Assembly (NCBI GenBank): GCA_903859225.1
Contig: CAIOLV010000001.1
Location: 1 to 31,568 of the forward strand
Source of the DNA: an uncultured bacterium
Lineage (GTDB): Bacteria; Bipolaricaulota; Bipolaricaulia; UBA7950; UBA9294
DNA length: 31,568 nt
Direction of reading: 5' to 3'
In this document: in pieces, positions 1-31,568 of the stretch
How the letters are laid out: every line of letters starts with the position of its first letter
How positions within the stretch are numbered: position 1 is the first letter of the stretch
The notes under the pieces: model-generated
Databases searched by the model: none
Told to the model about the DNA's origin: nothing
The model's input: only the letters and a program-made list of their open reading frames with translations
Program-made: the position numbers and the translations under genes

Positions 1-14
1 ACGGGAGGAGAGAC

Positions 15-686
15 ATGATGGTCCGCAGCGTCTCGACCTGCGACATCGTCCTCGTCGGTGTTGGTGGGCAGGGCATCCTGACGATTGGCGAGATCCTGCT
101 GCACGCGGCGCTCGAGAGTGACGTCGCCGCCTCGTTCGCTCCGACCAAAGGGATGGCGCAGCGCGGCGGGTTCGTGAAGGCGGAACTGCGCTTGGGGCGC
201 GACGGCGTTGGCCCGCGGATCGGTGAGGGAGCAGCAGATCTCGTCCTCGCCACCGAACGGTCGGAGGCCCTGCGCGGGATCCGCTTCGTGAAGCCGGGCG
301 GCGTGTTCATCCTCTACGACGACGTCTGGGCGCCGACGGGAGTCATGCTCGGCGCTGCGAAGTACCCGGAGCGTGAGGCCGTTGTCGCGGCGATCAACGA
401 GGCCGGCGCGCGATCCGTCGTGCTTCTCCCTTCCGAGATTCCACCCATCAACGGGCGCCCTGCCGCGGCGAACATCGTCGTCCTCGGCGCGGCATGCGCC
501 GTGCCTGCGCTTGCTCGCGCCCTCGACGCATTGGTGGTCGAGAGGATCGTTGCGGCCCGATGGCCGAAGTCGGCCGCACCTAACGTCGAAGCATTCAGGG
601 TTGGCCTCGAGGCTGCGGGCTGCGCCTCTCGCATGGGTTTCGGGGAGTCGCGAGAGCCACAGCCGAGAGCGGATCGACGTGGGTGA
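15..686 (+). CDS. iorB: 2-oxoacid:ferredoxin oxidoreductase gamma-type / indolepyruvate oxidoreductase beta subunit
   Basis: DIVLVGVGGQGILT and KGMAQRGGFV motifs typical of the POR-gamma/IorB family; SD GGAGGAG just upstream; 223 aa; 8-bp overlap with the next gene. Confidence 0.8.
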   Translation: MMVRSVSTCDIVLVGVGGQGILTIGEILLHAALESDVAASFAPTKGMAQRGGFVKAELRLGRDGVGPRIGEGAADLVLATERSEALRGIRFVKPGGVFILYDDVWAPTGVMLGAAKYPEREAVVAAINEAGARSVVLLPSEIPPINGRPAAANIVVLGAACAVPALARALDALVVERIVAARWPKSAAPNVEAFRVGLEAAGCASRMGFGESREPQPRADRRG

Positions 687-2802
687 GAAGGTGCCTCACG
701 GGCTGGAGAGCTTCTTCCGTCCGCGCGGAGTCGCCGTCGTCGGTTCGACCGGCGAGGGCAAGATGGGCCGCGTGCTGGTAGATCAACTCGTCGCGGGCGG
801 CTATTCGCCCGTCTACGCGGTGAACCCGCGCGGAGAGGGCGCGCCGGGAGTCAGGGCCGCCGCCCGCTCTTTCGCCGAGCTTGCGGGCGCCGGTCACGTT
901 GTCGATCTTGCCGTCATCGCCTCGCCGGCGGACACGGTCGCGGCGATGCTCGAGGACGCGGGGCGCGCCGGGGTTCACGCGGCGGCCGTCATTGCCTCAG
1001 GATTTGCGGAGTGCGGCGAGAAGGCGAAGGAAGAGGCCCTCGTCCGCGTTGCCTGCACCTACGGCATCCGCTTCATCGGCCCGAATTGCGCGGGCCTCGT
1101 GAACACGAAGCGGAGTCTCTTTCCGACCCTCGAAACGCGACCGCCGATGGGCGATGTGGCCCTCGTGTCGCAGAGCGGCGCATTGGGCGGCGCCGTTCTG
1201 TCGTGGGCCGAGGAGCAGGGCGTCGGGTTCTCGAAGTTCGTCTCGTATGGAAATGGCGCCGACCTCACCGACGTCGACTTCCTCGACTACCTACGTGGGG
1301 ATGACGAGACGAAGGTCGTTGCGCTCTACCTCGAGACCGTGTCCGACGGTCGGGCGTTTCTTGAGGCAGCGCGGCAGCTGACGGCCGTGAAGCCGCTCGT
1401 CGTCATCAAGTCGGGCCGTTCGGCGGCCGGCGGGCGCGCGACGTTGTCGCACACGGGTTCGCTCGCCGGGACGGATGCCGTCTACGACGCGGCGTTCCGG
1501 CAGTGCGGCGCGATGCGCGTCGACGGAATCGAAGAGATGTTTGACGTGTGCCGCGGACTCGCGTCGTTTCCACCTGTCCGAGGAAAGCGGGTTGTCATCG
1601 TCACAAACTCCGGAGGTCCCGGCGTGCTCTCCACGGACGCGGCCGAGGCCGTCGGCCTGGACCTCGCGCCGCCGAGCCCGACCTTGCGCCGGCGGTTGGC
1701 GGAGAGGCTTCCCTCGTATTGCAGCCTTGGGAATCCGATCGACCTCACGGTGCAGGGCGGCGAGGCGGAGTACCGCGACGTGCTGTCGATGGCTCTCGAG
1801 GAGTACGACGCGGCCGTGGCCATCGACGTTAACACGCCGTATCTCGATGCAGCCCTCGTCGCGCGCGGGATCGTGACGGCGGCGAAGGTCACGGGCAAGC
1901 CGGTGGCCGCGACGTTCATGGCCGGGAAGACGGCGGCCGCGGCGCTTCCCGTGCTGATTGCCGGAAGCGTGCCGGACTTCCCGACCGGCGAACGAGCTGT
2001 CGCGGTTCTTGCACTCCTCGCGAACGATCAAGCGAGGAGGCTCGGTCGACGTGAGTCCTCTCCTCCCGAACCTGCGAAGTCCTCACTTCCTGGGCAGGGT
2101 CTCATCCTCTCCGAGCCGGAGGCGATGGATTGGCTAGGAGCTCAGGGGCTGCCGGTGCCGCAGCGCCGGCTTGCGCGTTCGGCCGAAGAGGCGGCGACTG
2201 CCGCGGCGGCGCTCGGTTTCCCCGTCGCCATCAAGGTTGTGGCCTCGGGTGTTGTGCACAAGACGGACGTAGGCGGCGTCGTGCTCGATGTGGCGAGCAA
2301 GGTCAGTGCTCGATCCGCGTTCCGGGAGTTGTCCGAGCGGGCGAAGGATCTGGGCTTCTGCGGCGTCCTCGTCGTGCCGATGGTGCGGGACGCGGTCGAG
2401 ATGCTGGTCGGTGTCTCGCGCGACCCGCAGTTCGGCCCGGTCGTAGCGGTCGGCTTGGGCGGAGTCACGGCCGAGGCGCTTCACGACGTCGCGCTGCGCG
2501 TCGCACCGATCGACGAAGCGGAAGCACGCGTCATGCTTGGCGAACTGCGTGCCCCGTCTCTTCTCGGAGCCTTCCGCGGCCGGCCGGCGCGAGACCTTGG
2601 TGCCTTCGCGTCGCTCGTCGCGCGCGTCTCGCAGCTTCCGTTTCAGTATCCTGATCTTGCGGAACTCGATCTGAACCCCGTCTTTGCTCTTAAGGCGGGA
2701 GTCGTCATCGGCGACGTCCGCGCCGCGCGCGTGGGCTCGGACGCTGTACGCGGGCGCACGCCGAGCGTGCGCCTGGACGCGAACCAGGGCACAATCGCGT
2801 AG
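679..2802 (+). CDS. ADP-forming acyl-CoA (acetate-CoA) synthetase, fused alpha-beta
   Basis: FFRPRGVAVVGS CoA-binding start, IRFIGPNCAG, SQSGALG, phospho-His motif SHTGSLAG, NPIDLT, and ATP-grasp HKTDVGGV...DPQFGPVV...ELDLNPV. GTG start at 679 (alternative 691); the ORF-track start at 373 overlaps iorB and is unlikely. Confidence 0.9.
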   Translation: MGEKVPHGLESFFRPRGVAVVGSTGEGKMGRVLVDQLVAGGYSPVYAVNPRGEGAPGVRAAARSFAELAGAGHVVDLAVIASPADTVAAMLEDAGRAGVHAAAVIASGFAECGEKAKEEALVRVACTYGIRFIGPNCAGLVNTKRSLFPTLETRPPMGDVALVSQSGALGGAVLSWAEEQGVGFSKFVSYGNGADLTDVDFLDYLRGDDETKVVALYLETVSDGRAFLEAARQLTAVKPLVVIKSGRSAAGGRATLSHTGSLAGTDAVYDAAFRQCGAMRVDGIEEMFDVCRGLASFPPVRGKRVVIVTNSGGPGVLSTDAAEAVGLDLAPPSPTLRRRLAERLPSYCSLGNPIDLTVQGGEAEYRDVLSMALEEYDAAVAIDVNTPYLDAALVARGIVTAAKVTGKPVAATFMAGKTAAAALPVLIAGSVPDFPTGERAVAVLALLANDQARRLGRRESSPPEPAKSSLPGQGLILSEPEAMDWLGAQGLPVPQRRLARSAEEAATAAAALGFPVAIKVVASGVVHKTDVGGVVLDVASKVSARSAFRELSERAKDLGFCGVLVVPMVRDAVEMLVGVSRDPQFGPVVAVGLGGVTAEALHDVALRVAPIDEAEARVMLGELRAPSLLGAFRGRPARDLGAFASLVARVSQLPFQYPDLAELDLNPVFALKAGVVIGDVRAARVGSDAVRGRTPSVRLDANQGTIA

Positions 2803-2811
2803 GGGGTCATC

Positions 2812-3909
2812 ATGTCGCTACGTCCGCAACGGGGTCTCGATTCGATCCAGCCGTACGTTCCTGGGAAGCCGATCGGTGAAGTGAAGCGCGAGCTCGGCGT
2901 GGATGACGTGATCAAGCTTGCGTCGAACGAGAACCCGTTCGGCGTCTCGCCCAAGGCTCTCGTCGCGATGCGCGCGGCGCTCGAGACCGTGAACATCTAC
3001 CCTGACGGGGCGAGCTACGACGTGCGCCTTGCCATCGCGAAGCACTTCGGATTCGACCTCGACCAAGTGGCGGTGGGTAACGGCGCCGACGACCTCATCC
3101 TCGAGCTCTCGATGGCCTATCTCGACGACGGCGACGAGGTTATCGCCAGCCGTTCGTCGTTCCCAATCTACGACATCTACACGAGCGCCATGCGTGCCAA
3201 GATGGTGAAGACGCCACTCGCGCCGGGGTACCGCTTGGATCTCGAAGCGATGGCGCGCGCGATCACGAACCGCACGCGCATTGTCTGCATCTGCAACCCG
3301 AACAACCCGACCGGCACAATCGTCACCGCGGCGGAGCTGACTCGATTTCTCAGGAAGTTGCCGGACAACGCGCTCCTCGTGCTCGACGAGGCCTACTGCG
3401 AGATGGTCGACTCGCCCGAATTTCCCGACGGGCTCGGACTCGTGCGCGAAGGGCGGAAGAACGTCATCGTCCTGCGCACATTCTCGAAGGTGTTCGGCCT
3501 CGCGGGAATCCGTCTCGGGTACGGATTCGCCCACCGCGACACGTTGGCGCCGCTGTTCAAGGTGAAGCCGGCGTTCACCGTGAACTCGGTCGCCCAGGCA
3601 GCGGGGATCGCCGCCATCGAGGACGAGGAGTTCATGCGCTTCACTGTGACCGAGAACCGCAAGGGCCGCGAGGTTCTGTACGGCGAGCTGCGGCGGCTCG
3701 GGTTGGAGTATGCCGATAGCCACACGAACTTCATCCTTGTGAAGATCGGCCCGCAGGCGATCGACGTGCAGCGGCGGCTCCTCACCTACGGCGTGATCGT
3801 TCGCCCGTGCGGAGGCTACGATCTGCCGGAATTCCTGCGCATCTCGATCGGGACGCGGGAAGAGAACGAGCGCCTCGTCGCTGCCCTGAAGAGCGTTCTC
3901 CGCGGGTAG
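2812..3909 (+). CDS. hisC: Histidinol-phosphate / aromatic aminotransferase (class I/II PLP)
   Basis: KLASNENPFG, YPD, NPNNPTG, DEAY and PLP-Lys motif RTFSKVFGLAGIRLGY; SD AGGGGG; 365 aa. Confidence 0.88.
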   Translation: MSLRPQRGLDSIQPYVPGKPIGEVKRELGVDDVIKLASNENPFGVSPKALVAMRAALETVNIYPDGASYDVRLAIAKHFGFDLDQVAVGNGADDLILELSMAYLDDGDEVIASRSSFPIYDIYTSAMRAKMVKTPLAPGYRLDLEAMARAITNRTRIVCICNPNNPTGTIVTAAELTRFLRKLPDNALLVLDEAYCEMVDSPEFPDGLGLVREGRKNVIVLRTFSKVFGLAGIRLGYGFAHRDTLAPLFKVKPAFTVNSVAQAAGIAAIEDEEFMRFTVTENRKGREVLYGELRRLGLEYADSHTNFILVKIGPQAIDVQRRLLTYGVIVRPCGGYDLPEFLRISIGTREENERLVAALKSVLRG

Positions 3910-3930
3910 GACTCGAAAGGAGTGGGCGCG

Positions 3931-4692
3931 ATGGGCGAGCCGGTCGCGATCCTCTCGGACGTCCACGGCAACGTTCGCGCCCTGGACTGCGTTCTCGACG
4001 ACGTCGCGCGGCGCAGGATCCGCCGCATCGTCAACCTCGGGGATTGCCTTTACGGGCCGTTTGATCCGCGCCCTGCCGCCGACCGGTTGATGGGCCTCGA
4101 CATCCCCACTGTGTCGGGGAACGAGGACCGGATCCTGCTCGACGCGGGCTTCCCTCTCTCACAAGCGGCGGGCCGTTCTCTGACGAGAACGGCTAGGTTC
4201 ACGCGGGAGCGGCTTGAACCGCGCCATCTTGCCTGGATCGCCTCGCTGCCGCTCACGACGACGGTCGAGGACGCCCTGCTGTGTCACGGCACGCCGACCG
4301 ACGACACGGTCTACCTCCTCTCCCGCGTCTCGGCGGGAAGTCTCGCGTTGCGAACCGGCGAGGAGCTTGACTCTCTGCTGGACGCCGTCGCGGAGCGTCT
4401 CGTCTTCTGCGGCCACGACCACACGCAGCGGCTCGCCGTGCGCGGCGAGAAGCTGATCGTCAATCCCGGCAGCGTAGGATGCCCGGCCTACGCCGATGAC
4501 GTGCCGGAGGCGCATATTGTCGAGAGCGGATCGCCCCATGCGCGCTTCGCCATCGTGAGATCGAGCGCCGGGGGAGCGCTCTCCGTAGAGTGGGTCGCCG
4601 TGCCCTACGATGCCGAAGCGGCCGCCGACGAGGCGCTCGCGAACGGCTTCCCCGACTGGGCGTCTTGGATCGCGACCGGCCGAGCCGAGTGA
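3931..4692 (+). CDS. Metallophosphoesterase (YfcE/MJ0936-like calcineurin fold)
   Basis: SDVHGN, NLGD, GNED, CHGTP, CGHDH and NPGSVG motifs; AGGAG SD 8 nt before ATG 3931. Confidence 0.85.
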   Translation: MGEPVAILSDVHGNVRALDCVLDDVARRRIRRIVNLGDCLYGPFDPRPAADRLMGLDIPTVSGNEDRILLDAGFPLSQAAGRSLTRTARFTRERLEPRHLAWIASLPLTTTVEDALLCHGTPTDDTVYLLSRVSAGSLALRTGEELDSLLDAVAERLVFCGHDHTQRLAVRGEKLIVNPGSVGCPAYADDVPEAHIVESGSPHARFAIVRSSAGGALSVEWVAVPYDAEAAADEALANGFPDWASWIATGRAE

Positions 4693-4766
4693 GGCTGCGG
4701 CCACCCGCTCGGCGCGCTATGAATGCGGCCGGAGCGTCGTTTCAGGCTATCTGAACCTATCGAGTG

Positions 4767-4795
4767 TTGACAGCCCACGGGGCTCCTGCTAGAGT
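4767..4795 (+). promoter_or_regulatory. Sigma70-type promoter of the large operon
   Basis: TTGACA (4767-4772), 17-nt spacer, TAGAGT (4790-4795) preceded by extended -10 TG (4787-4788); lies in the 159-bp gap before lacI. Confidence 0.8.
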
Positions 4796-4809
4796 GGTGC
4801 ATCGATTTC

Positions 4810-4823
4810 GGAAAACGATTTCC
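4810..4823. promoter_or_regulatory. LacI-family operator
   Basis: GGAAAACGATTTCC: 12/14 palindrome with central CG and flanking AAA/TTT (PurR/RbsR/CcpA-like); just downstream of the predicted +1 and upstream of a LacI gene. Confidence 0.7.
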
Positions 4824-4851
4824 TTGGGGCGCGAGCATCCATGACAAGACC

Positions 4852-5850
4852 ATGAGAGCCACCATTCGGGAGGTTGCAGAGCGCGCGGGTGTCGCCCCCT
4901 GCACCGTTTCCCGAGTGCTCAACGGCCACGATGCGGAGCACATGCGTCCGGAGACGAAAGAGCGGGTTCTCGACTCCATCCGGGAACTTGACTACACGCC
5001 GGTCCGAGCGGCGCAGCGGCTTCGTCGCCAGCGAACTCACGCGCTGGGAATCCTCGTTCCTGACATCACCAACCTCTACTTCGCCCTGCTGACTCGCGGC
5101 GTCGAGTCTGTTGCGTTCGAGCGAGGCTTCACGAGCCTCATCTGTGACTCGAGCCACGACCCGCGACGTGAGGCTCGCTATCTCGAGATGCTTCTCGCCG
5201 AGGACGTCGAGGGCGTCCTCCTCGTTCCCACGGGGCGCGGCGACGCGAGTGCACTGAAGCGTCTGGTCGCGCGCGGAGTACGTGTCATGCTGATGGATCG
5301 GCGCATCGTCGGGTTCCCGGTCGTCGAGGCGGACAACCGCGGGGCGAGCCGGGCCCTTGGCGAGCACCTGCTTGGGCTGGGGTACGAACGCATGGTCTAC
5401 ATCAGCGGCCCGGCGGAGGTCAGCACCGCCGAGGATCGCCTGTGCGGATTCCGCGACGCCGTCCGCAGCGAAGGCGGCGACCTGGCGGACGTCCGGCGCG
5501 GCGCGTTCACGTTCGAGTCCGGATTCGATGCGGCGAGAGAGATTCTGCGACACGACAAGGCCGACGCTATCGTGGCGGCCAACGACCTCATGGCGTTTGG
5601 CGTCCTGCGTGCGGTGGAAGAGGAAGGCCTGTCGGTCCCCAGGGACATCGGGGTGGCGGGCTTCGATCATGTGCCGCACGTCCCGTATGCGACGTTCCTC
5701 CGGCCGGAACTGACCACCGTCGACGTTCCGGTGCACGAGATGGGCCGTCAGGCGGCGCGGCGCTTACTCGACGGGAAGGCGGACTCGCTGCAACTGGCAA
5801 CGACGCTCATTCCCGGGGGTACATGCATTGCGCGAAGGAGGGGCAAGTGA
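4852..5850 (+). CDS. LacI-family transcriptional regulator
   Basis: HTH TIREVAERAGVAPCTVSRVLN, hinge YTPVRAAQRL, sugar-binding domain with ANDLMAFG, VPRDIGVAGFD and PELTTV; 332 aa. Confidence 0.95.
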   Translation: MRATIREVAERAGVAPCTVSRVLNGHDAEHMRPETKERVLDSIRELDYTPVRAAQRLRRQRTHALGILVPDITNLYFALLTRGVESVAFERGFTSLICDSSHDPRREARYLEMLLAEDVEGVLLVPTGRGDASALKRLVARGVRVMLMDRRIVGFPVVEADNRGASRALGEHLLGLGYERMVYISGPAEVSTAEDRLCGFRDAVRSEGGDLADVRRGAFTFESGFDAAREILRHDKADAIVAANDLMAFGVLRAVEEEGLSVPRDIGVAGFDHVPHVPYATFLRPELTTVDVPVHEMGRQAARRLLDGKADSLQLATTLIPGGTCIARRRGK

Positions 5851-6593
5851 TCGGAAAGAGGACGCGGTTGGCGCGGTTGTTCCGCGCCGATGGGCGGGCC
5901 GTCGTGATTGCGCTCGATCACGGGCAGTTCAAGGGCTCCATGCCTGGGCTCGAGTCCGTGCCCGACATCGTGAAGCGCGTGGTCGACGGAGGGGCGGACG
6001 GAATCATCCTCAATGCGGGAGCGCTGGAAGGCTCTGTCTGCAACTACGCGGGACGCTGCTCGCTGATCGTTCGCGTCACGGGGGCGAGCACAGACGCCAA
6101 TCCCGGTTTCGACTATCACCGATCGATCCTGTCGGTCGAGCGGGCCGTCGCGCTGGGCGCGGACGCGGTCATCGCCATGGGCTTCCTCGGCAGCCCGAGC
6201 GAGGGGCCGTCGTTGGCCCTCCTGGCGGAGATTGCAGAGGACTGCCGGCGATGGGGAATGCCGCTGGTGGCCGAGATGCTGATCGCCGATCCGAAGAAGT
6301 TCAACGATGTCCCGTCGATCGCTCTGGGAGCCCGCGTGGCCTACGAGCTCGGCGCTGATGTCGTGAAAGCGTACGGCGCCGGCGAACCGTCGTTCGCCGA
6401 CATTCCGAAGAGCGGCCCGCTTCCCGTCCTCGTCGCGGGGGGCGCAAAGTCGGCGGACCCGGCGGAGATGGCGCGCCAAGCCGTCGAGTGCGGAGCGGCC
6501 GGCGTGGCATTCGGACGCACGGTGTTTGGGGCGGCGAACCCCACGGAGATCGTTCGCAGTCTCGTGAAGGCTGTGCATGGAAAGGGAGGCTAG
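5847..6593 (+). CDS. Class I aldolase (DhnA/LsrF/DeoC-LacD family)
   Basis: IALDHG, GADGII, Schiff-base Lys in GADVVKAY, VAGG, GVAFGR; GTGA overlap with the lacI stop; SD AAGGAGGGG; 248 aa. Confidence 0.88.
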   Translation: MIGKRTRLARLFRADGRAVVIALDHGQFKGSMPGLESVPDIVKRVVDGGADGIILNAGALEGSVCNYAGRCSLIVRVTGASTDANPGFDYHRSILSVERAVALGADAVIAMGFLGSPSEGPSLALLAEIAEDCRRWGMPLVAEMLIADPKKFNDVPSIALGARVAYELGADVVKAYGAGEPSFADIPKSGPLPVLVAGGAKSADPAEMARQAVECGAAGVAFGRTVFGAANPTEIVRSLVKAVHGKGG

Positions 6594-6594
6594 C

Positions 6595-8241
6595 ATGCGT
6601 CGCCTGGCTCGCCGGGCGGTTGTCGTCGCCCTCGTGATGGTCGGGGTCGGTGGGTCGGCTCTCTTCGCGGCCGGCGTTGGCGGCGTCGTGTTCCTCGACA
6701 AGAACCACAACGGCGCCCTCGACAGCGGGGAGACAGGCGTGTCGGGCGCTGTCGTGAGCGATGGGTTGAACGTAGTGCGCACGGACGATGCGGGTCGGTT
6801 CTCGCTTCCAGACAACAACGGAGCACGGTTCGTTTTCCTCTCCACTCCGAACGGGATGAAGCCCTCGGCCGGTTGGTACCGCGCCGTCGCGGAGGGCGGC
6901 TCGTACGTATTCCCGCTGGAAACGCGCGACGAATCCGGCCCGCTCGTCTTTGCGCAGCTCTCGGACATTCACTACGCCCCGGACCCAGAGGCATTCTCCC
7001 GCGCGTTCGCGGATCGCGAGATGGCGTTCTTGCCCAACGGGACTCTCGATGGGCTCGTCGCCGAGATCAACCCCCTCGCGCCCGACTTCGTGATCCTCAC
7101 GGGCGACATCATCGCCAATGCGAAGGGGCCGGAGCTCGACGAGGTCAAGTCGTGGTTCACGACGATGGATGATGGGTTCGTGTCGCGATTCACGGTGCCG
7201 GTCTACGAGGCGATGGGGAACCACGACGAGGTGCGGGATCCGGCCGTGGACAAGGCAGTGTACGAAGATCACTTCGGCCCGACCTACTACTCGTTCAACG
7301 TGAAGGGCACGCACTGCGTCGTCCTCGATCTCCACCAGCTTCAGGGGACGTCCCAGATCTACTCGCTCAGCGCGGCGGAGCTTGACTGGCTGCGCCGGGA
7401 CCTGGCCCTGGTCGGTGCGAATGCGCCGATTCTCGTCTTCTGTCACGAGCCGACGCCCGACTGGGCACAGACGCCGGAGAACGCCGCGTTGTGGGACCTT
7501 CTCGCCGGCTCGAACATCACGGCGCTCCTGAACGGCCACTGGCACACGAACTTCGTCCTGCGTGAGGAGCCGTTCTACGAGCTCACGTCGGGCGCGGTCT
7601 GCGGTTCGTGGTGGGAAGGACCGAACCCGGACGGCACGGGCTTCGGGTACCGCATCTACGAGATGTCGCGGGGCCGACTAGCAAGCACGTGGCGCACGGT
7701 GGGAGCGAATGTCGTCTCGTTCACGTCCCCGACCGCGGCGGCTCTCACGTGGACCGACCGCCTGGTCGCCAGCGTATGGGGCGAGGCGGCGTCAGCGGCC
7801 TACTGCTGGGACGGCGGCGCGAACGTGACGATCGATGTCGCGTCGAACGGTCTCTGGAGCACGGCGGCCGGCAATCTGAACGTGGCAACGCTCCCGTCGG
7901 GCTACCACACGCTCACCATCACGTTCTCGATGACGAGTGGGGGACCGATCGTGGGTCGGCAGGCGTTCTACGTCTTCGTGCCGGGGCTGTCCCTCAGCGA
8001 TTTCATCGATCACCCCGAGGTGTTCCAGGGGAAAATGGTCGGGACGACGGCGCTCGAGGTGCGTGCCGTGATGGGAGCCGACATCTCGGCGACCGACGGC
8101 ACGAAGACCATCATCGTGGCTAAGTTCCCACTCTCGGTGGCGAAGGGAGATCGCGTTTCGGTGGTCGGCATGTACCGGGCGACGAGCGCGGATCCGATCA
8201 AGGCCTTTGACCTGATCTTCAGCGTCAAGCTTGCGAAGTAG
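6595..8241 (+). CDS. Secreted calcineurin-like phosphoesterase with N-terminal SdrD/CnaB-like domain and C-terminal extension
   Basis: Signal peptide MRRLARRAVVVALVMVG; GVVFLDKNHNG..D.GE.GVSGAVVSDG; binuclear motifs SDIH, TGDII, GNHD, CHEP, GHWH; CGSWWEGPNPDGT; SD GGGAGG; 548 aa. Confidence 0.85.
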   Translation: MRRLARRAVVVALVMVGVGGSALFAAGVGGVVFLDKNHNGALDSGETGVSGAVVSDGLNVVRTDDAGRFSLPDNNGARFVFLSTPNGMKPSAGWYRAVAEGGSYVFPLETRDESGPLVFAQLSDIHYAPDPEAFSRAFADREMAFLPNGTLDGLVAEINPLAPDFVILTGDIIANAKGPELDEVKSWFTTMDDGFVSRFTVPVYEAMGNHDEVRDPAVDKAVYEDHFGPTYYSFNVKGTHCVVLDLHQLQGTSQIYSLSAAELDWLRRDLALVGANAPILVFCHEPTPDWAQTPENAALWDLLAGSNITALLNGHWHTNFVLREEPFYELTSGAVCGSWWEGPNPDGTGFGYRIYEMSRGRLASTWRTVGANVVSFTSPTAAALTWTDRLVASVWGEAASAAYCWDGGANVTIDVASNGLWSTAAGNLNVATLPSGYHTLTITFSMTSGGPIVGRQAFYVFVPGLSLSDFIDHPEVFQGKMVGTTALEVRAVMGADISATDGTKTIIVAKFPLSVAKGDRVSVVGMYRATSADPIKAFDLIFSVKLAK

Positions 8242-8264
8242 GTTGTGCGCAGGGAGGTAGTGCG

Positions 8265-9539
8265 ATGAGACGAGCAATGGGGATGCTGGGCATGGCGGCG
8301 CTGTTCGCGGCCACGGCCGCGGTGTGCGCCGGAGCGGTGACGCTGCAGTTCCTGACGCCGGCTTGGCAGGAAGACACGGTGACCGAGGTCGAGAACATCG
8401 TCGCGGAGTGGAATGCGGCGCGGCCGGATATCCAGGTGGAGATGGTCTCGGTGGCGTGGGAGAACATCAACGACTACCTCCTCACGAGCTTCCAGGCCGG
8501 ACAGGGACCGGATGTGATCCACCAGGACACGGTCATGTGTTACGAGTATGGTGTCCAGGGGTACGCGGAGCCGCTCAACCAGTATCTCGATGCCGCGACG
8601 CTGGCCGATACGCCCCAGGCGAGCTGGGACGGTGTCAGCGACGATCAGGGAAGCATCTACGGCGTCCCATTCCTGCAGGAAACGCTGGTCGTCTTCTACA
8701 ACAAGGCGATGTTCGCCACAGCGGGGATCACTCCGCCGGCCGACGGGATGGTCACGTGGGCCGAGCTGCGGGACTACGCGCTCCGACTGACAAAGACGGA
8801 TGCGAGCGGTCAGACGACGACGTGGGGGCTCCTGGCGCCTCTCGAACAGCGGCTTTGGTGGTGCCTTGTTGCGCAAAACGGCGGACAGGTCCTCGCGAAA
8901 CATGCCGACGGCACGTGGTACGTCGAGATCGACCAGGCGGCCCGGCAGGCGATCGAGTACTACACCAACCTGATTACGGTGGACCACGTCATGCCGCAGG
9001 ACGTCCTGAGCTATGACTTCACGAGCCTGCTCCAGGGCTTCAAGACGGGCAAGTACGCAATGTTTACTTTCGGATGCTGGGTCCGGAGCTGGATCAACAA
9101 CCTGACTCAGAACCAACTCGACTGGGGAATGCTCGAGGTCAAGGGTCCGGTGCGCAATGTCACGGAATCCGACCCGCAGGGCGTCTTCATCTACTCCGGC
9201 TCGGCTCACAAGGACGAGGCGGCGCAGTTCCTGCTCTACTTCACCAACACCGAGAACCAGGCGCGCATCGCGAAGGCCGACTGGCTCTTCCCCATTCGCC
9301 AGTCGGCGCTCGCACGCCCGGAGTTTCGGACAACACAGGAACAGTGGAATGTCCTCTATCAATGGCTTCCGTTCGCGGAGGATGTGAAGCCGAAGATGTT
9401 CGGCTTCTTCGGCTGGGAATGGCAGTCATTTATCCCGCAGATTGAGCAGGTCATCCTTGGATCGAAGACCCTGGATAAGGCGCTGCAGGCGGCGACGGAC
9501 GATGGGAACGAGTACCTTCGCCGCATGGGACTTCAATAG
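8265..9539 (+). CDS. ABC transporter substrate-binding protein (CUT1 sugar/nucleoside family)
   Basis: Signal peptide; GQGPDVI, IYGVPF, VFYNKAMF, TWAEL, FKTGKYAMF; SD GGAGGT; permeases nearby; 424 aa. Confidence 0.92.
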   Translation: MRRAMGMLGMAALFAATAAVCAGAVTLQFLTPAWQEDTVTEVENIVAEWNAARPDIQVEMVSVAWENINDYLLTSFQAGQGPDVIHQDTVMCYEYGVQGYAEPLNQYLDAATLADTPQASWDGVSDDQGSIYGVPFLQETLVVFYNKAMFATAGITPPADGMVTWAELRDYALRLTKTDASGQTTTWGLLAPLEQRLWWCLVAQNGGQVLAKHADGTWYVEIDQAARQAIEYYTNLITVDHVMPQDVLSYDFTSLLQGFKTGKYAMFTFGCWVRSWINNLTQNQLDWGMLEVKGPVRNVTESDPQGVFIYSGSAHKDEAAQFLLYFTNTENQARIAKADWLFPIRQSALARPEFRTTQEQWNVLYQWLPFAEDVKPKMFGFFGWEWQSFIPQIEQVILGSKTLDKALQAATDDGNEYLRRMGLQ

Positions 9540-9626
9540 GAGAGAGACGAAGGAGGTGGTTCGGCGCGCGCAGAGGTTGGCTGGAAGGGGATGTCTAGAA
9601 GGCTTTCGAGGGGGAAGGAGGACCAC

Positions 9627-10148
9627 GTGAAGCGAACGTTATGTCTCGGTGTGCTCTTGGCCGCACTTGTGGGCGCCACGGTGTGGGCCACCGGCACGGT
9701 GCCGACGGGGGATGTCGTCCTGACGATTTCGGGGCCAATGATTCTGATGAATAGGTGGGACGCGGCAGCTGGTGCTGGCGTGTGCGACTTCGACATGGAC
9801 ATGCTGAAGGCCGTGCCTGTCACAACCTACACGGTCACCGATCCGTGGCTGGGCGAGAAGACCTATACGGGAGTCCGTCTGTCCGATCTGCTCAAGTGGA
9901 TTGCCGTGGACCAGTACGCGGTGAAGGTCGTCATTGTCTGCTCGGACGCGGCGGAATTCGTTATCCAGATTAAGGATGCGGCACAGTACCCGATCATGAT
10001 CGCGTATGCATCCAACAGCAAGGTTATCAAGGCGGGCTCCGGCGGCCCACTGAAGGTCGTGTACCCGTACCAGATCGAGGGCGTCGAAGCTCTCTACGGC
10101 CCCGATAACTGGGCATGGTACGTGGTTGGGATTCGCGTGGAGTACTAG
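9627..10148 (+). CDS. Secreted sulfite-oxidase/molybdopterin-binding-fold protein (COG3915-like)
   Basis: Signal peptide MKRTLCLGVLLAALVGATVWA; VVLTISG, FDMDML, TDPW, YTGVRLSDLL, GPLKVVYP, WAWYVVGIRVE; SD AAGGAGG before GTG 9627; 173 aa. Confidence 0.7.
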   Translation: MKRTLCLGVLLAALVGATVWATGTVPTGDVVLTISGPMILMNRWDAAAGAGVCDFDMDMLKAVPVTTYTVTDPWLGEKTYTGVRLSDLLKWIAVDQYAVKVVIVCSDAAEFVIQIKDAAQYPIMIAYASNSKVIKAGSGGPLKVVYPYQIEGVEALYGPDNWAWYVVGIRVEY

Positions 10149-10167
10149 GCGCAAAGGGCCTTTGGCT

Positions 10168-10194
10168 GAGGGAGGGGGCAGCGCCCCCTCCCTC
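10168..10194 (+). other. Strong intergenic stem-loop (mRNA stabiliser or attenuator candidate)
   Basis: GAGGGAGGGGGC-AGC-GCCCCCTCCCTC: perfect 12-bp stem, 3-nt loop, no U-tract; preceded by CAAAGG-G-CCTTTG (10152-10164). Confidence 0.7.
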
Positions 10195-10248
10195 GCGAGA
10201 TCCACGCCATTGCCGGCGTGTCCGGCACGGAACACGGAGCGGGAACCT

Positions 10249-11292
10249 ATGCCGCGCAGCCAGAATGAGATGAAGATCGTCGAGCTTGTGGAGCTCGGAC
10301 GCGTGGAGACGCGGACGGCTCCGGTCCCGGTCCCGGGTCCGGGCGAGGCACGCCTGCGCGTGCGCGCCGTCGGACTCTGCGGCACGGATGTGAAGGCCTA
10401 CCGGCGCGGGCACCCCTATTTCAAGCCGCCGTGCGTGCTCGGCCACGAGGTCGTCGGAGCGATCGACGCCGTCGACGATGCGGTTCGAGGACTTGCAGTG
10501 GGCGAGCGCGTGGTCTGTGCGCCCTACGCGGAGTGCGGTGGGTGTCCGATCTGCCGCCGCGGCGTCGGCGAGCTGTGCGAGCACAAAGCATTCATTGCCG
10601 GCGCGCTGCAGGAGTACTTGATCCTCTCCGCCGACATCCTCGCCCGAGGCACGTTCCGCGTCGCGGGCGCGATGTCCGACGCCGTTGCGACCCTCGCTGA
10701 GCCACTGGCGTGCGCGATGAACGGCATCGAGCGGGCCGGCGTCCGGCGGGGCGACCGGGTTCTCGTTGTGGGTGGCGGTCCGATGGGCGCGCTGTTGGCC
10801 ATCGTCGCGCGGACGCTGTCTCCGCACGTCCTGGTGAGTGAAGTGAACCCGGCGCGCAGCGAGCATCTGCGGCGCCTCGGTCTCTCGGTCGTCAATCCCT
10901 CAGAAACGCCCCTCAGCGAAGCGCTGTCTCGGGCCTTCAGCGTGCCAGAAGCGGACCGGGTGTTGATCGCTGTCGGTGACCGCGGCGTGGCAGAGGATGC
11001 GATCGGGCTCACGGCAGCTGGAGGCACAGCGCTCCTCTTCGGCGGGTTGCCGAAAGGGGAGCGGTTGTCGCTCGACGCGTTTGCCATTCACTACCGTGAG
11101 GTGGGAGTCGTTGGGAGCTTTGGGTTCCAGGTTCGGCACTTCCGAAACGCCGTCGAGTGGATGGAGCAGCATCCCGGCGCGCTCGATGGAGTCGTCACGG
11201 CGTCGGTCCCCTTTGCCGAGGCCGCGCGGGCCTTTGTCGAGGCCGCACAACCTGATGGACTGAAGACGGTGATCCGGTTTGAAGAAGCCTAG
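10249..11292 (+). CDS. Zn-dependent medium-chain (polyol/sorbitol-type) dehydrogenase
   Basis: GLCGTD, GHE, structural Zn site CGGCPICRRGVGELC, EPLAC, GGGPMG; start at 10249 or 10270. Confidence 0.9.
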   Translation: MPRSQNEMKIVELVELGRVETRTAPVPVPGPGEARLRVRAVGLCGTDVKAYRRGHPYFKPPCVLGHEVVGAIDAVDDAVRGLAVGERVVCAPYAECGGCPICRRGVGELCEHKAFIAGALQEYLILSADILARGTFRVAGAMSDAVATLAEPLACAMNGIERAGVRRGDRVLVVGGGPMGALLAIVARTLSPHVLVSEVNPARSEHLRRLGLSVVNPSETPLSEALSRAFSVPEADRVLIAVGDRGVAEDAIGLTAAGGTALLFGGLPKGERLSLDAFAIHYREVGVVGSFGFQVRHFRNAVEWMEQHPGALDGVVTASVPFAEAARAFVEAAQPDGLKTVIRFEEA

Positions 11293-12169
11293 GCGGGAAC
11301 GCGCGGCGCGGTCGTACGTGGAGGAGAAGAGGGCCCTGCCGTTCGTGGCGCCCGCCCTCATCATCCTTTGCTTCGTGAGCCTATATCCTCTGGTTCAGGG
11401 GATCTCCCGCGTCCTGTACTCCTTCCGTGCGCTGACGGGGAAGAACGTCTACTCCGGGCTGCAGAACTTCGTCCTTCTCTTCCGCGATTCCGTCTTCGTT
11501 CACGCACTCCTGAACAGCCTCGTCTGGACCGTGACCAGTGTCGCGGCGATGTTCTTCGTGTCCTTTCTGCTGGCGACGATGCTCAACTCGCGGCATCTTC
11601 GCTTCCGTCGTGCGTTCCGGACCGTCACGCTCATTCCCTGGGCGCTGCCCGGCGTCGTCGTGTCGCTTATCTGGCGGTACATCTTCCTCTCCGGTGGGCC
11701 GCTCAACACCGCCCTTTCGGGACTTGGTGTGACCTACCCCCCGGCGTGGCTCATCGACCCGCACGTCGCCCTTTGGACGTGCATCGTCGCCAACATCTGG
11801 ATGGGAATTCCGTTCGTCACGATCATGATCCTCGCCGGGCTGCAGTCGCTCGAAGGAGACATTCTCGAGGCGGCGGCGATCGACGGCGCGAGCTACTTGC
11901 AGACGCAAGTGCGGATTGTTGTTCCGAGCATCAAGAAGGTCATTCTCATCATTCTCACGTTGGAGTCGATCTGGACCTTCAACTCGTTTGACATCGTCTT
12001 CGTCCTGACCAAAGGAGGACCGGCCAACGCGTCGATGACGCTCCCTCTCTACGCCTACACCTGGGCGTACGGCTCTCAGCAGGCCGGATACGGCGCGGCG
12101 ATCGGCATCATCATGCTGCTCATCTTGCTGAGCGTCGTCGTCCTCTACATTCGCGAGGTGCTGCAATGA
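11279..12169 (+). CDS. ABC permease (MalF/UgpA-like)
   Basis: Hydrophobic helices; EAA loop ILEAAAIDGAS; FDIVFVLTKGGP; start uncertain (TTG 11279 or GTG 11318). Confidence 0.9.
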   Translation: MKKPRRERAARSYVEEKRALPFVAPALIILCFVSLYPLVQGISRVLYSFRALTGKNVYSGLQNFVLLFRDSVFVHALLNSLVWTVTSVAAMFFVSFLLATMLNSRHLRFRRAFRTVTLIPWALPGVVVSLIWRYIFLSGGPLNTALSGLGVTYPPAWLIDPHVALWTCIVANIWMGIPFVTIMILAGLQSLEGDILEAAAIDGASYLQTQVRIVVPSIKKVILIILTLESIWTFNSFDIVFVLTKGGPANASMTLPLYAYTWAYGSQQAGYGAAIGIIMLLILLSVVVLYIREVLQ

Positions 12170-12993
12170 GGATGCATCCGGTCAAGCAAGTCCTCCTCCA
12201 CGTCGCGGTTCTCGTGATGATCGCCTTCCTCGTGTTCCCCGTCCTCCTCCTCGTGTTCAACTCCCTCAAGACGCAGACCCAGATCTTCGCGTCTCCGATG
12301 GGGATTCCACACGGCGTGACCTGGGACAACTTCCGCACGGTCATTGCAGGGGGCACGTTTCTGGTCAACCTTCGGAACTCGGTCATCGTCGCGTTCTCGA
12401 CCGTAATCCTCGCCGTCATCGTGACCGCGCCGGCCGGCTACGCCCTGTCGCGGTTCAAGTTCCGTGGGCGGACGGCGTTCTCGATGTGGCTCCTGGCGAC
12501 TCAGGCGTTTCCCGGAATCATCATGGTGCTTGGGCTGTTCACCGTGTTGAAGGTGTACGGACTGATCAACCAGCTGCCGGGGCTCGTGATCATGCACACG
12601 AGCTTTGCTCTTCCGTTCTCGATTTGGCTCCTCAAGGGGTACTTCGACAAGATCCCGATTGACCTGGAGGAGGCGGCGAGGATCGACGGCTGCACGCGCC
12701 TACGGGCGCTCGTGAGCATCATCCTGCCGCTCTCCGTGCCCGGTCTCCTGGCGGTGGCCACGTTCTCGCTCCTCCTGTCGTGGAATGAGTTCTTCTTCGC
12801 CCTCGTCATCATGCGCACGAACGAGAGCTGGACGTTGCCGGTATACCTCGCTCGATTCCTCGGATCAGGTGGCGTCGTACAATGGGGGCCGCTGTCGGCG
12901 GCTGCGCTGCTCGTCACGATCCCCGTGTTCATCCTCTTCCTCTTGGGACAACGGTATCTCGTTTCGGGACTGACGGGAGGGGCCATCAAGTGA
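12166..12993 (+). CDS. ABC permease (MalG/UgpE-like)
   Basis: GYALSRFKFRG, EAA loop LEEAARIDGC, SWNEFFFAL; ATGA overlap. Confidence 0.93.
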   Translation: MRMHPVKQVLLHVAVLVMIAFLVFPVLLLVFNSLKTQTQIFASPMGIPHGVTWDNFRTVIAGGTFLVNLRNSVIVAFSTVILAVIVTAPAGYALSRFKFRGRTAFSMWLLATQAFPGIIMVLGLFTVLKVYGLINQLPGLVIMHTSFALPFSIWLLKGYFDKIPIDLEEAARIDGCTRLRALVSIILPLSVPGLLAVATFSLLLSWNEFFFALVIMRTNESWTLPVYLARFLGSGGVVQWGPLSAAALLVTIPVFILFLLGQRYLVSGLTGGAIK

Positions 12994-14045
12994 CAGGTAC
13001 CGAACCTCTCGGCCGAATCGGAGTGGTTGCAAATCCTTGTGCAGGCGCCGGGCCGGACGTCCTCCGTGCCGTGCTCTCCGGCCTGTTCAGCCGCCTTCGC
13101 GAGGGTGACGTCGTGCTGAACGAGCGGACGTTCGAGGCCGCGGAGGCCGACGCCTGCGGGCTCGAGTGCACGAAGGTCCATGGACCGGCGGGCGATGCGC
13201 GACGTCTCACCGAGGCGCTGCTGGCCGCGGGCGTAGAGACCGTGATCGGCGTCGGGGGCGACGGGACACTGGGCGAGATCGCGACGGCGCTCGCGCTCGG
13301 CGAGAACGGCGTGCGGCTCTTGGGCATCGGAATCGGGTCATCGAACGTCGGCCCGCTGGTCGGAGCTTCGTTCGGAGAGCTGGACGCGTTCTTCGACGCT
13401 CCGTGGGTTGGCGTCGCGGTGCACGCGCTCGACGTCCGCGTGGGCGGGACGCAGGTGGGAATGGCGTTCCACGACGCGGGCCCCGCAAACACCTACTTTG
13501 GCACCCGGAACGGCCGCAGAGTGGATCTGGACGCAGCGGCCGCACTGCACGGCATCGATCGGCCGGCCGAGCCGGCGTCGGTTTGCGGCGCGGGGACCTG
13601 GATTGCGAAGAACGGTCGGAGGTGTCTATCGGGGCAGGAGACGGCAGGCGGCCAAATCGTCGCTTCGCCGCTCAACGATGTCGGCGAGTGCCGCGGCAAA
13701 GCGGTGAGCGGTTTCCTGTGCTGGGGACCGTATGTCGGGTGCCGTGGGGTCGTCGCCGTGTCGAGCGCGGTGATGATCCGCACCCGGCTGTCGCGTGAGG
13801 ACCTTTGCGCGGCGGAGCCGCTCCGGCTGTTCCATCTTGGGCTCGCCCCGGAGGACGTCGTCGAATTCGGCGGGCTCCCGCGTGGCGCGGTCGTCGTGGT
13901 GGACGGGACGCCGCGCCTCGAGCTGGCGCCGGAGATGACGGTATCCATTCGCGCCTTGGAGGGTGCCGTCGTCTCGATTCGTCGGGAGTCGGGGCGCGTG
14001 GACGTGAGCATGAAGGAGGAGGGATGCAATACCGCGGGATCGTGA
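12990..14045 (+). CDS. NAD-kinase / diacylglycerol-kinase-fold protein (AcoX-like), substrate unknown
   Basis: IGVVANPCAG and GVGGDGT motifs, GSSN; GTGA overlap with the permease stop; SD GGGAGG; 351 aa. Confidence 0.65.
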   Translation: MTGTEPLGRIGVVANPCAGAGPDVLRAVLSGLFSRLREGDVVLNERTFEAAEADACGLECTKVHGPAGDARRLTEALLAAGVETVIGVGGDGTLGEIATALALGENGVRLLGIGIGSSNVGPLVGASFGELDAFFDAPWVGVAVHALDVRVGGTQVGMAFHDAGPANTYFGTRNGRRVDLDAAAALHGIDRPAEPASVCGAGTWIAKNGRRCLSGQETAGGQIVASPLNDVGECRGKAVSGFLCWGPYVGCRGVVAVSSAVMIRTRLSREDLCAAEPLRLFHLGLAPEDVVEFGGLPRGAVVVVDGTPRLELAPEMTVSIRALEGAVVSIRRESGRVDVSMKEEGCNTAGS

Positions 14046-14938
14046 TCGAGGACACCTTCTGCGAGTGCACGGACATCTACACGGCGCGCCTTATCCTGAC
14101 GGCGGCGACCGAGGGAATTGCGATGGCCGAAGCGAGCTACTTGTGCGGCTTCGGGATCATCACCGCGTCCCCCATTCAAGGCTGCATCGAAGGGTTCGTC
14201 TCGCCCATCCTGACCCCGGACGGCCGTGCAGGCGTGGCTCTCCAACTGAACGCTCCGACGGCCGTGGGATTCGAGACATTCAAGCACGCGCTTCTCGACC
14301 GCCTCTTCATCTTCCCGCATCTCCCGACGTGCTCTCTGTTCGACGGCGCGGCGAGCGCGCCCGTCGAATGGGTCGTCGACCTTGCGGCGCGCGTCTCACG
14401 CTGGGGCGACGGGTTCGAGGCCAACGATCGCGTGGGGGACCGTGAAGTGGTGCGGATGCCGATCATGACCGGCGACCAGTACATCGAGCGCCGCGTGCAC
14501 GTCGTCGCGGGCACCGATGGCGTGCTGGAGGTCTTCGGAAAGGACGAAGCGTCGTGCATGCAGGGAGCGATGGAGGCAGCGGCGTGGGTCGTGCGCGATG
14601 CGCCGGGCGTCGCGGTGTTCAACTACCCAGTCGGCGGGATCAGCGGCGCCAAGGTCGGAGGGAACCGATACAAGGGCGAGGGTGTGACGATCAATGAGCC
14701 GTTCTGCCCGACGCTGCGGAAGAGCGTGCCGACCAAGATCCCACAAGGCGCGAACTGCGTCATCGAGTTCCCGCTCGTCGCGACATCGCTGGAGGCGATG
14801 AAGGTCGGACTGGGCGTGGCGATCAAGGCGTTCGTCCGCACGGCGGGCATCGTCGCGATCACGGCGCCGTCGTTCGGCGGCGCGTGGGGCGGCAGAAAGC
14901 TGGCCCTGCGCGATGTCGTCCCGGCGGACAAAGGCTAG
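14024..14938 (+). CDS. ftr: Formylmethanofuran:tetrahydromethanopterin formyltransferase homologue (divergent)
   Basis: Colinear Ftr signatures IEDTF.E, AR...TAA, GFG, TPDGR.G, LLDR, PT..FD, GDGF, KVG, FCPT, CV.E, FGG..G; SD AAGGAGGAGG; 304 aa. Confidence 0.85.
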   Translation: MQYRGIVIEDTFCECTDIYTARLILTAATEGIAMAEASYLCGFGIITASPIQGCIEGFVSPILTPDGRAGVALQLNAPTAVGFETFKHALLDRLFIFPHLPTCSLFDGAASAPVEWVVDLAARVSRWGDGFEANDRVGDREVVRMPIMTGDQYIERRVHVVAGTDGVLEVFGKDEASCMQGAMEAAAWVVRDAPGVAVFNYPVGGISGAKVGGNRYKGEGVTINEPFCPTLRKSVPTKIPQGANCVIEFPLVATSLEAMKVGLGVAIKAFVRTAGIVAITAPSFGGAWGGRKLALRDVVPADKG

Positions 14939-14952
14939 GGGCGGGAGGCTCG

Positions 14953-15966
14953 ATGGCGCGGATGACGAGTGCAGAGCAGGCGTGGGCCGCAGCGCGGGTG
15001 ACCGAACTGGTCGCCTCGCTGTTGCGCGATGCGCCCGTGCTCGACATCACATCGCACCGCGGCCCGAGCGGCGCCGCGATCGTCGACTGCGGGGTCGACG
15101 TCCGCGGTTCATGGGAGGCGGGGCGCCGCATCGCCGTTGTGTCCCACGCCGGGATGATGAACGCGACGCTTGGGGTCTCCGACGTCGCTCGATTGTCGCT
15201 CCCCGAATTCGTCGGCGATTCGTGGCGCCCGTACTTGTCGACGTACGGGCTGCAGGTGTCCTTCGCGCTCTCCGAGGTCGATCCCGCGATCCGTATCTCG
15301 GGCCCGGTGCGTGCGGCGATCGACGACGGGCTCAGGACAACGTCCTCCGCGGTCGAGGGCGCCGCTTCTCGCGACACCAATCCCTGGGGTGTTGCGGTGG
15401 TCGAGTCCGACCGCCTGCCGGACGAGGCGGTCGTTGCGGCGATCGGTCGCCGGGCGGGCCTGCGGCCGGACGAGCTCACGCTTCTCGTGGTCCCATCGAG
15501 GAGCCTTGCCGGCGTGACGCAGATCGCTGGACGGCTGAACGAGTGTGTCCTCTTCACGCTCGACCAGTCGCTCGGACTGGATCCGAAGTCCGTCCTGGGA
15601 ATCCTCGGCGCAGTCCCGATCGCTCCGTGCGGCGCCGGCGCGTTCGCCACCCAGGATGACATGATTCACTACGCCGGGCGGGTGACGATGGTGGTCGATG
15701 CCCCCGCGAGCTGGAGTCTCCAGGTCGTGGCAGACGGGCTCGTCTTTCGCTCGTCGTCTGCCTACGGCCGGCTCTTCTCCGAACTCCTGGCCGAAGCAGG
15801 CGGCGTCTTTGAAGCGATTCCGGGACTCAACGATCTGAACAAGGTTGCGCAGATCGCCGTCGTCGACCGACGCACCGCGAAGATGGCGACGGCAGGCGCC
15901 GTCGATGGGGCGATCCTCGCCTCCGCCGCGAAGCGGGCCGGAAGGGGACGCGATGAACTCCCGTGA
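14953..15966 (+). CDS. mch: Methenyl-tetrahydromethanopterin cyclohydrolase homologue (divergent)
   Basis: IVDCGVDVRGSWEAG, SGPVRA, ESDRLPD, P..L.LLV.P..S..G..QI.GR..E, G.VPIAP, DDMIHYAG, S.S.YGR.F; SD GGGAGG; 337 aa. Confidence 0.85.
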   Translation: MARMTSAEQAWAAARVTELVASLLRDAPVLDITSHRGPSGAAIVDCGVDVRGSWEAGRRIAVVSHAGMMNATLGVSDVARLSLPEFVGDSWRPYLSTYGLQVSFALSEVDPAIRISGPVRAAIDDGLRTTSSAVEGAASRDTNPWGVAVVESDRLPDEAVVAAIGRRAGLRPDELTLLVVPSRSLAGVTQIAGRLNECVLFTLDQSLGLDPKSVLGILGAVPIAPCGAGAFATQDDMIHYAGRVTMVVDAPASWSLQVVADGLVFRSSSAYGRLFSELLAEAGGVFEAIPGLNDLNKVAQIAVVDRRTAKMATAGAVDGAILASAAKRAGRGRDELP

Positions 15967-17815
15967 GATCATCCCGCACAGGATCATCACCGTGGACCTT
16001 GCCAGCGGGTCGACGCGCGAGGAGACCTGTGGTACGAGCGACCTCCAGGCCTTCCTCTGCGGGCGCGGAGCCGCGGCGCACCTCCTGGCGCAGCGCTCGT
16101 TCTGGCGCCACGATCCGCTCGATCCGGCGTCGCCGTTCGTGATGGCGAGCGGCCTGCTCAACGGAACCCCGTGGCCGGCGTCGACGCGCGTCCATATGGC
16201 CTTTCGGTCTCCGCTGACCGGGATCTACGGCTATGCGAACTCCGGCGGATCGCTCGGGCCGCACCTCGCCGCGCACGGGATCCTCGCTCTCGAGTTGGTC
16301 GGACGCGCGGATCGCCCCACGACCGTCGAGGTGAGCGATGCCGGCATCCGACTCTGCGACGCCGAGGACCTCTGGGGAAGAGGCGTGTCTGAGACCACGT
16401 CCTCGCTCCGCGCGGGAAGGCCGTTGGCGGCCGTGGCGTGCATCGGCGTGGCCGGCGAGCGTCGCGTCCCGCTCTCCGCTGTGATGGTGGACGGCGAACG
16501 CGCCGCTGCGCGCTGCGGGGGAGGCGCGGCCCTCGGTGCGAAGAATGTGAAGGCCGTCGTGGTTCACGGAGGAGCCAGGGCGCGGTTTCCGGAGGCGTTC
16601 CTTGCGAGCTGCCGCGCGGCGACGGCGCGGATTCTGGCGACACCCGGCATCGCCGACCTGTCCCGCTGGGGCACTCCGCTCCTCGTCGCGATCAAGAATG
16701 AGCACGGCGACCTCCCCGCGATGAATCACCGCCGGGGCCAAGTCCCGTTCGCCGACCGAATCGACGCCGATGCCCTCGAGGCCTACCGCGTCGAGACGAA
16801 GGGCTGCCCCGGCTGCCCGATCCGCTGCGGTCGCGTCTCGGAGGTCCGATCGGGCGCCCATCGCTCTCGCAGTGCGGGGCCCGAGTACGAGACCGTGGAC
16901 GCCCTCGGTCCGGACTGCCTGTGCGGAGACGTCGAGGCGCTGCTTCATGCCAACGCCCTGTGCAACGAGCTCGGTCTCGACACCATCTCGGTCGGCGCGA
17001 CGATCGCGTTCGCCATGGAGTGCCACGAGAACGGCCTGCTGGACGACGGGGAGTTGGACCTTTCGTGGGGAAACGGAGACACGGTCGTCGCGCTCGTCGA
17101 GCGGATGGCCCGTCGAGAGGGTATCGGCGAATTGCTCTGCGGCGGGGTCCGAGCCGCGGCCCTCGAACTCGGACCGGCCGCCGCGCCCTACGCGCTCCAC
17201 GTGAAGGGGCTCGAGATCCCAGGACAGGAGCCGCGGGTGGCGAAGAGCTTCGGGTTGGGGCACGCCACGTCGAATCGGGGCGCCGATCATCTCTACGCGC
17301 TCCCGACCGTCGATGTCGCCGGACTGGACGGCGCGGCTCGGCGGCTGCTTCCCGACGTCTATCCGCGCGTGCTCGATCCGGACGACGAGACGTCGAAGGC
17401 GGCGCTCGTGCGGTTCGGGGAGGACTACTGCGCCGTCTCCGATGCCCTCGGCGTATGCAAATTCACGACGACGGAGATGTACGCGCTCGATCCGGAGCAT
17501 CTGGCCGACGCGCTCGGAGTGCTCGGGATGTCCTTCGACGCGGCGCACCTCCTCGAGGCGGGAGAGCGCATCGTCAACCTCGAGCGGCTCCTGAACGCGC
17601 ACCTCGGCGTCGAAGCGCACGACGACACGCTGCCGGCGCGGTTCACCGACGAGGCGCTGTGCGTCGAGCGCCAGGGTGGGGTGGACGCCCACCGGATTCA
17701 TTCACTCTCGTCAATGATCGAGGAGTACTACCGCCTGCGCGGCTGGGCGGCGGACGGGCTTCCGACAGCGCTGACACTGGAGCGGCTCCGCCTCGCCGAG
17801 TGGAGGCCATCGTGA
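15953..17815 (+). CDS. aor: Tungsten aldehyde:ferredoxin oxidoreductase family protein, copy 1
   Basis: RSPLTG, NSGG, CPGCPIRC, GPEYET, NELGLDTIS, RGADH, LGVCKF, YYRLRGW; 620 aa. Confidence 0.92.
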   Translation: MNSREIIPHRIITVDLASGSTREETCGTSDLQAFLCGRGAAAHLLAQRSFWRHDPLDPASPFVMASGLLNGTPWPASTRVHMAFRSPLTGIYGYANSGGSLGPHLAAHGILALELVGRADRPTTVEVSDAGIRLCDAEDLWGRGVSETTSSLRAGRPLAAVACIGVAGERRVPLSAVMVDGERAAARCGGGAALGAKNVKAVVVHGGARARFPEAFLASCRAATARILATPGIADLSRWGTPLLVAIKNEHGDLPAMNHRRGQVPFADRIDADALEAYRVETKGCPGCPIRCGRVSEVRSGAHRSRSAGPEYETVDALGPDCLCGDVEALLHANALCNELGLDTISVGATIAFAMECHENGLLDDGELDLSWGNGDTVVALVERMARREGIGELLCGGVRAAALELGPAAAPYALHVKGLEIPGQEPRVAKSFGLGHATSNRGADHLYALPTVDVAGLDGAARRLLPDVYPRVLDPDDETSKAALVRFGEDYCAVSDALGVCKFTTTEMYALDPEHLADALGVLGMSFDAAHLLEAGERIVNLERLLNAHLGVEAHDDTLPARFTDEALCVERQGGVDAHRIHSLSSMIEEYYRLRGWAADGLPTALTLERLRLAEWRPS

Positions 17816-19725
17816 CGGCATTCCACGGCGGCTACGTCGGTGTCGTGTTGGACGTCGACCTCACAAAGCGACGCGTCGCATCGCGGCCCCTCGATCCCGC
17901 TCTCGCGCGCCGCGTCCTCGGGGGAAGCGGGCTGGGAGCAGAGGTTCTCTGGGACGAGGTCGGGCCCGACGTGGATCCTCTGTCGCCGGAGGCCGTCCTC
18001 ATCGTGGCGACCGGACCGCTCACGGGCACGCCGTGGCCGTGCTCCGGCCGAACGGAGGCCGTCGCCCGTTCGCCGCTGACCGGCATCTACGGCGACTCGA
18101 ATGCAGGGGGAACGTTCGGTCCTGGGCTCAAGTCTGCGGGATTCGATGCGATCGTCGTCCGCGGCGGCTCGACGGACCCGGTGGTTCTGCGCATCGCCGA
18201 CGGGCGCGCGACGATCGACGACGCGGGCAGCGTCTGGGGTCTCGACACGGTCGAGACGGAGGCGGCATTGCGTGCTCGGTACGCTGCGCCTGCGCTGCAG
18301 GTGGCGTCGATCGGACCGGCCGGCGAGCGCGGCGTTCGCTTCGCGTCGATTCAGGCGACGCCCAATCGAAGCTTCGGCCGATGCGGACTCGGCGCGGTGA
18401 TGGGTGCGAAAGGTCTGAAGGCGATCGCGGTGTCCGGCTCGAGGCGCGTGCCGATCGCCGAGCCGGCGGCGTTCGCAGAGCTGGCGAAGACGATGCACGC
18501 CCGCATCCGAGCTAACGCGATGTTCCCGGCGTGCTCGCGTTACGGCACTCCCGGTCTCGTGCGGGTCGTGAACGAGATCGGTCGCTTCCCGACGCGCAAC
18601 TTCCAGGACGGCGAGTTTGCCGGAGCCGAGGCGATCAGCGGAGAAGCGCTGCGAGAACGGTTCTTCGTCGCGGACGCGGGATGCTTCGCCTGTCCGGTGC
18701 GTTGCGACAAGGTGTACCGCATCTCGAGCGGACGGTTTGCCGGCGTCGAGACGTCGAGCGTCGAGTACGAGACGCTCAATGCCTTCGGGGCGGGGCTCGG
18801 GAACGCGGATCTCGAACTCATCCTCTACGCGAACGAGCGCTGCGACCGCCTGGGGCTCGACACGATCTCTGCCGGCCGGGCGATCGGCTTCGCGATGGAA
18901 CTGGTCGAGCGCGGCGTCGTGTCGCGCGAGGATCTCGGAGGACTCAGCGGGATGTGGGGAGACGAAGCGACGATCGTCGGGCTCCTAGACTGCATCGCCG
19001 CTCGCGACGGGATCGGCGACGTGCTGGCCGACGGGGTCCGCCGAGCCGCCGTAGCTTTCGGTGCCGCGGCGGCGCCGTACGCGATGGAGGTCAAAGGGAT
19101 GGAGATCCCTGCGCAGGACGGACGCGCGCAGCAGTCGATGGGACTGGCGCACATCACCTCGAACCGCGGCGCGGATCACCTGAAGGCGTTTCCGACGATC
19201 GACGAGACCGGGAACCCTGATGAAGTCGCGCGGCGGTACGGGTCGCAGTACCTGCCGGAGATGGCCGATCCCCACGCGACGCGGCACAAGGCGCTGCTCG
19301 TGAAGGACGGCGAGGACTTTGGTGCGGTCGTCGACTCTGTTGGGGTCTGCAAATCCGGCGGGACGTTCGTCATGGCTGAGATCTACTGGACCGACATCGC
19401 GGCTGGCGTTTCCGCCGCCACCGGGTGGCGGCTCGAAGAGTCGGAGCTGCGGGTGATTGGAGAACGGATCGTCAACCTGACCCGTGCCTACAACGGCCGC
19501 CTCGGGGTGACGCGGGCCGACGATCGTCTTCCGGACCGTCTGACTCACGAGCCATCCCCGGCCCGCGGAGCGCGCGGCCACGTGGCGCACGCTGAGGAGC
19601 TGCTCGACGAGTACTACGGCCTGCGCGGCTGGGATGCTGCACGGGGATGGCCGACAGAAGAGACGCTCGACCGCCTCGGGCTCGGCGATGCGCGGCTCGC
19701 TCTCTGGGGGCAAGGCGATGGATAG
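17812..19725 (+). CDS. aor: Tungsten aldehyde:ferredoxin oxidoreductase family protein, copy 2
   Basis: LGGSGLG, RSPLTG, SNAGG, GRCGLGAVMGAKGLKAI, CFACPVRC, EYET, DRLGLDTIS, RGADH, VGVCK, YYGLRGWD; GTGA overlap; 637 aa. Confidence 0.93.
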   Translation: MTAFHGGYVGVVLDVDLTKRRVASRPLDPALARRVLGGSGLGAEVLWDEVGPDVDPLSPEAVLIVATGPLTGTPWPCSGRTEAVARSPLTGIYGDSNAGGTFGPGLKSAGFDAIVVRGGSTDPVVLRIADGRATIDDAGSVWGLDTVETEAALRARYAAPALQVASIGPAGERGVRFASIQATPNRSFGRCGLGAVMGAKGLKAIAVSGSRRVPIAEPAAFAELAKTMHARIRANAMFPACSRYGTPGLVRVVNEIGRFPTRNFQDGEFAGAEAISGEALRERFFVADAGCFACPVRCDKVYRISSGRFAGVETSSVEYETLNAFGAGLGNADLELILYANERCDRLGLDTISAGRAIGFAMELVERGVVSREDLGGLSGMWGDEATIVGLLDCIAARDGIGDVLADGVRRAAVAFGAAAAPYAMEVKGMEIPAQDGRAQQSMGLAHITSNRGADHLKAFPTIDETGNPDEVARRYGSQYLPEMADPHATRHKALLVKDGEDFGAVVDSVGVCKSGGTFVMAEIYWTDIAAGVSAATGWRLEESELRVIGERIVNLTRAYNGRLGVTRADDRLPDRLTHEPSPARGARGHVAHAEELLDEYYGLRGWDAARGWPTEETLDRLGLGDARLALWGQGDG

Positions 19726-21052
19726 GCGGATCGTGCTCGGGGCAGCGGTTCTCGCGGGCGCGGACGCGTCCCTGCGACTGGATTGCGGCGTGCTGATCGA
19801 AGGCGCGCGGATCGTCGCCGTGGGCCCGAACGCCCAGTTGACCGCTCACGCGGGCGATGCCGAGATCCTCGACGCGCGCGACCTCATTCTCTGCCCCGGA
19901 TGGGTGAACGCCCATCATCACGCTTACGGCCTTCTCGCCCACGGAATCCCGATCGCGGGCGACGCGCCTCGCGGGTTCGACCGCTTCCTTTCCGACCTCT
20001 GGTGGCCGCGCGTCGAGGATCGGCTTGACGGGAGCATGATCGAGGCGGCGATGGCGGTCTCGTGCGCCGACATGATTCGCTCGGGGTTCACGGCGTTTTG
20101 TGACGTCCTGGAGGCGCCGCTGGCCGGGACGGGCGTTCTCGACCTCGAAGCGCGCGCCGTCGAACGCGCCGGGTTGCGGGCCGCCCTCTGCCTTGAGGCA
20201 TCGGAGCGACATGGCGCCGAAGTTGGCCGGCAGGCGCTGTGGGAGAACGAGCGGTTCGCCCGGGAGCGTGGGCGCGACGGACTCGTTCGCGGGATGCAGT
20301 GCCTTCACACGAGCTTCACCTGCTCGGAGGGGTTTGTGCGCGCGGCGAAGGAGAGCGCGGCCCGCGCCGGCTGCGATCTGCATCTTCACCTCTCGGAAAG
20401 CGCCTACGAGCCAAAGGAGTGCCTGCGGCGTCACGGCGTGCGCCCGGTTCACTGGTACGACCAACTGGGGTTCTGGGACGAGACGGTGCTGGCTTCGCAG
20501 GTCGTGGCGGTGACCGACGACGAGATCGCGCGGCTCGCCGAGCGTCGCGTCCGCATCGCCCACATGCCGCTCTCGAACTGCGAAGTAGGAGGAGGCATCG
20601 CGCCCATCCCGCAGATGATCGAGCGCGGCCTCGAACCAGGACTCGGAACCGACGGGTACATCAACGATCCGTTCGAAGTGATGCGCGGCGCGTTCCTCCT
20701 CCACAAAGGGGCGGCGCGAGATGCGTCGGTGATGCCGGCGCGGACGGTGCTGGGCATGGCGACGGCGTGGGGCGCCCGGGCGATCGGGTTTCCCGAGGCG
20801 GGAGCCCTCGCGCCGGGGCACCCGGCCGACCTCATCGGAATCGACGACGCTCCGGGCACGCCGCTCACAGCAGACAACGTCGCGGACCAGCTCGTTCTCT
20901 TCCGCGGGCGCGGCGACGTCAAGCTGACGATCGTGGCCGGTCGAGTGCTCTTCCGTAACGGAGTGGTCGAGACGATGGACGAAGGAGCCGTCCGAGCGGC
21001 CGCGCGCCTCGAAGTGGCGCGACTCTGGGCGGGAAGGGGGCGCGGTGGTTGA
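19718..21052 (+). CDS. Amidohydrolase (SsnA / guanine-, MTA- or pterin-deaminase-like)
   Basis: PGWVNAHHH, HLHLSE, GLGTDG, G.L.PG.PADL; 444 aa. Confidence 0.88.
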   Translation: MDRRIVLGAAVLAGADASLRLDCGVLIEGARIVAVGPNAQLTAHAGDAEILDARDLILCPGWVNAHHHAYGLLAHGIPIAGDAPRGFDRFLSDLWWPRVEDRLDGSMIEAAMAVSCADMIRSGFTAFCDVLEAPLAGTGVLDLEARAVERAGLRAALCLEASERHGAEVGRQALWENERFARERGRDGLVRGMQCLHTSFTCSEGFVRAAKESAARAGCDLHLHLSESAYEPKECLRRHGVRPVHWYDQLGFWDETVLASQVVAVTDDEIARLAERRVRIAHMPLSNCEVGGGIAPIPQMIERGLEPGLGTDGYINDPFEVMRGAFLLHKGAARDASVMPARTVLGMATAWGARAIGFPEAGALAPGHPADLIGIDDAPGTPLTADNVADQLVLFRGRGDVKLTIVAGRVLFRNGVVETMDEGAVRAAARLEVARLWAGRGRGG

Positions 21053-22100
21053 TCTGCGAGTCGACCTTGCCGGCCTCACGCTCGTGAATCCGCTTGTGCT
21101 GGCGTCGGGCCCTCTGTCGTGGAACGGTGACGCGATCGTCCGCGCGCACTGCGCCGGAGCGGCGGCGATCGTGACGAAAACGATCCGCCGCGCTGCGGCG
21201 CGTTCGCCGCGGCCGCACATCGCCGCAACTCCTCACGGGGTTCTGAACACGGAGCGTTGGTCGGACCTCGAAGCGAGGCAGTGGATCGACCACGAGATCC
21301 CGCGAGCGAAGGACGGGGGCGCAACGGTGATCGCGAGCCTGGGACTCGCCGTGGACGACGTCGTGGCGCTGGCCGAAGAACTCGAGCGGGCAGGAGCCGA
21401 TGCCCTCGAGGTCGTGTCGTACGACGAGGCCGTCCTCCCGAGCATGGTGAGCGCAGCGGTCGAGCGAGTGCGGATCCCCGTGCTTGCGAAGCTTGGCGTC
21501 AACGGGTGCGATCTCGCAGGCACCGCGCGACGGTGCGCCGAATCCGGCGCGAGCGGCATCACGGCGATCGACTCCGTCGGCCCGACGTTGCGCGTCGACC
21601 TCGCGCGTCGCCGCCCCGTTCTCGGAGCAGATTCCGCATGGTGGTCCGGTCCGGCGATCCTGCCGATCGCGCTGCACGCCGTGCACGTCCTCCGCGGCGC
21701 CGTCGCCGTGCCCATCGTGGGGACGGGGGGCGTGGCGGATGCAGACGCGGCGATCGAGATGCTGTTCGCCGGGGCCAGCGCCGTCGGGCTGTGCAGCGCT
21801 CCTCTCGTTGAGGGCCTCGGCGTCTTTTCGCGGATGCGCGAGCGGATGGCACAGCGTTTGGACGAGCTCGGCATCGCGTCCGCCCATGATGCGATCGGCG
21901 CGATGGAACGAGAGACTGCCGCGGGGTTCGCAATGGCGTTGGACGATGCGGCGTGCACGCACTGTGGCGCCTGCGTTCGGGTCTGTCCATACGCTGCGCG
22001 GCGAGGTCCTGGCGTCGTCGAAGCCGCGTGCCGCGGCTGCGGGTTGTGCGTCTCCATCTGCCCGGCAGGCGCGCTGGCGTGGGAAAGGGGTGAACGATGA
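21045..22100 (+). CDS. Dihydroorotate/dihydropyrimidine dehydrogenase (PreA)-like FMN barrel with C-terminal 2x[4Fe-4S]
   Basis: NPLVLASGP, VTKT, SGPAILP, IVGTGGV, AGASAVG; CTHCGACVRVCP and CRGCGLCVSICP; 351 aa. Confidence 0.85.
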   Translation: MVDLRVDLAGLTLVNPLVLASGPLSWNGDAIVRAHCAGAAAIVTKTIRRAAARSPRPHIAATPHGVLNTERWSDLEARQWIDHEIPRAKDGGATVIASLGLAVDDVVALAEELERAGADALEVVSYDEAVLPSMVSAAVERVRIPVLAKLGVNGCDLAGTARRCAESGASGITAIDSVGPTLRVDLARRRPVLGADSAWWSGPAILPIALHAVHVLRGAVAVPIVGTGGVADADAAIEMLFAGASAVGLCSAPLVEGLGVFSRMRERMAQRLDELGIASAHDAIGAMERETAAGFAMALDDAACTHCGACVRVCPYAARRGPGVVEAACRGCGLCVSICPAGALAWERGER

Positions 22101-23425
22101 TCCTTGTGCGGGGAGCCTCGTACGTCGTGCGCGATGCCGATCGCGTCGAGCGGGATGTGGACGTTCTCATCGACGGAGATCGCATAGTCAAGGTGGGCCA
22201 CGTCGACATCCGCCGCCTCGCGCCGGACACGGAGATCCTCGAAGGCCGCGGCCGCGCGCTGGTACCGGGGTTCGTCAATGCGCATACCCACCTGTATCAG
22301 TCCATGCTCAAGGGGCGGCGCGACGATCTCTCGCTCGTCGACTGGTGCGAGCAGGTCACGTTCCCGTTCGTTCGCCGTGTGCTCGACGATGCGTGGCACC
22401 ATGGGCGCGTCGAGGTCGGACGCCTTTGGTCGTCCCTAGCGGCCATCGAGATGATCCGCAGCGGGATCACGACGTTCGTCGACATGGACATGGACCTCGA
22501 CGGCGTGATCTCGGCGTGGGTCGAGATCGGCATCCGCGGTGTCGCGGCGATGGAACTCGTCGATCGTTGGGTGCCGCAGGACCTGATGCTGTCGCTCGAG
22601 AGGACCAAGGACGACGCACGGCGTCTGATCGAGACGTGGCACCGGGTTCCGAGAGAGAGCCCGCTCGTGACCGTGTTCCTCGGCCCGTCGGCGCCGTTCA
22701 CGTCGAGCGACGACCTCTTGCGGTTCATCCGTGACGAGGCCGATGCGCACGATCTCGGGATCCAGACGCACGTGTCGGAGACGGCGTGGGAGGTCGACGA
22801 GTCGGTGCGGCGGACCGGCAAGACGCCGCTCGCTTACCTCGAGTCGATCGGCTTCCTCACGAGTCCGATCACGGCCGCGCACTGCGTCCACCTGACCGAG
22901 GGTGAGATCGAGCTTGCGGCGCGGCGCGACGTCGCCGTGATCTACAACCCGAAGAGCAACATGAAGCTTGGGAGCGGCATCGCGCCGATCGTCGCCCTGC
23001 AACGAGCCGGAGCGACGATCGCGCTCGGCACGGACGGCGCGGCGTCGAACGACCTCCTCGACCCGTTCGAGGAAATGCGCGCTGCGGTGCTCTTGCAGAA
23101 GGTGGCGGCGGGCGATCCGACGGCGCTTGGGGCGCGGGACGCCTTCCGCTTCGCCACCGAAGGCGGGGCGCGCGCGTGCCGGATCGACGCAGGCACGATC
23201 GATGAGGGGCGGCTCGCCGACCTTGTCCTCATCGACCTCGGCGAAGCACACCTCTTCCGCCTGACGGACGAGATCGTGCCGGCGCTCGTGTACTGCGCGC
23301 GGGCGGACGACGTCGAATCCGTCGTCGTCAACGGGCGGCTGGTGATGAAGGAGAGACGGATGTTGACGGTGGACGAGCGGGCTGTGTTGGCCGAAGCGAA
23401 GAGAGTGGGTGAACGATATGCGTGA
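22097..23425 (+). CDS. Amidohydrolase (MtaD/TrzA-type nucleoside or base deaminase)
   Basis: PGFVNAHTH, PSAPFT, HVSET, AHCVH, NPKSNMKLGSG, LGTDGAASND, G..ADL; ATGA overlap; 442 aa. Confidence 0.9.
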   Translation: MILVRGASYVVRDADRVERDVDVLIDGDRIVKVGHVDIRRLAPDTEILEGRGRALVPGFVNAHTHLYQSMLKGRRDDLSLVDWCEQVTFPFVRRVLDDAWHHGRVEVGRLWSSLAAIEMIRSGITTFVDMDMDLDGVISAWVEIGIRGVAAMELVDRWVPQDLMLSLERTKDDARRLIETWHRVPRESPLVTVFLGPSAPFTSSDDLLRFIRDEADAHDLGIQTHVSETAWEVDESVRRTGKTPLAYLESIGFLTSPITAAHCVHLTEGEIELAARRDVAVIYNPKSNMKLGSGIAPIVALQRAGATIALGTDGAASNDLLDPFEEMRAAVLLQKVAAGDPTALGARDAFRFATEGGARACRIDAGTIDEGRLADLVLIDLGEAHLFRLTDEIVPALVYCARADDVESVVVNGRLVMKERRMLTVDERAVLAEAKRVGERYA

Positions 23426-24827
23426 AGACCTGACCGGGGCGATGGCGCGGATCGTCGGAGAGGCGAACGTCTCCGACCGGCTCGTCGATCGGATCTGCTA
23501 CTCGCGGGACTGCGGGCCGGACCCGGCGGGCATTCCCGCCGTCGTGGCGCGACCGTCGACGACCGAGGAAGTGGCCGCCGTGCTCCGCTGGGCGGACGAG
23601 CACCGCCACGCGCTGTACACGCGCGGCCGGGCCACGACGTTTCTCGGCAGCGGTGTGAAGGAAGGCGTGATCTTGCTCGATACGACGCGGATGAATCGGA
23701 TCGAGCGGATCGATACGGCGGCCGGCTATGTCGACGTCCAGGCGGGTGCCATCTGGCATGGGATCGACGCCGACCTTCGTCGTGTCGGGTGGGAACTCGG
23801 CGTTCCCGGAGGCGGCGGGCTGTTCTCGTGCACCATCGGCGGCACGGTAGCCGTGAACGCGATCCCGCACGGCGCGACCGAGTACGGGATGACGGGCGAC
23901 CATGTCCTCGCGCTGGAGGTCGTCCTCGCGAACGGCACCGTCATTCGCACGGGTTCCTGGGCCAATCCTGCGTCGGAGCCGATTGAGCGCAACGCCAACG
24001 GCCCTGACTTCGCCGGCCTCTTCATCGGCTCGTACGGGATCCTCGGCGTGATCACGCGGGTCGTCTACCGGATTCGCCGCGCGCCCGAGTCCGAACTCTT
24101 CCGGTTCTACGCGTTTGACGACTACCGCGACCTCGTGGCCGCGGCGGGCGGGATCCAGGGACGCGGCGCGGCGACGTTCCTCGTCGGTCTGTTCGGCGGG
24201 CCGAAGCCCGCGGGAGAAGAGGGAGATGCATTCTTTCACGTGATCGTTCGCGATCGCTCCGCGGTGGCTGAGGGTCGCATGCATGAAGCGGAGGCGATCG
24301 CCGAGTCCCACGGCGGACGTCCGCGTCCGGCCGAAGGGACGCGCCACTACTGGCAGGAGCACATGTACTCGTGGCTCCGTAATACGGGACCGAGCGCGTA
24401 CTACAGCGATCGACCGTTCTTCTGCCCCGAGGTAGCGGGGTTCGTCTCGACGCCCGGACTGGCGGACGCCGTCGCCCTCTTCCGGACGATGAGAGCCGAG
24501 CGAGAGGCCGAGTTCGAGCAATACGGGATCCGCGTCAAGGGAGTTGACGCCTACTTCGCGCGCAACGGCGCGTACCTGTGGATCGACACGCTCTACGACG
24601 AGCGGCGATAGGACGCCTGGGAGTACGGAATGCGGCTGCGGGGCGAGATCGCGGAACGGATGTTCACGGAAGGCAGGATGAGCCCCGGAGGTCTCGGCGC
24701 CGGGATCTCTCCGCACATCATGCCGAAGCTCGGAACGGCCTACGACCTACTGCGCTCGACGAAGCGCATGCTCGATCCGAACGGAATTCTGAATCCCGGA
24801 CTGCTGGTCGAGGAGGGTGCGCAATGA
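23418..24827 (+). pseudogene. GlcD-like FAD-binding oxidoreductase interrupted by one in-frame TAG (24609-24611)
   Basis: YSRD, AVVARP.T.EEV, CTIGGTVAVNA, LEVVLANG, LFIGSYGILGVIT; after the TAG the same frame continues 71 codons to the family C-terminus KRMLDPNGILNPG and an ATGA overlap with the next gene. Confidence 0.7.
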
Positions 24828-25963
24828 AGCTCGCCGAGTACAAGAACCAGATCTACAGCTGTCTCCGCTGCGGCTTCTGCTTCGACCATGAGGTCGGGAG
24901 CCAGGCGAAGATCTGCCCGTCGCACGTGACGTACGGGATGGAATCCTTCGGGGCACGCGGCAAGCTCGCCATCGCGCGGGCGCTGGTCGATGAGGCGATC
25001 GAGTACGACAGCGACGTTGCACAGCGCGTCTACGCTTGCACCGAGTGTGGCGCCTGCGAAGAGCAGTGCTTCAAGTACCTCGACCTCCTCGGCATCTACC
25101 GTGCGATGAAGGGCGAACTCGCCGAGCGAGACCTCGTGCCGACGGCGCTTGCTGACGTCGCGCGCGCCGCAGAGCGGGAGGGAAACCCCTACGGCCAGGC
25201 GGCGGGGAAGCGCCTCGACTGGGCGCCGGGAAGGGAACGTGTGGGCAAGAAGGCGGAGACCGTCTTCTTCGCCGGATGCACACCGTCCTACCTGCGACGC
25301 GGGATCGCCCGCGGCGCGTACCAGCTCCTCGAGGCGGGCGACGTCGACTTCGGCCTGCTCGCAGAGGAAGTCTGCTGTGGGCATCCGTCCTACGTTGCCG
25401 GGGACCTCGCCGGCGCACGCGCCGCCGTGGCGAGGAATGTGGAAGCGATCGAGCGGTCGGGTGCGACGCGCGTTGTCTTCGCCTGCCCGGGATGCCTCGC
25501 GACCTTCCGCGACGAAGCGCCGGAACTCCTCGGCCGGCCGCTTCCGTTCGAGGCTGTGCACGTGACGGAACTGCTCACCGAGCGGCTGGCTGCGGGATGG
25601 CGCTTGCGCAAGCAATCGCGGGTGGTGACGTACCACGACCCGTGCAACCTCGGGCGAGGCCTCGGGATCTACGACGCCCCGCGGCGTGTCATCGACGCGG
25701 TCCCCGGCGTGCGGCGAACGGAGATGCGCCGGACGATGGCGAGGTCGTTCTGCTGCGGCAACGGGGGATTCGTCCGCTTCGGCTACGAGCCCATGGCGAT
25801 CGAGAACGAAGCGACGCGGCTCGAGGAGGCTGTGGCAACGGGGGCCGACCTCCTCTTGTCGGCCTGTCCGGCGTGCCAGATCGCGTTCCTCGACGCGAAG
25901 AGGCGCGCGAAGGCGGCGATTGAGGTCCTCGACATCGTGGAGTGGCTGGCGACGGCACTGTAG
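24824..25963 (+). CDS. GlcF/HdrD-like Fe-S oxidoreductase (2x[4Fe-4S] plus CCG domains)
   Basis: CLRCGFC..CP, CTECGACEEQC, EVCCG, YHDPCNLGR, FCCG, SACPAC; 379 aa. Confidence 0.9.
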   Translation: MKLAEYKNQIYSCLRCGFCFDHEVGSQAKICPSHVTYGMESFGARGKLAIARALVDEAIEYDSDVAQRVYACTECGACEEQCFKYLDLLGIYRAMKGELAERDLVPTALADVARAAEREGNPYGQAAGKRLDWAPGRERVGKKAETVFFAGCTPSYLRRGIARGAYQLLEAGDVDFGLLAEEVCCGHPSYVAGDLAGARAAVARNVEAIERSGATRVVFACPGCLATFRDEAPELLGRPLPFEAVHVTELLTERLAAGWRLRKQSRVVTYHDPCNLGRGLGIYDAPRRVIDAVPGVRRTEMRRTMARSFCCGNGGFVRFGYEPMAIENEATRLEEAVATGADLLLSACPACQIAFLDAKRRAKAAIEVLDIVEWLATAL

Positions 25964-25975
25964 GACGGAGGCGAG

Positions 25976-27328
25976 ATGGCGACGAGCGAAGCATGGGCCG
26001 CGGAGCTTGCGGCACGGTGGCGGGTCGAGACGGCGTCGGGTGTGATCGTCTATCCCACGTCGGCGGCCGTCGGGGCGATGGAAAACCTCGGCGTCGACAT
26101 GAGGGAGGCCGCGCCCCTGCTTCGTGACGCCGAGGACGCCTTCGCCCGGCGTGACTGGAGCCGCCTCGCGACGGCGCTCGCTCGTGTGAACGGCGTCATT
26201 GCCGCTCGATTGCCGTCCGTGCGGGAGGGCGAGCCGGAGACGTGGGACGAGTACCGCGCGACCGTGCCGGGCGGGGCGCCGGGGCGGGCGCGCTCCGGCG
26301 TGTCGAGCGGAGCGTCGACGGCGGCGCGTTCGGGCATGCCCGTCGACTACGATGATCGCGTGCGCGGAGCCTGGATCGGCAAGTGCATTGGTACTGCGCT
26401 CGGCGATCCGGTCGAGGGCTGGACGAGGGAACGGATCGCCGCCGAGCACGCGCCGATCTCCGGCTACCTCGTGCCGCCGAAGGTCGAGAACGACGACACG
26501 GCGTACCCCATCCTCGTGTTGCACGCGCTGGACGAGCACGGCACAGGGTTCACGAGCGCCGACCTCGCTCTCGAGTGGGTCGCTCATCTTCCGCTCGCGT
26601 TCACCGCGGAGTGGTCGGCGATCGAGAACGTGAAGGCCGGCGTCCTGCCGCCGGACAGCCGATGGGTAAGGAACCCTTGCGGCGCATGGGTCGGCGGGCA
26701 GATGCGAACTGAGATCCATGGGCTGCTCGCGCCGCTCGATCCCGAGCGCGCCGCGGAGTGGGCCTTCCGCGACGCGGTCATCTCGCACTACCGCGAAGGC
26801 ATGGACGGTGCCATCTTCACCGCCGCCGTCACGAGCCTCGCGTTCTCCGGGGAACCGACGGAGACTCTCATCCGCGCGGCCCTTCGCTACGTCCGTCCTG
26901 GAGGCGCGTTCGCGGCAACCGTCGAGCGGACGCTCGACGCCTGCAAACGCCACGGAGACTGGCGTCGGGTCCTGGACGAACTGCGCCCCGATCTCGATCG
27001 CTTCCATTGGATCCACACGCTGCCGAACATCGCCTGTGCCGTAACGGGGCTTGTTCTCGGAGAGCGGGACTTCGAGCGCTCGATCCTGACGACGCTGCAA
27101 TGTGGGTACGACACCGACTGCTCGGCCGGGCAGACGGCGGCGCTGCTTGGTTGCCTGCTCGGTGCGCGCGGGATTCCCGACAAGTGGAGTCGTCCGATTG
27201 GTCAACGACTCACATCGTACGTCGTAGGTTTCGAGGAGATCGAGTTCGAGAAGCTCATCGCGTGGACGACGGGGTGGGGATCGATTCTGGCAGGAGAGCG
27301 CAGTTCGTGGAAGGGGGACGTCGCATGA
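25976..27328 (+). CDS. ADP-ribosylglycohydrolase family protein
   Basis: RVRGAWIGKCIGTALGDPVEG, NDDT, FTAE, GQMR, DA.ISH, HTLPN, GYDTDC..Q.A...G; ~120-aa N-terminal extension; SD GGAGG; 450 aa. Confidence 0.85.
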   Translation: MATSEAWAAELAARWRVETASGVIVYPTSAAVGAMENLGVDMREAAPLLRDAEDAFARRDWSRLATALARVNGVIAARLPSVREGEPETWDEYRATVPGGAPGRARSGVSSGASTAARSGMPVDYDDRVRGAWIGKCIGTALGDPVEGWTRERIAAEHAPISGYLVPPKVENDDTAYPILVLHALDEHGTGFTSADLALEWVAHLPLAFTAEWSAIENVKAGVLPPDSRWVRNPCGAWVGGQMRTEIHGLLAPLDPERAAEWAFRDAVISHYREGMDGAIFTAAVTSLAFSGEPTETLIRAALRYVRPGGAFAATVERTLDACKRHGDWRRVLDELRPDLDRFHWIHTLPNIACAVTGLVLGERDFERSILTTLQCGYDTDCSAGQTAALLGCLLGARGIPDKWSRPIGQRLTSYVVGFEEIEFEKLIAWTTGWGSILAGERSSWKGDVA

Positions 27329-28311
27329 TTGTCGTGCTCGGGAGCGCCAACATGGATGTCGTCACCGAGGTCGCGCGGATGCCGCGCCCGGGCGAGACCG
27401 TTCCCGGGAAGGCGCTGCGCTACTACCCCGGCGGCAAAGGAGCGAACCAGGCGGTCGCTGCCGCGCGCCTCGGCGGCCCAGTCTCGTTCTGCGGAGAGGT
27501 CGGTCGAGACGCGTTTGGCGAGCGACTCCTCGACGCGATGCGAGCCGACGGCGTCGACGTGAGTGGGGTCGAGATCGCAGCGGACGCGGCGACCGGCACG
27601 GCGTCGATCTGGGTCGAAGACGGCGGCGAGAACGCGATTGCGTGCGTTCCCGGCGCGAACGGCGCCGTCGATCGAGCGTACGTAGACCGCATCCTCGCGC
27701 GCATCGCCGCGGCGGACGTGCTTCTCTTGCAGCTCGAGATCCCGCTCGACACGGTGGCGTACCTCTTGAGGCGGCTGCCCGGTGGGCGGCCGCTCGTGAT
27801 CCTGGATCCCGCGCCGGCGCGCGAGTTGTCGGGCCTTCCGCTTGACCGCATCGACGTGCTGACGCCGAACGAGACGGAACTCCGAGCGATCACGGGGATT
27901 GCGGATCCGGCGCTCGCCGCGCGCAGCCTTCTCGAACGCGGGGTCCGCGCCGTCGTGTGCAAGGCGGGCGAACGCGGCGCGATCTGGTTCGGCGTCTCGG
28001 CAACGCGCGTGCCGGCATTCCGAGTCCGCGTCGTCGACACGACGGCGGCCGGCGATGCGTTCAACGGGGCGCTGGCCGTCGCGCTGACGGATCGTCCACT
28101 CCACGATGCGGTTCGTTTTGCCAACGCGGCAGGCGCTCTGGCCACGACGAAACGCGGTGCGCAGCCTTCGCTGCCGCGTCGTGCCGAGGTCGAGGAACTG
28201 CTCGCTGCGTCTGTCGCTGCTCAGGGGACGGCGGAGCTCGCGACGAAGCGGCCCCAGCCTGGGCCGGTGGGAAACTCCCCGTCCGCGAAGACACAACGCC
28301 CGCGGACGTAG
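27325..28311 (+). CDS. rbsK: Ribokinase (PfkB family)
   Basis: GSANMD, PGGKGANQAVAAARLG, PNETE, DTTAAGDAFNG, GAQPSLP; ATGA overlap; ~30-aa C-terminal tail overlaps the convergent gene. Confidence 0.9.
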   Translation: MIVVLGSANMDVVTEVARMPRPGETVPGKALRYYPGGKGANQAVAAARLGGPVSFCGEVGRDAFGERLLDAMRADGVDVSGVEIAADAATGTASIWVEDGGENAIACVPGANGAVDRAYVDRILARIAAADVLLLQLEIPLDTVAYLLRRLPGGRPLVILDPAPARELSGLPLDRIDVLTPNETELRAITGIADPALAARSLLERGVRAVVCKAGERGAIWFGVSATRVPAFRVRVVDTTAAGDAFNGALAVALTDRPLHDAVRFANAAGALATTKRGAQPSLPRRAEVEELLAASVAAQGTAELATKRPQPGPVGNSPSAKTQRPRT

Positions 28312-29600
28312 GTGCGGACCACGGCGCCGCGGACCGCAAGCCCTTCGAACGGCGAGAAGTCCGTCGCCATGTGGAGGTTGGCCGCGGAGAGAGTCCACGC
28401 CTTCTTGGGGTCGAAGAGAATGAGGTCAGCGTCCGCTCCGACGCCAAGCGAGCCCTTCCGCGGCGCGAGGTCGAAGATGCGCGCGGGATTCCCGGACACG
28501 ACGCGCGCGAGCCACTCCAGCGAGAGCCCACGGGCGGCGACGCCTTCCGAGTGCATAAGAGGAAGGAGCGTCTCGACCCCCGGGAGGCCGCAGGGGATCT
28601 CGAGGACGTTGGTCGGGCGCGCCTTGTCGGCGCGGAGGAACGGGCAGTGGTCCGTCGCGACCGTGTCGAGCGTTCCGTCGCTGAGTGCCGACCACAGGGC
28701 GACTCGGTCCTCGGACGTCCGGATCGGCGGAATGACGCTCCACTGCCGCCCATCCTCTCGAGCGTAGACCCGCTGGTCGAGCAGGAGGTAGTGCGGGCAC
28801 GTCTCGGCGGTGACGCGGACGCCGCGTGCTTTCGCCCGCGCGATCACGGCGGCCGCCTCCGCGGTGCTCACGTGGGCGATGTGCAGGCGCACGTTCGCGG
28901 CCTCGGCGAGAGCACACATCCGCTCGACGGCGATCGCCTCGCTCTGTGATGGGCGGCTGCGCGGGAACGACGTCATGCGGCTCCGCTCCGGCTCCGGGAT
29001 CGCGGCGGACGCAGCGGCGATCGCGTCGGGATCCTCGGCGTGCACCATGGCCACACCCCCGACGGCGGAGATGGCGCGGAAGGCGTCAGCGAGTTCCGCA
29101 GGGGTCGAGCGCTCAGCGTACACCGTGTAGAACTTGAAGCTTGTGACGCCCGCGCGGACCGCGTCAGCGATCTCACCCTCGCGATCGGGCCGCCACCCGA
29201 CGACCTCGGCGTGAAGCCCGACATCGACGAGGCTCTGTCGTGCGGTCTCAGCCCTTGCCTGCACCTGCTCGGCGAGCGTCGTCCTGTCCCCAGCGATCGT
29301 GAAGTCGAGGATCGTCGTCACACCGCCGCCGGCGGCGGCGCGGGTTCCGGACTCGAACGTGTCGCGCGTCGTCATCCCGAAGGCCGGGGCCTCCATGTGG
29401 GTATGGCCATCGATCGCGCCGGGAAAGACCAACAGGTTCAGAGCATCTACGCGTTCGGCGCCGTCCAGCCGGGCGCCCAAACGAGCGATGCGCCCGCCGT
29501 CGATTCCGACGTCCGCCTTGACCCACTCGCCGTGGGTCCAGACGCGCCCGCCGGCGATCACTGCCTCATGGTGTCTCTGCCTTCGTCCCATCCCGAGCAT
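28221..29600 (-). CDS. Dihydropyrimidinase / hydantoinase / allantoinase-like cyclic amidohydrolase
   Basis: PGAIDGHTH, AAAGGGVTTILDF, carbamylated-Lys site TSFKFY, VHAED, HVST, ETCPHY, PPIR, ATDHCP, GLPGVET, GADAD; start at 29600 or 29591. Confidence 0.9.
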   Translation of the reverse strand: MLGMGRRQRHHEAVIAGGRVWTHGEWVKADVGIDGGRIARLGARLDGAERVDALNLLVFPGAIDGHTHMEAPAFGMTTRDTFESGTRAAAGGGVTTILDFTIAGDRTTLAEQVQARAETARQSLVDVGLHAEVVGWRPDREGEIADAVRAGVTSFKFYTVYAERSTPAELADAFRAISAVGGVAMVHAEDPDAIAAASAAIPEPERSRMTSFPRSRPSQSEAIAVERMCALAEAANVRLHIAHVSTAEAAAVIARAKARGVRVTAETCPHYLLLDQRVYAREDGRQWSVIPPIRTSEDRVALWSALSDGTLDTVATDHCPFLRADKARPTNVLEIPCGLPGVETLLPLMHSEGVAARGLSLEWLARVVSGNPARIFDLAPRKGSLGVGADADLILFDPKKAWTLSAANLHMATDFSPFEGLAVRGAVVRTYVRGRCVFADGEFPTGPGWGRFVASSAVP

Positions 29601-29787
29601 CTTAGCCGTAGCGGAGTCGCGAGATGCTGTTTCCCCTCGACGGGCGACCGCTGTAGTCTGCGGTGCGGACGGCGTAGGACGAGAATCGGTACCGTGTCTC
29701 ATGCGTGATGGTCCGTCCCGCGGGACGCGGCCGGATGCCAGTTTCGGATTCGGACGGCGGCACGGGCGCCGCTCTGAGGAGGGTACG

Positions 29788-31152
29788 ATGCGAAGGCTCA
29801 GATGGGCGCTGACGGGGGTTGGCTTCTTGGCTGCGGTGTTGGCACTTGGCGGATGCGACCAGCTCTGGCCCCTAGAGGCCAGGATCGCCATCCTGAACTC
29901 GGCGACAGGATACGCTCCGCTCGCCGTGGAGTTCTACGATGCATCGGTCGGGCCGGTCTCCTCGCGCGTCTGGGAGTTCGGCGATCCGGGCAGCGGGACA
30001 AGCAATACGTCGACGTTGCCGTCACCGACGCACACGTACCGCGAGAACGGAATCTACTCCGCGACGCTCATTGTGTACGCTGGCGATGGCCAGTCGAGCC
30101 GCACCACCATTGCGATCACGGTGGCAAACCCCGCGCCGGTCCCGCAGTTTGAGGCAACACCCGATCACGGTCCGGCGCCGCTTGCGGTGACCTTCGACCT
30201 GTCGACTTCGTTCGATCCGGCGGCTATCGTTCCGACGCCGACGGGGGGAGCGATCGTTTCCTACAGCCTTGACTTCGGTGATGGCACCCAGCCGGCCACC
30301 GGCACAAGCATCGGAACATCCATCCACCACACGTATGCGATTCCCGGTTATCGCGTTGCCACGCTCACCGTCGTGGACAACGACGGAGCGAGCGCGAGCG
30401 CGACGCATGTCGTGACCGTCGAGGGTGTCGCGGCAACGCTCGCGGCGCCAGGCGGCGACCCGATTGGCCTCACGTATGACGACGCCTCCCTCTGGGTCAG
30501 CGACTCGACGGCGAAGCGCATCTACAAGATCCGCCCGAGTGACGGCCAAGTCCTCGCATCCTTCGATGCGCCCGGCGGGTCCGTCGTCATCGGCGCGAAG
30601 ACAGATGCCAAGGCCATCATCCCTGGGCCGACAGCCGGCACGCCGGCAGGCATCGCCTGGAATGGAGGCGCGCTCTGGGTGGCCTGCCTGTCCGACGGGA
30701 AGATCTACGAAGTGAACCCGAGCGTCCCGACGACCGATCCGGGTCACATTCTCGCCGTGCTTGAGAGCGCTGCATTCACGCCTTTCGCCCTTGCTTTCGG
30801 CGGCGGCGCGCTGTGGGTGAGCGACATCGGGGCGGGACGGATCTTCAAGGTCGACCCGCTGACCGGCAGCGTCCTCGGATCGATCCAGGCGCCTGGGCTG
30901 GCCCCGACAGGGCTCGAGCCGAGGAACATCGTCCCCGTGGCCCCGACGGGACTTGCGTGGGCGAGCGGCTCGCTCTGGGTGTCGGCTGGGATCATGCTGT
31001 ACCGGGTCGACCCTGCGACGGGTGCGATCCTGGCATCGGTTCCTGCTCCCGGTCCCACACCAGCGGGCCTTGCCTTCGACGGTCTCTACCTCTGGGTTGC
31101 CGATCCGAACGGCACGAACCCTGGGCGCATCGACCGAATCGTCGTGCCGTAG
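29788..31152 (+). CDS. Lipoprotein with two PKD domains and a C-terminal five-repeat beta-propeller
   Basis: Lipobox LGGC; PKD motifs WEFGD...PTHTY..NG.Y and LDFGDG...HHTY..PG; five PxG[LI]A[WFY]xGxxLWV repeats; SD GAGGAGG; 454 aa. Confidence 0.8.
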   Translation: MRRLRWALTGVGFLAAVLALGGCDQLWPLEARIAILNSATGYAPLAVEFYDASVGPVSSRVWEFGDPGSGTSNTSTLPSPTHTYRENGIYSATLIVYAGDGQSSRTTIAITVANPAPVPQFEATPDHGPAPLAVTFDLSTSFDPAAIVPTPTGGAIVSYSLDFGDGTQPATGTSIGTSIHHTYAIPGYRVATLTVVDNDGASASATHVVTVEGVAATLAAPGGDPIGLTYDDASLWVSDSTAKRIYKIRPSDGQVLASFDAPGGSVVIGAKTDAKAIIPGPTAGTPAGIAWNGGALWVACLSDGKIYEVNPSVPTTDPGHILAVLESAAFTPFALAFGGGALWVSDIGAGRIFKVDPLTGSVLGSIQAPGLAPTGLEPRNIVPVAPTGLAWASGSLWVSAGIMLYRVDPATGAILASVPAPGPTPAGLAFDGLYLWVADPNGTNPGRIDRIVVP

Positions 31153-31175
31153 CCCGCGAAGCGCCGTTCCGCGGG
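31153..31175. terminator. Possible hairpin between convergent genes
   Basis: CCCGCG...CGCGGG stem extended by AA/TT with a bulge, in the 28-bp gap; no U-tract. Confidence 0.3.
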
Positions 31176-31180
31176 AGACC

Positions 31181-31568
31181 TCAAGCCGCCTCGACGCGCT
31201 CGGCGAACCGCGCGACGAGGCGGCAGAGCGTCGCGCGGTCAATGAGGCCGGAGGGCGACGGAGTCTCGAAAATCCTCCCAGGGAGGCGGAGGGAGTCGGG
31301 GTTGAAGCCGCAGCTCTTCTTGAATGCCCACTTCCTCTCCAAGGTCTCAGCGCCGATCGCGCGGAGGCGTTCCTCGGTTGCTTCGACTCCGCAACAGGCG
31401 AGGGCGCCCTTCACCACGTCGGGAGAGTAGAGGCCGCGGGCGAAGAAGCAGACGACAAGGCTCGACAGGACCTGCCGCCACGCCTCCTCGGCCACGATCT
31501 CGTCGACGATGCCGTCGTCGGTCGCCGGCAACCCGGCGGCAAGCCGCTTCTGGTCGATCGAGTAGCCG
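31181..31568 (-). CDS. 3' part of a third aldehyde:ferredoxin oxidoreductase-family gene (runs off the window)
   Basis: Frame is open from the window end: GYSIDQKR...WRQVLSSLVVCFFARGLY...LRAIGAETLERKWAFKKSCGF.P..LRLPGRIFETPSP.G.ID, matching an AOR C-terminal domain with the last Fe-S Cys. Confidence 0.72.
   Translation of the reverse strand, partial: GYSIDQKRLAAGLPATDDGIVDEIVAEEAWRQVLSSLVVCFFARGLYSPDVVKGALACCGVEATEERLRAIGAETLERKWAFKKSCGFNPDSLRLPGRIFETPSPSGLIDRATLCRLVARFAERVEAA

Follow-up and report, generated by a model that had tools for sequence, protein, structure and literature searches.

An operon of 20 genes in an uncultured, anaerobic freshwater-sediment member of the Bipolaricaulota probably serves to import and degrade a phosphate-linked, pterin-type cofactor bearing ribose and a sugar alcohol. 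We infer every reaction, and the substrate. An earlier, sequence-only reading of the window (the whole 31,568-nt stretch of DNA analysed here) had proposed catabolism of a ribosylated N-heterocycle, which is well supported, and had left the substrate nucleoside- or coenzyme-like; a coenzyme is now favoured, the small secreted protein of the operon being, by structural model and profile, a PruR-type pterin binder.

The gene set, defined by GC3 frame analysis together with Pfam and NCBIfam, comprises exactly the 20 co-oriented genes originally described (4852–28311, + strand), with overlaps of 4–22 bp at 14 of the 19 junctions and gaps of 1–100 nt at the others. All of the original family calls were reproduced, and a 21st gene, encoding a dihydropyrimidinase-type amidohydrolase (AmhC) on the opposite strand, is added to them as part of the conserved neighbourhood. 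The features, with the modules A, B and C into which the cluster divides, are as follows.

4767–4795, +: promoter-like site, TTGACA-17 nt-TAGAGT with a TG extension; same hexamers and spacing upstream of the LacI gene at 7 orthologous loci
4800–4823, +: putative LacI-type operator, a half-site-like repeat and then the imperfect palindrome GGAAAACGATTTCC (4810–4823)
4852–5850, +: gene 1, LacI-family repressor (Pfam LacI plus Peripla_BP_1/3)
5847–6593, +: gene 2, class I DhnA/ADH-synthase-type aldolase, module A (PF01791; NF005556, 205 vs 241 cut-off)
6595–8241, +: gene 3, metallophosphoesterase of phosphodiesterase type, predicted exported, module A (MetallophosN plus Metallophos; signal peptide)
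8265–9539, +: gene 4, CUT1 solute-binding protein, module A (SBP_bac_1; signal peptide)
9627–10148, +: gene 5, secreted PruR-family protein, SUOX-fold, no Mo-Cys, module A (AF2 model, Foldseek, profile)
10249–11292, +: gene 6, Zn-dependent polyol/sugar dehydrogenase, module A (ADH_N, Glu_dehyd_C, ADH_zinc_N)
11279–12169 and 12166–12993, +: genes 7 and 8, CUT1 ABC permeases of the module A importer (BPD_transp_1 twice)
12990–14045, +: gene 9, DAGK_cat/NAD-kinase-fold kinase of an uncharacterised family, module A
14024–14938, +: gene 10, divergent Ftr homologue, formyltransferase fold, module B (FTR plus FTR_C; 166 vs 297 cut-off)
14953–15966, +: gene 11, Mch homologue, cyclohydrolase, module B (PF02289, E 8e-49; 144 vs 229 cut-off)
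15953–17815 and 17812–19725, +: genes 12 and 13, tandem tungsten-type AOR paralogues, module C (AFOR_N plus AFOR_C)
19718–21052, +: gene 14, AmhA, SsnA/TRZ-ATZ-like amidohydrolase, module C
21045–22100, +: gene 15, PreA/class-1 DHOD-like flavoprotein (reductase) with C-terminal 2x[4Fe-4S], module C
22097–23425, +: gene 16, AmhB, cog0402 deaminase-type amidohydrolase, module B
23418–24827, +: gene 17, FAD_binding_4 (VAO/GlcD-superfamily) flavoprotein, module B
24824–25963, +: gene 18, GlcF/LdhH/TfrB-like Fe-S protein with CCG domains, module B
25976–27328, +: gene 19, ARH-fold ribosyl hydrolase with an N-terminal extension of ~125 aa, module A (PF03747)
27325–28311, +: gene 20, ribokinase, module A (TIGR02152, 309.6, over the 299.65 cut-off)
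28221–29600, −: AmhC, dihydropyrimidinase/hydantoinase-type amidohydrolase, module C (TIGR02033, 389.4 vs 393.25 cut-off)

The single promoter and operator read ahead of these genes also held up: the promoter-like site is the sole sigma-70-like site within 4500–24000, and the palindrome at 4810–4823 has no other full copy in the window (chance expectation 0.12). Although LacI identity among the loci is only 52–84%, AACGATTTCGGAAAACGATTTCC is near-identical among them, and in G139 the operator palindrome is perfect. Regulation is thus conserved, with promoter and operator nearly identical across orthologous loci. The repressor itself is RbsR/CytR/PurR-like and falls under every equivalog cut-off. 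We predict the 20 genes to be a real operon, LacI-repressed and catabolic.

That these genes might never occur together elsewhere is not borne out, as at least 10 genomes from several genera of one phylum (Bipolaricaulota by NCBI title) carry the cluster with its gene order unchanged. It consists of three gene modules, of which A holds the phosphodiesterase, secreted binding proteins, ABC importer, ARH, ribokinase, Zn-dehydrogenase, kinase and aldolase; B the cog0402 deaminase, FAD/Fe-S dehydrogenase and Ftr-Mch; and C the two AORs, SsnA-like hydrolase, PreA-like reductase and hydantoinase. Modules B and C sit within A, between the kinase and ARH genes, an arrangement kept across genera. Module A, the sugar-harvest core, is also found by itself in other lineages, where non-orthologous parts take over (ECF or MFS in place of ABC, FGGY in place of the DAGK-like kinase and NPP in place of Metallophos); in a Firmicute version an NPP-type pyrophosphatase accompanies an ECF S component of RibU type. 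Even minimal clusters always retain the polyol dehydrogenase, second kinase and aldolase, and wherever module A occurs the PruR-type protein is part of it. The G042 cluster lacks Ftr-Mch, which is hence dispensable there, and G130, G139 and L002 do without the AOR module; elsewhere the tandem AORs travel as one block. AmhC, which is convergent with the operon and of uncertain start (29561–29600), also lies beside the cluster in G116, G117, G164, G161, G042 and L002. The notion of a self-contained pathway must yield to modularity, with Ftr-Mch and module C each optional and module A able to stand alone. Metagenomes of freshwater sediment and wetland contain the organism, and no RNA run was found to carry the sequence.

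The small secreted protein is assigned to the PruR-type pterin-binding family on an AF2 model (pLDDT 82), for which the top Foldseek matches are PruR structures 7kou/7kos/7rkb (E 1e-10, TMt 0.84), and on a profile match to PDB PruR (E 3.8e-20). Like PruR of Agrobacterium tumefaciens and other Proteobacteria (7KOU, 7KOS, 7RKB; PMC11194511), it is small, secreted and a truncated SUOX fold only, with a Pro-Trp motif in place of the Mo-ligating Cys and a conserved stacking Trp (TM 0.84); among orthologues P73-W74 and W164 never vary, and no Cys is conserved. It differs in that the stacking Tyr104 is not maintained and Asn102 has become Asp, so that something other than a simple pterin could be its ligand. 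Agrobacterium PruR partners a DcpA-type c-di-GMP enzyme in signalling, whereas its counterpart here accompanies an ABC binding protein in a catabolic operon. Among 184 genomes, 25 hold the PruR-like protein and 24 the Ftr-like protein, with both together in 20.

Signal peptides are common to this protein, the phosphodiesterase (nearest solved relatives, the Rv0805/Icc cyclic-nucleotide phosphodiesterases) and the CUT1 solute-binding protein, whose PDB relatives bind sugar. The permeases are MalF/MalG- and UgpA/E-like, and no ATPase gene lies within the locus. The Zn-dehydrogenase is YdjJ/Tdh/IolM-like but scores under the cut-offs. The ARH protein has only distant PDB relatives; E147, D173-D174-T175, D379 and D381 are invariant across 10 orthologues. 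With these metal ligands kept, and with the ribokinase above its equivalog cut-off, both are predicted to be active enzymes.

The Ftr and Mch homologues share fold and full-length match with the enzymes of methanogens, Archaeoglobus and methylotrophs (1FTR/2FHJ, 1QLM/4GVQ; FhcD in 6S6Y). Catalytic residues are retained in both, Glu in Ftr and an Arg/Glu pair (R194/E197) in Mch, and the two genes are adjacent. Unlike those enzymes, both fall below equivalog cut-offs, in a catabolic context and in hosts that make no H4MPT or methanofuran. The Ftr clade, monophyletic at 100/100, is separated from canonical Ftr by ~2 substitutions per site, and of the 95 positions conserved in canonical Ftr it has changed 43. 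Of the non-canonical active sites noted originally, this heavily remodelled Ftr stands, but Mch is canonical at 30 of 32 conserved positions, and the amber codon (in-frame TAG, 24609–24611) that interrupts the GlcD-like gene here is an artefact absent from the population: in four public runs the contigs all have A at 24609, giving AAG or AAA (Lys), so that the gene is intact. The name "GlcD" is itself only partly apt, as likeness to hydroxy-acid dehydrogenases is limited to the FAD domain. That Ftr and Mch serve a C1 pathway of the host's own, dependent on H4MPT, has almost no credence: such pathways are the only other known setting of the two families, whose catalytic residues are retained here, but in five genomes of at least 90% completeness we find neither beta-RFAP synthase nor MfnB nor Mtd, and all five have formate-THF ligase and a single Mch, which lies inside the cluster.

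Purine or modified-nucleoside degradation that dispenses with xanthine dehydrogenase is a more serious rival, albeit an unlikely one. Nucleotides would be dephosphorylated outside the cell, imported as nucleosides, deaminated by AmhB and stripped of ribose by ARH and ribokinase; the Mch-like enzyme would open the ring amidine, the Ftr-like enzyme take the formyl group, and module C reduce and hydrolyse the remainder. The affinities of AmhB (nearest to MTA/SAH deaminase 4f0r, 5'-deoxyadenosine and 8-oxoguanine deaminases) argue for this, as do distant Mch relatives that adjoin Bmp-type (PF02608) nucleoside-type ABC transporters and cog0402 hydrolases, and the resemblance of module C to the anaerobic urate clusters of enterobacteria, with their SsnA, HyuA and PreT-like set. 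It gives no account, however, of the invariant polyol dehydrogenase, second kinase and aldolase, or of the PruR-type protein; CUT1 importers are unusual for nucleosides, and Mch has the residues of an H4MPT enzyme. Catabolism of flavin cofactors (FAD/FMN, possibly F420) we consider distinctly improbable. Here a pyrophosphatase/phosphodiesterase would split FAD, the adenosine half passing to deaminase, ARH and ribokinase, and the ribityl chain would be oxidised, phosphorylated and cleaved by the aldolase, with the isoalloxazine (a benzo-pteridine) held by the PruR-like protein. The Firmicute module A, the two importers of several genomes, the ribokinase in the aerobic Microbacterium cluster for riboflavin and the presence of flavins in all biomass favour it, but Ftr-Mch is left idle, two products would share the one importer of the window and its genus, PruR family members have been shown to bind pterins rather than flavins (PMC11194511), and F420 has neither ribose nor amino group. 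Less probable again is that module A degrades a ribosyl-ribitol-phosphate polymer of teichoic-acid or capsule type, with no heterocycle and with B and C as unrelated same-strand neighbours. Such a polymer would need phosphodiesterase, ribofuranosidase, ribokinase and polyol dehydrogenase, and module A does stand alone elsewhere; yet B and C are inserted within it, across genera, with start codons overlapping stop codons and neither a further promoter nor a further operator found, and the PruR-type protein never leaves it.

Known systems match the operon in part. The riboflavin cluster of Microbacterium maritypicum likewise catabolises a pteridine-type cofactor and recovers its sugar part, with a ribokinase, but is aerobic and monooxygenase-based and lacks ARH, Ftr, Mch and AOR. 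Module C resembles reductive pyrimidine degradation (PreAT, dihydropyrimidinase) and the anaerobic urate/purine clusters that Enterobacteria and Clostridia carry (ssnA, hyuA, ygfK, xdhD, ygeW-Y), in that an SsnA-like hydrolase, a hydantoinase-type hydrolase and a PreA-like Fe-S flavoprotein are joined with a pterin-metal enzyme; xanthine dehydrogenase, carbamoyltransferase, carbamate kinase and diaminopropionate lyase are all missing from the window, its metal enzymes are of the AOR family, and the scores in question are all under equivalog cut-offs. E. coli yegTUV, itself functionally uncharacterised, and Bacteroides ribose utilisation (bioRxiv 10.1101/574913; PMC10819704) share an ARH-fold protein, PfkB kinase, importer and sugar-type repressor, the common theme being ribose scavenging from conjugates, but are without phosphodiesterase, PruR-like, polyol dehydrogenase, aldolase, Ftr-Mch, AOR and ring-hydrolase genes.

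Our tentative choice of substrate, held at somewhat short of an even chance, is a ribose-ribitol-phosphodiester pteridine cofactor: methanopterin or relatives released by archaea. Methanopterin joins a 2-aminopterin to a ribitol chain, an alpha-ribofuranosyl-5-phosphate and a phosphodiester to hydroxyglutarate, and each part plausibly has its enzyme match in the operon. The exported phosphodiesterase would cleave the phosphodiester outside the cell, and the PruR-type and CUT1 binding proteins would catch the product for ABC import. ARH would then free ribose for phosphorylation by ribokinase, while Zn-dehydrogenase, kinase and class I aldolase would convert the polyol chain to triose phosphate and an aldehyde. 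Mch and the remodelled Ftr may strip pterin-bound C1 units, the formyl acceptor being other than methanofuran, since the host cannot make it, and modules B and C would break down the leftover nitrogen heterocycle. Against methanopterin itself, the compound is a minor share of biomass, the relatives of AmhB and the neighbours of distant Mch genes suggest nucleosides, the RibU-type component hints at flavins, and the confined GlcD likeness and the dispensability of Ftr-Mch in G042 also count. As the sequence-only reading had supposed, no characterised pathway found in the published literature matches; the catabolic pathway of this gene set, described in no paper found, would be one by which these Bipolaricaulota take up and degrade a pterin-type cofactor.

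The operon looks like a single unit both in its layout and in its predicted regulation. Framing by third-position GC, together with Pfam and NCBIfam searches, resolves 20 plus-strand genes from 4852 to 28311 and reproduces, for all 20, the families named in the sequence-only reading of this DNA; with the likely starts, neighbouring genes overlap by 4–22 bp at 14 of the 19 junctions. The window (G+C ~68%) is the entire contig C1 of a 1.07-Mb metagenome-assembled genome (MAG), 68% complete. Its regulatory sites and flanking genes are as follows.

4767–4795, plus strand: promoter-like site TTGACA-17-TAGAGT, the sole sigma-70-like site in 4500–24000
4810–4823, 15 nt past the −10 hexamer: palindrome GGAAAACGATTTCC with a central CG, predicted LacI operator
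Upstream of the operon: POR gamma subunit, ADP-forming acyl-CoA synthetase, aminotransferase and Metallophos_2 protein
Downstream of the operon: convergent hydantoinase-type amidohydrolase (AmhC), PKD protein and a third AOR

The repressor itself combines an N-terminal PF00356 helix-turn-helix with a PF00532/PF13377 effector domain, and the palindrome occurs in full once in the window, against 0.12 copies expected by chance. When the window and seven other loci are compared, the operator is kept in seven of the eight and is degenerate in the remaining one (L032). The regulatory reading gains comparative support from the fact that the promoter hexamers and the 23-nt operator region are nearly invariant across these loci, while LacI is only 52–84% identical and the intergenic DNA around the sites cannot be aligned. 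A weak operator-like match with two mismatches on the minus strand (9953–9966), within the gene for the small secreted protein discussed below, is probably due to chance. The sole Rfam match in the window (a miRNA, E 0.55) is a chance one; no riboswitch or other Rfam RNA was found there.

At the downstream edge, the third AOR-family gene (31181–31567, minus strand) lies outside the operon on the opposite strand and is cut by the contig end. The PKD-protein open reading frame (29299–31152, plus strand) runs antisense to the amidohydrolase (28221–29891, minus strand) in the same codon phase; its true start is probably near 29900, since the homologue in locus L001 has 452 residues. That locus, from a genome of the same genus (G114), has the same neighbours on its two sides (POR, acyl-CoA synthetase, aminotransferase and Metallophos_2; PKD protein and AOR), but the space between them holds no more than a PfkB kinase and a divergent Ftr (49%). 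The operon site, bounded in the window by 1–4692 and 29900–31567, looks like a hot spot of gain or loss.

Had these genes never co-occurred elsewhere, they might have been a chance mosaic; they are in fact found together, in the same order, in the genomes of relatives. About 80 relatives share at least 47% identity with the Ftr homologue, and their contigs carry the same genes in that order. Searching all window proteins by tblastn against segments of ten genomes within the phylum locates the full array in four genomes of the window's own genus (G116–G119) and in G164; these carry Bipolaricaulota titles at NCBI, apart from some mislabelling. The block AOR1-AOR2-AmhA-DHOD-like, in which AmhA is the SsnA-like amidohydrolase, is missing from G130, G139 and loci L002/L003, and is placed after ribokinase in G161/L120 and L004. 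G042, a 93% complete genome of another family, has every gene except Ftr and Mch. Most of the genomes compared are MAGs, and kin among them are not independent. Some MAGs carry the NCBI titles Atribacteria or Thermotogota; a spread over "many phyla" is an unsafe claim, as at least one MAG titled Thermotogae falls, by genome search, in the window's own family.

Searching outward from the small secreted protein brings in two shorter clusters, from other lineages, that help to divide the operon into parts. Loci L134/L135, from another lineage, carry aldolase, Metallophos, the small protein, Zn-ADH, a binding protein, two permeases and PfkB, along with a SorC-type regulator, a DAGK-like kinase, ARH and an MFS protein; no ring-processing enzyme is found in this cluster. 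In locus L132, from a Firmicute MAG, the importer is of the ECF kind and its S component is RibU-type; the other genes encode PfkB, ARH, aldolase, Zn-ADH, an FGGY kinase, an MFS protein, the small protein and an NPP-type phosphodiesterase. Because the same functions recur with a non-orthologous importer, kinase and phosphodiesterase, we regard them as a functional unit, module A, which would split a phosphodiester, capture and import the product, free and phosphorylate ribose, and oxidise, phosphorylate and cleave a polyol, the last step by an aldolase. Module B comprises the cog0402 deaminase-type enzyme AmhB, an FAD/Fe-S pair and usually Ftr-Mch, and module C comprises two AORs, AmhA, a PreA-like reductase and AmhC. 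Within the Bipolaricaulota, B and C sit inside A, between its kinase and ARH, and may serve to degrade the aglycone; organisms with module A only presumably export it via the MFS protein. A reading of G042 as Ftr-Mch swapped for AmhC was dropped as over-interpretation, AmhC being a gene that travels with module C.

For uptake, signal peptides are present on the phosphoesterase, the binding protein and the small SUOX-fold protein. An SBP_bac_1 binding protein and two BPD_transp_1 permeases make up parts of a CUT1 importer, and Pfam detects no ABC_tran gene for a dedicated ATPase within 4852–28311. In L002–L004 and L029 (G164) a second binding protein and two permeases lie 5' of the phosphoesterase, a set that in L002–L004 includes the PruR-like gene; this second set suggests two imported products.

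The small secreted protein (9627–10148) bears on the chemical nature of the substrate. PruR, which has been solved with neopterin (7RKB), is a small secreted SUOX-fold protein in which the Mo-ligating Cys is replaced by Trp within a Pro-Trp motif, and its pocket holds the pterin ring between Tyr104 and Trp160, bonded to Asn102 (PMC11194511). The protein encoded here is likewise secreted and consists of the SUOX fold only, with a Pro-Trp motif in place of the Mo-ligating Cys; the 13 orthologues share no Cys, and D72-P73-W74, D107, G139-G140-P141, W162 and W164 are invariant. An AlphaFold model (pLDDT 82) finds its best matches in the PruR structures 7KOU, 7KOS and 7RKB (E 1e-10, TM 0.84), ahead of sulfite oxidases (E 1e-6), and the family profile matches PruR over its full length at E 3.8e-20. 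Of the pocket positions, the Trp is kept (W164), Asn102 aligns with the invariant D107, and Tyr104 aligns with a variable residue. Judged from sequence and model, the protein is assigned to the PruR family, with a pocket predicted to be altered. Its partners also differ: the operon partner of PruR is of the DcpA type, whereas here that place is always taken by a transport component, either an ABC binding protein or a different transporter. The gene is single-copy in 25 of the 184 genomes of the phylum, 20 of which also have the Ftr clade. At L133 a more distant PruR-like gene (34%) lies directly 5' of a GAF histidine kinase and a response regulator, an arrangement more in line with the part that PruR plays in signalling in Proteobacteria.

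Ftr (14024–14938) and Mch (14953–15966) are full-length homologues of solved enzymes that have diverged to very different degrees. Mch (PF02289, E 8e-49) retains the catalytic R194/E197 and, of the 32 positions with conservation of at least 80% among 91 canonical-length relatives, all but two (30), while scoring below the TIGR03120 cut-off (144 vs 229); the entire Mch superfamily amounts to 358 clusters at 50% identity. Ftr, on the other hand, has FTR and FTR_C domains above the Pfam cut-off and an invariant catalytic Glu (E248), scores well below the NCBIfam equivalog cut-offs (166 vs 297 and 155 vs 293), and belongs to a monophyletic clade (100/100) some 2 substitutions per site from all canonical sequences in a sample drawn by N-terminal motif. 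Relative to canonical Ftr, 43 of 95 conserved positions are changed, mostly to other conserved residues. A role in endogenous tetrahydromethanopterin (H4MPT) metabolism is ruled out by five cluster-bearing genomes, each at least 90% complete, which lack β-RFAP synthase, MfnB and Mtd, are thus predicted to make neither H4MPT nor methanofuran, and have their one Mch inside the cluster; all five have formate-THF ligase. On the simplest reading, Mch would still act on a methenyl-pterin-like head group, the second substrate of Ftr would have changed, and the pterin would originate outside the cell.

Divergent Ftr/Mch relatives elsewhere are accompanied by a cog0402 amidohydrolase and, at L119, also by ARH, PfkB and a phosphoesterase. 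Divergent Mch also occurs with Bmp-type ABC importers (L118, L121 and L122), with two Mch paralogues per locus and neighbouring cog0402 hydrolases and DAO-type flavoproteins in L118 and L121; these three loci seem to mark a separate, though related, pathway for a heterocycle. At L123 Mch is next to a sarcosine-oxidase-like set, with no Bmp importer. A genome note on Acetomicrobium reports Ftr/Mch homologues.

All functions are assigned from sequence and context, and the remaining enzymes vary in how closely they approach known families. Ribokinase exceeds the TIGR02152 equivalog cut-off (309.6 vs 299.65), and the ARH homologue (PF03747) keeps all acidic metal ligands, with E147, DDT173–175 and D379/D381 invariant. 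The phosphoesterase resembles Rv0805/Icc phosphodiesterases, and the kinase falls within an uncharacterised family of the DAGK/NAD-kinase fold. The closest enzymes to AmhB are MTA/SAH and 8-oxoguanine deaminases, and its superfamily group (cog0402) also contains pterin deaminase; AmhC is of the dihydropyrimidinase type, narrowly below its cut-off. Likeness of the "GlcD" to known enzymes is confined to its FAD_binding_4 domain: unlike glycolate oxidase GlcDEF, there is no FAD-oxidase C-terminal match and no GlcE, and the Fe-S subunit in the GlcF position is nearer TfrB and LdhH. Compared with the enterobacterial/clostridial anaerobic urate cluster, the window has just the SsnA-like and HyuA-like proteins, each scoring under its cut-off; family searches of the window find no Se/Mo xanthine dehydrogenase, YgeW/X/Y or carbamate kinase. 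At the first position of the in-frame TAG in the GlcD-like gene (24609–24611), the contigs of four public runs, which come from three studies, uniformly have A, giving AAG or AAA (Lys). Recoding is ruled out by these four runs and by the variable residues of homologues at this position (E, S, P, A, K, D or N, with AAG in the nearest relative); the TAG is an artefact, either of assembly or of a rare variant, which leaves the gene (23418–24827) intact.

As a set, the modules appear to call for one compound in which five features meet: a phosphodiester linkage, ribose in furanosyl form, another sugar or polyol, a heteroaromatic ring that bears an amino group and is bound by a pterin-binding fold and, in most hosts, a C1-amidine or formyl function. 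Methanopterin is a 2-amino-pterin joined via an aminophenyl group to 1-deoxyribitol, which bears an α-ribofuranosyl-5-phosphate esterified to hydroxyglutarate, and a large share of the cellular pool bears a methenyl, formyl or methyl group; we know of no other natural compound that matches all five features. FAD matches four of the five, and the RibU-type component in L132 lends flavins some support, yet we consider a flavin substrate improbable. Purine nucleosides would suit the deaminase and the Bmp contexts but fit neither the polyol enzymes nor the PruR-like protein, and are rather unlikely. That the substrate is a pteridine riboside of some kind has a little less than an even chance, and its placement in the methanopterin class is tentative.

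Were it methanopterin, a secreted PruR-type pterin receptor and a phosphodiesterase would act outside the cell, the ARH-fold enzyme would cut the α-ribofuranosyl-ribitol bond, and a laterally acquired Mch and a re-targeted Ftr would remove C1 units from the pterin, the formyl group passing to an acceptor other than methanofuran. The organism is present in freshwater sediment and wetland metagenomes, settings where archaeal cofactors are available, and it is possible, if far from assured, that Bipolaricaulota of methanogenic sediments are dedicated to scavenging and catabolizing those of the methanopterin class.

Our literature search, covering the gene combination, methanopterin or pterin-riboside catabolism and Ftr/Mch in these phyla, returned no description of any of them and no published pathway matching the gene set, as the sequence-only reading had anticipated; new here are the placing of the small protein in the PruR family, the division into modules, the finding that Mch is conserved where Ftr is remodelled, and the explanation of the amber codon. 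Whatever the exact substrate proves to be, the module map, in which A stands alone and B and C are optional, defines a concrete and cheap set of proteins and ligands for screening. If true, the pathway would be the first by which an archaeal C1 coenzyme is catabolized, would give Ftr and Mch their first role outside C1 pathways and the distinct Ftr clade its first function, and would provide a role for the widespread, unexplained pairing of ARH, PfkB and transporter genes. It would likewise add the capture of nutrients to the signalling role of the recently described PruR family of pterin-binding proteins, and reveal a hitherto unrecognised link in the cycling of carbon and nitrogen under anoxia, in which bacteria recycle archaeal or other pteridine cofactors.

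Follow-up and report, generated by a model that had tools for sequence, protein, structure and literature searches.

A stretch of DNA from an uncultured Bipolaricaulota bacterium (contig CAIOLV010000001.1 of GCA_903859225.1; 31,568 nt, referred to below as the window) carries homologues of Ftr and Mch among import and catabolic genes, which raises the question of what compound such an island could act on. The gene classes were assigned by Pfam and NCBIfam profile searches, and the substrates were all assigned from family-level homology. The searches recovered, on the forward strand between 6595 and 28311, every gene class that a sequence-only reading of this DNA had named. The choice of this interval as the unit held for its content, but not for its start, because the forward-strand genes of a LacI-family repressor (4852–5850; Pfam LacI and Peripla_BP) and of an aldolase (5847–6593) are syntenic in other genomes, the former in nine loci. 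The repressor is nearest to the RbsR, CytR and PurR types, with RbsR as the best NCBIfam match, under the cut-off. From 5847 to 28311 the genes lie on one strand and overlap or abut throughout. The data showed that a 17-gene order, from LacI to ribokinase and two aldehyde:ferredoxin oxidoreductases (AORs), is repeated in no fewer than 16 independent loci with 40–94% protein identity, so that an arrangement by chance is ruled out. The conserved order is LacI, aldolase, phosphoesterase, solute-binding protein, PruR-like protein, dehydrogenase, permeases, kinase, Ftr, Mch, deaminase, GlcD, GlcF, ADP-ribosylglycohydrolase-family hydrolase (ARH), PfkB and the AOR pair; it is still complete at 40–55% identity, and the AOR pair and an SsnA/DHOD module vary in position or presence among genomes. 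A flanking gene for a YfcE-like cytoplasmic metallophosphoesterase (3922–4692, forward strand; Pfam Metallophos_2), which adjoins the island also in loci L010, L015 and L033, possibly belongs to the unit as well.

On the import side, the island encodes a signal-anchored metallophosphoesterase of the phosphodiesterase type, predicted to be extracellular (6577–8241; Pfam MetallophosN and Metallophos), with a hydrophobic N terminus of the membrane-anchored type; its closest solved structure is the class III phosphodiesterase Rv0805. A CUT1 (SBP_bac_1, Pfam) solute-binding protein with a signal peptide follows (8265–9539), which is 58–94% identical across 13 loci and nearest, among solved structures, to binders of sugars and oligosaccharides. 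Two ABC permeases are encoded at 11279–12169 and 12166–12993 (both Pfam BPD_transp_1), and no ABC ATPase was found within the island. The small secreted protein encoded at 9627–10148, which had been described earlier as having a pterin-binding fold, matched the PruR structures 7RKB (1.7e-11) and 7KOS (4e-10) in phmmer, and all of the top seven Foldseek matches of its AF2 model (pLDDT 79) were PruR structures. Judging from sequence and model, the protein is a homologue of PruR with a sulfite-oxidase fold, which bears out the earlier description, while pterin binding by this protein is predicted. For PruR itself, binding of tetrahydromonapterin and neopterin was determined experimentally (PMC11194511). 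Proteobacterial PruR (7KOS, 7KOU, 7RKB, 7KOM, 7KP2; PMC11194511) is likewise small, secreted and made of the sulfite-oxidase fold alone, and it is the best match of the Bipolaricaulota protein in both sequence and fold. In both proteins a tryptophan replaces the Mo-ligand cysteine; the island protein has the DPW motif, and its residues D72-P73-W74, W162 and W164 are invariant. On the other hand, the pterin contacts Asn102 and Tyr104 of PruR are not obviously conserved, S106-D107 taking their position in the island protein, which also differs from PruR in having no DcpA-type c-di-GMP partner and in its gene neighbours, an ABC binding protein on one side and catabolic genes on the other.

Several genes of the island encode predicted enzymes of sugar, polyol and aldehyde conversion. 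The aldolase, which starts at a GTG codon with a GGAGG site, is of the DhnA-type class I (ADH-synthase/archaeal FBP-aldolase/LsrF group; Pfam DeoC), with an NCBIfam PRK07226 score of 203 bits against a cut-off of 241, and is nearest to the MJ0400/ADH-synthase group. The Zn-dependent dehydrogenase (10249–11292; Pfam ADH_N and ADH_zinc_N) is of the polyol type, its nearest NCBIfam families being polyol and threonine dehydrogenases. The kinase (12990–14045) has a predicted NAD-kinase/DAGK fold, as suggested by a weak Pfam DAGK_cat match and by the ESM Atlas, where both structure and features matched clusters of DAGK_cat/NAD_kinase. The tandem AORs (15953–17815 and 17812–19725) match Pfam AFOR_N and AFOR_C with E-values of 1e-55 to 1e-125. 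The ARH (25976–27328; Pfam ADP_ribosyl_GH, 165 bits) carries an N-terminal extension of about 125 residues, and MJ1187 and the T. thermophilus ARH are its nearest solved structures. The PfkB protein (27325–28311) scored 307.6 bits for ribokinase (NCBIfam TIGR02152), above the equivalog cut-off of 299.65.

Characterised members of the Ftr and Mch families act on H4MPT, and the canonical partner of Ftr is methanofuran. The Ftr-like formyltransferase (14024–14938; Pfam FTR and FTR_C) and the Mch-like cyclohydrolase (14953–15966; Pfam MCH) have the same full-length domains and similar lengths as the H4MPT-pathway enzymes of methanogens and methylotrophs (1FTR, 1M5S, 6S6Y_D, 1QLM, 4GVQ). The catalytic glutamate of Ftr (E248) and the Arg/Glu pair of Mch (R194/E197) are retained, as are 14 of the 16 family-wide conserved Ftr columns. 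However, identity to the H4MPT-pathway enzymes is about 35% for Ftr, including archaeal Ftr, and 25% for Mch, and the NCBIfam scores (165 bits against an equivalog cut-off of 297 for Ftr, 144 against 229 for Mch) are around half the cut-offs, so the ligand may differ from H4MPT. The Ftr-like proteins also form a separate small clade, and by their sequences both island proteins are divergent paralogues. Their genes sit in an import and catabolic island, and those of the H4MPT pathway in a C1 pathway. A role in an endogenous H4MPT pathway was considered and rejected, because the carriers lack key enzymes of such a pathway: RFAP synthase, the marker of H4MPT synthesis, did not turn up in any of the phylum's 121 genomes, searches of the carriers returned neither Mtd nor Fae, and FwdA/FhcA gave no match above the family cut-off, with weak sub-threshold amidohydrolase matches in five carriers.

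The core amidohydrolase is a TRZ/ATZ deaminase-type protein (cog0402; 22097–23425; Pfam Amidohydro_1), encoded beside the Mch-like protein in every variant, including that of Atribacteria. Among solved structures it comes closest to MTA/SAH deaminase and to 8-oxoguanine deaminase, and the deaminases in general are nearest to the MTA/adenosine types, also 5′-deoxyadenosine deaminase, and the 8-oxoguanine types, with no known pterin deaminase among the nearest. An accessory module of an SsnA-like amidohydrolase (19718–21052) and a DHOD/PreA-like flavoprotein with two [4Fe-4S] clusters (21045–22100), both assigned by Pfam and NCBIfam, was found in a subset of the islands only, those of L010, L011, L013, L018, L026 and L027. 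A dihydropyrimidinase/hydantoinase-type gene adjoins the island on the reverse strand (28221–29573; TIGR02033, 389 bits against a cut-off of 393), as it also does in L008/L024. The remaining pair comprises a GlcD-like FAD oxidoreductase of the VAO type (23409–24827; Pfam FAD_binding_4 only) and a GlcF/HdrD-like Fe-S protein (24824–25963; Pfam CCG twice and Fer4_8). A nonsense TAG at 24609–24611 interrupts the GlcD-like gene at a site that is a sense codon in 12 relatives (AAG in the nearest); homologues are intact with 468–472 aa, and 10 of the 21 genes on this DNA end in TAG. From its sequence, this gene is broken in the source genome.

These data suggest, tentatively and with a likelihood somewhat short of even, that the island serves the LacI-controlled uptake and breakdown of an exogenous pteridine cofactor with a ribityl-ribose-phosphate tail, for which methanopterin or sarcinapterin from archaea living nearby would be the best candidate. 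Methanopterin would be the sole known compound to use every module. In such a route the anchored phosphoesterase would strip the phosphodiester-linked end group outside the cell, the PruR-like protein would hold the pterin head, and the CUT1 binding protein with the two permeases, energised by an ATPase encoded elsewhere, would import the glycoside-like remainder. Inside the cell, the ARH would cleave the alpha-ribofuranoside and ribokinase would phosphorylate the ribose, while the dehydrogenase, kinase and aldolase would convert the 1-deoxyribityl arm to DHAP and an aryl-acetaldehyde, to be oxidised by the AORs with ferredoxin. The Mch-like/Ftr-like/deaminase core would open or remove the formamidine or formyl carbon and deaminate the heterocycle. 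The SsnA-like, PreA-like and dihydropyrimidinase proteins could continue ring breakdown in some genomes, including the source genome, and the GlcD/GlcF-like pair, where intact, could oxidise the released 2-hydroxyacid or cleave a C–N bond. The methanopterin proposal of the sequence-only reading is thereby supported in part: the PruR homologue, the RfuA-like binding protein of Atribacteria, the missing endogenous H4MPT pathway, the class III likeness of the phosphoesterase and the ribokinase score speak for it, and the nearest relatives of the deaminases, the broken GlcD-like gene and the likeness of LacI to ribose/nucleoside repressors speak against it. Stripping of C1 units from a loaded cofactor by Mch and Ftr also needs a formyl acceptor, and the fact that neither a methanofuran equivalent nor another acceptor for the Ftr-like protein was seen counts against that role. 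As FolK and DHPS (FolP) occur in 42 of the 42 genomes of the family, the carriers would make their own folate, which fits catabolism better than vitamin salvage. We found no paper describing this island; if the proposal is true, an archaeal pterin cofactor would be an undescribed food source for uncultured anaerobic Bipolaricaulota.

The Mch-like gene occurs in 11 of the 121 Bipolaricaulota genomes, a patchy presence expected for an accessory catabolic island. Two distant variants repeat the logic of the island in their predicted genes: L032 (about 33% identity) combines CUT1, Ftr, Mch, a Zn-ADH and a DeoC aldolase, with an XDH-family enzyme alongside, and L007 joins Ftr and Mch to a deaminase, ARH, PfkB, an FGGY kinase and a metallophosphoesterase. 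The Atribacteria variant consists of the Ftr/Mch/deaminase core, with ARH, ribokinase, phosphoesterase and the polyol module missing, and therefore its substrate may differ. The binding protein encoded beside its Mch-like gene matched the riboflavin binder RfuA (4IIL) with 7e-42 and the nucleoside binder PnrA with 4e-12; the similarity to RfuA is compatible with flavins as well as pterins. The island of L033 is cut down to the Ftr-like and PfkB genes, which the model of pterin breakdown does not explain.

An alternative, which we consider unlikely, is the catabolism of purines or modified nucleosides, in which an imported riboside would be deaminated by the TRZ/ATZ enzyme and its imidazole or pyrimidine ring carbon opened by the Mch-like protein. 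The formamide would pass to the Ftr-like protein, possibly with transfer of formyl to cellular tetrahydrofolate, ARH would free the ribose for phosphorylation by ribokinase, and ring remnants would go to the SsnA/PreA/dihydropyrimidinase module. This agrees with the relatives of the deaminases and of LacI, with the bona fide ribokinase and the ring-module genes, with the repeated adjacency of the Ftr-like and PfkB kinase genes, with FTHFS in five of the five carriers tested, and with the proposed use of tetrahydrofolate by haloarchaeal Mch homologues (PMC8305020). However, the transport proteins are a sugar-type CUT1 binding protein and a PruR-like protein, the Atribacteria binding protein is RfuA-like, not PnrA-like, and a standard nucleoside phosphorylase or hydrolase is absent from the island. 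The polyol dehydrogenase, kinase, aldolase and two AORs would be left without a role, and the SsnA/PreA module is present in a subset of islands only.

It appears quite improbable that the island breaks down a cofactor of the ribityl-flavin type (riboflavin/FMN/FAD, 6,7-dimethyl-8-ribityllumazine, or deazaflavin F420/FO). Here the phosphodiesterase-type esterase of the island would split FAD or F420 extracellularly, the polyol dehydrogenase, kinase and class I aldolase, which with the AORs make up a conserved ribityl-type module, would cut the ribityl arm, an AOR would oxidise the formylmethyl product, amidohydrolases would attack the pyrimidinedione ring, and the GlcD/GlcF-like pair could oxidise lactate from F420. 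The match to RfuA in Atribacteria fits such a substrate, but the core deaminase would find no exocyclic amino group on a flavin, and ARH and ribokinase, except for the adenosine of FAD, no O-linked ribose; Ftr and Mch have no known link to flavins, and the ligands of PruR homologues are pterins. That two or three unrelated operons (ribose/polyol, nucleobase, and an orphan housekeeping Ftr/Mch pair) merely lie side by side is very improbable, because the variable AOR and SsnA/DHOD modules and the reduced islands of L033 and Atribacteria, which would suit it, are set against the overlapping single-strand genes, the order kept at low identity, the recurrence of Ftr, Mch, polyol dehydrogenase, aldolase and CUT1 in L032, and the patchy occurrence in the phylum.

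The proposed breakdown of a pterin cofactor shares features with known systems. In the salvage of 5-deoxyribose and 6-deoxy-5-ketofructose-phosphate, a kinase, an isomerase or dehydrogenase, and an aldolase yield DHAP and an aldehyde. The same logic, in which a 1-substituted sugar or polyol becomes a ketose phosphate and is split by an aldolase, would apply to the island, which differs in its NAD-kinase-fold kinase, in a polyol dehydrogenase in place of an isomerase, and in AORs for the aldehyde. RfuA, the binding protein of the Treponema riboflavin ABC importer RfuABCD, has a close homologue in the Atribacteria variant, while the island of the source genome has a CUT1 binding protein and the PruR-like protein in place of RfuA, whose role is vitamin uptake and not catabolism. 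The aerobic pterin/lumazine cluster of Cupriavidus sp. LA-1 likewise contains dedicated pteridine-degradation genes with an amidohydrolase-superfamily deaminase, which acts first and feeds purine-type intermediates (PMC12391406). Unlike the island, it works in the presence of oxygen with a Mo lumazine dehydrogenase, an isomerase and a prFMN decarboxylase; it contains neither Ftr/Mch nor ARH, ribokinase, a polyol module or an AOR, and acts on simple pterins that carry no ribityl-ribose tail (PMC12391406).

The island is an unbroken run of genes on the + strand from 4852 to 28311, and inspection of start codons showed that most of them overlap or abut. The run begins with the genes of a LacI-type regulator and a DhnA-type aldolase, which are followed by a signal-anchored metallophosphoesterase, a CUT1 solute-binding protein (SBP, 8265-9539), and a small secreted protein of the sulfite-oxidase fold (9627-10148), and then by a Zn polyol-type dehydrogenase, two permeases, and a kinase of the NAD-kinase/DAGK fold. 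Next to the kinase are the Ftr-like (14024-14938) and Mch-like (14953-15966) genes and two AOR genes (15953-19725), and these precede an SsnA-like amidohydrolase, a DHOD/PreA-like Fe-S flavoprotein, and a TRZ/ATZ-type deaminase (22097-23425). The run ends with the GlcD-like (23409-24827), GlcF-like, ARH (25976-27328), and PfkB ribokinase (27325-28311) genes. Pfam and NCBIfam scans confirmed every gene class named by the sequence-only reading, which had placed the start of the island at 6595; the gene content held, while the start had to be moved, as the true unit begins about 1.7 kb earlier and includes the LacI and DhnA-type aldolase genes. No ABC ATPase is encoded within the island, no RNA elements were found in the window using Rfam, and the region 4650-4900 ahead of LacI showed no inverted-repeat operator. 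The window is the entire largest contig of a 1.07-Mb MAG (about 68% complete, GC near 0.67), and the close homologues of the window proteins were found in MAGs labelled Candidatus Bipolaricaulota/Acetothermia.

The search with the Ftr-like protein returned about 75 full-length relatives with 46-99% identity, followed by ordinary archaeal Ftr at 34%. For the comparison of islands, the contigs encoding these relatives were combined with a scan of a genome collection, and all window proteins were compared with these loci using tblastn. The data showed that the gene order from LacI to ribokinase, together with the AOR pair, is common to at least 16 loci with identities of 40-94%, while the position of the AOR pair shifts between loci. 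The pair of SsnA-like and DHOD genes is present only in a subset, which consists of the window and the loci L010, L011, L013, L018, L026, and L027 from other genomes. The invariant core is composed of the Ftr-like and Mch-like proteins and the TRZ/ATZ deaminase (22097-23425). Mch-like genes were detected in 11 of the 121 genomes searched in the phylum, all belonging to one family, and this patchy distribution suits an accessory island.

More distant loci carried variant sets of genes. In the Atribacteria variant (L003:1-20642 and L004; 50% identity) the Ftr-like gene is accompanied by two Mch-like genes, two deaminases, two Bmp-type ABC systems, a DAO-type oxidase, an HcnABC/sarcosine-oxidase-like set, and a TPP-dependent E1 alpha/beta pair, without ARH, ribokinase, or the polyol module. 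In a related Bipolaricaulota genome (L033:1926-14841) only the Ftr-like and PfkB genes are located between flanks like those of the window, which are on the left the POR gamma subunit, the ADP-forming acyl-CoA synthetase, the aminotransferase, and the YfcE-like esterase, and on the right the PKD protein and AOR. The PfkB gene of this locus is translationally coupled to the Ftr-like gene, and its product is 69% identical to the window ribokinase; this is a minimal island or else the remnant of a decayed one. As seen from the Atribacteria and L033 variants, the core does not depend on the ribose and ribityl modules to work. Two further loci, L007 and L029, the latter labelled Hadesarchaea, encode relatives with 46-47% identity, and both contain Ftr-like, a DUF2193 Fe-S protein, and PfkB, while L007 additionally contains ARH, an FGGY kinase, a metallophosphoesterase, two Mch-like genes, and the deaminase. 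The DUF2193 gene lies between the Ftr-like and PfkB genes (L007:5003-6472; L029:2695-4164), with a DDE transposase beside the Hadesarchaea-labelled one; DUF2193 is an archaeal Fe-S protein family (PMC12375889), for which the literature found on the family gives no function. The L032 locus (L032:1-14037), in which Ftr is about 33% identical, contains a CUT1 transporter, Ftr, SDR, Mch, a PRPP-synthetase-like protein, Zn-ADH, and a DeoC aldolase, and this set adjoins a three-subunit molybdoenzyme of the xanthine-dehydrogenase (XDH) family.

The Ftr-like protein matched the FTR and FTR_C domains over their full length (Pfam PF01913, 3e-22; PF02741, 9e-19), and it scored below the NCBIfam equivalog cut-offs of TIGR03119 (153.5 vs. 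292.6 bits) and NF002554 (165.3 vs. 297 bits). Its residue E248 aligns with the catalytic glutamate, which is Glu245 in M. kandleri Ftr and Glu252 in FhcD, and the role of which has been described for these enzymes (PMC6926001); E248 is invariant in 19 clade members. When family-wide conserved columns only were compared, the Ftr-like protein kept 14 of the 16 columns that are at least 85% conserved among other full-length representatives of the Ftr family. The Mch-like protein also matched its domain over the full length (PF02289, 8e-49, profile positions 5-309 of 311), with a score below the TIGR03120 equivalog cut-off (143.9 vs. 228.8 bits). The catalytic Arg/Glu pair of archaeal Mch (R183/E186) is kept, as the R-x-x-E motif of the Mch-like protein can be aligned with that of the 1QLM and 4FIO chains, and in a set of 19 Mch-like sequences E197 did not vary, with R194 conserved in at least 90%. 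With solved enzymes, the Ftr-like protein shares about 35% and the Mch-like protein 25% identity, as compared to 45% between genuine bacterial FhcD and an archaeal Ftr (PMC6926001). Judging from these sequence features, both proteins look like working enzymes, in which the ligand or the ligand environment is altered. The whole Ftr family amounted to 241 representatives (E <=1e-3) among 1.84 billion clustered proteins, with the Ftr-like clade forming three full-length 50% clusters, and because the family is so small in public data this clade from catabolic islands is a noticeable fraction of its diversity.

A search of 121 genomes of the phylum, which included 62 of high quality, did not find RFAP synthase, the first committed enzyme of H4MPT synthesis, while the controls were matched in the expected archaea. 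Mtd and Fae were not found in five carriers of the island (four of them at least 90% complete), and FwdA/FhcA gave in these carriers only weak matches below the family cut-off. On the other hand, all five carriers had FTHFS, and FolK and DHPS were present in each of the 42 genomes of the family to which the carriers belong, the window's MAG among them. This indicates that the carriers have a folate-based C1 metabolism and synthesize pterin themselves. As there is no endogenous H4MPT pathway, the source of an H4MPT-type molecule, if the Ftr-like and Mch-like proteins use one, must be outside the cell. The presence of FolK and DHPS also weakens the idea, prompted by PMC13408713, that folate or pterin auxotrophy leads to salvage rather than degradation, and vitamin salvage is less likely than catabolism as the reason for pterin uptake.

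The secreted protein of 173 residues with a signal peptide, for which a pterin-binding fold had been proposed from sequence, matched the PruR entries 7RKB (1.7e-11) and 7KOS (4e-10), described as 'pterin binding protein'. Foldseek comparison of its AlphaFold model (pLDDT 79) bore this proposal out, as the top seven matches were all PruR (E about 1e-8, rmsd about 2 A), with sulfite oxidases ranking behind them. PruR, which binds tetrahydromonapterin and neopterin, has Trp in place of the Mo-ligand Cys (PMC11194511), and the PruR-like protein likewise consists of the sulfite-oxidase fold alone with Trp replacing this Cys. The D-P-W at the Mo-ligand place and the C-terminal Trp residues are invariant in the window protein and 13 orthologues, and the invariant W162/W164 could supply the sandwich Trp of PruR (Trp160). 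In sequence alignment only, Asn102 and Tyr104 of PruR (A. tumefaciens numbering; hydrogen-bonding Asn, sandwich Tyr104/Trp160) correspond to S106-D107-x-x, and are not obviously kept. Pterin binding by the PruR-like protein is therefore likely rather than certain. The genomic setting is different from that of PruR, the operon partner of which is a DcpA-type signalling protein with a periplasmic domain, while here the neighbours are the SBP and the dehydrogenase. The Bmp-family binding protein that the Atribacteria variant encodes beside Mch-like is closest to the riboflavin binder of T. pallidum (4IIL, 7e-42), while the nucleoside binders PnrA and BmpD match it at about 1e-12. This points away from a nucleoside and toward a ligand with a pteridine-like ring that bears a ribityl group. 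A nucleoside-type Bmp transporter was thus rejected for this variant in favor of the better fitting RfuA-like binder.

ARH enzymes cut alpha-linked ribosyl bonds, and the ARH of the island scored well above the ADP_ribosyl_GH cut-off (PF03747, 164.7 vs. 26.2 bits) without reaching an equivalog. Together with the ribokinase, which passes the equivalog TIGR02152 (307.6 vs. 299.65 bits), it implies a ribose-containing substrate. An N-terminal ARH extension of about 125 residues (25976-26350) without a Pfam match is kept in Bipolaricaulota islands (421-442 aa) and absent from the L007 ARH (332 aa). The metallophosphoesterase, predicted to be anchored outside the cell, is nearest to class III phosphodiesterases, the SBP resembles sugar and oligosaccharide binders, and the DhnA-type class I aldolase is nearest to the ADH-synthase/archaeal FBP-aldolase group. 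A 1-substituted ribityl chain could be oxidized to a ketose by the polyol dehydrogenase, phosphorylated by the kinase, and split by the aldolase into DHAP and an aldehyde, which the two AORs might oxidize. Both AORs contain AFOR_N and AFOR_C (E 1e-55 to 1e-125), and do not reach the specific AOR or GAPOR equivalogs. The GlcD-like protein was expected to lack the usual 2-hydroxyacid metal site, and indeed only FAD_binding_4 was found, with no detectable FAD-oxidase_C cap, which carries this site (GlcD equivalog, 111 vs. 568 bits). Its gene contains an in-frame TAG (24609-24611), which is AAG in the nearest relative (L010) and various sense codons in 11 others, and this is either a nonsense mutation breaking the gene or a sequencing error. 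Pyrrolysine or readthrough was rejected, because this position is a variable sense codon in the 12 relatives and TAG stops 10 of 21 genes here.

Methanopterin is composed of a pterin, an aminophenyl-1-deoxyribitol, and an alpha-ribofuranose-5-phosphate with a phosphodiester to hydroxyglutarate. It is the sole known metabolite that would use all modules of the island, and this idea of the sequence-only reading, which saw in the island the scavenging and dismantling of methanopterin, has gained in odds without being proven. The PruR-like protein, the RfuA-like binder, and the lack of H4MPT synthesis speak for methanopterin catabolism, while the types of the deaminases and LacI, the state of the GlcD-like gene and its product, the reduced Atribacteria and L033 variants, and the fact that no formyl acceptor for the Ftr-like protein is evident, speak against it. 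A methanopterin-class pterin is therefore a serious candidate for the substrate, although one that still falls a little short of being probable. The titles of the carrier records name lake, wetland, seep, vent, and deep-mine sediments, and these habitats, taken from titles with no control group, fit the presence of H4MPT producers.

One rival explanation is purine or modified-nucleoside catabolism, in which Ftr and Mch may have been repurposed, perhaps with transfer of formyl to tetrahydrofolate. The core deaminase (Amidohydro_1) has its closest relatives in the cog0402 group of TRZ/ATZ and guanine, 8-oxoguanine, pterin, and MTA deaminases (PDB 4F0R, 1e-65; 7WW2, 6e-56) and reaches no equivalog cut-off, the deaminases of the island most resemble those for MTA/adenosine and 8-oxoguanine, and LacI is of the ribose/nucleoside type. 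The coenzyme switch proposed for haloarchaeal Mch (PMC8305020) provides a precedent for such repurposing, but the proteins of the transport side count against a nucleoside, and so does the conserved polyol/AOR module. Catabolism of a flavin or deazaflavin is a further rival, against which the deaminase, ARH, and Ftr/Mch count. A chance juxtaposition of operons is opposed by the deep synteny.

Anoxic sediments, digesters, and seeps are places where methanopterin, F420, and related cofactors are produced in large quantities. No organism or pathway consuming them was found in the literature searched, which also contained nothing relevant on methanopterin degradation, or on Ftr/Mch in Bipolaricaulota, Atribacterota, or Acetothermia. 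The pterin degradation route already known is aerobic and enzymatically unrelated to the island (PMC12391406). We regard the island as a system, assembled from known families, for the import and catabolism of a specific substrate, which makes cofactor cross-feeding from archaea directly testable. More tentative than the assignment of the substrate, and rather doubtful as a whole, is the proposal that fermentative Bipolaricaulota consume methanopterin-class cofactors from methanogens or ANME, as do Atribacterota and Hadarchaeota-like archaea with variant gene sets. In the island used for this, Ftr and Mch paralogues would have been recruited from C1 energy metabolism for cofactor catabolism, and a PruR-type binder would serve as the extracellular capture protein for an ABC importer. 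If true, the proposal would establish the first route by which an archaeal C1 cofactor is catabolized and add a new link to cross-feeding in methanogenic sediments, and it would explain Ftr and Mch genes in bacteria unable to make H4MPT, correcting automated annotations that read them as methanogen-like C1 metabolism. It would also give PruR-type pterin binders a non-signalling role, and provide a marker gene set for the recycling of necromass cofactors by uncultured phyla that are abundant in the subsurface. Should the substrate be another pteridine or a flavin, the pathway is still widespread, conserved, and uncharacterised, with clear biochemical candidates.

The left flank of the island (3-4692) encodes a POR gamma subunit, an ADP-forming acyl-CoA synthetase, a class I/II aminotransferase, and a YfcE-like phosphodiesterase, which are kept as a block in L033, and this set together with the AORs fits fermentation of 2-oxoacids and aryl acids. 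On the other side, the run is adjoined by a dihydropyrimidinase gene on the opposite (-) strand. Long open reading frames overlap there on opposite strands (29299-31152 on the + strand and 28221-29891 on the - strand), and the domain positions suggest probable starts near 29573 for the dihydropyrimidinase and near 29900 for the PKD-domain protein. A third, partial AOR gene is located on the - strand at 31181-31567.

Follow-up and report, generated by a model that had tools for sequence, protein, structure and literature searches.

A ~20-gene plus-strand operon from the MAG of an uncultured Candidatus Bipolaricaulota anaerobe carries coupled, full-length homologues of ftr and mch. Both encoded proteins fall in non-canonical clades and retain their catalytic residues, their gene neighbourhood is conserved among relatives, and the searched host genomes revealed no genes for biosynthesis of the usual cofactors. 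To our knowledge, Ftr and Mch are known outside such operons only from methane-type one-carbon (C1) metabolism. On balance, the sequences tip toward the two proteins being catalytically competent, functionally shifted paralogues in an operon that may dismantle a heterocycle. Because the host seems unable to make the usual cofactors, the pair probably removes a C1 unit from a pterin- or purine-like compound that the cell imports. We infer every substrate and reaction assigned below to the pair and to the operon.

The pair and its operon

The window analysed is a stretch of 31,568 nucleotides from an uncultured bacterium. Gene calls and Pfam matches confirmed the first-pass annotation, which had placed adjacent, full-length Ftr and Mch homologues between a kinase and two AORs, and Pfam scans of all large ORFs in the window likewise found no fae, mtd, fhc/fwd or cofactor-biosynthesis genes. 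The operon comprises the following features.

4852..12993, plus strand: front half of the operon, from the regulator to the permeases
Within 4852..12993, listed ahead of the aldolase, plus strand: LacI/RbsR-like regulator
5847-6593, plus strand: DhnA-type aldolase
6577-8241, plus strand: secreted metallophosphoesterase
8265-9539, plus strand: CUT1 binding protein
9591-10148, plus strand: small Oxidored_molyb-like secreted protein
about 10249-11292, plus strand: Zn-ADH
11279-12993, plus strand: two permeases
12990..14045, plus strand: DAGK_cat/YegS-like kinase, GTG start, translationally coupled to ftr
14024..14938, plus strand: Ftr-like protein (P0001), ATG at 14024, 304 aa, Pfam FTR and FTR_C
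14953..15966, plus strand: Mch-like protein (P0002, 'type A'), ATG at 14953, 337 aa, Pfam MCH
15953-17815, plus strand: AOR1, AOR-family tungsten/molybdopterin oxidoreductase, Pfam AFOR_N and AFOR_C
17812-19725, plus strand: AOR2, AOR-family tungsten/molybdopterin oxidoreductase in tandem with AOR1, Pfam AFOR_N and AFOR_C
19718-21052, plus strand: SsnA-like amidohydrolase, by family match
21045-22100, plus strand: DHOD/PreA-like flavoprotein with 2x[4Fe-4S], by family match
22097..23425, plus strand: COG0402 amidohydrolase (deaminase type), by structure and family matches
23409 to about 24821, plus strand: GlcD-like FAD oxidoreductase, with an in-frame TAG at 24609-24611
24824-25963, plus strand: CCG Fe-S partner of the GlcD-like oxidoreductase
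25976-27328, plus strand: ADP-ribosylglycohydrolase-family (ARH) protein, Pfam ADP_ribosyl_GH 164.7 bits
27325-28311, plus strand: ribokinase, TIGR02152 309.6, above the cut-off of 299.65

The Shine-Dalgarno sequence upstream of the ftr homologue is GGAGGAGG, and that of the mch homologue is GGGAGG. The 3′ end of the kinase gene overlaps ftr by 22 bp, and mch overlaps AOR1 by 14 bp. Signal-like N-termini are present on the phosphoesterase, whose closest relative is the phosphodiesterase Rv0805, on the binding protein and on the small molybdopterin-like protein. The best solved relatives of the COG0402 amidohydrolase are the MTA/SAH deaminase 4F0R and an 8-oxoguanine deaminase. Searches of the PDB for hints to the substrate, conducted with the binding protein, the ARH protein and the kinase, returned only weak or generic relatives.

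One architectural parallel drawn in the first-pass annotation had to be abandoned, namely that the amidohydrolases and W-enzymes loosely echo the arrangement of FwdA plus a W-oxidoreductase. A FwdA-like role for the amidohydrolases is rejected by their best family and structure matches, which point to COG0402 deaminases, SsnA and hydantoinase. The two AORs form a movable block, as evident from their location at the operon end in loci L002 and L019; in L009 and L011, the sequenced part shows no AOR after mch.

Divergence and retained catalytic residues

The Ftr-like protein matches FTR (79.5 bits; cut-off 27) and FTR_C (68.4 bits; cut-off 25) over its full length, and thus belongs to the Ftr family. 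Its residues 1-296 align with 1-294 of 1M5S (E 2e-38), and its AlphaFold model (pLDDT 91.6) matches only Ftr structures in the PDB (1M5S, TM 0.91, rmsd 1.8 Å). A search of the ESM Atlas yielded canonical Ftr clusters only. The equivalog or subfamily cut-offs are nevertheless missed by a wide span (fhcD/TIGR03119, 153.5 vs 292.6; NF002554, 165.3 vs 297), and the N-domain score is 82 bits compared to 172 bits for canonical Ftr. In the Ftr tree, a branch with 99% SH-aLRT support separates the 52 canonical representatives from the Ftr-like clade and its wider relatives.

Of the 52 positions that are conserved in at least 95% of canonical Ftr sequences, 18 are replaced in the Ftr-like protein, and 15 of these replacements are at least 88% conserved inside the clade. 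They include F16T, E52Q, T99H, G165D/N167V and S209A. Two motifs are not retained: AGNYGGKLG reads APSFGGAWGG, and SGSK reads SGAK, with Ala in all clade members replacing a serine that we take to be catalytic in the canonical S-G-S-K motif. Every clade member carries Glu248, which aligns with the canonical invariant Glu (Glu245 in M. kandleri) and is the counterpart of the conserved, protonated Glu252 of FhcD (PMC6926001). The protein resembles Ftr/FhcD (EC 2.3.1.101; PF01913+PF02741; 1FTR, 1M5S, 1M5H, 2FHJ, 6S6Y) by ~30% identity over the full length, the same two-lobe fold and a retained catalytic Glu (PMC6926001), and differs from it by a separate clade, scores below the cut-offs and a catabolic context.

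A similar combination is observed for the Mch-like protein. Its full-length match to MCH (PF02289; 166.9 bits, cut-off 25) establishes it as an Mch family member, although canonical Mch proteins score 419-464 bits and the equivalog cut-off is missed (TIGR03120, 143.9 vs 228.8). Residues 18-322 align with 10-310 of 1QLM (E 4e-24), and the AlphaFold model (pLDDT 90.7) matches only Mch structures in the PDB (TM 0.80-0.86, including 1QLM). Type A forms a long, 100/100-supported branch in the Mch tree and shares 21-29% identity with canonical Mch. Among 55 invariant positions, 24 are replaced (10 of the 24 at least 88% conserved inside the clade). Throughout the clade, Arg194 and Glu197 are unchanged; they align with positions 183 and 186 of an Archaeoglobus Mch, whose Arg183 and Glu186 (A. 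fulgidus numbering) we presume to be catalytic from the E186Q structures 4GVR/4GVS. The fold and the Arg/Glu catalytic pair are those of Mch (EC 3.5.4.27; PF02289; 1QLM, 4GVQ/4GVR/4GVS, 4FIO), whereas the sequence has diverged and the gene is translationally coupled to catabolic genes.

Relatives, neighbourhoods and host genomes

Relatives of the Ftr-like protein occur in Bipolaricaulota, Atribacteria-labelled contigs, Chloroflexota, Spirochaetota and Bacillota. As the first-pass annotation had predicted for repurposed enzymes, both proteins lie on separate, well-supported branches and are found in catabolic-type clusters. The constant partner is the COG0402 amidohydrolase: an amidohydrolase adjoins the Ftr-like gene in all examined contexts longer than a few kb (L002 to L119), and direct orthologues of the window's COG0402 gene (45-89% identity) are present in L002-L012 (including L003/L004) and in L015. 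Further neighbours are usually a Zn-ADH, a sugar kinase, a DhnA-type aldolase, a GlcD/CCG oxidoreductase and an importer.

Many Bipolaricaulota MAGs carry the same operon; the DAGK_cat/YegS-like kinase is kept upstream of the Ftr-like gene in loci of this phylum, and the front-half gene order is common to L005, L008, L009, L015 and L019. The Ftr-like, Mch-like and COG0402 genes occur together with differing importers in an Atribacteria-labelled contig and in the contigs L017, L021 and L022, and in L017 the ADP-ribosylglycohydrolase and ribokinase pair also adjoins the Ftr-like gene.

A sister subclade of the Ftr-like protein, hosted by Formimonas, Anaerolineae and Spirochaetes, lacks Mch and shows the order FGGY kinase, aldolase, FAD oxidase/CCG, amidohydrolase, Zn-ADH, Ftr-like, AKR. 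Some of its members carry Asn or Thr at the catalytic Glu position, and the wider family therefore may not share one chemistry. Formimonas warabiya contains a canonical H4MPT island plus a divergent Ftr paralogue, which indicates that the two coexist as distinct functions.

Cofactor and C1 genes were sought in 11 pair-carrying genomes (the window's own and 10 relatives), 8 of which are at least 90% complete. The window's MAG is 68% complete, and the absence of cofactor genes rests on the relatives. RFAP synthase (MptG), MfnB (methanofuran) and FwdC were each found in 0 of the 11 genomes, and Fae and Mtd each in 0 of 5, while the positive controls matched in every case. These results bear out the earlier description of the pair as an orphan, and the missing genes for H4MPT and MFR biosynthesis and for Fwd/Fhc set these hosts apart from the setting of canonical Ftr/FhcD. 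MtdB also gave no match in the genomes, but the control sequences for this search gave none either. The pair is patchy among relatives, occurring in 10 of 36 genomes in the family and 0 of 24 elsewhere in the class, which is typical of an accessory catabolic trait.

The sequence also turns up in freshwater sediment and wetland metagenomes. In metatranscriptome data, a few short contigs lie on ftr and other operon genes, all from one library with possible DNA carry-over. Literature searches yielded nothing relevant on the Ftr-like/Mch-like clade, on Bipolaricaulota or Atribacteria Ftr, on methanopterin together with ARH, or on Formimonas in this regard.

Candidate substrates and alternative roles

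The first-pass annotation proposed that the pair had been repurposed to open a ring and remove a formyl group. Repurposing is supported by the divergent clades, the lack of cofactor genes and the conserved catabolic neighbourhood, and by catalytic residues kept despite the changed invariant positions. The specific reaction it named, heterocycle ring-opening with N-formyl removal, is plausible, and processing of imported C1-loaded H4MPT or C1 transfer to host folate is equally allowed.

In the mechanism we propose, the Ftr-like and Mch-like proteins would serve no endogenous H4MPT/methanofuran C1 pathway. Rather, the LacI-controlled operon would import and dismantle a phosphorylated amino-N-heterocycle bearing ribose and a polyol. 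The Mch-like protein would hydrolyse a cyclic N-CH=N+ (amidinium) beside a 2-amino-4-oxopyrimidine ring to yield an N-formyl group, which the Ftr-like protein would then remove, to water or to an amine acceptor. Once deformylated, the heterocycle would become accessible both to deamination by the always-linked COG0402 enzyme and to reductive cleavage of its ring.

Two types of compound fit best among the candidates. C1-loaded methanopterin-type coenzymes from methanogens or archaeal necromass can be matched part by part to operon genes, an argument from gene families of which several are generic. The phosphodiester would be the target of the metallophosphoesterase, and the alpha-ribose that of ARH plus ribokinase. 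The aryl-ribitol could be processed by the kinase, the Zn-ADH and the aldolase to yield an aldehyde for AOR, the hydroxyglutarate by GlcD/CCG, and the pterin by the deaminase and the ring-cleavage enzymes. It is possible, as a tentative extension, that the operon represents the first catabolic pathway for methanopterin-type coenzymes, present in fermentative bacteria of methanogenic sediments. C1-loaded H4MPT from dead archaea would be imported and its C1 unit stripped by the dedicated Mch/Ftr paralogues, after which other operon enzymes would dismantle the hydroxyglutarate, alpha-ribose, aryl-ribitol and pterin moieties.

The other candidate is a guanine-type purine nucleoside such as 7-methylguanosine, whose opened imidazole would give a formamidopyrimidine that mimics N5-formyl-tetrahydropterin. 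Archaeal GTP cyclohydrolase III (ArfA) opens the guanine imidazole to a 5-formamidopyrimidine, which the formamide hydrolase ArfB deformylates. By analogy, this is the chemistry that the purine candidate would undergo, although ArfA and ArfB belong to other enzyme families, have a biosynthetic role and act on a nucleotide. The reductive anaerobic purine (uric acid/2,8-dioxopurine) pathway employs XdhD-YgfK-SsnA-HyuA (PMC12507026; 10.1101/2025.04.24.650524). An SsnA-like amidohydrolase, a flavin/Fe-S reductase and a hydantoinase-type enzyme likewise lie in or beside the operon, and the SsnA-like and DHOD/PreA-like pair (19718..22100) resembles the ring-opening logic of YgfK reductase plus SsnA. 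This set suggests that a fused pyrimidine is reductively dearomatised and its ring cleaved. In contrast to the known pathway, the operon lacks XdhD, YgeW, YgeX and YgeY, has AOR-family enzymes in place of the Mo-hydroxylase, and includes Ftr and Mch homologues, which that pathway does not have. Other substrates were ranked lower: flavin or F420 offers a ribityl chain and a phosphodiester and has no C1 unit, exocyclic amine or ribose, and the alpha-ribazole of cobamides lacks a polyol and a target for the deaminase.

Very improbably, the pair belongs to an ordinary H4MPT-linked pathway encoded by the host itself, the other genes having escaped detection because the MAGs are incomplete. Bacterial phyla with reported H4MPT-linked genes include Firmicutes and Chloroflexi (PMC5020050), and the 68% completeness of the window's MAG would permit such gaps. 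However, the markers were not found in the 8 genomes at least 90% complete, both proteins score below the equivalog cut-offs in separate clades, and Formimonas holds the canonical island and the paralogue side by side. We also regard as improbable that methanopterin or a fragment of it is imported in the manner of a vitamin, with the pair using the coenzyme catalytically in a truncated C1 route. The retained catalytic residues agree with this idea, as do the importer and secreted phosphoesterase encoded in the operon and the ECF-type importer (CbiQ T-component and two ATPases) that neighbours the Formimonas gene, since the cargo of such importers is often a vitamin or cofactor. Against it, the searches revealed no Mtd, Fae or Fwd/Fhc gene through which the two steps could connect onward, and a methanofuran source is absent. 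Moreover, co-transcription of the pair with deaminase-type, ring-cleaving and sugar-catabolic enzymes argues for destruction rather than use of the coenzyme.

An unlikely role, of somewhat greater weight, is the harvest of C1 units onto host tetrahydrofolate (H4F). The Ftr-like protein would take a formyl or formimino group off a ring-opened catabolite and pass it to H4F, and the Mch-like protein would cyclise the product to methenyl-H4F, which would enter FolD and formate-THF ligase to yield ATP. Such a pair would be a functional analogue of formiminotransferase-cyclodeaminase (FTCD) in the fermentation of purines and histidine. FTCD and the glycine formiminotransferase/cyclodeaminase of clostridial purine fermentation similarly combine a transferase and a cyclo-enzyme to strip C1 units during N-heterocycle breakdown, but their protein families are unrelated to Ftr and Mch, and the coenzyme of FTCD is H4F. 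The hosts are folate-based (FTHFS in 5 of 5 genomes), both enzyme families recognise pterin coenzymes, the replacements at invariant positions could mark a change of coenzyme from H4MPT to H4F, and the Formimonas-type operon adjoins a Pterin_bind protein, GcvH and a URO-D methyltransferase. There would also be an energetic reason for keeping a transferase over a simple hydrolase. Yet a standard formiminotransferase is already encoded elsewhere in the hosts (FTCD_N in 5 of 5 genomes), and by textbook thermodynamics the step from N5-formyl-H4F to methenyl-H4F is unfavourable unless ATP is spent. Separately, Bipolaricaulota are predicted to be mostly folate auxotrophs (PMC13408713), which speaks neither for nor against folate harvest. 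We likewise doubt that the folds are kept for unrelated chemistry, such as non-C1 acyl or amidino hydrolysis or transfer, or for a binding or scaffold role in a catabolic complex. The heavy replacement of invariant positions, including the Ser to Ala change in S-G-S-K, and the missing catalytic Glu in some sister-subclade members would be consistent with this explanation. It conflicts with the invariance of Ftr Glu248 and Mch Arg194/Glu197 in the window's clade, and with the repeated co-occurrence of the Ftr-like and Mch-like genes, the pattern to be predicted if the two enzymes act in succession on one C1 unit.

In genome annotation and metagenome surveys, and in arguments about how ancient the methanogenesis genes are, Ftr and Mch serve as markers of H4MPT-linked C1 metabolism (PMC5020050). 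Given a multi-phylum bacterial radiation of both folds in catabolic operons, with hosts that lack the cofactors, Ftr and Mch hits cannot be read as C1 pathway potential. The pair also points to a new enzymatic use of both folds. A methanopterin substrate would raise a so far unexplored question, namely how abundant archaeal coenzymes come to be recycled in anoxic sediments; if the substrate is a purine, the pair would represent a new ring-opening route in anaerobic purine degradation.

Operon surrounding the Ftr and Mch homologs

Scanning every large open reading frame of the window against Pfam and NCBIfam reveals a single long gene array on the plus strand. Homologs of Ftr and Mch are indeed located between a kinase and two AOR-family enzymes, at the positions where the first-pass annotation had placed them. 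The sequence derives from a metagenome-assembled genome (MAG) of 1.07 Mb that is 68% complete and has ~67% GC, and syntenic contigs and close homologs bear the label Candidatus Bipolaricaulota.

Features of the window (Pfam/NCBIfam assignments; further evidence in brackets)
4852-5850, plus: LacI/RbsR-like regulator
5847-6593, plus: DhnA-type class I aldolase
6577-8241, plus: secreted metallophosphoesterase
8265-9539, plus: CUT1 binding protein
9591-10148, plus: small secreted Oxidored_molyb-like protein, 185 aa (weak Oxidored_molyb match, 38.9 bits)
about 10249-11292, plus: Zn-ADH
11279-12993, plus: two permeases
12990-14045, plus: DAGK_cat/YegS-like kinase
14024-14938, plus: Ftr homolog (start and Shine-Dalgarno read directly)
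14953-15966, plus: Mch homolog (start and Shine-Dalgarno read directly)
15953-19725, plus: two AOR-family enzymes
19718-21052, plus: SsnA-like amidohydrolase
21045-22100, plus: DHOD/PreA-like flavoprotein with two [4Fe-4S] motifs
22097-23425, plus: COG0402 amidohydrolase
23409-25963, plus: GlcD-like FAD enzyme and CCG Fe-S partner
25976-27328, plus: ADP-ribosylglycohydrolase-family protein (ARH)
27325-28311, plus: ribokinase (above equivalog cut-off)
28221-29891, minus, convergent to the operon end: D-hydantoinase/dihydropyrimidinase (TIGR02033, 389.4 versus cut-off 393.25)
3-4692 and 29299-31152, flanks: POR gamma-like fragment, ADP-forming acetyl-CoA synthetase-like protein, aminotransferase and Metallophos_2 protein, with a PKD-domain protein downstream

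The kinase and ftr genes overlap by 22 bp, mch and the first AOR gene overlap by 14 bp, and ftr and mch are separated by a gap of 14 bp; these genes are therefore translationally coupled. The convergent D-hydantoinase may round off a set of ring-cleavage enzymes. The Oxidored_molyb-like protein has a signal-like N-terminus, and its gene lies between those for the binding protein and Zn-ADH in all Bipolaricaulota operons. The GlcD-like gene carries an in-frame TAG at 24609-24611 (DERR*DAWEYG), where homologs at two related loci read DERSSEAFEYG (L002) and DERRNDAWEYG (L019), and its frame runs past this codon to the conserved LDPNGILNPG end. The TAG reflects either a nonsense mutation, an error in sequencing or assembly, or read-through, and ATG 24824 is the probable start of the CCG gene.

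There is weak evidence that a near relative of this operon is transcribed, although DNA carry-over is possible. A single metatranscriptome, whose sample is shared with a DNA run containing the locus, yielded short contigs in the ftr region at 13904-14054 and 14027-14316 (ftr, 98% identical), as well as contigs on the Oxidored_molyb-like, Zn-ADH, GlcD-like and ribokinase genes.

Family membership and divergence of the two proteins

The Ftr-like protein (P0001, 304 aa) aligns end to end with 1M5S (E 2e-38), as does the Mch-like protein (P0002, 337 aa) with 1QLM (E 4e-24). Among PDB entries, the AlphaFold model of the former (pLDDT 91.6) matches only Ftr structures (TM 0.91, rmsd 1.8 Å), and that of the latter (pLDDT 90.7) matches only Mch structures (TM 0.80-0.86). 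The two proteins are thus genuine Ftr and Mch members at the level of fold and superfamily. As judged by sequence comparison, however, they are not orthologs of the canonical enzymes linked to H4MPT and methanofuran (MFR). Both fall under the NCBIfam equivalog cut-offs (153.5 versus 292.6 for Ftr; 143.9 versus 228.8 for Mch). On PF02289, the protein from the window reaches 167 bits, versus 419-464 for canonical Mch proteins encoded by Archaeoglobus, Methanocaldococcus, Methanoregulaceae, Methylococcales and Schlesneria, and the Ftr N-domain scores 172 bits in the canonical Ftr of Candidatus Formimonas warabiya versus 82 here.

When 1.84 billion cluster representatives were searched exhaustively with HMMER, only 241 representatives of the Ftr family were recovered. 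Five of these belong to the clade of the window, after which the score falls from 268 bits to 190. In a tree inferred by maximum likelihood from 83 full-length sequences, this clade groups with P0085, P0086, P0088, P0120 and P0127, and a branch with 99% SH-aLRT support splits the Ftr-like group from 52 canonical representatives. The Mch-like protein falls within a long-branch clade (type A; 100/100 support) whose remaining members are from Bipolaricaulota, apart from a single copy on an Atribacteria-labelled contig, and which shares only 21-29% identity with canonical Mch. Related clusters also carry bacterial Mch types B and C, of which type C is nearer to the canonical enzymes (30-43% identity).

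Of 55 canonical Mch invariants, 31 are kept and 24 are changed. Arg194 and Glu197 align exactly with positions 183 and 186 of Archaeoglobus Mch, and Glu197 corresponds to the residue altered in the E186Q variant structures 4GVR/4GVS. For Ftr, a set of 79 canonical sequences, all of named archaeal or bacterial origin, has 52 positions that are at least 95% conserved. The Ftr-like clade keeps 34 of these and replaces 18, with 15 of the replacements being at least 88% conserved inside the clade (F16T, S45 deletion, I47T, E52Q, T99H, F127W, G165D, S209A, V250P, G266A, N283S and L288W, among others). Glu248 is kept and aligns with Glu252 of FhcD, a conserved protonated glutamate proposed to stabilize the oxyanion (PMC6926001). 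This pattern of residues is that of a functional shift under purifying selection, rather than of decay.

Genomic contexts of the Ftr-like group

The full operon is found again in many Bipolaricaulota MAGs, and the segment encoding both AORs and the SsnA-like and PreA-like proteins (15953-22100) behaves as a movable cassette. In the window it separates mch from the COG0402 amidohydrolase gene, whereas in L002 and L019 the two AORs close the operon, and L009 and L011 have no AOR downstream of mch within their sequenced parts. The COG0402 amidohydrolase is the constant partner of the Ftr-like protein, and among solved structures it comes closest to MTA/SAH deaminase and 8-oxoguanine deaminase. 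Often found as well are kinase, Zn-ADH and DhnA aldolase (a polyol-type trio), GlcD/CCG, ARH together with ribokinase, a phosphoesterase and an importer.

The Atribacteria-labelled contig encodes an Ftr-like protein, opine/sarcosine-oxidase-like subunits and a TPP E1 pair, along with two each of Mch paralogs, COG0402 amidohydrolases and Bmp-type ABC importers. Locus L017 carries Mch, an MFS transporter, an amidohydrolase, an Ftr-like protein, DUF2193, PfkB, ARH, an FGGY kinase, a phosphoesterase and a second Mch, and L021 and L022 combine Ftr-like proteins with Mch types B and C, an amidohydrolase, a CUT1 importer, Zn-ADH and an aldolase. L003, L017 and L022 each carry two Mch paralogs that differ in type, the one divergent and the other closer to the canonical enzymes, and L022 also has two different Ftr-like types. 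These doublings hint at several related substrates or C1 states.

A sister subclade from Formimonas, Anaerolineae/Chloroflexia and Spirochaetes (L109-L119) exhibits a strictly fixed gene order: FGGY kinase, DeoC aldolase, FAD oxidase, CCG, amidohydrolase, Zn-ADH, Ftr-like protein and AKR. No Mch lies beside the Ftr-like gene in this subclade, and none was found genome-wide in the two Chloroflexia genomes searched. Asn or Thr replaces the catalytic Glu in the three members aligned (P0088, P0120 and P0127).

Candidate substrates and competing explanations

The gene set suggests an operon for the import and subsequent dismantling of a phosphorylated compound with several parts. ARH and the equivalog-level ribokinase would process a ribose part, a polyol chain would yield DHAP and an aldehyde for which AOR or AKR would be the sink, and GlcD/CCG would act on a 2-hydroxyacid or secondary amine part. 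An amino-substituted fused pyrimidine would be the target of the deaminase and of the SsnA-like, PreA-like and hydantoinase ring-cleavage enzymes, a set that parallels the reductive pathway of purine breakdown, which was solved recently (PMC12507026; 10.1101/2025.04.24.650524). Because catalytic residues are kept, the Mch-like protein could hydrolyze a cyclic amidinium to an N-formyl group, which the Ftr-like protein would then take off. We cautiously favor this sequence-based scheme, wherein the two proteins strip a C1 unit at the level of the substrate.

One tentative substrate is methenyl- or formyl-H4MPT out of archaeal necromass, as there is a candidate gene for each H4MPT moiety (the hydroxyglutarate-linked phosphodiester, alpha-ribose-5-phosphate, aminophenyl-ribitol and pterin). 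The comparative data appear compatible with a methanopterin substrate but are no proof of it, and the freshwater sediment and wetland metagenomes in which the sequence occurs are compatible with a necromass source. A guanine-type nucleoside such as 7-methylguanosine is an equally tentative substrate, whose ring-opened formamidopyrimidine shares the local structure of N5-formyl-tetrahydropterin; this reading agrees with the inference made in the first-pass annotation.

These proposals must be weighed against other roles for the pair. The Ftr-like gene is patchily distributed: 10 of the 36 genomes from the same family have it, as do none of the 24 from elsewhere in the class, and Mch adjoins it in 10 of 11 Ftr-positive genomes (the Mch match is shortened in G012 and G014). 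Cofactor markers were sought in 11 pair-carrying genomes, eight of them at least 90% complete, with named control genomes that were positive in every search except MtdB, for which the controls were silent too. RFAP synthase, MfnB and FwdC/FhcC were each absent from all 11, and Fae and Mtd from all five genomes searched. Since these markers were not found whereas controls were positive, the complete H4MPT/MFR pathway that the first-pass annotation named as evidence against repurposing was not encountered in the genomes searched, with that of the window itself being incomplete (68%). An ordinary endogenous pathway of this kind is therefore very improbable, and use of imported H4MPT as a coenzyme by these importer-encoding operons also seems quite improbable. 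Formate-THF ligase and FTCD-type formiminotransferase were each present in five of five genomes, and transfer of the C1 unit to the folate of the host is an unlikely outcome. It is similarly doubtful that the Ftr and Mch folds perform unrelated chemistry.

Our literature search found no paper on the Ftr-like clade or its operon, which are apparently unpublished. An opinion article that names Firmicutes, Chloroflexi and further bacteria as carriers of genes linked to H4MPT takes these to be C1-transfer genes (PMC5020050).

Canonical and divergent copies coexist in Candidatus Formimonas warabiya (CP017634), a cultured dichloromethane fermenter with a closed 6.4 Mb genome. A canonical island at 861894-873562 (0.86-0.87 Mb) encodes RFAP synthase, Ftr and Mch, and a second Mch is located at 262723. 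The divergent Ftr-like paralog (3238111-3238554; 3.24 Mb) resides in a catabolic-type cluster with kinase, aldolase, FAD oxidase and amidohydrolase genes, which adjoins an ECF-type importer, a Pterin_bind protein, GcvH and URO-D. Because one genome holds both the canonical island and the divergent paralog, the divergent Ftr branch most probably differs in function from the canonical branch, and Formimonas offers a tractable organism for testing the Ftr-like paralog.

Follow-up and report, generated by a model that had tools for sequence, protein, structure and literature searches.

The closest described relatives of the protein reported here are the Ftr and FhcD enzymes (EC 2.3.1.101; solved structures 1FTR/2FHJ, 1M5S, 1M5H and 6S6Y chain D). 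Ftr and Mch serve as markers for methanogenesis, for methanotrophy and for H4MPT-dependent methylotrophy. In riboflavin and F420 biosynthesis, the archaeal GTP cyclohydrolase III (ArfA) opens the purine at N-CH=N to give a formamido-pyrimidine, which ArfB (EC 3.5.1.102) deformylates to the ribosylamino-pyrimidine. PurH is an IMP cyclohydrolase and AICAR formyltransferase that handles the C2 amidine carbon of purines with folate as the formyl carrier. Glu252 of FhcD has been described as conserved and as a protonated stabiliser of the oxyanion (PMC6926001), and PruR, a family of periplasmic pterin-binding proteins, has also been described (PMC11194511).

We analysed a stretch of 31,568 nucleotides, referred to as the window, from an uncultured bacterium of the Bipolaricaulota. 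It carries a 20-gene import-and-breakdown operon in which an Ftr-like gene is followed by an Mch-like gene. Neither the operon nor the clade to which the Ftr-like protein belongs was described in the literature searched, including the survey of Chistoserdova 2016. The genes of the operon are as follows.

4852..5850, + strand: LacI-family regulator at the head of the operon (PF00356 and periplasmic-binding-protein domains)
5850..6593, + strand, start approximate: DhnA/DeoC-type class I aldolase (PF01791)
6577..8241, + strand: large metallophosphoesterase (MetallophosN/C, from Pfam; kept in 15 loci)
8265..9539, + strand: CUT1-type solute-binding protein of an ABC importer (PF01547/PF13416)
9591..10148, + strand: PruR-type pterin-binding protein, secreted, with a SUOX fold that lacks the Mo-ligand Cys (matches to 7RKB and 7KOS)
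10258..11292, + strand, start approximate: Zn-dependent polyol/alcohol dehydrogenase (PF08240/PF00107; 18 loci)
11279..12993, + strand: two ABC permeases (PF00528 twice), conserved more than any other gene of the operon
12990..14045, + strand, start approximate: DAGK/NAD-kinase-like kinase (PF00781, weak)
14024..14938, + strand: Ftr-like formyl enzyme, 304 aa (PF01913 and PF02741)
14953..15966, + strand: Mch-like cyclohydrolase (PF02289)
15953..19725, + strand: two tandem AOR-family (tungstopterin) oxidoreductases (PF02730 and PF01314, twice)
19718..22100, + strand: SsnA-like amidohydrolase Amd1 and DHOD/PreA-like Fe-S flavoprotein (sub-variant genes, 6 loci)
22097..23425, + strand: amidohydrolase Amd2, a purine/pterin-type deaminase (cog0402-like; PF01979)
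23409..25963, + strand: GlcD-like FAD protein and CCG/Fe-S partner (PF01565; PF02754; FAD4 in 14 loci)
25976..28311, + strand: ADP-ribosylglycohydrolase-family protein and ribokinase (PF03747; TIGR02152)

The Ftr-like gene and its product

The Ftr-like gene is a single open frame that translates to 304 aa. A strong Shine-Dalgarno sequence, GAAGGAGGAGGG, precedes its ATG, its start overlaps the stop of the upstream gene by 22 nt and the ATG of the Mch-like gene begins 14 nt past its stop. The protein scored 80.3 and 69.2 bits with PF01913 and PF02741, which is above the gathering cut-offs, but it reached neither the equivalog level of TIGR03119 (154.6 bits against a cut-off of 292.6) nor the curated subfamily level of NF002554 (166.4 against 297), so that its scores are about half of the NCBIfam cut-offs of Ftr/FhcD. 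Metagenome annotation pipelines label the members of this clade 'formylmethanofuran--tetrahydromethanopterin N-formyltransferase'. Like Ftr/FhcD, the protein has the two-lobe fold over its full length at 29-31% identity, keeps the catalytic Glu, Lys210 and the TPDGRPG, GDG and N..CP elements, and is paired genetically with an Mch homologue. Retention of the fold, which the initial annotation had proposed, is borne out by the AF2 model (pLDDT 94.8), which superposes on 1FTR, 1M5S, 1M5H and 6S6Y_D with TM scores of 0.88-0.90 and an rmsd of 2.0 A. A search for longer proteins found no fused forms, and a search of the ESM Atlas returned generic Ftr clusters only.

Motif changes in the Ftr-like clade

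When the protein was aligned by HMMER to M. kandleri Ftr (1FTR), every motif change that had been claimed from the sequence alone was reproduced. SASKVGS becomes SGAKVGG, which replaces Ser209, a putative catalytic residue of Ftr, by Ala209; GFGTSVIMCPAEAG becomes GFGIITASPIQGC, GQCVMTAPT becomes FIFPHLPT, GGNF becomes DGVL, EIVING becomes EFPLVA and AGNFGG becomes APSFGG. The equivalent of Glu245 was also correctly said to be kept: it aligns as E248 and is present in 77/77 members of the clade. Of the two residues, the Glu is the one whose role found support in the papers searched.

The Ftr-like proteins form a monophyletic clade (SH-aLRT 100) of 77 members that share 44-99% identity and in which the replaced motifs are near-invariant. 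Set against the 33 Ftr representatives that form its sister group in the tree, the clade shows 28 conserved sites with a different residue and 49 sites that both groups share. At position 209 Ala is found in 76/77 clade members and in 0/33 of the sister group, where the residue is Ser (30), Thr (2) or Met (1). The canonical motifs GFATSVIxCxAEAG, GQCxLTxPT, GGNxx, SG/A-S-KVGS, YEIVING and AGNYGGKL have all been exchanged for a clade signature of CEC (13-15), IITAxPIQGC, PHLPTC, GTDGxLE, GGISGAKVGG, IEFP and TAPSFGGxW, which is 85-100% conserved in the 77 members, and the window protein bears every one of these motifs. Several canonical hydrophobic residues have become polar or nucleophilic in the clade (F16T, I47T, A36E, G165D, T99H, T103C, G54C, A13C and A15C). 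The invariant C13, C15, C54, H99, C103 and D165, which are new compared to Ftr/FhcD, are by their conservation candidates for nucleophile or metal-site residues. It had been allowed at the outset that such substitutions might be common in active Ftr/FhcD enzymes; they are absent from the four structurally characterised chains 1FTR, 1M5S, 1M5H and 6S6Y_D and from the 33 other representatives and are invariant within the clade, and therefore this objection falls.

Among intact orthologues of the same genus dN/dS is 0.07-0.14, which indicates purifying selection. One genome of this genus (G006) has the operon deleted and is a natural knockout of it. A decaying Ftr-like copy remains in that genome, its motifs are gone and its evolution at the protein level is 3-5 times faster.

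Partner genes and distribution of the operon

The Mch-like protein scored 144 bits with TIGR03120 against a cut-off of 229 and keeps the R-x-x-E of Mch (AGRLNEC compared to ARVVETG in 1QLM). Among 61 relatives, an Mch-like gene was found in exactly those that have an intact Ftr-like gene, and it always adjoins it; the Mch-like protein is thus the obligate partner of the Ftr-like protein. The pair is present in 10/36 genomes of the family and in 0/24 elsewhere in the class. In 29 loci surveyed, FTR was found in 28, MCH in 23 and Amd2 in 22, and Amd2 lies beside FTR/MCH in 22 of the 29; in the operon of the window it lies 7 kb downstream. FTR, MCH and Amd2 are the core genes, with Amd2 as the third. 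The closest solved relatives of Amd2 are the MTA/SAH deaminase 4F0R and 8-oxoguanine deaminases.

The operon is a conserved LacI-controlled ABC-import operon that occurs in Bipolaricaulota, Atribacteria, Neomarinimicrobiota, Hadesarchaea and Bathyarchaeia. From Bipolaricaulota to Bathyarchaeia, FTR, MCH and Amd2 are kept together with ribokinase/PfkB, aldolase, ADH and ABC genes. The LacI-family regulator is placed alike in L005, L007, L010, L020 and L023, and the kinase gene lies directly 5' of the Ftr-like gene in all type A operons. The aldolase, which scored 203 bits with NF005556 and thus below the cut-off, is found in the Bathyarchaeia version too. The ribokinase passes TIGR02152 (307.6 against 299.65), and its pairing with the ADP-ribosylglycohydrolase-like gene recurs in L001, L004, L005, L014, L018 and L020. 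When the PDB was searched by sequence, the ADP-ribosylglycohydrolase-like protein had no match and the CUT1 binding protein had weak matches to sugar-binding proteins only. The metallophosphoesterase is probably extracytoplasmic. The Atribacteria version has Bmp nucleoside-type transporters and binding protein. The AORs, found in 10-12 loci after MCH or at the end of the operon, and the PruR-like gene are restricted to the type A operon and are missing in the versions of Atribacteria, L004, L006 and Bathyarchaeia, and because of this restriction they may serve another purpose.

The small secreted protein has matches in 7RKB with E 1.8e-11 and in 7KOS with E 4.5e-10, each of which carries the name 'Pterin Binding Protein'. 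Like PruR (7KOS/7KOU and 7RKB), the nearest relative known for it, it is small, has a signal peptide and a SUOX-type fold, carries PW in place of the Mo-ligand Cys and keeps the GPLxxxYPY motif, here as GPLxVVYPY. PruR of Proteobacteria pairs with a c-di-GMP enzyme, whereas the window protein has an ABC binding protein as its neighbour and belongs to a catabolic operon. The equivalents of Asn102 and Tyr104 of PruR align poorly in it, and therefore its ligand may differ. We also considered that the PruR-like protein serves mainly in salvage of tungstopterin by the AORs, and rejected it because AORs without Moco genes are a pattern of the whole family while the distribution of the PruR-like gene tracks the operon.

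Coenzyme background of the hosts

Whether the hosts make methanofuran or H4MPT was judged from five carrier MAGs that are 90-92% complete. In these five, the beta-RFAP synthase that marks H4MPT synthesis, the MfnB that marks methanofuran synthesis, and FwdA/FhcA (TIGR00144, PF04476 and TIGR03121) gave either no match or matches far below the cut-off, whereas positive matches were obtained in control genomes. Formyl-THF synthetase (FTHFS), the enzyme of THF-dependent formate activation, was present in 5/5. Unlike Ftr/FhcD, the clade occurs in hosts without markers of H4MPT or methanofuran synthesis and without Fwd/Fhc partners, and its gene lies in a LacI/ABC-import catabolic operon. Since members of the clade occur in five or more phyla of anaerobes from the subsurface, including bacteria that lack markers for the synthesis of either coenzyme, an Ftr match of this kind is not evidence of H4MPT-linked C1 metabolism.

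Proposed function and alternative explanations

The explanation that we favour, with moderate confidence, is that the Ftr-like protein is a functional, re-specialised enzyme of the Ftr fold that does not use methanofuran or H4MPT and that acts with its Mch-like partner in an operon for the degradation of an imported, ribose-bearing bicyclic N-heterocycle, presumably of the purine/pterin type. The prediction of the initial annotation that the formyl donor or acceptor has changed, or that hydrolysis has replaced transfer, is supported by three independent observations, namely the changed motifs that are invariant in the clade, the missing markers of coenzyme synthesis, and the setting in a catabolic import operon and not in a C1 module.

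In the course of events that we propose, the CUT1 binding protein would catch the compound outside the cell jointly with the PruR-type heterocycle-binding protein, a task that falls to a Bmp protein of the nucleoside type in Atribacteria, and the compound would then be imported. Amd2 would remove an exocyclic amino group, and the Mch-like enzyme would hydrolyse the carbon of the ring amidine (N-CH=N) to an N-formyl amine, which corresponds to the chemistry that Mch performs on methenyl-H4MPT. The Ftr-like enzyme would remove the formyl group of this ring-opened product, with Glu248 stabilising the tetrahedral oxyanion, and would pass it to water, which yields formate, or else to an accepting amine such as tetrahydrofolate. 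The ribose would be recovered by the ADP-ribosylglycohydrolase-type enzyme and ribokinase, and the dehydrogenase, kinase, aldolase and AORs may handle the leftover fragments. We infer the order of the steps, the class of substrate and the choice between hydrolysis and transfer; the relatives of Amd2, the PruR-type protein, the Bmp transporters of Atribacteria and the true ribokinase all point to the purine/pterin class. Four considerations count against this scheme. The opening of a neutral purine ring normally depends on a metal enzyme while Mch is metal-free, and to our knowledge hydrolysis by an Ftr fold is without precedent. The PruR-like gene and the AORs are confined to type A operons, as noted above, and the lack of the coenzyme pathways was read from MAGs that are 90-92% complete. 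In its logic the scheme may resemble ArfA/ArfB, but those enzymes have unrelated folds, are biosynthetic and metal-dependent and act on nucleotides, whereas the pair of the window has a catabolic context. PurH running in reverse would fit it if tetrahydrofolate is the acceptor, although PurH is again unrelated in fold, is biosynthetic and acts on ribotides, and inosine or IMP as the substrate of the pair finds no support here.

The alternative that accounts for most of the genes by one compound is that the pair are genuine H4MPT-type enzymes acting on methanopterin or sarcinapterin scavenged from dead methanogens, the Mch-like and Ftr-like enzymes stripping off the methenyl and formyl groups. 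The rest of the operon would then supply a phosphodiesterase, an alpha-ribosyl hydrolase with ribokinase, a ribitol dehydrogenase, kinase and aldolase, a dehydrogenase of the 2-hydroxyglutarate type, a pterin deaminase and an AOR for the aryl-acetaldehyde. Such a compound would bring together two H4MPT-family enzymes, the PruR-type binder, the ribokinase, the ADP-ribosylglycohydrolase-family protein, the GlcD/CCG-like dehydrogenase, the metallophosphoesterase and the polyol dehydrogenase; moreover, methanogenic sediments and reservoirs are typical habitats of the hosts, and H4MPT-using Bathyarchaeia and Hadesarchaea bear related clusters. However, if H4MPT were bound, change would be expected on the methanofuran side only, whereas the 28 differing sites span both lobes. 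The pool of H4MPT loaded with C1 is minor and labile, oxidised methanopterin would need neither enzyme, and the nucleoside-type Bmp transporters of Atribacteria and the adenosine-type deaminases nearest to Amd2 do not fit, so that we regard scavenging as improbable.

We give still less credit to the possibility that the pair are C1 enzymes linked to tetrahydrofolate, that is, a methenyl cyclohydrolase and a formyltransferase adapted to folate, which feed the Wood-Ljungdahl pathway and lie in the operon by chance. Tetrahydrofolate is similar to H4MPT and formyl-THF synthetase is present in all five carriers tested, but the pair is accessory, as its patchy occurrence in the family and its absence elsewhere in the class show, it always lies within the same catabolic operon, and its Ftr-like gene decays once the operon is lost. 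This is not how a housekeeping C1 enzyme behaves. It is very unlikely that we are dealing with a relic devoid of catalysis or with a protein whose role is purely one of structure or binding. The scores far below the equivalog cut-offs and the loss of the canonical Ser209 and of many other motifs would agree with it, but selection is strongly purifying, 77 sequences drawn from several phyla carry the catalytic Glu and the new motifs without change, the predicted fold is intact and of high confidence, and the true relic, the copy left in G006, looks quite unlike it.

Returning to the re-specialised enzyme that we favour, a more specific proposal can be made, though only tentatively and with less credence than the general one. 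The pair and the cog0402 deaminase could form the centre of a hydrolytic route, not described so far, that lets strict anaerobes in several phyla cut amidine (N-CH=N) carbons out of the purine/pterin-type ribosides that they import, the Ftr fold having become a formamide hydrolase or covalent formyl enzyme of the Cys-His-Asp type, or a THF transferase. If this is true, rings of the purine/pterin type would be degraded independently of xanthine dehydrogenase, and if the formyl group is handed to tetrahydrofolate, Wood-Ljungdahl organisms would be spared the ATP cost of activating formate. The operon suggests that Bipolaricaulota, Atribacteria and Bathyarchaeia have a catabolic pathway, as yet unstudied, for a compound of the purine/pterin type.

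The Ftr-like gene and its fold

The Ftr-like gene (14024-14938, plus strand) is an open frame of 304 aa whose ATG is preceded by a strong Shine-Dalgarno sequence, GAAGGAGGAGGG. At its start it shares 22 nt with the end of the kinase-like gene upstream, and its stop lies 14 nt before the start of the downstream gene, which has its own Shine-Dalgarno sequence, and therefore the genes are translationally packed in one operon. Both Ftr lobes cover the full length in Pfam (PF01913, 80 bits; PF02741, 69 bits), and the scores with the NCBIfam Ftr/FhcD models, 166 and 155 bits, are below both cut-offs (297 and 293). The AlphaFold2 model, built from an input alignment of 89 sequences, was of very high confidence (pLDDT 94.8, pTM 0.92). 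Its TM to each of four solved chains, three of archaeal Ftr and one of FhcD from the Methylorubrum Fhc complex, is 0.88-0.90, at an rmsd of 2.0-2.3 A and 29-31% identity. The full Ftr fold is thus retained, as the initial annotation had proposed.

The altered motifs that had been listed against canonical Ftr, the formylmethanofuran:H4MPT formyltransferase, were all recovered in a residue-by-residue HMMER alignment to 1FTR (M. kandleri), 1M5S, 1M5H and 6S6Y_D (FhcD). In this alignment Ala209 falls on M. kandleri Ser209 and E248 on Glu245, which bears out the claims that the Ser before KVG had become Ala and that the Glu was kept. Ser209 was presumed to be a proposed catalytic residue of Ftr; no catalytic role for it was found in the literature searched. 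The proposed change of formyl donor or acceptor, or of transfer to hydrolysis, would have been refuted if the same substitutions were common in active enzymes, but they occur in none of the four with a characterised structure: the canonical motifs are found in each of these, bacterial FhcD included (GFATSVIGCGAEAG, GQCILTCPG, GGN, SGSKVGG, LEIVID and AGNYGG). In FhcD the active site is at the homodimer interface, and the conserved, protonated Glu252 stabilises the tetrahedral oxyanion (PMC6926001).

A separate clade with a putatively altered pocket

When 5.8 billion proteins were searched by word index, about 80 clusters had 46-99% identity to the Ftr-like protein, nearly all of them from metagenome-assembled genomes (MAGs, as are all genomes analysed) labelled Bipolaricaulota, Atribacteria or Spirochaetota. 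HMMER, run exhaustively on 1.84 billion representatives, showed that the entire Ftr superfamily is small, 241 clusters at 50% identity, and that the Ftr-like group is set apart by a drop in identity from 45% to 35%. In a maximum-likelihood tree with 37 other representatives the group was monophyletic (SH-aLRT 100), and the replaced motifs are near-invariant within it. When the 77 clade sequences were compared with a tree-defined sister group of 33, 28 sites were conserved in each but different and 49 were shared.

Residues at selected positions in the clade (n = 77) and the sister group (n = 33)
Position 13: clade Cys 76; sister group Cys 4
Position 15: clade Cys 94%; sister group Cys 2
Position 54: clade Cys 76; sister group Cys 0
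Position 99: clade His 77; sister group His 0
Position 103: clade Cys 77; sister group Cys 1
Position 165: clade Asp 100%; sister group Asp 1
Position 209: clade Ala 76; sister group Ser 30, Thr 2, Met 1
Position 248: clade Glu 77; sister group Glu 32

The canonical-to-clade swaps at conserved sites (F16T, I47T, A36E, G165D, T99H, T103C, G54C, A13C and A15C) are, as read from the alignment, several conserved hydrophobic residues turned polar or nucleophilic, whereas the fold core, TPDGRPG, GDG, K210, N224, C228-P229 and the Glu are shared by both groups. This is the pattern of a putative altered substrate pocket around a kept catalytic centre, in which the new Cys, His and Asp residues may make up a triad or a metal site. 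In the tree the canonical enzymes have as sister another divergent Ftr-like group (P0085, P0087, P0119 and P0126), in which the Ser209 equivalent is likewise missing, with NSAK and NAIK motifs or a deletion of the segment.

The operon and its conservation

The Ftr-like gene is part of a long co-directional operon, which was found, mostly in the same order, on contigs of other Bipolaricaulota and in bins labelled Atribacteria, Neomarinimicrobiota and 'Thermotogae'.

Operon genes in order, with the number of 29 loci matched by the window protein in tblastn where counted (many loci are truncated where the contig stops)
LacI regulator
DhnA-type aldolase
Large metallophosphoesterase, 15/29
CUT1 binding protein, 15/29
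9591-10148 (+), small secreted SUOX-fold protein, 15/29
Zn-dependent dehydrogenase (ADH), 18/29
Two permeases, 18/29
DAGK-like kinase, 18/29
14024-14938 (+), Ftr-like, 28/29
Mch-like, 23/29
15953-19725, two AOR-family enzymes, 10-12 of 29
SsnA-like amidohydrolase
DHOD/PreA-like Fe-S flavoprotein
22097-23425 (+), Amd2, cog0402-type deaminase, 22/29
23409-24611, GlcD-like, 14/29
CCG protein
ADP-ribosylglycohydrolase-family protein
Ribokinase (passes the equivalog cut-off), 10/29

A second architecture, seen on one Atribacteria contig, at loci L004 and L006 and in Bathyarchaeia (35% identity), retains the Ftr-like gene and Amd2 along with between one and three Mch paralogues, is without the SUOX-fold protein and the AORs, and brings in an FGGY kinase, DUF2193, an M19 peptidase or Bmp-type nucleoside transporters. 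The PfkB kinase is retained in L004 and the Bathyarchaeia loci, and the latter also retain the aldolase, dehydrogenase and ABC genes. In L028, L029 (both Bathyarchaeia), L004 and L002 there are two or three Mch paralogues to one Ftr-like gene, together with DUF2193, a family of Fe-S proteins (PMC12375889), an M19 dipeptidase and an FGGY kinase; in L004 an MtmB-like gene adjoins the operon.

The GlcD-like ORF of the window is 400 aa long compared to 468-472 aa in L001 and L005, and the ORF after it begins upstream of the start of its homologues. At the operon end, on the opposite strand (28221-29891), is a dihydropyrimidinase/hydantoinase (TIGR02033, 389 bits, just below the cut-off of 393), which is near the operon in only one other locus.

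Co-occurrence with Mch and a natural knockout

Between same-genus Ftr-like orthologues dN/dS was 0.07-0.14, values that are approximate at a dS of about 0.8-1.1; the gene is, by this measure, predicted to be functional. Among 61 relatives it was found in 10 of 36 same-family genomes and in none of 24 from other families of the class, and the genomes with PF02289 (Mch) were precisely those whose Ftr-like gene is intact, the two genes always adjoining. The Mch-like protein retains the R-x-x-E pair. The sole exception to this pairing is G006, a genome of the same genus, which has an Ftr-like ORF without Mch (P0082; locus L031, G006:C15:59207-79206, 10001-10909, minus strand; 49% identity): the operon is deleted, with the aminotransferase/phosphoesterase genes on one flank and the ribokinase on the other, and this ORF alone is left. 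In P0082 the clade motifs are gone with the Glu still present, its branch in the tree is long, and its dN to congeners is 0.40-0.46 compared to 0.08-0.15 among intact copies; therefore constraint on the Ftr-like protein was lost once the operon, including Mch, was gone.

An in-frame TGA lies inside an otherwise full-length Ftr-like gene (G012:C19:23427-24332), and one TAG each inside otherwise full-length PruR-like genes (G003:C60:26082-26642 and G053:C60:2892-3407); these could be assembly errors or recoding.

Substrate and mechanism

In five carriers of 90-92% completeness, with built-in control genomes positive as expected, neither beta-RFAP synthase (H4MPT synthesis) nor MfnB (methanofuran synthesis) had a match, and for FwdA/FhcA only generic amidohydrolase fragments far under the cut-off were found; formyl-THF synthetase was present in all five. 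The context of the clade is, judged from gene content, not H4MPT/methanofuran metabolism. The nearest solved relatives of Amd2 are MTA/SAH/adenosine-type and 8-oxoguanine deaminases and the Atribacteria operon version carries Bmp-type (nucleoside-type) ABC importers, which together point to a purine nucleoside as a candidate substrate. Also recurrent across loci are a true ribokinase and a gene of a ribosyl-hydrolase family. The secreted SUOX-fold protein points to a pterin as candidate: it is a PruR-type periplasmic pterin-binding protein (7RKB, E 1.8e-11; 7KOS, E 4.5e-10), a family described earlier (PMC11194511), and keeps the PW motif, in place of the Mo-ligand Cys, and the GPLxxxYPY block. 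Strong homologues track the operon, being present in 10 of 10 intact carriers and three other genomes. The equivalents of Asn102 and Tyr104 of PruR align poorly, however, and therefore some other bicyclic heterocycle may be the ligand. The purine and pterin lines could both hold for a single compound class because the 2-amino-4-oxo-pyrimidine face is common to pterins and guanine.

By hydrolysis, Mch converts a cyclic amidinium carbon into an N-formyl amine, and Ftr moves an N-formyl group via a Glu-stabilised tetrahedral intermediate; comparable pairs of unrelated fold are ArfA/ArfB of archaeal riboflavin synthesis and PurH. The simplest explanation, and a somewhat probable one, is that the imported heterocycle, purine or pterin, would be deaminated by Amd2 and opened by the Mch-like protein at an N-CH=N carbon (C8 or C2 of a purine, or a methenyl-type adduct of a pterin), and that the Ftr-like protein would take off the resulting formyl group by hydrolysis or by transfer to an acceptor amine, for instance THF. 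The polar and nucleophilic replacements in the putative pocket suit a polar riboside better than they would methanofuran, and a change to hydrolysis or to covalent catalysis is also consistent with them.

Action on scavenged methanopterin would account for many of the operon genes, but it fits poorly with the extent of the pocket change, the Bmp transporters and the affinities of Amd2, and we consider it unlikely. That the protein is a housekeeping THF enzyme is quite improbable, being at odds with its accessory, operon-bound distribution, and that it is a dead relic is hardly credible given the purifying selection on intact copies and their contrast with the real relic in G006. No description of the clade or its operon was found in the literature searched; this analysis contributes the tree-defined site comparison, the exact co-occurrence with Mch, the natural knockout G006, dN/dS values for the orthologues and the recognition of the PruR-type protein.

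AOR genes were found in 35 of 36 family genomes and in 6 of 6 of another family, including single-contig genomes 96-99% complete, compared to 6/36 and 0/6 for MoaC and 8/36 and 0/6 for MoeA. In five genomes with a completeness of at least 90% there are 6-11 AOR-family genes per genome, and searches of these for the MoaA C-terminal domain, MoaC, MoaE and MoeA found nothing. An AOR-rich lineage without the searched molybdopterin-synthesis genes suggests that the cofactor may be scavenged or made by a non-canonical tungstopterin route.

Follow-up and report, generated by a model that had tools for sequence, protein, structure and literature searches.

A putative tungsten-AOR-bearing module for degradation of a ribosylated, purine-type heterocycle in an uncultured Bipolaricaulota bacterium

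The region described here lies in a 31,568-nt stretch of DNA (the window) from an uncultured member of the Bipolaricaulota. As judged from its sequence, it probably makes up one half of a conserved operon, the half that degrades a heterocycle and sets ribose free. The imported substrate would be a ribosylated N-heterocycle, most likely a nucleoside of the purine type. We favor the view that this module is a variant of the reductive uric acid/2,8-dioxopurine pathway which carries tungsten-type aldehyde:ferredoxin oxidoreductases (AOR) and stands outside the canonical cluster. The ring-degradation reading, the linkage of a hydantoinase and the replacement of xanthine dehydrogenase (XDH) by AOR all gained comparative support from a mobile gene core, its purine-pathway neighbors and two slot swaps.

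To our knowledge, the way in which anaerobes degrade the purine ring was not worked out until 2025, and then only in gut bacteria that depend on Mo/Se. The published pathway runs from XdhD to YgfK or UacX (PF01180) together with SsnA, then to HyuA and finally to YgeW/YgeY (doi 10.1101/2025.05.19.654654; 10.1101/2025.04.24.650524). No paper on an AOR-bearing purine-type module was found in the literature searched.

Gene content of the operon

Families were assigned in the window by Pfam and NCBIfam scans. The operon extends over ∼24 kb, from a gene for a LacI-family regulator at the front to a ribokinase gene at the end, and also encodes a Zn-ADH, a secreted phosphoesterase and a transporter binding protein. 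Other members of the genus and two more genera of Bipolaricaulota keep it complete. The binding protein belongs to the sugar (CUT1) type and not to the PnrA nucleoside type, which counts against a purine-type substrate. All genes listed by the initial annotation, the PreA-like gene and the ribokinase among them, were recovered by these scans, and a GlcD-like gene and its Fe-S partner are to be added to its list.

Compared with the reductive uric acid pathway, the module similarly places a pterin-cofactor redox enzyme next to a presumed Fe-S flavoprotein ring reductase and a cog0402-type amidohydrolase, has a HyuA-type hydantoinase, and is accompanied by carbamoyltransferase and carbamate kinase genes in the genome (beside the core in sister genera). 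It differs in carrying AOR-family enzymes in the XdhD slot, in its additional Ftr-like, Mch-like, ADP-ribosylglycohydrolase (ARH), ribokinase and GlcD/CCG genes, and in the absence of a YgeX or YgeY gene from the operon.

A mobile core with purine-pathway neighbors in other phyla

Loci with the PreA-like gene (PreAl) numbered 70 across phyla. Comparison of 69 related loci revealed a mobile core of AOR1, AOR2, the amidohydrolase AH1 and PreAl, usually with the hydantoinase, in Bipolaricaulota and Chloroflexota. This ring core is widespread without Ftr, Mch, ARH or transporter, and elsewhere its neighbors include carbamate kinase, carbamoyltransferases, YgeY hydrolases and nucleoside-binding proteins. 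In one group of genomes (g10), the genes after the core encode carbamate kinase, two OTC-like proteins and an XDH-like Mo subunit. AH1-PreAl was also observed beside XDH Mo subunits with FAD/2Fe-2S partners and OTC-like genes in Halanaerobiales, Cloacimonadota, Spirochaetota and Moorella, with additional YgeY-family hydrolases (above the NCBIfam cut-off) at the Halanaerobiales and Cloacimonadota loci and PnrA-type binding proteins at the Moorella locus. These neighbors, which match the published purine pathway, lend comparative support to purine-type ring degradation as initially proposed, the substrate itself being predicted.

The AOR pair and the XDH slot

AOR1 (15845..17815, plus strand) and its paralogue AOR2 (17845..19725, plus strand; 41–42% identity) both show what defines the AOR family: PF02730 and PF01314, the Cys motif CxxCxxxC for a [4Fe-4S] cluster, the catalytic Glu of EYET and His of RGADH, and the pterin-binding motifs DxxGxD/C. 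This two-domain architecture and these motifs are shared with Pyrococcus furiosus AOR (PDB 1AOR), FOR, GAPOR, WOR5 and BamB. In contrast to the known family, AOR1 and AOR2 each have a dedicated clade of their own, both present solely with the AH1-PreAl module and conserved across two phyla, and AOR2 is interchangeable in position with an XDH trio. The AOR1 clade is separate and supported; its members (38–44% identical) also flank AH1-PreAl in Spirochaetota and at one Asgard locus. Of the 30 phylum genomes with an orthologue of AOR2 or PreAl, 23 contain both.

The suggestion that the AOR pair takes the place of XDH gained support from two observations. At the Chloroflexota locus L084, the very position that AOR2 holds at seven sister loci is taken by an XDH-family FAD/FeS/Mo trio. 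Moreover, AOR2 and XDH were nearly exclusive of each other: AOR2 was nearby at 33 of the 69 loci, XDH at 20 and both at only two. The reaction of the AORs remains a prediction, and a simple exchange of AOR for XDH is at odds with the co-occurrence of AOR1 and XDH in Spirochaetota and at L084. Since the XDH family includes aldehyde oxidoreductases, as seen among the NCBIfam matches, the swap of AOR2 and XDH could also reflect a common aldehyde substrate and not ring hydroxylation.

Accordingly, we considered a purine-type pathway in which the AORs are conventional oxidoreductases of aldehydes or N-formyl groups and act on ring-opening intermediates, for instance an aldehyde that derives from an imine at C6 or the formyl product of the Mch-like enzyme, with no hydroxylation or dehydroxylation of the heterocycle, and in which the XDH trio in the place of AOR2 is likewise a Mo aldehyde oxidoreductase. 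The nearest solved structure to AOR1 is a true aldehyde oxidoreductase (1AOR, 356 bits), the AOR catalytic Glu and His are kept in both proteins, AOR1 and XDH co-occur, and an aldo/keto reductase lies between the Ftr-like gene and AOR1 at Chloroflexota loci, all of which fit this explanation. We nevertheless regard it as rather unlikely: aldehyde intermediates are absent from the published reductive pathway, two dedicated clades are kept solely with this module in two phyla, and both AORs carry Gln at a conserved active-site position. Among the papers searched, none reported an AOR-family enzyme acting on N-heterocycles.

The initial annotation saw no xanthine dehydrogenase and called for a check of the genome for xdh genes. 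This is true of the operon, as none of the window ORFs scanned had an XDH-family domain, and PF02738 had no match in the whole assembly (G000). However, contig C7 of the same assembly carries YgfK, SsnA, an XDH FAD subunit, a 2Fe-2S subunit and MocA, and each of the five cluster-bearing relatives checked has two to five PF02738 genes, which encode XDH-family Mo subunits. The C7 SsnA is a fragment and is closer to SsnA than AH1 is. The organism thus has a separate canonical-type YgfK-SsnA set, a further difference from the reductive uric acid pathway, and for this reason the substrate of the window module may be another heterocycle. Genes for a carbamate kinase (49% identical to YqeA) and OTC-like proteins are located outside the window, on contigs C143 and C147. 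YgeX (2,3-diaminopropionate ammonia-lyase) gave no tblastn match at E<1e-6 in the 68% complete G000, and the PALP protein of C7 is only 23% identical to it.

AH1, the PreA-like protein and AH2

The start codon of AH1 (19718..21052, plus strand; Amidohydro_1), an ATG at 19718, overlaps the AOR2 stop. AH1 is an SsnA-like ring amidohydrolase whose best families, PRK06038 and SsnA, each score below cut-off. With the SsnA models TIGR03314 and NF005540 it reached 228.5 and 239.3 bits (cut-offs 455.5 and 444), and its identity to Escherichia coli SsnA is 29%. The β-6 His, present in all cog0402 deaminases and in E. coli SsnA, is replaced by Gln in AH1 and all its orthologues. Together with the low SsnA scores, this distinguishes AH1 from the enzyme of the reductive uric acid pathway and counts against an SsnA-type purine pathway.

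AH1 adjoins the gene of its partner PreAl at 51 of the 69 loci. PreAl (21045..22100, plus strand) is an FMN protein with a PF01180 (DHO_dh) domain and a C-terminal 2x[4Fe-4S] Fer4 domain, and is presumed to be a ferredoxin-dependent ring reductase. Like clostridial PydAc and E. coli PreA, it has the FMN domain fused to [4Fe-4S] ferredoxin domains and lacks an FAD/NAD(P)H domain, which implies ferredoxin as the electron donor; C. difficile UacX is similarly a ferredoxin-type PF01180 reductase. Alignment to 5KSW and 1EP1 showed that the catalytic Cys loop of DHOD/DPD (N-x-S-C-P-N) is deleted from PreAl, another difference from the reductive uric acid pathway, and that an invariant E-x-x-S-Y stands in its place. 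Thus E122, S125 and Y126 are invariant in the family (13 members), as are eight Cys. No similarity was detected between PreAl and the FMN domain of E. coli YgfK, which counts against the likeness of the two pathways.

The combination of PF01180, a ferredoxin domain and a dihydropyrimidinase-type gene also recalls a reductive pyrimidine (Pyd) pathway, in which PreAl would be a ferredoxin-dependent dihydropyrimidine dehydrogenase and the hydantoinase would be PydB; indeed, clostridial PydAc is a ferredoxin-dependent uracil reductase (PMC7332683). Such a variant is highly improbable. Besides lacking the Cys loop, PreAl has one ferredoxin domain (eight Cys) where PydAc has two, and its constant neighbor is AH1 and not a dihydropyrimidinase or hydantoinase. 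Moreover, no β-ureidopropionase is linked, and at other loci PreAl lies near XDH, YgeY, a pair of OTC-like genes and carbamate kinase.

The second amidohydrolase, AH2 (22097..23425, plus strand), is of the cog0402 deaminase type, with NCBIfam scores of 323–348 bits, all below the cut-offs. It falls among the adenosine, MTA and 5′-deoxyadenosine deaminases, and its closest solved relative is the MTA/SAH deaminase 4F0R. AH2 and its orthologues keep the HxH, HxxE, β-6 His and β-8 Asp (NAHTHLY, HVSE, AAH and GTDG). The two deaminase-type amidohydrolases of the initial annotation are therefore both present but not equivalent, AH1 having Gln for the β-6 His.

Hydantoinase and the Ftr/Mch pair

The hydantoinase/dihydropyrimidinase gene (HyuA-like; 28221..29600, minus strand) is intact and convergent with the ribokinase gene, overlapping its 3′ end by 91 nt. 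Since it lies on the minus strand, it is not the last gene of the ribokinase transcript; the dihydropyrimidinase-like gene described at the operon end is indeed there, but on the opposite strand. Its product has 36% identity to E. coli HyuA, the metal and carboxy-Lys motifs of the two lining up, and its TIGR02033 score (389.4 bits) falls 4 bits short of the cut-off (393.25).

A hydantoinase is linked to the module at 23 of the 69 loci, often within the operon. The proposed check of its co-occurrence with the operon gave linkage at 11 of 17 Bipolaricaulota loci, in three arrangements, and at nine Chloroflexota loci. An unlinked hydantoinase, by which the initial annotation would have rejected its own hypothesis, is therefore not what these two phyla show.

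The Ftr-like and Mch-like genes form a pair at 14024..15966 (plus strand). This pair and AOR1 lie outside positions 19718–29600, to which the initial annotation applied; we count AOR1 as a member of the module. In G042, from another genus of Bipolaricaulota, the Ftr/Mch slot is held by a hydantoinase. Neither Ftr nor Mch genes were found genome-wide in G042 and G007 (93–95% complete), where the rest of the operon is kept. This swap supports the earlier idea that Mch/Ftr act on the second (imidazole) ring.

The presence of Ftr-like and Mch-like genes is also expected if the operon dismantles a pterin-type coenzyme, for instance methanopterin from methanogen necromass, as in a second hypothesis of the initial annotation (Hypothesis A). 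The Ftr/Mch-like proteins would then serve to bind a C1-loaded pterin and strip it, ARH would cut the α-ribosyl link, the secreted phosphoesterase the phosphodiester, GlcD/CCG would oxidize hydroxyglutarate, AH2 would be a pterin deaminase, and AOR, PreAl, AH1 and the hydantoinase would take apart the pteridine ring. A part of methanopterin could thus be assigned to each of ARH, ribokinase, phosphoesterase, Zn-ADH and GlcD/CCG, pterin and isoxanthopterin deaminases belong to cog0402, and the binding protein is of the sugar type. However, G042 and G007 keep the operon without Ftr/Mch, and the core is common without Ftr, Mch, ARH or transporter, near purine-pathway genes and PnrA-type binding proteins. 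In addition, two carbamoyltransferases and a carbamate kinase by the core would suit a substrate that yields two ureido groups, such as a purine. We consequently consider a pterin-type substrate improbable.

Proposed pathway

For the purine-type reading, homology and gene context suggest the following steps, in this order. The ribosyl bond would be cut by ARH and the ribose phosphorylated by the ribokinase, and AH2 would remove an exocyclic amino group. AOR2, perhaps with AOR1, would adjust the oxidation state of ring carbons with ferredoxin, the task of XdhD/DOPDH in the published pathway. PreAl would then reduce (dearomatize) the ring using reduced ferredoxin and its obligate neighbor AH1 would hydrolyze the six-membered ring, by analogy with YgfK/UacX and SsnA. 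The five-membered ring could be opened by the hydantoinase, given a carbon at the urea level, or by the Mch-like cyclohydrolase with the Ftr-like formyl-removing enzyme, given one at the formate level. Finally, ureido groups would pass to the carbamoyltransferases and carbamate kinase encoded elsewhere in the genome, yielding ATP.

More tentatively, and with somewhat less than even confidence, we propose that AOR2 (possibly also AOR1) may be a ferredoxin-linked W enzyme that adds a hydroxyl group to, or removes one from, a carbon of a purine-type ring, as a non-orthologous replacement of a Mo/Se XDH-type enzyme, and that Mch/Ftr may be an alternative to hydantoinase for the imidazole-derived ring in organisms lacking methanopterin. 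If true, this would be a new reaction class and the first N-heterocycle substrate for the AOR family, and a function outside C1 metabolism for Mch/Ftr homologues. The module suggests ferredoxin/tungsten-wired purine degradation in widespread uncultured sediment and subsurface anaerobes, of relevance to nucleic-acid and nitrogen turnover in anoxic sediments. Both slot swaps give directly testable predictions, and the cultured Moorella naiadis, which encodes the AH1-PreAl pair, offers an experimental entry point.

ARH, ribokinase and the GlcD/CCG pair

ARH (25976..27328, plus strand) matches PF03747 with 164.7 bits (cut-off 26.2), and its real start may be later than annotated. It contains the acidic motifs LGDPVEG, ENDDT and YDTD, which are taken to be metal ligands by analogy with ARH3/DraG; its solved relatives are all remote, and it is presumed to be a riboside hydrolase. 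It is joined by an ATGA overlap to the ribokinase gene (RbsK; 27325..28311, plus strand; TIGR02152, 309.6 bits, above the cut-off of 299.65), and ARH-RbsK adjoins the ring module in three arrangements. Ribose utilization systems of Bacteroides also pair ribokinases with nucleoside hydrolases or ADP-ribosylglycohydrolases (doi 10.1101/574913). The likeness lies in an ARH-family gene beside a ribokinase in a nutrient-scavenging locus; the phylum and transporter type differ, and here the pair is joined to a ring-degradation module. The lack of a nucleoside hydrolase or phosphorylase holds for the window but not for the genome, which encodes an IU-nucleoside hydrolase and two PNP-family genes (contigs C88, C14 and C146). 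Because of these, ARH is not a forced substitute for the nucleosidase, a replacement that the initial annotation had suggested as possible.

The GlcD-like FAD-binding dehydrogenase (23409..24827, plus strand; PF01565) is joined by an ATGA overlap to its GlcF/TfrB/GlpC-like Fe-S partner (24824..25963, plus strand), which has a 4Fe-4S dicluster and two CCG domains. An in-frame TAG at 24609–24611 of the GlcD-like gene occurs in this MAG alone, all relatives having a sense codon there, and past the TAG the frame runs on to the C-terminal LDPNGILNPG of the family.

Organization of the operon and its flanks

The window comes from a Candidatus Bipolaricaulota (Acetothermia) MAG of 1.07 Mb with 68% completeness. 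Its G+C content is 66-70% and the + strand holds nearly every real gene. Family hits placed on this strand the SsnA-like amidohydrolase AH1 (19718-21052), the PreA-like FMN/Fe-S protein PreAl (21045-22100), the deaminase-type AH2 (22097-23425), a GlcD-like FAD protein (23409-24827), its CCG Fe-S partner (24824-25963), an ADP-ribosylglycohydrolase (ARH, 25976-27328) and a ribokinase (27325-28311). The hydantoinase/dihydropyrimidinase-like gene Hyd (28221-29600) lies on the minus strand. All genes that the initial annotation had listed between 19718 and 29600 are therefore present, but Hyd is convergent and is not the final gene of the operon. Since start and stop codons overlap (ATGA type) at most junctions, the stretch from AOR2, the second of two tungsten-type aldehyde:ferredoxin oxidoreductase genes, to the ribokinase reads as a single transcription unit. 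Upstream, in the same direction, are found a LacI regulator, a DhnA-type aldolase, a large calcineurin-like metallophosphoesterase, a CUT1 sugar-type binding protein, a small sulfite-oxidase-fold protein, a Zn-ADH, two permeases, a DAGK-like kinase, Ftr-like and Mch-like genes (14024-15966), AOR1 (15845-17815) and AOR2 (17845-19725). The entire operon is syntenic in three genomes of the same genus and in two other genera.

The 3′ ends of the ribokinase and Hyd genes overlap by 91 nt (28221-28311). Such an overlap recurs in relatives, at about 81 nt in one of the same genus (L042). Hyd is divergent from a PKD-domain lipoprotein gene (29788-31152), which most likely starts at the ATG at 29788 with a lipoprotein-type signal (…LALGGC); an ORF extended back to 29299 would run into the 5′ end of Hyd.

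The GlcD-like gene carries an in-frame TAG (24609-24611), after which the frame continues for 72 codons to the family C-terminal LDPNGILNPG. In sixteen related loci spanning the site, ordinary and variable sense codons (K, P, D, N, E, A and others) occupy this position; recoding or a pseudogene was accordingly set aside, and the sequences point to a nonsense mutation or an assembly error of the MAG.

The AH1-PreAl pair

PreAl retains the FMN-binding elements and eight cysteines for two [4Fe-4S] clusters. It is without the catalytic Cys loop of DHOD/DPD, whose place is taken by an invariant E-x-x-S-Y; a Pyd-type pyrimidine route is among the weaker rivals considered for the module. Comparison with E. 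coli YgfK was uninformative, no similarity being found to the FMN domain. AH1 keeps HxH, HxxE and the Asp, and scores at about half of the SsnA cut-offs. The beta-6 His is Gln in all AH1 proteins adjoining a PreAl, whereas it is His in AH2, GuaD, another paralogue and E. coli SsnA. Because of these signatures, the pair is best classed from sequence as a sister of UacX/SsnA outside that family, UacX being likened to PreAl by its PF01180 type.

Neighborhoods in other lineages

A search starting from PreAl gave 70 loci in species-representative genomes, mapped by tblastn. Counts rest on the 69 usable loci, with a distance limit of 8 kb and AH1 orthologues defined as at least 40% identical; many loci lacking counted neighbors are short contigs. 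Related genomes are not independent samples, and weight was given to repeated position-exact replacements and not to the counts themselves. An AH1 orthologue immediately adjoins PreAl in 51/69 loci. Within 8 kb of PreAl were found AOR1 (31/69), Hyd (23/69) and carbamate kinase or OTC-like genes (11/69); the co-occurrence of Hyd with the operon, proposed earlier as a check, gains comparative support.

In the reductive uric acid/2,8-dioxopurine pathway, isoxanthine is made by XdhD and reduced by YgfK, or by the PF01180-type UacX, only if coupled to SsnA; the hydantoin is then opened by HyuA, and YgeW/YqeA, YgeY and YgeX carry out the final steps (doi 10.1101/2025.05.19.654654; 10.1101/2025.04.24.650524). 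The neighbors of AH1-PreAl in other lineages are parts of this same pathway. Most Chloroflexota loci show the order AOR1-Hyd-AOR2-AH1-PreAl. The Bipolaricaulota genus g10 carries Hyd-AOR1-AOR2-AH1-PreAl, followed by carbamate kinase, two OTC genes and an XDH-like Mo subunit. In Halanaerobiales and Cloacimonadota, YgeY-AH1-PreAl precedes xanthine dehydrogenase (XDH; Mo, FAD, 2Fe-2S), YgeY and OTC, and these YgeY proteins exceed the NCBIfam cut-off. Similarly, the cultured isolate Moorella naiadis strain AZ13.I (L105, NZ_JAXGFQ010000014.1) encodes an AH1 (48% identical) beside a fusion of a PreA-like domain with a PreT/GltD-like NAD(P)H module. This pair is flanked by XDH Mo and FAD subunits (with a second Mo subunit upstream), an OTC-like gene, a GntR regulator and three PnrA-type nucleoside-binding proteins, and the strain is a possible laboratory model for AH1-PreAl.

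Oxidoreductases in the XDH slot

AOR2 and the XDH-family Mo subunit are nearly exclusive near PreAl: AOR2 lies within 8 kb in 33/69 loci, the Mo subunit in 20/69, and both in only 2. One Chloroflexota locus (L084) reads AOR1-Hyd-[XDH FAD-2Fe2S-Mo]-AH1-PreAl, and seven sister loci read AOR1-Hyd-AOR2-AH1-PreAl with identical spacing and strand. AOR1 occurs together with XDH in L073, L078 and L084. A quick IQ-TREE maximum-likelihood run with SH-aLRT support resolved AOR1 and AOR2 as two separately supported clades, each with a Bipolaricaulota and a Chloroflexota branch and distinct from the genome's remaining AOR paralogues. AOR2 and PreAl orthologues are found together in 23 of the 30 genomes of the phylum having either.

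Cluster, pterin, Glu and His motifs are kept in both AORs, and the nearest to AOR1 is 1AOR. The main rival explanation retains the same pathway and takes both proteins as plain aldehyde or formyl oxidoreductases. The idea that the AORs serve only to oxidize deoxyribose-derived acetaldehyde was dropped: the 'DeoC' gene (5901-6593) is a DhnA-type class I aldolase with ADH synthase, LsrF-like thiolase and archaeal FBP aldolase as best families, and its assignment as deoxyribose-phosphate aldolase was rejected on these matches. Among the papers searched, none connects dioxopurine or SsnA with tungsten or the AOR family. In a 2025 preprint surveying SsnA neighborhoods, only an F420-type reductase is mentioned for Chloroflexota.

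In Chloroflexota loci, the Ftr-like gene and AOR1 of the module are separated by an aldo/keto reductase gene (L085:1673-2671, L087:3569-4615 and L112:3031-4092).

Canonical-type purine genes elsewhere in the genome

The reported absence of XDH holds for the window only, as XDH accessory subunits are encoded on another contig, C7. A second purine set, of canonical type, is encoded there (L120:5444-12461, minus strand) and comprises the SsnA C-terminus, YgfK, a PLP enzyme, MocA and two XDH-type subunits (2Fe-2S and FAD). The SsnA fragment is 34% identical to E. coli SsnA, the contig ending inside ssnA, and YgfK is 38% identical over 1027 residues. PF02738, marking the XDH Mo subunit, was not found in the 68% complete assembly. 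Each of five cluster-bearing relatives has 2-5 copies, which in several of them adjoin YgfK, so that the genome check suggested for xdh genes speaks against their absence. In the relative G118 (C14, L134:4389-12447), the same operon is preceded at a distance of 6-17 kb by a pair of XDH-family trios (Mo, FAD, 2Fe-2S), which lie directly upstream of the POR-gamma/ADP-forming acyl-CoA synthetase genes in front of it; the contig end at which the window starts falls at just this place. The strongest sign that the window module handles a ring different from, though related to, that of the canonical set is the presence of this YgfK-SsnA set in the same genome.

The genome also encodes an IU-nucleoside hydrolase and two PNP-family genes. 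ARH, supposed earlier to replace a nucleosidase, is thus more likely to act on an unusual ribosyl linkage than to stand in for a missing enzyme.

A proposed order of reactions

In the favored scheme, ribose would be released and phosphorylated by ARH, whose acidic motifs are kept, and the ribokinase, which scores above its equivalog cut-off. A solved-structure search for ARH and the CUT1 binding protein returned remote or generic sugar-binding matches only, with no substrate clue. AH2, with a full deaminase signature and most like adenosine, MTA and 5′-deoxyadenosine deaminases, may then deaminate the ring, and AOR2, perhaps also AOR1, may provide ferredoxin-linked redox adjustment of ring carbons. 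PreAl and AH1, acting in a coupled manner, would reduce and hydrolyze the six-membered ring. The five-membered ring would be opened by Hyd (36% identical to E. coli HyuA, catalytic motifs aligning) or alternatively by the Mch-like and Ftr-like proteins, and genes on contigs C143 and C147 could convert the ureido groups to carbamoyl phosphate and ATP.

In the relative G042 the operon is complete and Hyd occupies the slot held in the window by the Ftr-like and Mch-like genes; no PF02289 or PF01913 gene was found anywhere in G042 or in G007 (93% and 95% complete). Pterin or methanopterin scavenging is a weaker rival. Mch homologues were also observed in Clostridia and Lachnospiraceae MAG loci (L095:11166-12152, L095:18145-19143 and L111:3869-4885), lineages in which methanopterin would not be expected. 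They score 144, 242 and 217 bits against TIGR03120 (cut-off 228.8) and adjoin PreA-like, AH, XdhD-like and hydantoinase genes.
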